Source: Galeopterus variegatus (lineage: Eukaryota). From it: 35,124 nucleotides of DNA. The stretch is taken from contig NW_007731670.1 of assembly GCF_000696425.1 (NCBI RefSeq), forward strand, positions 67,549 through 102,672, written 5' to 3'. Position numbers and translations under genes: made by a program. Within the stretch, counting starts at the first letter, position 1. Every line of letters begins with the position of its first letter. Positions 1-35,124 of the stretch are shown in pieces. The notes beneath the pieces were generated by a model. The model saw only the letters and a list, made by a program, of their open reading frames with translations, was not told where the DNA came from and did no database searches.

Positions 1-97
1 GAACCGGTCTGTATGTGGGATCCGAACCCTCGGCGGGAGCACCGCCGCACTCCCAAGCAGCGCACTATCGCAGTGCGCCACCGGGCCGGCCCTGAAG
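1..97 (-). mobile_element. Family-A SINE, head portion only (cut by the window start)
   Basis: Bases 1..97 align to the reverse complement of the first ~97 nt of the 21909 and 22316 copies (gaaccggtctgtatgtgggatccgaaccctcggcgggag...ccaccgggccggccc). Confidence 0.7.
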
Positions 98-426
98 CCA
101 TCATTCTTGATGTGTTTGTCTGCACTGCTGGCCAGTGAGATGTCATCCTTTCAGGTCCTGGATTGTTAGTTCGTTCAAGTCATCTCAGAAGTGTTCTACA
201 TTCCTGTCCATATGCTCATTCACACTAAGGTTCAAGTGGTTGATTTATCAATATTATTCCTAAAATATTTAAATGTGAATGGGAGATAAGCCATTATCCA
301 AATAAATAAGTAAATACTTTCCTAATAGTATAATTCAAGCATTCTCTCTGGCAAAATTTCTTAATTTGTAGTTTATGGAGATCTTGGGAGATCTGTAATG
401 CTCTCCACAGACTCTCTGAAAATTGA

Positions 427-462
427 GTATATATGGCATGTTTTTTTTTTTTTTTTTCCCCT
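427..462 (+). repeat. Poly-T tract (about 20 T) upstream of the 490..595 t-SINE
   Basis: Homopolymer run read directly from the sequence. Confidence 0.8.
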
Positions 463-489
463 GTGAAAAAGCTCCATAGCTTTTTTTTT

Positions 490-595
490 GGGGGGGGTTG
501 GGGGGGTGGGGGGCAGCTGGCTGGTCCAGGTATTGAACCCTGGACGTTGGTGTTATCAGCACCACACTTTAACCAACTGAGCTAACCAGCTAGCC
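490..595 (-). mobile_element. Short tRNA-Ile-like t-SINE with a C-rich (not poly-A) tail and a ~22-bp target-site duplication
   Basis: The minus strand reads GGGCTAGCTGGTTAGCTCAGTTGGTTAAAGTGTGGTGCTGATAACACCAACGTCCAGGGTTCAATACCTGGACCAGCCAGCTGCCCCCCACCCCCCC. The flanking direct repeats are cctgtgaaaaagctccatagctttttt (461..489) and cctgaaaaagcaccatagctttt (596..620). Confidence 0.75.
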
Positions 596-2579
596 CCTGA
601 AAAAGCACCATAGCTTTTACTAGATTCTCAAAAGCCTCTGAATCCCAAGGACTAAGAATTGTGGAAACGATAGTGAACAAGGCTAAAAGGGTCACTGTCT
701 TCAGGAAATTATGTTCTAAGGGCAGGAAAAACAAACAGATGATGTGTCCTATGATTGGGGAAGTACAGGTGTTGTGAGAACATAGAGAGGGCCCCCTAAA
801 CCAGACTGAGGGCTGGGTGTCAGCAGAGGCTCCTTGGAGGAATTGACTATGAAACTGAGGCCTGCAGAATGAGAAATAGCATTTGGCTTGGTAAAGGAAG
901 GGTTGGAGGAAGGGGTGATGTTGGTAGAAGTAAGTGTTCCAGGTATCCACCTATGCAAAGGTCCAGAGTCCAGAGATACCTGGACAGTTCCCTAAGCTAG
1001 AAAGAGTTTGTATGGTTGAAGCTTAGAGTGCTTAGAGTTAGATTGAAGATTCAGTAAGATGAGGCTAGGAGGTGATTGGAAGCCAGGTTGTGTGTGTGAA
1101 ACTGGGCATACCGAGGGGAACAAGACGAAGGAGCCCCTACCTTCAGGAGTTTTATTTCAGTAAGGAGAAACTGAACAAGTCGGCAGATAAGCAAACAAGA
1201 TGATTTTTAATTTTGATGAAGATAATAAGGTGAGGTAGTAAATGGTGTCTGGGGTGTATATCAGAGGGAGCTCCTTAGATCAGCATACAGTGTGTCGCCA
1301 CATGGATTAGAGGGTTTCAACAAAGTGGTGGCAGGAGGAATGCAGAGAATTGGATAGATTTGAGAGACATTGAGAGAGCAGAATCAATAGTATTTGGTAG
1401 TTTACTGGAAAATAATAACAAACAACAATAGCTTCCGTTTGTTGAATACTTAACTAAGTATGAGGCACTGCTCCCAGTGCTTAATATATATATTTTTCTC
1501 ATTTATTCCTGTAACAACTCTGTGAAGTAGGCATTTTTCTTAATTTTATAGATGAGAAAATGGCGGCACAGAGGTGGAGGAGCTGGGATTCAAACTTAAG
1601 TCTGTCTCACTCCAAAGCCCTATGAGCAGTGGGGGCAAAGGAGAGGCAATAAATTTGGGGCAGAGGTAAGAGTGGGGGGAAAGATGATATATTTGAGATC
1701 TGTGGACTTGGGGTGCCATCCAAGCAGAGATGTTGAACATGCAAATAGATAAGCGAGTATGAAGCTCAGAAGAGAGATCTAGGTAAAGGAACAAATTCGT
1801 GAGTTGCCAGCATAGAAATGTTATTTGGAGTCACAAAATGGGTGAGAGCACCCCTGGGAAAGTATATAGAAGTATTAGAACAGAACTTTAAGGAGCACCA
1901 ACACATAAGAAATGACAGAGAAAGAACCTCCAAGAAGATGTAGCTAGAGCTCTAAAAAGAAAATCAGGACAGTAGCATCATGAAAGCCAAAAGAAGAGTT
2001 TCAGAGAGAGAATGGTCAACAGTGACATGTTCTCCTTGAGGGGAAGGAAGATAAGGGCTAGGATGTGTCTATGCATGGTAGTAACAGGAAATCCATTAGT
2101 TATCTAAGAGGACAGTCTCGGTGGACTAGTGGGGACAGATTTAGTTGATTGAACAGTGATTGAGAGGCAAGGAATTTGAAGTGGAAAGTATAGATAACTT
2201 GATGAAAATGTTTGTGTCTCTGGAGCTAAGAATCCGGAGTCCAGATTATAAGCGACACCCCTCTACTAGGCTGGGACCCTAGGGGTCTGCTGTACCTCCT
2301 CAAGAAAAGACATGTCCCTTTCCTCTCCAGCAGTCATTTAAAAAAAAAAAAAAATTCCCTGCTCTTAAGCCTCTGCCTTACCTTTTTCCTCAGAATACTC
2401 CCTGGATGAACTCAGTCCTGAAAAAAAATGTATATTGGCTGTTTTCTGCCTGCAGATCACTGGCATTACCAGAAGGGCCATGGGGAAGATATTCTCCCAG
2501 GGCAGATACACTCCCAGTGCAGCCAGGTGCTCATCACCTGTCTCTCTCTCCTGCTAGGCGTGCTAGTTGGGCTCCAGCA

Positions 2580-2849
2580 ATGGAGAAACACCATGGGCAT
2601 GTGTCTGTCCATTCGGACATCCTCTCCTTGGAAAACCAGTGCCTGGCCATGCTTCCTGACCCGAAGACCATGGACAAACTCGATGGGCATATGTCTGTCC
2701 ATTCGGACATCCTGTCCTTGGAGAACCGGTGCCTGGCCATGCTTCCTGACTTGAAGTCCATGGAAAAACCATGTGGACATGTGCCTTCCCACCCAGATGT
2801 CCTCTCCTTGGAGAACCGGTGCCTGGCCACCCTCCCCAGTCTAAAGAGC
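2580..2849 (+). repeat. TEP1: Three tandem ~90-bp coding repeats (the TEP1 N-terminal 30-aa repeats) inside exon 1
   Basis: Units MEKHHGHVSVHSDILSLENQCLAMLPDPKT / MDKLDGHMSVHSDILSLENRCLAMLPDLKS / MEKPCGHVPSHPDVLSLENRCLATLPSLKS. The DNA repeat also creates the overlapping off-frame and antisense ORFs at 2428..2851. Confidence 0.85.
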
Positions 2850-3056
2850 ACTGTGTCTTCCAGCTCCTTGCTCCAGTGTCTCCAGATATCTCACATGATG
2901 CAAGATGATTTGTGCAGCCTGAACACCAGCACTTGCTTGCTCTCTAAGCCTTCAATTTGGAGGGCTCAGTGTCTATCTAAGGAACTAGATCTTCTGACCT
3001 GCCCCATGGCCTTGAAATCCATCTCTGCCACAGAGAATGTTCAGGAAGCAACTCTG
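2580..3056 (+). CDS. TEP1: TEP1 first coding exon (start ATG at 2580; exon probably begins near the ctctctctcctgctag acceptor at 2556, with 5'UTR sequence upstream)
   Basis: Encodes MEKHHGHVSVHSDILSLENQCLAML...ATENVQEATL with three ~30-aa TEP1-type N-terminal repeats. It is in frame with ORF 2406..3188 (M59 to L217). The donor is CTG|gtaata at 3057. Confidence 0.85.
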
Positions 3057-3544
3057 GTAATAGCTTCAGGCACTCATCTTGACTCCAGCCATGTCTGTTG
3101 TATGCTCTTATCACTAGCTTTCAGTGCCTCAGTTTCCATCTGTGCTGCTCTATGTCTGGGTGTCTTTTTTCCTCAGAGCTTTTTCTGAGGTGCCCTTTAC
3201 CCCAGAGCTGTCTTCATCAGCATCATTATTCTTATTGCATATCTAGTTCAGAGATTCTGGACAACAGGTCAAAAACAGGCCCTGTCCTTAGAAAGCCTTC
3301 ACTCAGGAGTAGAGCCAGCATGATATTGCTACGGCAAAGTCAGTTAGGTGCTTTTGAGATCAGGCATGAGACACATCTACTATACCAAGACCCACTTCCC
3401 TATATGTGCATGTGCAAACACATGTCCACCTGTGTACATCTATAGAAGCACATTTAGTACATAGGTTGGAGTAGGTAGACAAACACGCATTGCTTCTGTA
3501 ATGACTTGGGATTTGAGCTGAGTAAACAGGCTAATCTGAGCCCA

Positions 3545-3700
3545 ATACTGTTTCTGCCAATTACAGACTATCCAACCTTGGGCAAGACTCTTAACCTTTT
3601 GGAGCTTTAATTTCCTCACCTTTAAAATGAGTCAGTGAAAATCTACCTCACAGGGTCATTGTCAGGATTACAACTACTGCCATCTTACATTGATTTAGGG
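3545..3700 (+). mobile_element. MIR-like ancient SINE fragment
   Basis: Core-like sequence ttgggcaagactcttaacc...tttcctcacctttaaaatga...acctcacagggtcattgtcaggatta. It resembles the MIR core (cttaacctct...tttcctcatctgtaaaatgg...acctcatagggttgttgtgaggatta). Confidence 0.55.
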
Positions 3701-4171
3701 CTTTGCAATTTGTGATGAGTCATACATATGTTATTCCATTTCATTTTCCAACAACCTTACCAGGTAAATGGTAGTGAATGAGGAAGCTGATGTTCAGAGA
3801 GATTAGCCAGGCCAAGGTTGCTAGGGGATAGATATGGGACTTGGCTCTTTCTCTTCTAACTCCCAAAACATCTTAATAGCATCCTAGAAGGTGTGTGAAG
3901 GGCTCCAGTCTCTCAGGCTCTGACACCGGTAAGGAGATGAAAGCAGGGGGAAGACCAGGAAGCACCCAGGACCAAGGCTCAGAAGGTTGAGCAGGAAAGG
4001 TGGTGTGTGTGACAGTAAGAGAGCTCTAAGTCAGAGACAGGACAGATTAGCACTGGGCTGTGAAGGGCAGGAGTTTACTGCTAGATAGAGATATGGGGCC
4101 ACCTTCAGATTTGTCTTATGTTTGAGGGACCATGGGTACATGCTGTGATTCATAACTTCCAGTATCTCCAG

Positions 4172-4354
4172 GGCTGTTGGTCGTACTCAGAAGAGAAAAA
4201 GCCAGAAGAGAAGGAAGGAACAGAAGCCCAAATGCCTCTTTATAGTTTAAGCTTGGGAGAGGAGCAGGAGGTGGAGGAGCTGATCCTGAAGCTCACATCT
4301 GGAGACTCCGAATCTTGTCCTGAGCCCACTGACCAGGCCCTTCAGGAAAAGAAG
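4172..4354 (+). CDS. TEP1: TEP1 coding exon 2
   Basis: Acceptor tatctccag|GGC. Encodes GCWSYSEEKKPEEKEGTEAQMPLYSLSLGEE...DQALQEKK. Donor AAG|gtgaaa. Phase 0 to 0. Anchored on ORF 4118..4384. Confidence 0.85.
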
Positions 4355-4639
4355 GTGAAAGTTTCAGAGTTAGGGAGAGGTTGATGGTGGTGGAGGGAAG
4401 GGGAGGGATGGGGGATCTGGACCAGGTTCTCTCCCTGGATGGAAGGGGAAGGAGGAGACATGACCCAGCTCTTAATTTTTCACTTCAATCCCCATTTCTA
4501 ACCTCTCAGTTGGACAAATATCCTTCCAAATCTGGAGCCTATTCTGTCTTTCCTTGACTTTGTTAGTTGGTTCACATGGATGCTTAAGCTGGTCCCTGTT
4601 ATCTGTCTCTCTCTTTTTCCCCTCTTTCCCTTTTTTCAG

Positions 4640-4774
4640 ATGGTTCTAATGAGCTTGCTGTGCTCTACTGTGGCCTCAGATGTAAATATGGAAGATGTGA
4701 GTGACCCCATCCGGTCTTCCATCCTGGCAGCCTGTAGTGAACTTGCACCCTTGGAGCCTGAGTTTATACTCAAG
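4640..4774 (+). CDS. TEP1: TEP1 coding exon 3
   Basis: Acceptor cccttttttcag|ATG. Encodes MVLMSLLCSTVASDVNMEDVSDPIRSSILAACSELAPLEPEFILK. Donor AAG|gtattg. Anchored on ORF 4580..4843. Confidence 0.85.
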
Positions 4775-6712
4775 GTATTGTGGAGTGAAGGAGGGGATGG
4801 GAGTGGAAAGCTGGGAGATAGAGAACATGGTTATGTTGTATGAGGGGGGTGGTGACTAACCTCATGGTGGGGTGGGAGGTTCACTTAGGAAGGATCTCTG
4901 GGCAAGTCTGAGGCCTAGCCCCTGGGCTTCTGTGAACAATGGGGAAAGATGAGATTGGGAAGGAATGTACTAGTGTTGGCATGTTTATTAAGTACACTGT
5001 GCTAGGCCTTGAGGGTCCTACTAACAGATATAATGAAACTTGCATCTGGCTCTTAAAGAGTTTATAGTGCTATTAGGGAAGCAAAACACTGTTTCCCAAA
5101 CATCCCAAATGCAACTGGAGTACTACTAGATGGTGAACATTTCAGAAGAAAACAGGAGAGGGAATGTTTTCTATGAGGCTTCAGAAAATGTTTTCTGAGG
5201 CTTTGGAAGATGGCAGGTTTAATCAAAGATTTGAGCCCTGGCTAAGTTTTTGATAGACATTGATGTGGAAAGTCTTCCAAAGAGGGAAAGGGCCTGGTTG
5301 ACCTTGAAGGCAGTTGGTAGACTTAGAGGACATACTGGCAATGTAGATAAATGCTAGATTATGGAGGATTTACAATGTTAAGCCAGGAGGTTGGGCTTTC
5401 TGTTATTTATTTATCAAAACGTAATTGATTGTACATATCTGTGGGATATTGCGTTGAATACAATACCTGTGTGCAATATGTGGTGTTCAAATCAGGATAA
5501 TTAGTATATTCAACATTACATAATGTAATCATTTTTTTGTGGCCCTTTACCAATTCCCCTACCCCTCTCTCCTTTCCCACCTCTGGTAATCTTGGTTCCA
5601 TGTTCTCCTTTTGAAAGTTCAACATATTATTGTGATTGTTGTATCTTTCTTTCTTCTTTTTTATTTATTTGTTTATTTATTTTTTTTAGCTCCCACTTAT
5701 GAGTGAGGACATGCGGTGCCTGGATTATTTCACTTAACATTATTTTCTCTAAGTTCATCCATGTTGCTGCAAATACCAGAATTTTATTCTTTTTTTATGA
5801 CAGAGTAGTATTCCATTAAGTATATCCAGTCATCTATCAACAGACATATAGGCCAGTTCTATCTCTTGGCTATTGTAAATAGACCTGCAATAAACATGGG
5901 AGTACAGATATCTCTTTGACATGATGATTTCCATTGCTTTGGGTATATACCCGGCAGTGGGATTGTGGGATCATATGACAGTTCTACCTGTAGTTGTCTG
6001 AGGAGACTTCATACTGTTTTCCATCATGGCTGCACTAATTTACAGTCCCACCAACAGTGTACATGGGTTCCTCTTTTTCCTCATCCTCACTAGCATTTAT
6101 TAATCTCTGTCTTTTTGACAATAGCCAGTCTAACTGAGATGAGATGATATCTCAGTGTGGTTTTGATTTGCATTTCCCTGATATTCAGTGATGTTGAGCA
6201 TTTTTTCATGTGTCTGTTGGCCATTTGTATATCTTCCTTTGAGAAATGCCTGTTAGGCTCCTTTGCCCATTTTTTAATCTGGTTACTTTTTTTTTTACTA
6301 TGAAGTTGTTTGAGTTTCTTATATATTCTGGATGTTAATCCCTTGTCGGATGTATAGCTTTTGCAACTATTTTCTCCCATTCTGTAGGTTGTCCTTTCGC
6401 TCTTTTAATTGTTCCTTTTGCTGTACAAAAGCTTTTTAATTGGACATAATCCCATTTGTTTTATTTTTTCTTTTATTGACCTGTGCTTATGGGGTCTTAT
6501 TCATAAAGTCTTTGCCAAGTCCTACTTCCTGAAGTGTTTCCCCTTTGTTTTCTTTTAGGAGTTTTTTAGTTTCAGGTATTATATTTAAGTCTTTAATCCA
6601 TTTTGAGTTGGTTTTGGTATATGGCAAGAAGTATGGGTCTAGTTTTATTCTTCTACATATGATGTCCAGTTTTCACAGCACCATTTATTAGAGAGGCAGT
6701 CTTTTCTCCAAG

Positions 6713-6718
<6 letters not shown>

Positions 6719-6743
<25 letters not shown>

Positions 6744-6753
6744 GGTGCCTTTT
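6719..6753 (+). repeat. T33 homopolymer inside the antisense L1 body
   Basis: Homopolymer run read directly from the sequence. Confidence 0.8.
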
Positions 6754-9700
6754 GGTCTGTCTTGAAGATCAGTTGGCTATAAGTATGTGTGTTAATTTCT
6801 GGGTTCTCTATTCTGTTCCATTGGTCTGAGTGTCTGTTTTTACATCAGTAGCATGCTGTTTTAGTTACGTAGCTTTGTAGTTAATTTGAAGTCAGGCAGT
6901 GTAATGCCTCTGGCTTTATTTATTTATTTATTTTTTGCTTAGGATTACTTTGTATATTTGGGGTCTTTTGTTCTTGCATATAAGTGTTAGGATTGTTTTT
7001 TCTGTTTCTGTGAAGAATGTCATTGGTATTTTGACAGGCATTGCATTGAATCTGTAGATCACTTTTGGTAGTATGGATGTTTTCATAATGTTAATTCTTC
7101 TAATCCAAGAGCATGGGATGTCTTTCCATCCTTTTGTGTCCTCTTTAATTTCTTTCAGCAAAGATTTGTTATTCATGTTGTAGAGATGAATACCTCCTTG
7201 GTTTGAATTTACCTCCTTGGTTGAATTTATTACTAGGTATTTTATTTTTTTGTTGACTATTATAAATGATCTGGCTTTCTTGACTTCTTTTTCTGCTAGT
7301 TTGTTATTGAAGTATAAAAATGCTACTGATTTTTGTGTGTTGATTTTGTATCCTGAAACTTTACTGAAATTGTTTATCAGCTCTAAGAGTTTTTTGGTTG
7401 AGTCTTTCTATATGTAGGATCATGTCATCTGCAAACAGGGACAGTTTGACTTCATCTTTTCCAATCTGGCAGTCCATTATTTCTTTCTCTTGCCTGATTG
7501 CTCTGGCTAGTATTTCCAATACTTGGTGAGAGTGGGCATCCTTGTCTTATTCCCATTTTTAAGGGAAAAGCTTTCATCTTTTCCCCATTCAGGATGATAT
7601 TGGTAGTGGGTTTGTCATTTATGGCTTTTATTGTGTATGTTAAATAAGAGTGGTGAGAGTGGGCATCCTTGTCTTATTCCCATTTTTAAGGGAAAAGCTT
7701 CCATCTTTTCCCCATTCAGGATGATATTGGTAGTGGGTTTGTCATTTATGGCTTTTATTGTGTTGAGATACTTTCCTTCTATACCTAATTTGCTAACGGT
7801 CTTTATTGTGAAGGTATGTTGAGTTTTGTCAAATGCTTTTGCTGCATCTATTAAGATAGTCATATGGTTTTCATCCTTGATTTTGTTGATGTGGTGTATC
7901 ACATTTATTGACTTGCATATATTGAACCATCCTTGCATCCCTGGGATGAATCTCACTTGATTGTGGTGTATAATTTTTTTGATGTGTTGCTGTATTCTGT
8001 TTGCTAATATTTGGTTGAGGATTTTTGCATCTATTTGTATCAAAGATACTGGCCTGTAGTTTTCTTTTTTTGTTATATCTCTGACTGATTTTGGTATCAC
8101 TGTGATGCTGGCTTCATAAAATGAGTTTTGGAGAATGGGTTCTGTTTCAATTTTTTGAAGTAGTTTGAAGAGAATTGTTATTAATTCCTCTTTAGATGTT
8201 TGGTAGAATTCAGTGGTAAAGCTATCCAGTCCTGGGCTTTTCTTTGCTGCAAGACTGCTGATTACTACTTCATTCTCGTTGCTTGTTATTGGTCTGTTCA
8301 GGTTTTCTGTTTCTTCTTGGTTCAGTCTTGGTAGTTTGTATGTGTCCAGAAATTTATCCATTTCCTTCAGGTTTTCAAATTTGTTGGTGTATAGTTGTTT
8401 ATAAGTCTCTAATGATTGTTCATATTTCTGTAGTATCAATTGTAATGTCTCCTCTTTCATTTCTGATTTTTGTTATTTTGGTCTCTCTTCTTTCTTTAGT
8501 TAGCCTAGCTATTGGCTTGTCTATTTTGTTTATCCTCTCAAAAAAAAACAACTTTTTGTTTCATTGATCCTTTGTATCATATTTTGGGTCTCTATTTCAC
8601 TTAATTCTGTTATGATCTTAATTATTTCTGTCTACTAATTTTGGGATTGGATTGTTGTTTTTCTAGTTCTTTGAGGTTTAGTGTTAGGTAGTTCATATGA
8701 AATCTTTCTTTTGATATGAGTGTTTATTGCAATAAACTTCTCTCTTAGTACTGTTTTGCTGTATCCCATAGATTTTGGTATGATTTGTCTTTATTTTTGT
8801 TAGTTTCAAGAAATTTTTTATTTCCTATTTAATTTCTTCTTGGACCCATACGTTGTTAAAGAACATGTTGTTTAATTTCTATGTGTTTTTATAGTTTTCA
8901 GAGTTTTGTTTTTATTGATTATTACTTTTAATCTGTTGTCTTCTGAAAAGATACTTTAAATGATTTCAATTTCTAAAAAATTTGTTGAGACTTCTTGTGA
9001 CTTAAAATGTGGTCTGTCCTAGAGAATGTTTCATGTGCTGATGAGAAGAATGTATATTCTGTAGTTGTCAGATGAAATGTTCTGTAGGTATCTGCCAAGT
9101 CCAATTTGCCTGAAGTGTAGTTTAAATCCTGTGTTTCTCTGTTGATTTGTTGCCTAAATTACCTGTCCAATTCTGAGAAAGGGGTGTTCAGGTCCCCAAC
9201 TATTATCATATTAGGGTCCATCTCTTTCTTTAGTTCTAATAGTGTTTGCTTTATATATCTGGGTACTCCAGTATTGGGTGCATATATAAACATATAAGTG
9301 TTATGTCTTCACACCGGATAGATCCCTTTTATCATTATATAGTAGCCTTCTTTGTCTCTTTTTATGGTTTTTGGTTTAAGGTCTATTTTATCTGATATAA
9401 GAATAGCTACTCCTGCTCATTTTGGTTTCCATTTCCATGGTATATCTTTTTTTATTCCTTCATTCTTAGTCTGTGTGTGTCTTTACAGGTGAGATGAGTC
9501 TCTTGTTGATAGCATGTAGTTGGGTCTAGCTTTTTAATCCTATCAGTCTTTTTTTGAGTGGGGAGTTTAATCATTTACATTTAGGGTTGTAATTGAAAGG
9601 TACTGTCTTCTGACATTTAACTGGTTTTTGTATGGTTGACTTAAATATCTTGTTCCTTTCTTCCCCTTTTATTCTTTGTCTCCAGTGTTTTTGGATTTTT

Positions 9701-10487
9701 GAGGTGTTATGGTATAGTTTCTTTCTCTTTCCCATTTGCGTATCTGCTCTACCAGTGGTGTTTGTTCATACTCATGTGTTCATGGTGGTGATTATTATGT
9801 TTTAGGTTCTAGGTGCAGGACTCCCTCAAGATTTTTCTTATCTTGCTGGTTGTGTGGTTGTGAAGTCCTGCAGCTTTTGTTTGTCTGAGAAATATACTAT
9901 TTTCCCTTCATTTCTGAAGCATATCTTTGCTGGGTATAGTATTCTTGGCTGGCAGTTTTTTTCTTTTAGTACTTTGAATCCAGTTCTCTTCTGGCTGTAG
10001 GATTTCTGCTGAGAAGTCTCCCTCATAGGTGAATTGACATTTGTTTCTTGCTGATTTTAGGATTCTTTGTCTCTGACTTTTGAAAGTTTGATTATAATGT
10101 ATTTCAGAGAGGACTTTTTGGATTGAATCTATTTGGAGATCTTAGAGCCTCTTGGATGTGGAAGTCTGTATCTCTACTACCAATATCTGGGAAGTTTTCT
10201 GCTATCATTTTATTGAAGGTGTTTTCAATGTCTTTTCCTTTCTCTTCCCCCTCTGGAACACTCACGATTCAGATGTTTGTGTGTTTAACGTTGTCTGCTA
10301 GCTCTCTTTGATTTTCTTCACTTTTTTTTTTCTTTATTTATTTTTGTCCACTTGGATTATTTAAAAAAGACTGTCTTCAGAATCAGAAGTTATTTCTTCC
10401 ACTTTCTCTAGCTTGCTGCTTATGCTCTCAGTTGTAGTTTTTATTTTGTTGAATAAGTCTTTCAGTTCCAGGAGCTTTGCTACATTC

Positions 10488-10727
10488 TTTTTTTTTTTTT
10501 TTTTGTCTTTTGTCTTTTTTCCGTGTCCGGCAATGGATCGCAACCCTCAGTGTTGCCCCCGTACCGGACCGGGGACCGGCAACGGTATCGCAACCCTCGG
10601 CGTTGCTCCCGCGCCTCGCTCAGCCAGTGAGCGGGAGCCGGTCTGTATGTGGGATCCGAACCCTCGGGCGGGAGCGCCGCCGTGCTTCCCAAGCGGCGCA
10701 CTATCCAGTGCGCCACCGGGCCGGCCC
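10488..10727 (-). mobile_element. Young CpG-rich ~230-bp SINE (family A) nested inside the L1 ORF1 region, with poly-A tail and target-site duplication
   Basis: Reverse complement of the head GGGCCGGCCCGGTGGCGCACTGGATAGTGCGCCGCTTGGGAAGCACGGCGG...GAGGGTTGCGAT...CCGGACACGG(A)n. It is flanked by a direct repeat: ctacattc before the T16 run and tacattctttt after. It interrupts the L1 ORF1 coiled-coil coding sequence. Confidence 0.8.
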
Positions 10728-11159
10728 TACATTCTTTTTTATGGTATTTATCTTTGTTTAAATTTCCTCCTTCATGTCCTGGATTGTTTTTCTCATTTCA
10801 TTTTGTTGTCTATTTGAGTCTTCTTGTATGTCACTGAGTTTCTTCAAGATTGTTACTCAGAATTCCTTTTTAGAGGATTTACTGTTGTTTGGGGTCTGCT
10901 TTTTTGAGAATTGTGCTATTCCTCTGGTAGTGTCATATTTTCTTGTTTTTCGTATTTCTAGTATCACTACAATAATTTCTAGTCATATAGGGGAGTGTTT
11001 ACTTCTTCTATTACTCTGGGGTGGCTTTTGAGGAGAGAGACTCCCTCCTTTAGATTTGTTATATGTTGCCTATTGGATGGGGTTTTAGTTTTGGTTCTGT
11101 AGAATCAGTAGTTTTGGTAGTTCTGGGTACAGTCGATTGTTCTGAGTAGACTCAGTAAT

Positions 11160-11625
11160 TCAGTGGGGTGCTGGCAGCTACATCTGTGGCTGTGCCTATG
11201 TGGGTGGGTGGGGGCTGTGTGAGCAGTTGGGGTGGCTGGGGCCACATGGGCAGCTGGGCAGGTGGGGGCTGTGTGGGTGGCTGGGTTAGGTGGGCCCATT
11301 TGTGCAGTTGGCTATGGTGGCTGGGACTGTGTGGGCAGCTGGGGCTGTGCATGCAGCTGGATGGCAGGGCCCATGGGGGTGGGTGGGGCCACATGGTTGG
11401 AGGGGTGTTGGGGCTGCATGGGCAGCGGGACAGCTGGGCCCAGGTGGGGTCGTGGGGCTACACTGGTGGCCGGGTGCTTGGCGTCACATTGGCAGCTGAA
11501 GCCACACGGGCAACTGGAAGGCTGGAGCCATGCCGGCCACTGGCACAGTGTGGGCAGTTGGGCTTGGCCGCATGGGCAATGTGGGCCATTTGGTGAGGTG
11601 CACTGTGCAGGAAGAACTCCTGTGT
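11160..11625 (+). repeat. GC-rich, G-plus-T-biased degenerate tandem array (period roughly 30-40 bp) abutting the L1 5' end
   Basis: Reiterated gggcagctggg / ggctgtgtggg / ggccacatggg motifs. They generate long artefactual ORFs on both strands (11168..11596, 11232..11741 and 11152..11394 minus). Confidence 0.7.
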
Positions 11626-11673
11626 GGGAGAAGGGCCATGGCTCTGGGACTAGACAGTGGAACAGGCAACCAA

Positions 11674-11967
11674 GACAGTGGTGGGGGAGAGCTGGGGCAG
11701 GAGCAGGAGGAGGGTTACCACTGGAATGTGCTCATGGCTGAGCAGGTTCTTTGCTTTGCAAAGGAGAATTCCTCCTGGTTAATCCTGGTGTGGGAGACAT
11801 GTGCCTCTTTTTCCTGCCAAGACAGTGGTGGGGGAGAGCTGGGGCAGGAGCAGGAGGAGGGTTACCACTGGAATGTGCTCATGGCTGAGCAGGTTCTTTC
11901 CTTTGCAAAGGAGAATTCCTCCTGGTTAATCCTGGTGTGGGAGACATGTGCCTCTTTTTCCTCTACA
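11674..11967 (+). repeat. Tandem duplication, 2 x 147 bp, in intron 3
   Basis: gacagtggtgggggagagctggggcaggagcaggaggagggttaccactggaatgtgctcatggctgagcaggttcttt...ggagacatgtgcctctttttcct appears twice at about 98% identity. ORF 11530..12153 translates both copies. Confidence 0.85.
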
Positions 11968-12268
11968 CCACCCTGCTTGGTTTTTGTGCTCCACATGGGC
12001 TTTATCAGGCTCCCACTGCCCTCCCATGCACTGCTACCGATGTTCTCCCCTGTACTTAGCTGTCTGTTCCTTGCTTTGGTCCCTTTCTGTGTGAGGGATC
12101 ATGCATTGGACACATCTAGTCCGCCATCTTGGGGCTTTATATTTTGTAGATGATATGGAGCTCTCAGGAAAGGTTTTATGCAGGCTGATTCATTAAGCGA
12201 GTTAGTTTAGGGCATGAAGCTATGTGAGAGGTGGCTGAGATACCAACCCTCTCCACCCTGTGCCCTAG

Positions 12269-12430
12269 GCATCTTTGTACACCAGGCAACAGCTTAACCT
12301 GCGAGATGTGGCCAATAAACTCTTGGCCATTGCGGCCTTCTTACCAGCCTGCCGCCCCCACCTGCGACGATATTTCTGTGCCATTGTCCAGCTGCCTTCT
12401 GATTGGATCCAGGTAGCCAGGTTCTACCAG
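12269..12430 (+). CDS. TEP1: TEP1 coding exon 4 (start of the TROVE-region exons)
   Basis: Acceptor ctgtgccctag|GCA. Encodes ASLYTRQQLNLRDVANKLLAIAAFLPACRPHLRRYFCAIVQLPSDWIQVARFYQ in 54 codons. Donor CAG|gtatgg. Confidence 0.85.
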
Positions 12431-12852
12431 GTATGGCACTCGCTTCCCTGACCTTTGGCCCTCACATGGTTTCCCTCGCTTGTGCTCACTGCATCCCTGG
12501 AGAAAATTCACAGAGTTTGGCCTGCCCTTAGTTTCCCTCAACCTTGGTACCCAGACGGGGCAGCTTCTCCCTGTACTATGCTGGGTTGCCCAACAGGGAG
12601 AATACGATTGAGAATGGGTGCACTGAAGTGTGAGAAAAATTGATCTTATTTTGGATCTCATGTTTATAATGAAGAAAATGAGAAGCAGAGAAGTCTGCTG
12701 ACTTGCCCAGCACCATGGAAGTTGTCATTCTAGAGCTGGAGCTGGGAACTTGCTCCCTATTCTGTTCCCTCCTCTGACCCCATGAATTGTCTTGATTTGT
12801 TGTGAGGGTTTGTTTGGGTCTTGCTTTTGATGGTCTGCTCTCCCTCTGACAG

Positions 12853-13014
12853 AGCCTGGCTGAAAGAGACGAGAAGAAGCTGGTGCCCCTGCCTGCCTGC
12901 CTCCGTGCTGCTATGACTGACAAATTTGCTCAGTTTGATGAGTACCAGCTGGCTAAGTACAATCCTCGGAAGCACCGGGCCAAGAGCCGTCCCCGCCGGG
13001 CCCCCCGCCTTCCA
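12853..13014 (+). CDS. TEP1: TEP1 coding exon 5 (3' boundary less certain)
   Basis: Acceptor ccctctgacag|AGC. Encodes SLAERDEKKLVPLPACLRAAMTDKFAQFDEYQLAKYNPRKHRAKSRPRRAPRLP. The best donor is CCA|gtcagt at 13015. The frame stays open downstream, so a longer exon is not excluded. Confidence 0.65.
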
Positions 13015-13299
13015 GTCAGTCTGTGCCTCAGCTCTTGTCATTCACAACTGAGGCCCCTTTTATCTCGGAAGTGGGGGACAAGGGAATATGCCGACCCTAA
13101 GGGGTCTTACACCCAGAACAGAAGGAGTCAGAGAAATCCAGAGGAGCTGGGTGGAGCTCAGGGGCAGAGACAGCAGAGCAGGCCTCTTTTCCAGCTGGCT
13201 TTCTTTTTGGTAGAGAAGGACCTTCGGGGCTATCAGAATGGGTCTCTGTAGGGACTACCTCCATTTCTCTTTCTGAAACTTCTTTTCCTTCCTCTACAG

Positions 13300-13371
13300 A
13301 AGACGAAGCATCCATTTTCTATGAAATATTTTCCAAGATGCTTTATTTCTCTTAAAGACACACAGATGAAG
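13300..13371 (+). CDS. TEP1: TEP1 coding exon 6 (small, 24 codons)
   Basis: Acceptor ttccttcctctacag|AAG. Encodes KTKHPFSMKYFPRCFISLKDTQMK. Donor AAG|gtgagt. Phase 0 to 0. Anchored on ORF 13321..13536. Confidence 0.65.
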
Positions 13372-13734
13372 GTGAGTCCCTGGAGTTGTGTATGTGCATG
13401 TAGTCTTTTAGTCTTTTCTGGACTAATATTTATTAACAATCCCATTAGGCTTAAAAATACTAATAGTGGGTGTGGTAGGTACATACCAATTTTCTGCCTG
13501 GGGATTCTCAGCTGTGATTATGGGGACAGGTTCTGAAAGCACCGGGAAAAGCTTTTTTTTCTTTTTTTTCCCCCATTTCACTCTCCTTGGTATTTTATAT
13601 TTCACTGACAAGTGACATGTCTGGTTGGATCAGTGAGTTAAAAACATTGTGAGATATCTACCTTCCATAGAAAGTTTTAAAAACAAACCAAGTAAAATCT
13701 TTTTTACATTTATGACAAATAAGGCATGTACTTA

Positions 13735-13865
13735 GCAGCTGGGAGCACAGAATCTGGATTCAGATCACCTGGGTTTGAGTCTCAGCTCCACCCCTTCCTG
13801 GCTATGAGACCATAGTCAAAGGTGTTAACCTCTCTTGCCTCACTTTTTCTCATATACAAAATGGA
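13735..13865 (+). mobile_element. MIR-like fragment, immediately 5' of the 13870 t-SINE
   Basis: gattcagatcacctgggtttgagtctcagctc...ggtgttaacctctcttgcctcactttttctcatatacaaaatggagata matches the MIR 5' and core regions. Confidence 0.5.
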
Positions 13866-13869
13866 GATA

Positions 13870-13948
13870 GGGTTGTCTGGTTAGCTTACTTGGTTAGAGT
13901 GTGGTGCTGATAACACCAAGGTCAAGGATTCGGATCCCCATGCTGGCC
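13870..13948 (+). mobile_element. tRNA-Ile-like t-SINE, tail-less copy
   Basis: GGTTGTCTGGTTAGCTTACTTGGTTAGAGTGTGGTGCTGATAACACCAAGGTCAAGGATTCGGATCCCCATGCTGGCCA. It has a cloverleaf-like layout with a GAT anticodon-loop sequence (CTGATAAC). Confidence 0.75.
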
Positions 13949-14648
13949 AAAAAGCAAAATGGGTATAGTAGCAGAACCTATGTTGTTGGGTTGTTGTGAA
14001 GATTATGTCAGTTACTGTATTTAAAGTATTTCTAACAATATCTGGCTCTAAATAAGTGTTAGCTATCACTACCATCATCATTATTAAAACAGATTATTAG
14101 GAAAACATATATTAGTATTACAAAAAGACACATTCTCAGTTGGTCAACTGGTCTTTTCTCTTCATCCTATTAATACAAGTACATCCTAAATTTAGCTCTT
14201 CTACCATAGAAGATTTTGAAAGCCACCTTCTTTCAGTGTTTTAACTCCTTACAACTCGCATTGGGCTGATGCCTCTATTTACCTGTTAGAGTCTTAGTGA
14301 TTTAAATAAGACCTGCTTTCCCTTTCCTGGCCTTTAAGAACAAGAATGTTCTCTGTTCATTCTCTCCCCATTTTGTTTTTCACTAGCCAATCACCCCATG
14401 ATAACCACTGATAATTCAATCTTGTGTGAATGAAACATAGTAACCGTGAAGAGCTGCTATCTTATGCTCGTCCTGGGAGCTCTTGTTGCTGGAGATTTTT
14501 ACCCTCTATTCCTAGTCTTTGCCCAATTCTATTTTGGAGAAAGAAAGTACCTCATGTGTATAAGACGGTCTTAGGCTCTGTTTTCTAAAGAAAACATCGA
14601 CGGTCATAGATGAAATGATTTCTGTGGGACTTGGGGATGTCTCCACAG

Positions 14649-14773
14649 TTTGAGGCATCCTACAATGACGTGCCAAAGAAAAAGCATCAGTCAATGTTCA
14701 CTCTGAAGAAATTGGTACAGCGACTGCATATCCGGGAGCCTGCTCAGCACGTCCAAGCACTCCTGGGCTATAA
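14649..14773 (+). CDS. TEP1: TEP1 coding exon 7
   Basis: Acceptor atgtctccacag|TTT. Encodes FEASYNDVPKKKHQSMFTLKKLVQRLHIREPAQHVQALLGY plus AA. Donor AA|gtgaga, ending in phase 2. Confidence 0.8.
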
Positions 14774-14991
14774 GTGAGAAGCTATACCCTGAGCATACAT
14801 TTCCATCTAGGTAACCCTGTGACTTTCCAATATCCATGGCCCAAATCCTGGTAGTTCTCATTCCCAGCAATATGAGTTTGGGCAGACATGGCCAACAAAC
14901 ATAACAGACTGTCTTTATCCAACTCACCATTCCTTTTCCAAGTTATTTTCTGCTAGCTTTGGAATGATAGGCTCTTTCTCCTCTGTCCCAG

Positions 14992-15149
14992 ATACCCCTC
15001 CAACCTACAGCTCTTTTCTCGAAGTCGCCTCCCTGGGCCATGGGATCCTAGCAAAGCTGGGAAGCGGATGAAGCTCTCTAGGCCAGAGACCTGGGAGCGG
15101 GAGCTGAGCCTGCGGGGAAACAAAGCTGCCGTCTGGGAAGAACTCATCG
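14992..15149 (+). CDS. TEP1: TEP1 coding exon 8
   Basis: Acceptor ctcctctgtcccag|A. Encodes (K)YPSNLQLFSRSRLPGPWDPSKAGKRMKLSRPETWERELSLRGNKAAVWEELI plus G. Donor G|gtagag, ending in phase 1. Confidence 0.8.
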
Positions 15150-16289
15150 GTAGAGTGACCTTGATCATCACACTCCTTTCCTCTCTTCCCCATTCAAGCC
15201 TCTACATTTTAAACCCTGACTAGAAAATTTCCATGGCGTGATGCAATTGTTGTCTTGCCTAGTAGTTGCATGGACAGTGGTGTCCACTTTGAGTAGAGCT
15301 GGCATCATAGACAGATCATTATTCCAGATGTCGTTAGGTCATACACAAGTCTTTATCAACCTGTGTTAAAAGTGGTACCTTCTCTCTGATTACTTTTGTA
15401 TCGATATCATTCCAAACAAGGTAGGACTGGCACATGGCATGCTGGAATCTCTACGGAAACTGATATTTAGTATATGGAAGTTTTGCCCACACTGATAAAG
15501 AGAAAAAAATTCAAACTGGGAAAGACCAAGTTACCTTCAGTCTTCTCTTTTTCTGTTTTTTTGTTAGTTTATTTTTAACTATAGAAGGCTCTTTCTATTT
15601 TCACATATATGTACCTTATTTCTATTATGTTTCCTTTTGCTTCCTCTTTCATTGTTGAAAATTTAAAGTCAATTTATTTCTGTTAAAAGACATCTAACTT
15701 TAGACCTTTTGACTTTTGTAGACCTCACATTTTGGAGCTTCAGAAGCCCAAATTGTCTTTTACTTTATTTCTCTGTGCATTGCCCATTATAGATTGTACT
15801 CAGGGCAGCCTGAGTTGCTCAGCTGCTCATCACTCTTCTCACTTTGTTGTTGTCACTGGTGATGTATATATCAGAATTGTCTGGGAATTAAAACACATGC
15901 ACACCCTGCTTGACAACCTCTTCCCCAACAGTTGAAACAACTTGGGGTGGAGCGAAATGAAGGGGCCTGGATGGCAGCCAGCATATGTAGATAATTTTAT
16001 ATGCACCATCTCCACTTCCTCCCTGTGGTCAAGAACCACTATCCCTGAAAACTTGAACTGTCATTTATCTTGGTTGAGGCAAATGCCCATAGTCTCATCC
16101 AATGGTCTCTTGAGATTTATGATCATATACTGCAAAAACAATTTTTGGAATATCCAGAATACATGTGTCTGTATTTTTAAAAATTGTGTACGTGTCTTCA
16201 TATAAAGAAGGGGTCTTCAAAAAGTTCATGGAAGGAATCATATTATCTTTGCATTCTATTTTTCCGTGAACTTTTTGAAGTACCCTCAT

Positions 16290-16420
16290 TTTATGCACTT
16301 TAGGAAATGTGTAAAATATAAATATATAAATGTAGATATAAAATAAATATAAATAAAAGAAAATATAAAAATACATAGATATAAGTGTAAAATATATAAC
16401 ATATAAGATAAAATGTAATT
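16290..16420 (+). repeat. AT-rich low-complexity / cryptic simple repeat (ATAAA / TATAA-like units)
   Basis: aaatataaatatataaatgtagatataaaataaatataaataaaagaaaatataaaaatacatagatataagtgtaaaatatataacatataagataaaatg. Confidence 0.7.
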
Positions 16421-17863
16421 AGGCATACAGACCCCTTTTGGAGACCATAGATCTCTTTAACTACTCATTAACAATTTTTTGGAGTGAAATTAGTGAATTT
16501 CTCAATCTGAAGGACAGATGTCCAGTTTATTTTCTAGTATCACAAATATATTGGATTTAACTTCTTATAATAAATGATTTAGGAAACCTTTTATACATAA
16601 TAATAGTTAAAAACTTGAGTTGACAATAGATGTGATAGTTCATCAGTTACCAAACATCACTTACAGTATGTATACAACCCAATTGTTCCGTACAGTTTGT
16701 GAATCAGAATAATGACTGGAGAAGCCCAGAACTTCCAGAAGGCTGAAAGCTTCTAGCTATAATTCAAATGAGACTTAGATCACCTTTATAAAGGTACCAC
16801 TACTTTCCGGATGGAAGCTGCTTAGAGTGAGGCTGGGGACTGATAGGCCTGTCCTCTAAAGTGGTCTGAATGCATCTCTGGGGGTTCCCAAGAAAAAAAA
16901 GTATCGTATTTCCAGTTTACGTTTACTTTAATCTTAAAGGAAAGAAAGTTCCCAATATTTATCATGCAGATCAAACCCATATAGCTGCTGAGTTTATATG
17001 TTATAGTGTTGTGTGTTTCATATGATAGTTGAGGTTCCACAGTCCCAGGGCATTGATGGTTCCCCTTCACTCTTTTTGGTTTCTGCATAATGTGACTTAC
17101 GACAACTTATCTTGGAATTGTAGATGGATTTAGTTACATTATTTAGTATTAGGTCAGTTTTAGAGGGTTAGTTTGGCTAAGCCTTAAAAAGAGTATTATG
17201 AAAAAACTATGGCTTGAAGATGGTACTAATATCACAGGGACAAATCATCAATTAGAAAGTGACAGGTGAAATTATACTTTTAGTGTACGTCTTTTTCACC
17301 TATATTTAAGCAAAAAAAAAAAATGACTATGTAATCAGATCTTATAAGAAGTTGGCCAAAAAACTCAAAAATTATGAAGACTACTTGAGATATAGATGTA
17401 CATTCATTATTATAAATGGTGAGCCTTACCTTAAGTGTATATTGTACCTTCCAATGTTAACTAGTGAATGTACTACGTGTATATAATGTATAAAGTTACA
17501 CTAGGAAATTTCTCTTTTAGTAATTTTAAAAGTTTGGAAACCGTTGGCTCTTGATTAGAGAATACATTTTGTTGGTTGAATGCAATCTCAGAACTAGAGC
17601 CAACAGATAAAGTGGTAACATAAGATGTTTATTGAAGCAGCCATCCCATAAAAAGTGTTGTATAAATTTTGCTCCAAACATCAGGCCAATACTGTTTTAT
17701 CTTTCCAGACCTATAAGACATTTTGAGTAGAATAGATTGTGGGTTAATTCTTTATTCCCTCCATCTTGAACTTTTTACATGGCCTCCAAACTTCGTGCTC
17801 TTGTCTCTGACCTCTTTCTCATCTCCCATTTGCTTTTCTCACCCCATGCCCCACCTTCCGCAG

Positions 17864-17973
17864 ACAATGAGAAGCTACCCTTTATGGCAATGCTTCGGAA
17901 CCTGTGCAACCTGCTGCGGGTTGGAATCAGCACCCACCACCACGAGCTTGTTCTCCAGAGACTCCAGCATGCG
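17864..17973 (+). CDS. TEP1: TEP1 coding exon 9
   Basis: Acceptor ccccaccttccgcag|AC. Encodes DNEKLPFMAMLRNLCNLLRVGISTHHHELVLQRLQHA. Donor GCG|gtacgt. Anchored on ORF 17779..17994. Confidence 0.88.
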
Positions 17974-18505
17974 GTACGTGTGAAGGGCAGGTAGTTGTGT
18001 GGCCCAGCAAGTAGACATGGCTGTGGAGCTGCTGCTGTTTTGGAAGCCAGGCATTTTCAGGTGGCTAAGGAAGGTCATGGCTACCAAGCTATTTCTGTGG
18101 GCTATAAATAGGTATGGAAATACAGGTTGGGGGAGACAGGTCTGGGGGTTCAATCCTTTGGGAAATTACAGGAGAGTATAAGAACTTTCGATTTTCTGAA
18201 CTTAGTGACTTACCAGGAAGAAGCACTTCTGTAATTTAAATAACTTCAGAAGGAGTCTGGTATAAAAGACACAGAGTCCCTTCTGTTACTTCCTCTTCTT
18301 TCTTCTTTATCTCTTCTCATCTTCTAAAATGATGTCCTTCTTTTTTCTTTCTTCTCTCCCTTTCTCTATCTCTAAATCCATTTTGCCCTTTCTTATCCTC
18401 CCACAAAGCTAATAGAGTGGTTGCCTCATCGTCCTGGTTCCTGAGGCCCCTGAAGTCCCCCATACTCCCTGATCCTCTGTTTATGTCCTCTCTCTTGCTT
18501 TCCAG

Positions 18506-18596
18506 AAGTCGGTGATCCACAGTCGGCAGTTCCCATTCAGATTCCTTAATGCACATGATTCCATCAATTACCTTGAGGTTCAACTCAGAAATAAAG
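18506..18596 (+). CDS. TEP1: TEP1 coding exon 10
   Basis: Acceptor tctcttgctttccag|AAG. Encodes KSVIHSRQFPFRFLNAHDSINYLEVQLRNK plus G. Donor G|gtatta, ending in phase 1. Confidence 0.85.
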
Positions 18597-18818
18597 GTAT
18601 TACCTCCCTTCTTCCAACACGTTTGCCTCTTGTATCTGAGAATAAATGAGACAACAGCACTGATATTTTCAGCCTCTTGTTTTGTAGTCTCAGCGTATTG
18701 GGTGGGCAGAGGTTAGACACTTGCCAGCCCCAAGAGTTCAGCTCAGGACCAATTAGTGATAGAGCAAGATGAGAAAATAGAAGCTGCCTGACTCAGATAT
18801 TTACCTGTAACCACACAG

Positions 18819-18990
18819 CATTGCCCTTTCCTTCCAATACAAAACTGATGAGGTCGATAATGATCAGAAACTCAAGAAATGGCAGGAGTTGTGCCCTCAA
18901 CAGCAGTCGTCGTGAGCTTCGGGCAGCAATGATGGTACCTGTGTTGTATGAGCAGCTCAAGCGGGAGAAGCTGAAAATACACAAGGCCAG
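18819..18990 (+). CDS. TEP1: TEP1 coding exon 11
   Basis: Acceptor ccacacag|CA. Encodes ALPFPSNTKLMRSIMIRNSRNGRSCALNSSRRELRAAMMVPVLYEQLKREKLKIHKA plus AG. Donor AG|gtgtgt. Anchored on ORF 18821..19054. Confidence 0.85.
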
Positions 18991-19141
18991 GTGTGTCTTT
19001 GCCATCTGGGAGCCATGGGTGGGCAATGGGAGGCACCCCAACAGGGTTTGGTAGTCATCTGGGAATCCCAACTGTTTTTCTGTAAGGACATGCTTATCGC
19101 TGTCCCAAAGGCTCAGACTTGCCTGGTTCCAGTAGTCTCTC

Positions 19142-19238
19142 TTTTTTTTTTTTTGGCGGCTGGCCAGCACAGGGATCGAACCCTGGACATTGATGTTATC
19201 AGCACCACACTTAACCAACTGTGCTAACTGGCCAGCCC
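19142..19238 (-). mobile_element. tRNA-Ile-like t-SINE with a short poly-A tail
   Basis: The minus strand reads GGAGGGCTGGCCAGTTAGCACAGTTGGTTAAGTGTGGTGCTGATAACATCAATGTCCAGGGTTCGATCCCTGTGCTGGCCAGCCGCC(A)13. Confidence 0.75.
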
Positions 19239-21498
19239 TCCAATATGTCTCTTGCACAGCAAACCTTGTCTTTACCATTGTCCTATAGGAAGATCATGAA
19301 ATAAAACCTGTGCCTGGACTTCCACTCTATTACTTGTGATTGTTTTATTGGTTTCTGTGGAAGCTGTGAGTCTGTGTAGCATCTCCCTTTCTCTTTGTGC
19401 ATGCTTGTGTCCTCTCTGCTTCAGCTTTGGTTTGTGGTTTTCTTTTCTCTTCTCTGTGACATCTGTTTGTTATTCTTTTTGTTTTTTTCTTTCTGTATTT
19501 TTTGACCCACTCACCTTCTTTCTTCTTTTGACATACACATAAAGATAGTTGTCATCAGGCAGGCTCAAAGACAGACATACAACTTGTTCTATAGGCTTGA
19601 TGAAGTCCCGATTCTCTGTCCTTTTAAGTGCTTCTACAGTATCTTACATTCATTTTTACTAAAGGCAAATGCAGGACTCATGTAACTTTCTGGTAGGGCT
19701 TGGTGACCAGGAGCCTCCTGAGTCAGTGGCTGAACACAGACCCATTTATGAATCAAGCCCAGGGTGCCAGTTCAAACAGAATGCCTGTACTGACCAGTAT
19801 GGTAGCCACTAGCCACATGTGGCCATTTCGCACTTGAAATGTGGCTAGTCTAAGTTGAGACTTGCTGGGTTTTGAAGAACATCTGAGAAAAGAATGTAAA
19901 ATATCTCATTCCTAATTTCTGTATTAATTACATGTTGACTTTAAAATATTTTTATGTATATTAGGTTAATAAAATGTAATATTAAATTAATTTCACCTGG
20001 TTCTTTTTACTTTTTAAAATGTGGCTACTAGAAATTTTTAAATTATGTATGTAATTTAAATTAAATTAAATTAATTGTATATAATTTTATAAGACAGCAT
20101 TGGTAAAACTACTGAATTCTCTAGACTTAAAAAACTATTATGAAAAAATTTAAATATGTACACAAGTAATGAGAATAGGATAATAGACTCCCATAAAACT
20201 GTTAGCCCAATTAAATATCTAGATTTTATCACGTTTTTCCTGTACTGATCCCTTTTGTTTTCTTTTGAAGATGTTTTTTAAACAATTGCCAAATAATATG
20301 TTACATTTTATTTCCATATTTCATGTGTGTCTCTTAAAAAAATGGATACTTTCTTATGTAATTAGAATGTCATTAACATACCTACAAAACTGAAAATAAT
20401 TCCTTGGTATTATCATCTATTACCTAGTCCATATTCAAATTTTAACTGTCTAAAAAATATCATTTCGCAGTTTTATTCAAATCAGGATTTAAACAAGGCA
20501 TATCCATTGCATATGGTTATTAAGTCTCTTAAATCTCTTTCAATCTCGTAATAGTTTTAATGCCATTGATTTGCTTTGGAAACCATGTTCAGGGGCCCCA
20601 CAGAGTGTCCCACATCCTGGACTTGTCTGCTTCCTCATGGTGTCATCTACCTTGTTTTTCTACTTCATGTACCCTAGGCATTAACTTTAAAGGCTTGAAT
20701 AGATTCAGATTTACCTTTTTTTTTTTTTTTCCCAAAAATTTCATAGGTGATCCTGTGTACACTGTTTGAATGGGACCACCAGACTTTTTGTGCCTTCTGA
20801 TAGATTACAACATCAGGAGGGACAAAAGTCTGACTCCCACTCATAGTGATGCTAGGATTGAATAGTGCTTTTAGGTGGTGATAGCCTAATCTCTCTATTA
20901 TAGTTAATGACTCATACATGGATGAACTTTGCCTCAACTAATTGTTTCACTGGTGTTTGCAGAATGGGGGTTTTCCATAATTCCTCCATATTTATTAGCT
21001 GGGATTCTAACAGGAGCCTTCCTCATCAAATAGACCTAATTACCCTGAAATAGAGATTGTATAGGAAAGGAGTAATGAAAGTTCAATTCTTTCTCCTGTA
21101 ATTGTCAAGTTTTCAGAGTAAGGAGTTAGTATTTGTTCTTTAAAATACGATTGAAAAACATATAGCAGTTAAATCTTGCGTCATGAAGTAAGTATGGATG
21201 AATGTGATGAGTATGGCAAGTGATTTCAGAGAGTGGGCCTACAGGTGATTTCCCCTCTCTTGCCATGAGAATGGATTGGAAGAGTCCTGTAGAATGGGGC
21301 AAGGGGAAACTCCATCCAGTCTTTTATATTACAGTGGAGGCAGGCTGTAGAAGGGTGGGCTGTAGAAGGGAGTGGCAGTGTTTGAGGAGGGAGGGAGGGG
21401 ACTCAATACTTGAATGGCAAGCTCTCATCTTCTCATCTACCTCAAAGTAATGGGCAGATAAGTCCCTGAGCCCGTGTCTGTGTCTTTTTTGCATGCAG

Positions 21499-21667
21499 AC
21501 AATGGCAGTATGATGGTGAGATGCTGGACCAGTATCGACAGGCCCTGGAGACAGCTGTGAACCTCTCTGTGAAGCACAGCCTGCCCCCACTGCCGGGCCG
21601 CACCCTCTTGGCCTATCTGACAGATACAAATGCAGACAAGCTCTGTCCCAAGAGCAACTCACAAGGG
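21499..21667 (+). CDS. TEP1: TEP1 coding exon 12
   Basis: Acceptor ctgtgtcttttttgcatgcag|A. Encodes (R)QWQYDGEMLDQYRQALETAVNLSVKHSLPPLPGRTLLAYLTDTNADKLCPKSNSQG. Donor GGG|gtaaaa, followed directly by an A17 run. Confidence 0.88.
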
Positions 21668-21668
21668 G

Positions 21669-21686
21669 TAAAAAAAAAAAAAAAAA
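21669..21686 (+). repeat. A17 homopolymer starting at position +3 of intron 12
   Basis: gg|gtaaaaaaaaaaaaaaaaagcatcc. Confidence 0.8.
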
Positions 21687-21908
21687 GCATCCTCTGAGGG
21701 GTTGGTGAGATGCTAGGGATCCAGAGAGTTATCCTGTTCCCAGACCTGGTTCTTCCAGGCAAGCACTCAGACTGAAACAAATGATATGAATTTGCTTCCA
21801 AATATCAGTATTTGGCGCTCAATCCTGTTTATGGATTATAATAATAACATTTCACATTGGGCTGGTACTTAATACTCTAAATTTCCATCACCAAAATATG
21901 TCTCACTT

Positions 21909-22137
21909 TGGGCCGGCCCGGTGGCACACTGCTACAGTGCACCGCTTGGGAAGCGCGGCAGCGCTCCCTCCGAGGGTTTGGATCCCACATACAGACCAGT
22001 TCCCGCTCACTGGCTGAGCGAGGCGCGGGAGCAACACCGAGGGTTGCGATCCCGTTGCTGGTCCCGGTCCGGTCCGGGCACGACACTGAGGGTTGCGATC
22101 CGTTGCCGGACACAAAAAAAGACAAAAAGGAAAAAAA
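21909..22137 (+). mobile_element. Family-A SINE copy 1 (within a tandemly duplicated 406-bp block)
   Basis: GGGCCGGCCCGGTGGCACACTGCTACAGTGCACCGCTTGGGAAGCGCGGCAGCGCTCCC...GAGGGTTGCGATCCGTTGCCGGACAC followed by an A-rich tail. It is tRNA-like at the 5' end and retains many CpGs. Confidence 0.8.
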
Positions 22138-22315
22138 TCCTGTTCCCAGACCTGGTTCTTCCAGGCAAGCACTCAGACTGAAACAAATGATATGAATTTG
22201 CTTCCAAATATCAGTATTTGGCGCTCAATCCTGTTTATGGATTATAATAATAACATTTCACATTGGGCTGGTACTTAATACTCTAAATTTCCATCACCAA
22301 AATATGTCTCACTTT

Positions 22316-31772: not shown

Positions 31773-31835
31773 GTGAGATGAGTCACTGGGTGGTTTCTTC
31801 TCTGAGATACGGGACTCCTGGGTGTGCGGATGGGG

Positions 31836-31849
31836 GGGGGGGGGACTCA
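31836..31849 (+). repeat. G14 homopolymer in intron 32
   Basis: ggatggggggggggggggactc. Confidence 0.75.
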
Positions 31850-32274
31850 TCAGGAGGTGTAATGGAAAAAATAGTCAAGTTTCCATTCCAAGATGAAAAT
31901 GCCAAGAGTATAAGCAAATCATTCTCAGGAGTCCTTTTGCTTACTCTCATAGATCAGAGGTCCTTAAACTTTATTTAGTGGGCATGAAATTATTTGAATT
32001 GCTGATCCTTGGGTCCCCAGATAGTGGTTCTCTAGGTCTGGAGTGGGGCCTAAAGCTTGGTACTTTTAACAAGTGTTCTTGATATGGGGCCAGAGGGCCA
32101 CACTTTGAGACTTGCTATTTTATCAGCACCACACTCTAACCAACTAAAACTTACTATTTTTGACACACCATGTGATTCCATTTTTGCTGGGGTTAATGGG
32201 GTCCAGGCTGACTCCCTAGTGATCTAGAGGATGCAGAAGGGCTGAGCCCTTCTCAATCTGTCTCTCTTTTGTAG

Positions 32275-32515
32275 CTTCTTCAGTCCCTGAACAGGAACAA
32301 AAGCTCCCTGAGGCTGACGTTGCTGTATTTTGCACCTTCCTTAAGCAGCAGGCTCCAATCCTCAGCCAGTACCCCCTACTCCTGCCCCAGCAGGCAGCCA
32401 ACCAGCCTCTAGACTCACCTGTTTGCCACCAGGCCCCCCTGCTCTCCCAGCAATGGCACCTCCGGCGCATGCTGCGATGGCTTAATAAGCCCCAGACCAT
32501 GAGGGATCAGCAAAC
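32275..32515 (+). CDS. TEP1: TEP1 coding exon 33
   Basis: Acceptor ctgtctctcttttgtag|CT. Encodes (A)SSVPEQEQKLPEADVAVFCTFLKQQAPILSQYPLLLPQQAANQPLDSPVCHQAPLLSQQWHLRRMLRWLNKPQTMRDQQ plus AC. Donor AC|gtaaga. Confidence 0.85.
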
Positions 32516-32685
32516 GTAAGAAGACCCTTTACTCTAGACATTAATAAGCCCACCAGAAAGCAAGCTGCAGCCCTTTCTGAAACTGGAGAATAAAGGACAG
32601 ATCAGAAGCACTGTGGAGAGTGGGATTCAGGAGCAGAAATGCAGAAACCGATTTCATGTTTGCTGTCTTCCCCTCATTTTTCTAG

Positions 32686-32809
32686 CTCCAGCCTGACTCT
32701 GGCAGTTTCCTCATCCCCCACCGCTGTGGCCCTGTCCCCCAATGGGCAAAGAGCAGCTGTGGGAACTGCCAGTGGGACAGTTTACCTGTTGGACCTGAGA
32801 ACCTGGCAG
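32686..32809 (+). CDS. TEP1: TEP1 coding exon 34 (first WD40-type repeat sequence)
   Basis: Acceptor cttcccctcatttttctag|C. Encodes (T)SSLTLAVSSSPTAVALSPNGQRAAVGTASGTVYLLDLRTWQ. Donor CAG|gtatga. Confidence 0.85.
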
Positions 32810-33659
32810 GTATGATACTTAAGATGGGGCAGAATTTACCTTCAGAAACCCTCACAGACTGCCCCAAAGCCCTAGACCAGCCAAGACCCATCCTAGACCC
32901 ACCCACTATCACCCTGATTGATTCTTCTCACATCAGATCAAAGGGATGGGTCAAAAAATCAATCACACAGTAGCTCTTTGCTGCACATCTTTATTCAAGG
33001 CATGTACTAAGCATTGCAAGGAACACCGGGCTTAAGACTTTGTTTCTGCCCACCAAGTGGTCAATTTTGTTTGGAAGTAAGACAGAAGGTAAAAAAAGGA
33101 CCTAAAACATAACCGTGTGACATAATTAAGAGTTCAGTGAGTTGTGTAGTTATGGGAGAGAGAAGGGCAGGCATTCTGCATGTAGTGAGGAGCCTGAGCA
33201 AAGACACAGGGGGAGAATGTTTCCTGTAAATTGCTGGGAACGATTGCAGCAGAGGGTGCTTATGGGAGGGTGATAGTAGATTAGGCTGGAGAGATGAGTC
33301 GCATAGCCATGGCCTCTCTCTCCCCTCTTCCCACCCATATTATCCTCACCCCCATGTATATGCATGCATGTAATCCCTCTCCCTCAGACCAATCAAAATC
33401 TCCCATGACTGGGGAGTAGGTATGAGGTTTGGAGAGAAAGAGAAGATGTGGCCCTACTTGGATCATGAGGCCCCATCTGAACCTGTGCCTGGGCTGAGAA
33501 TGTAGACAGACAGGGGCAAGCCCTTCTTCTTCTTCTTTTTTTTTTTATTAGTTTTTTTAAGCCCTTCTTGCCTTGGCCTCCTCTCTGGTTGGGGCCCGGG
33601 GTAGTGGGACATGGAGGGTAAAGGGTGTTGCCTGAGCTGTGCTTCACCCGCTCTCACAG

Positions 33660-33784
33660 GAGGAGAAGTCAGTGGTGAGTGGCTGTGATGGAATCTCCTC
33701 CTGCTCATTCCTCTCTGACAGTGCCCTCTTTCTCACTGCCTTCAGCGGGCTCCTGGAGCTCTGGGACCTGCAGCATGGTTGTCG
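33660..33784 (+). CDS. TEP1: TEP1 coding exon 35 (WD40 repeat region)
   Basis: Acceptor cttcacccgctctcacag|GAG. Encodes EEKSVVSGCDGISSCSFLSDSALFLTAFSGLLELWDLQHGC plus CG. Donor CG|gtacgg. Anchored on ORF 33639..33848. Confidence 0.88.
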
Positions 33785-33911
33785 GTACGGGGTGCCTCCC
33801 ACATATCTTGGAGGGGGGCTTTCTCCATTTATCAGAAGCCTCAGGTGAAGGGAACAAGGGGGGAGCCTATGGCCAAGGAGTCCCAGGGGCCTGACTCTCT
33901 TCCCGGGATAG

Positions 33912-34011
33912 GGTGTTCCAGACCAAGGCCCACCAGTACCAAGTCACTGGCAGCTGCCTGAGCCCAGACCGCCGGCTGCTGGCTACCGTGTGCCTGGGGG
34001 GATGCCTAAAG
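33912..34011 (+). CDS. TEP1: TEP1 coding exon 36 (WD40 repeat region)
   Basis: Acceptor ctcttcccgggatag|G. Encodes (R)VFQTKAHQYQVTGSCLSPDRRLLATVCLGGCLK. Donor AAG|gtaatg. Confidence 0.85.
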
Positions 34012-34229
34012 GTAATGACTAGGGGGCTGCCGTGGTCTAAGTGACCTAGACTGTGAGTCAGTCATGATGAGGTGTTCTCTTAGCATGGCAGAGACTGCTG
34101 ACTGCTTGGCCTGAGGAGGCCTTCCCTGCTGAGTGTGGGGACTGGGCAACGTGGCTGCTGGAGCTCTGGGACTAAGAAGCTCAGGCATCTGTATTCAGCA
34201 CCCTGCCTCCTCTCCTCTCTGTCCTCCAG

Positions 34230-34385
34230 CTGTGGGACACAGTCCATGGGCAGCTGGCCTTCCAGCACACCTGTACCAAGCCCCTGAACTGCACTGCCTT
34301 CCATCCAGAGGGGCAGGTAATAGCCACAGGTAGCTGGTCTGGCAGGTTCAGCTTCTTCCATGTGGACGGGCTCAAAGTCACCAAG
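34230..34385 (+). CDS. TEP1: TEP1 coding exon 37 (WD40 repeat region)
   Basis: Acceptor cctctcctctctgtcctccag|CTG. Encodes LWDTVHGQLAFQHTCTKPLNCTAFHPEGQVIATGSWSGRFSFFHVDGLKVTK in 52 codons. Donor AAG|gtaaga. Confidence 0.88.
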
Positions 34386-34529
34386 GTAAGAAGGTCCTGT
34401 GAGGCTCTGGGAAAGGAAGCATAGGAGGACAGGAGTGGGAGATGGGGAATGATGGACATCAGCATTCCGTGTCACTTTGGGCTTGTGCTGAGAGGGGGCC
34501 TGACATTTCCATTTCTACCTCCTGCATAG

Positions 34530-34742
34530 GAACTGGGGGCCCCAGGAGCCTCTGTCCGTACCTTGGCCTTCAATGTGCCTGGGCGGGTTGTAGCTGTTGG
34601 CCGGTTGGACGGCACGATGGAGCTGTGGGCCTGGCAAGAGGGGGCACGGCTGGCTGCCTTCCCTGCCCACTGTGGCTTTGTTGCTGCTGCGCTTTTCCTG
34701 CGGGCTGGGTGCCAGTTACTGACGGCTGGAGAGGATGGCAAG
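34530..34742 (+). CDS. TEP1: TEP1 coding exon 38 (WD40 repeat region)
   Basis: Acceptor atttctacctcctgcatag|GAA. Encodes ELGAPGASVRTLAFNVPGRVVAVGRLDGTMELWAWQEGARLAAFPAHCGFVAAALFLRAGCQLLTAGEDGK. Donor AAG|gtcagg. Anchored on ORF 34563..34775. Confidence 0.88.
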
Positions 34743-35010
34743 GTCAGGTTACAGAGAGCTGGCAGGGAGTCCTGAGGACGGAGGAGCAAAGGCAGGGAGT
34801 GTTTGGGTGAGGGTGGGCCTTTGTTGAGGAGACTGTGGAGGAGCTTGGATGGCGGGAGCTACAGGGAGAGGGGTGTGGGTGTGTGTGTGGGCAGCCCTCA
34901 TGAGAAGAGCATCTGGAAGGAGCATCTTAATGGGGGTGTCTGTAACTCTGGTGGTGGGGAGGACTGTGTGGTGGAAGTGGGTATCTTTAAGCCCTTTTCT
35001 CGGCCTCCAG

Positions 35011-35124
35011 GTCCAGGTGTGGTCAGGGTCTCTGGGTCGGCCCCGTGGGTGCCTGGGTTCCCTCTCTCTCTCTCCTGCCCTTTCCGTCGCTCTCAGCCCA
35101 GATGGTGACCAGGTGGCTGTTGGG
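35011..35124 (+). CDS. TEP1: TEP1 coding exon 39 (5' part only; truncated by the window end)
   Basis: Acceptor cccttttctcggcctccag|GTC. Encodes VQVWSGSLGRPRGCLGSLSLSPALSVALSPDGDQVAVG. The frame is open to the last base of the window. Confidence 0.85.

Follow-up and report, generated by a model that had tools for sequence, protein, structure and literature searches.

The window analysed here, the whole 35,124-nt stretch of DNA, almost certainly carries the 5' part of a placental-mammal TEP1 gene on the + strand, as judged from its sequence. TEP1, the telomerase-associated protein 1 or telomerase protein component 1, is a well-known protein of telomerase and of the vault particle, and the gene in the window is an ordinary, previously described one rather than a novel defence system of bacteria. 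Its human locus presumably adjoins KLHL33 and PARP2. The coding sequence opens with a start codon at position 2580 and runs out of the window at approximately human residue 1945. The human protein has about 2,627 residues. This length agrees with the mass of 290 kDa given for human TEP1 (PMC7916137). The C-terminal ~680 residues, the last coding quarter, lie beyond the window, and the intactness of the gene is visible for the 5' three-quarters only. The first-pass annotation had placed the 5' two-thirds of TEP1 here; the 5' position stands, but the fraction is nearer three-quarters.

The exon-intron structure was obtained by a junction search, which located 39 coding exons between 2580 and 35124 on the + strand, with GT-AG boundaries in 38 of 38 introns. 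When spliced, the exons amount to 5,754 nt, or 1,918 codons free of stops, the same counts as those annotated earlier. Acceptor positions -20 to -4 are 75% pyrimidine, compared with 52% window-wide. To find the exons, a provisional human TEP1 sequence was used, purely as a guide; independent validation of the model came from its splice sites, its uninterrupted reading frame, Pfam and PDB matches and named database fragments. Near-equivalent alternative junctions are present for both intron 24 and intron 25. For the first of these, 29008/29101 is almost equal to the junction adopted. For the second, 29256/29390 has the top score by alignment alone, but 29252/29386 combines a GTAAGT donor (CGG/GTAAGT) with a CAG acceptor and was chosen by splice consensus; the two pairs give equal length. 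Use of these splice sites in the cell is a prediction, as are the position of the transcription start and any first exon that is non-coding; a further in-frame ATG lies at 2406.

A Pfam search of the spliced product gave the domain order TEP1_N repeats, TROVE, DUF5920 (vWA-like), DUF4062, NACHT and the start of the WD40 region. Exon 1 (2580-3056, donor CTG/GTAATA) begins with MEKHHGH... at 2580 and encodes three 30-aa TEP1_N repeats, seen both as three 90-nt DNA copies at 2580-2849 and as three Pfam stretches (179.4 bits, cut-off 25), in agreement with the N-terminal repeats of about 30 aa noted before. Human TEP1 has four such repeats (PMC7916137), whereas a tarsier model (P0025) also has three. 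The TROVE domain (PF05731) is full-length, with 701.8 bits over profile positions 1-442 of 442 at residues 201-649. It starts at 4295 in exon 2 (4172-4354; AG acceptor, GT donor), continues through exon 3 (4640-4774), exon 4 (12269-12430), which holds AIAAFLPACRPHLRRYFCAIVQLPSDW and, at 12326-12406, AIAAFLPACRPH...SDW, and exons 5 to 11 (12853-13014, 13300-13371, 14649-14773, 14992-15149, 17864-17973, 18506-18596 and 18819-18990), and ends at 21598 in exon 12 (21499-21667). Exon 6 is the least conserved of all exons; its boundaries match those of the tarsier model. DUF5920 (PF19334; 395.9 bits, profile 1-202 of 203, residues 660-861) starts at 21629, also in exon 12, extends through exons 13 to 16 (22796-22954, 23132-23209, 24017-24147 and 24578-24637) and ends in exon 17 (25524-25682).

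In the second half of the product, the NACHT domain (PF05729, 91.8 bits) retains both nucleotide-binding motifs. Walker A, GQSGQGKT, is encoded in exon 23 (28510-28704), which contains LVTGQSGQGKTAFL at 28663-28704 and the K1147 codon at 28690-28692; after exon 24 (28828-29006), Walker B, LIIDGAD, follows in exon 25 (29099-29252), and the match ends in exon 26 (29386-29565). Exons 27 to 33 (30011-30103, 30357-30489, 30621-30771, 31004-31137, 31294-31382, 31658-31772 and 32275-32515) lead to the onset of the WD40 region in exon 34 (32686-32809), with GTVYLLDLRTWQ at 32774-32809. LLELWDLQHGC lies in exon 35 (33660-33784) at 33750-33782, and MELWAW in exon 38 (34530-34742) at 34617-34634. The WD40 profile scores 76.4 bits, and WD40 or beta-propeller matches extend from residue ~1642 to the window end, with further repeats beyond it; about 21 WD40 repeats are given for TEP1 in the literature. 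Six peptides quoted by the first-pass annotation, those placed here at 2580, 12326, 28663, 32774, 33750 and 34617, occur exactly on the + strand in the raw frames. KLWDT and GEDGKVQVW are missing from the raw frames and arise only by splicing: exon 36 (33912-34011) ends in ...GGCLK and is joined to exon 37 (34230-34385), and exon 38 ends in GEDGK and is joined to exon 39 (35011-35124), which is cut by the window end with its frame still open. The exons must therefore have been spliced correctly in that annotation. TROVE, the NACHT P-loop and the WD40 onset, all named in it, were recovered by the Pfam search; DUF4062, sited between the vWA-like segment and NACHT in exons 17-22, was absent from its list.

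The DUF4062 match (PF13271, 52.9 bits) corresponds to a TIR-like domain that starts at 25681 in exon 17 and ends in exon 22. Residues 868-1086 align with PDB 11gz_A, 'Telomerase protein component 1', the human TIR-like domain, with 202 of 219 residues identical (92%, E 3.9e-136). Exon 18 (26391-26567) encodes R881 and the DLRWG loop, and the codon of R927 is split between exons 18 and 19 (26566, 26567 and 26818, with the first two bases in exon 18). R949 is encoded in exon 19 (26818-26938) and E981 in exon 20 (27488-27612; codon 27527-27529), and the domain continues through exon 21 (27875-27988) into exon 22 (28085-28202). R881, R927, R949 and E981 are the counterparts of human R908, R954, R976 and E1008, all of them conserved, as is the RWG loop. 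In 2026 preprints, human E1008 is described as catalytic, and R908, R954, R976 and the RWG loop as functional residues. By alignment, the catalytic residues of DUF4062 are conserved in this TEP1.

Human and rodent TEP1 are known to bind vault RNA and telomerase RNA, to associate with vaults and to have NADase activity. In TEP1, these two RNAs are bound by the TROVE RNA-binding module together with the vWA-like domain, and this may hold for the present protein as well. A TIR-like DUF4062 domain, a putative NADase with an intact catalytic glutamate, precedes the NACHT P-loop NTPase, and the whole could follow a STAND-type logic, in which WD40 repeats act as the sensor, NACHT as the oligomerisation switch and the TIR-like domain as the effector; this is an unproven preprint proposal.

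Database comparisons consistently pointed to TEP1. Across three database searches, nearly all named matches were TEP1, TROVE-domain or telomerase p80-like proteins, from Cervus, Carlito, Physeter, Pontoporia, Cavia and more distant vertebrates, and the few oddly named ones are gene models with the same TROVE/DUF4062 domains. The closest matches show 86-92% identity. The spliced product is collinear with Cervus TEP1 models, including a C-terminal fragment (E 1.6e-153). In the 5.8-billion-protein database the TEP1 matches are fragments or imperfect gene models, the longest of about 1,150 aa, and the end-to-end comparison is based on these fragments, one PDB chain and the provisional human guide sequence. 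Compared with this guide sequence, 82.8% of 1,912 aligned residues are identical, in collinear order from human residue 31 to 1945; a database fragment (P0001) reproduces stretch 1035-1474 of the guide sequence almost exactly. Human TEP1 has the same domain order and shares Walker A, Walker B and the four TIR-like domain residues with the window's TEP1. The earlier assignment of the spliced product to TEP1 thus holds: the alignment is collinear from the start to the window end, the domain combination is TEP1-specific, the best solved-structure match is TEP1, and neither a misalignment nor a better match to a different NACHT-WD40 protein was encountered.

An alternative reading would be a different DUF4062-NACHT-WD40 STAND protein, such as NWD1, NWD2 or a TEP1-like paralogue. 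This core is shared, and NWD1, NWD2 and NPHP3 are assigned by 2026 preprints to the domain family that also contains TEP1 (DUF4062/TeTIR-NACHT STAND); all three likewise carry a DUF4062-type domain directly before NACHT, followed by C-terminal repeats. They are, however, without the TROVE-vWA extension, attributed only to TEP1 and its orthologues (2026 preprint), and without TEP1_N repeats, whereas TROVE, the vWA-like DUF5920 and TEP1_N are all found here. With the 92% identity to the PDB TEP1 chain, and no match named NWD1 or NWD2 in the three database searches, such a paralogue is effectively refuted, and we regard it as extremely improbable. Other proteins share parts of the layout. Ro60 (TROVE2) has TROVE followed by a vWA-like domain, as in TEP1, but lacks the TIR-like, NACHT and WD40 regions and binds Y RNAs, not vault RNA (cited reviews). 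APAF1 combines an effector, an NTPase and WD40 propellers in a tripartite STAND layout, and its WD40 region matches (E 7e-20), but its effector is a CARD and not a TIR-like domain, its NTPase is NB-ARC and not NACHT, and TROVE is absent. Given TEP1, the copy might be an unprocessed non-functional duplicate or a unitary pseudogene instead of a working gene, a reading to which the partial view of the coding sequence and five near-perfect two-copy tandem duplications in the locus, one of them copying the exon 22 donor, lend something. It is nevertheless very unlikely: the 1,918 codons contain neither stop nor frameshift, all splice-site pairs are canonical, the catalytic and nucleotide-binding residues are intact in a TIR-like domain 92% identical to the human one, and the duplications are intronic except for 30 nt of exon 22, whose first donor is still usable.

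A prokaryotic or viral multi-gene defence cassette would have to be sought in the DUF4062-NACHT part of the sequence. Bacterial DUF4062-NACHT-TPR proteins cover more than 90% of the spliced 578-aa DUF4062-NACHT segment with 29-30% identity, and a PADLOC scan of this segment gave matches to Avs1b (25 bits) and mad8, both weak, and thus places it in none of the known defence families. Against a cassette, the homologous coding sequence is divided into 39 pieces with GT-AG introns between them, the best matches are mammalian, and the longest ORF in the window, of 281 aa, is a LINE reverse transcriptase; no uninterrupted prokaryotic effector or sensor ORF is present among the window's ORFs, none of which is long. 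The intron-exon structure refutes this explanation, and its chance is practically nil. The relation of TEP1 to defence proteins is real all the same, and the earlier statement that a defence expectation does not apply, correct in that this is a known mammalian gene, is too flat. Three 2026 preprints show that DUF4062 of TEP1 is a TIR-like NADase with homology to anti-phage effectors of bacteria, and in one of them, of the full-length human proteins assayed, TEP1 alone was active as an NADase. The bacterial DUF4062 NIR/TIR-like systems Swarozyc, Avs-NIR, Vulcan, Vesta and Evangelion have a homologous NADase domain with a conserved catalytic glutamate. They are single uninterrupted genes without TROVE/vWA, whereas the window's TEP1 is intron-rich and mammalian; it shares only the enzymatic domain with them and is a member of none. 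The homology of DUF4062-NACHT to bacterial NLR-like anti-phage proteins is likely the reason why a defence-oriented scan would pick TEP1. This defence-related homology is already published, and no novelty is added to it; the locus thus contributes only one more mammalian orthologue with conserved catalytic residues. As a clean negative of eukaryotic origin, the window should be dropped from searches for new prokaryotic defence systems.

Among the tandem duplications, which look like assembly artefacts, the one that affects coding sequence is 143 bp long and repeats the last 30 nt of exon 22 together with its donor (copy at 28316-28345). Were this duplication genuine, splicing from the second donor would cause a frameshift. 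There is a very small chance that the duplications are real, very recent events in this lineage and that TEP1 could yield an out-of-frame isoform ending shortly behind the TIR-like NADase domain; such an isoform would amount to a naturally occurring 'effector-only' protein, like those that the preprints found toxic when expressed alone.

The window as a whole also fits a eukaryotic context: long ORFs are absent, and a LINE reverse-transcriptase fragment occurs alongside SINE-like elements. The LINE fragment lies in intron 3 on the - strand, antisense to the gene (7615-8460; RVT_1, 89.7 bits). An Rfam scan of the whole window gave two tRNA-like matches and nothing else, with no intronic snoRNA or other RNA gene. 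One lies in intron 11 (19161-19233, - strand) and forms the tRNA-Ile-like head of a short SINE that carries a poly(A) tail; the other, also tRNA-Ile-like and followed by a C-rich and then an A-rich tail, lies upstream of the gene (516-592, - strand). The presence of the LINE and SINE repeats of which the introns had been said to be full is confirmed in qualitative terms only, by RVT_1 and by the tRNA-like heads with A-tails. These tRNA-Ile-like SINEs of ~75 nt call to mind the colugo t-SINE/CYN family, to which we would guess that they belong.

The window is not prokaryotic. Its GC content varies between 33% and 59% over 2-kb bins, and the longest open reading frame in a window-wide six-frame scan (281 aa, 7615-8460, minus strand) encodes part of a reverse transcriptase (Pfam RVT_1, 89.7 bits). 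The gene that it carries is almost certainly TEP1, encoding telomerase-associated protein 1, an already known gene in which nothing is new. Because no full-length mammalian TEP1 was found among the protein database matches, a human TEP1 sequence that is not a database result was used as a tblastn guide to the exons, as a lead only; a database fragment (P0001) agrees almost perfectly with its 1035-1474 stretch. At every one of the 38 gaps, all frame-keeping GT or GC donors and AG acceptors near the match ends were enumerated and the joined peptide was scored, and a GT-AG pair came out best in every gap (38/38). The spliced model (2580-35124, plus strand) joins 39 exons into 5,754 nt of stop-free coding sequence (1,918 codons), which takes up 17.7% of the span, and its frame is still open at the window end in exon 39 (35011-35124). 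Pyrimidines make up 75% of acceptor positions -20 to -4, against a window background of 52%. Intron 24 has two near-equal junction pairs (29006/29099 or 29008/29101), whereas for intron 25 the pair 29252/29386 was preferred over a near-equal alternative because of its GTAAGT donor and CAG acceptor; in both introns the length is the same either way. The first-pass annotation, read from the sequence without database searches, had proposed 39 exons in one 1,918-codon frame, and the junction search returned exactly these counts. Six of the eight peptides that it quoted occur exactly in plus-strand frames where it had placed them: MEKHHGH... (from 2580), AIAAFLPACRPHLRRYFCAIVQLPSDW (12326-12406), LVTGQSGQGKTAFL (28663-28704), GTVYLLDLRTWQ (32774-32809), LLELWDLQHGC (33750-33782) and MELWAW (34617-34634). 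KLWDT and GEDGKVQVW, the remaining two, are absent as contiguous DNA but form when exons 36/37 and 38/39 are joined, and are therefore correct as well.

Pfam profiles identified in the spliced product TEP1_N in three stretches (179.4 bits), TROVE over its whole profile (residues 201-649, 701.8 bits), the vWA-like DUF5920 over its whole profile (660-861, 395.9 bits), DUF4062 (873-957, 52.9 bits), NACHT (1135-1307, 91.8 bits) and a WD40/beta-propeller region from about residue 1642 to the end (WD40, 76.4 bits). The domain order is the same as that described for TEP1, namely 30-residue N-terminal repeats, TROVE, vWA, NACHT and WD repeats (PMC7916137). By far the top match among solved structures is the human TIR-like domain 11gz_A, "Telomerase protein component 1" (E 3.9e-136; residues 868-1086, 202/219 identical). 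When the N-terminal, central and C-terminal parts were queried separately against the protein database, nearly all names returned were TEP1, TROVE-domain or telomerase p80-like, from Cervus elaphus, Carlito syrichta, Physeter, Pontoporia and Cavia, then reptiles, sharks, fishes and invertebrates; the few oddly named matches are gene models in which these TROVE/DUF4062 domains are also present. The spliced product aligns collinearly with the Cervus models, imperfect as they are, and shares 82.8% identity with the human guide sequence across 1,912 aligned positions (residues 31-1945 of the human protein). Relative to the present exon model, the public TEP1 models P0024, P0140, P0003 and P0025 (Cervus, Pontoporia, Carlito) are broken up or wrongly spliced, keeping parts of introns or leaving out exons.

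The intron-exon structure rules out a prokaryotic cassette. The NACHT-WD40 paralogues NWD1 and NWD2 both lack the TROVE-vWA extension (2026 preprint) that is present here, and are therefore excluded as well. A non-functional copy of TEP1 is unlikely, although the 3' quarter of the gene lies outside the window: the 1,918 codons contain no defects, each of the 38 introns has canonical splice sites, and identity to the human TIR-like domain is 92%. The initial assignment to TEP1 thus withstood the comparison that it had itself proposed as a challenge, with a product collinear with TEP1, named matches that are nearly all TEP1, TROVE-domain or telomerase p80-like, and NACHT-WD40 paralogues excluded.

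At the N-terminus, three 30-residue repeats are encoded at 2580-2849, versus four in human TEP1 (PMC7916137). Three repeats are also present in the tarsier model P0025 and an unnamed fragment (P0035), and four in another database protein (P0033). Copy number thus varies among mammals, and the difference from human is ordinary variation, since the tarsier also has three. The Kozak context of the ATG at 2580 is good, with A at -3 and G at +4. An upstream in-frame ATG is found at 2406, 58 codons before the conserved start and with no intervening stop; the 2406-2579 extension displayed no TEP1 similarity. The AG at 2576-2577, just 5' of the start codon, could be the acceptor of a putative non-coding first exon.

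Of the domains, the first-pass annotation had listed the N-terminal repeats, TROVE, NACHT and WD40 correctly but overlooked DUF4062, which lies between the vWA-like domain and NACHT (exons 17-22, 25681-28202, plus strand). DUF4062, for which the names NIR and TeTIR have been introduced, is reported to be a TIR-like NADase; bacterial anti-phage systems, among them Swarozyc, Avs-NIR, Vulcan and Vesta, use it as the effector that depletes NAD+, and in human TEP1 it mediates E1008-dependent NAD(P)+ hydrolysis, including within reconstituted vaults (10.64898/2026.05.01.722283, 10.64898/2026.09.04.749371, 10.64898/2026.09.21.753143; 2026 preprints). In the 11gz alignment, where human residue n corresponds to n-27 of the spliced product, all residues named in these preprints are conserved: E1008 as E981 (codon 27527-27529, exon 20), R908 as R881 (exon 18), R954 as R927 (codon split by intron 18), R976 as R949 (exon 19) and the RWG loop (exon 18). 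Given this conservation, G. variegatus TEP1 is likely NADase-competent. In NACHT, the Walker A lysine (K1147) and the Walker B motif LIIDGAD are intact.

Bacterial DUF4062-NACHT-TPR proteins (P0016-P0022), one of them from a candidate division WOR-3 MAG, align with residues 868-1445 (578 aa; 25681-30771) at 29-30% identity and 92-98% coverage (E 1e-52 to 1e-59). This likeness is consistent with DUF4062 as a shared NADase effector (2026 preprints), and is probably the reason why such a window could surface in a defence-oriented scan; the PADLOC models of 2023 gave only weak matches, with Avs1b at 25 bits. Dismissing a defence expectation was right in practice, the gene being eukaryotic and known, but too flat biologically: TEP1 is an NLR-like STAND protein with a defence-type effector, as already published. 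The part of the gene in the window appears intact and encodes an RNA-binding TROVE-vWA module, a TIR-like NADase that looks catalytically competent, a NACHT switch and the start of the WD40 repeats. According to the literature, rather than the present sequence, TEP1 is located in the vault particle and its TROVE binds vault RNA (PMC7916137). As speculated in the 2026 preprints, the WD40 repeats would sense some signal, which would drive NACHT oligomerisation and so activate the NADase; this sensor-switch-effector model is an open proposal for TEP1.

Five tandem duplications, each of exactly two copies, 97-99% identical and free of indels, are located at 7524-7763 (127-bp unit), 11670-11962 (147 bp), 21731-22543 (406 bp), 24222-24428 (104 bp) and 28173-28457 (143 bp). 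So many near-perfect duplications within 35 kb suggest assembly artefacts, for instance from gap closing or from overlaps left unmerged, more strongly than genuine recent events. The 143-bp duplication copies the 3'-terminal 30 nt of exon 22 (28085-28202) and its GT donor at 28316-28345; if splicing used this second donor, the transcript would gain 143 nt and leave the frame just past the TIR-like domain. An interspersed element about 230 nt long and bearing a GACAAAA-type A-rich tail occurs in three copies (83-94% identity), at 10493-10720 and inverted at 21970-22137 and 22376-22549, two of them inside the 406-bp duplication. Two minus-strand tRNA-Ile(GAT)-like sequences of about 75 nt were detected by Rfam and ARAGORN, at 516-592 (45.5 bits, followed by a C-rich stretch and then an A-rich tail) and 19161-19233 (30.6 bits, with an A-rich tail next to it). 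Both look like the heads of short simple tRNA-derived SINEs and may resemble the colugo t-SINE/CYN family, which would fit a dermopteran source. The G-rich stretch 11160-11740, open in several plus-strand frames (ORFs 11168-11596 and 11232-11741) with degenerate W/G-rich translations, probably derives from an intron 3 minisatellite that has decayed.
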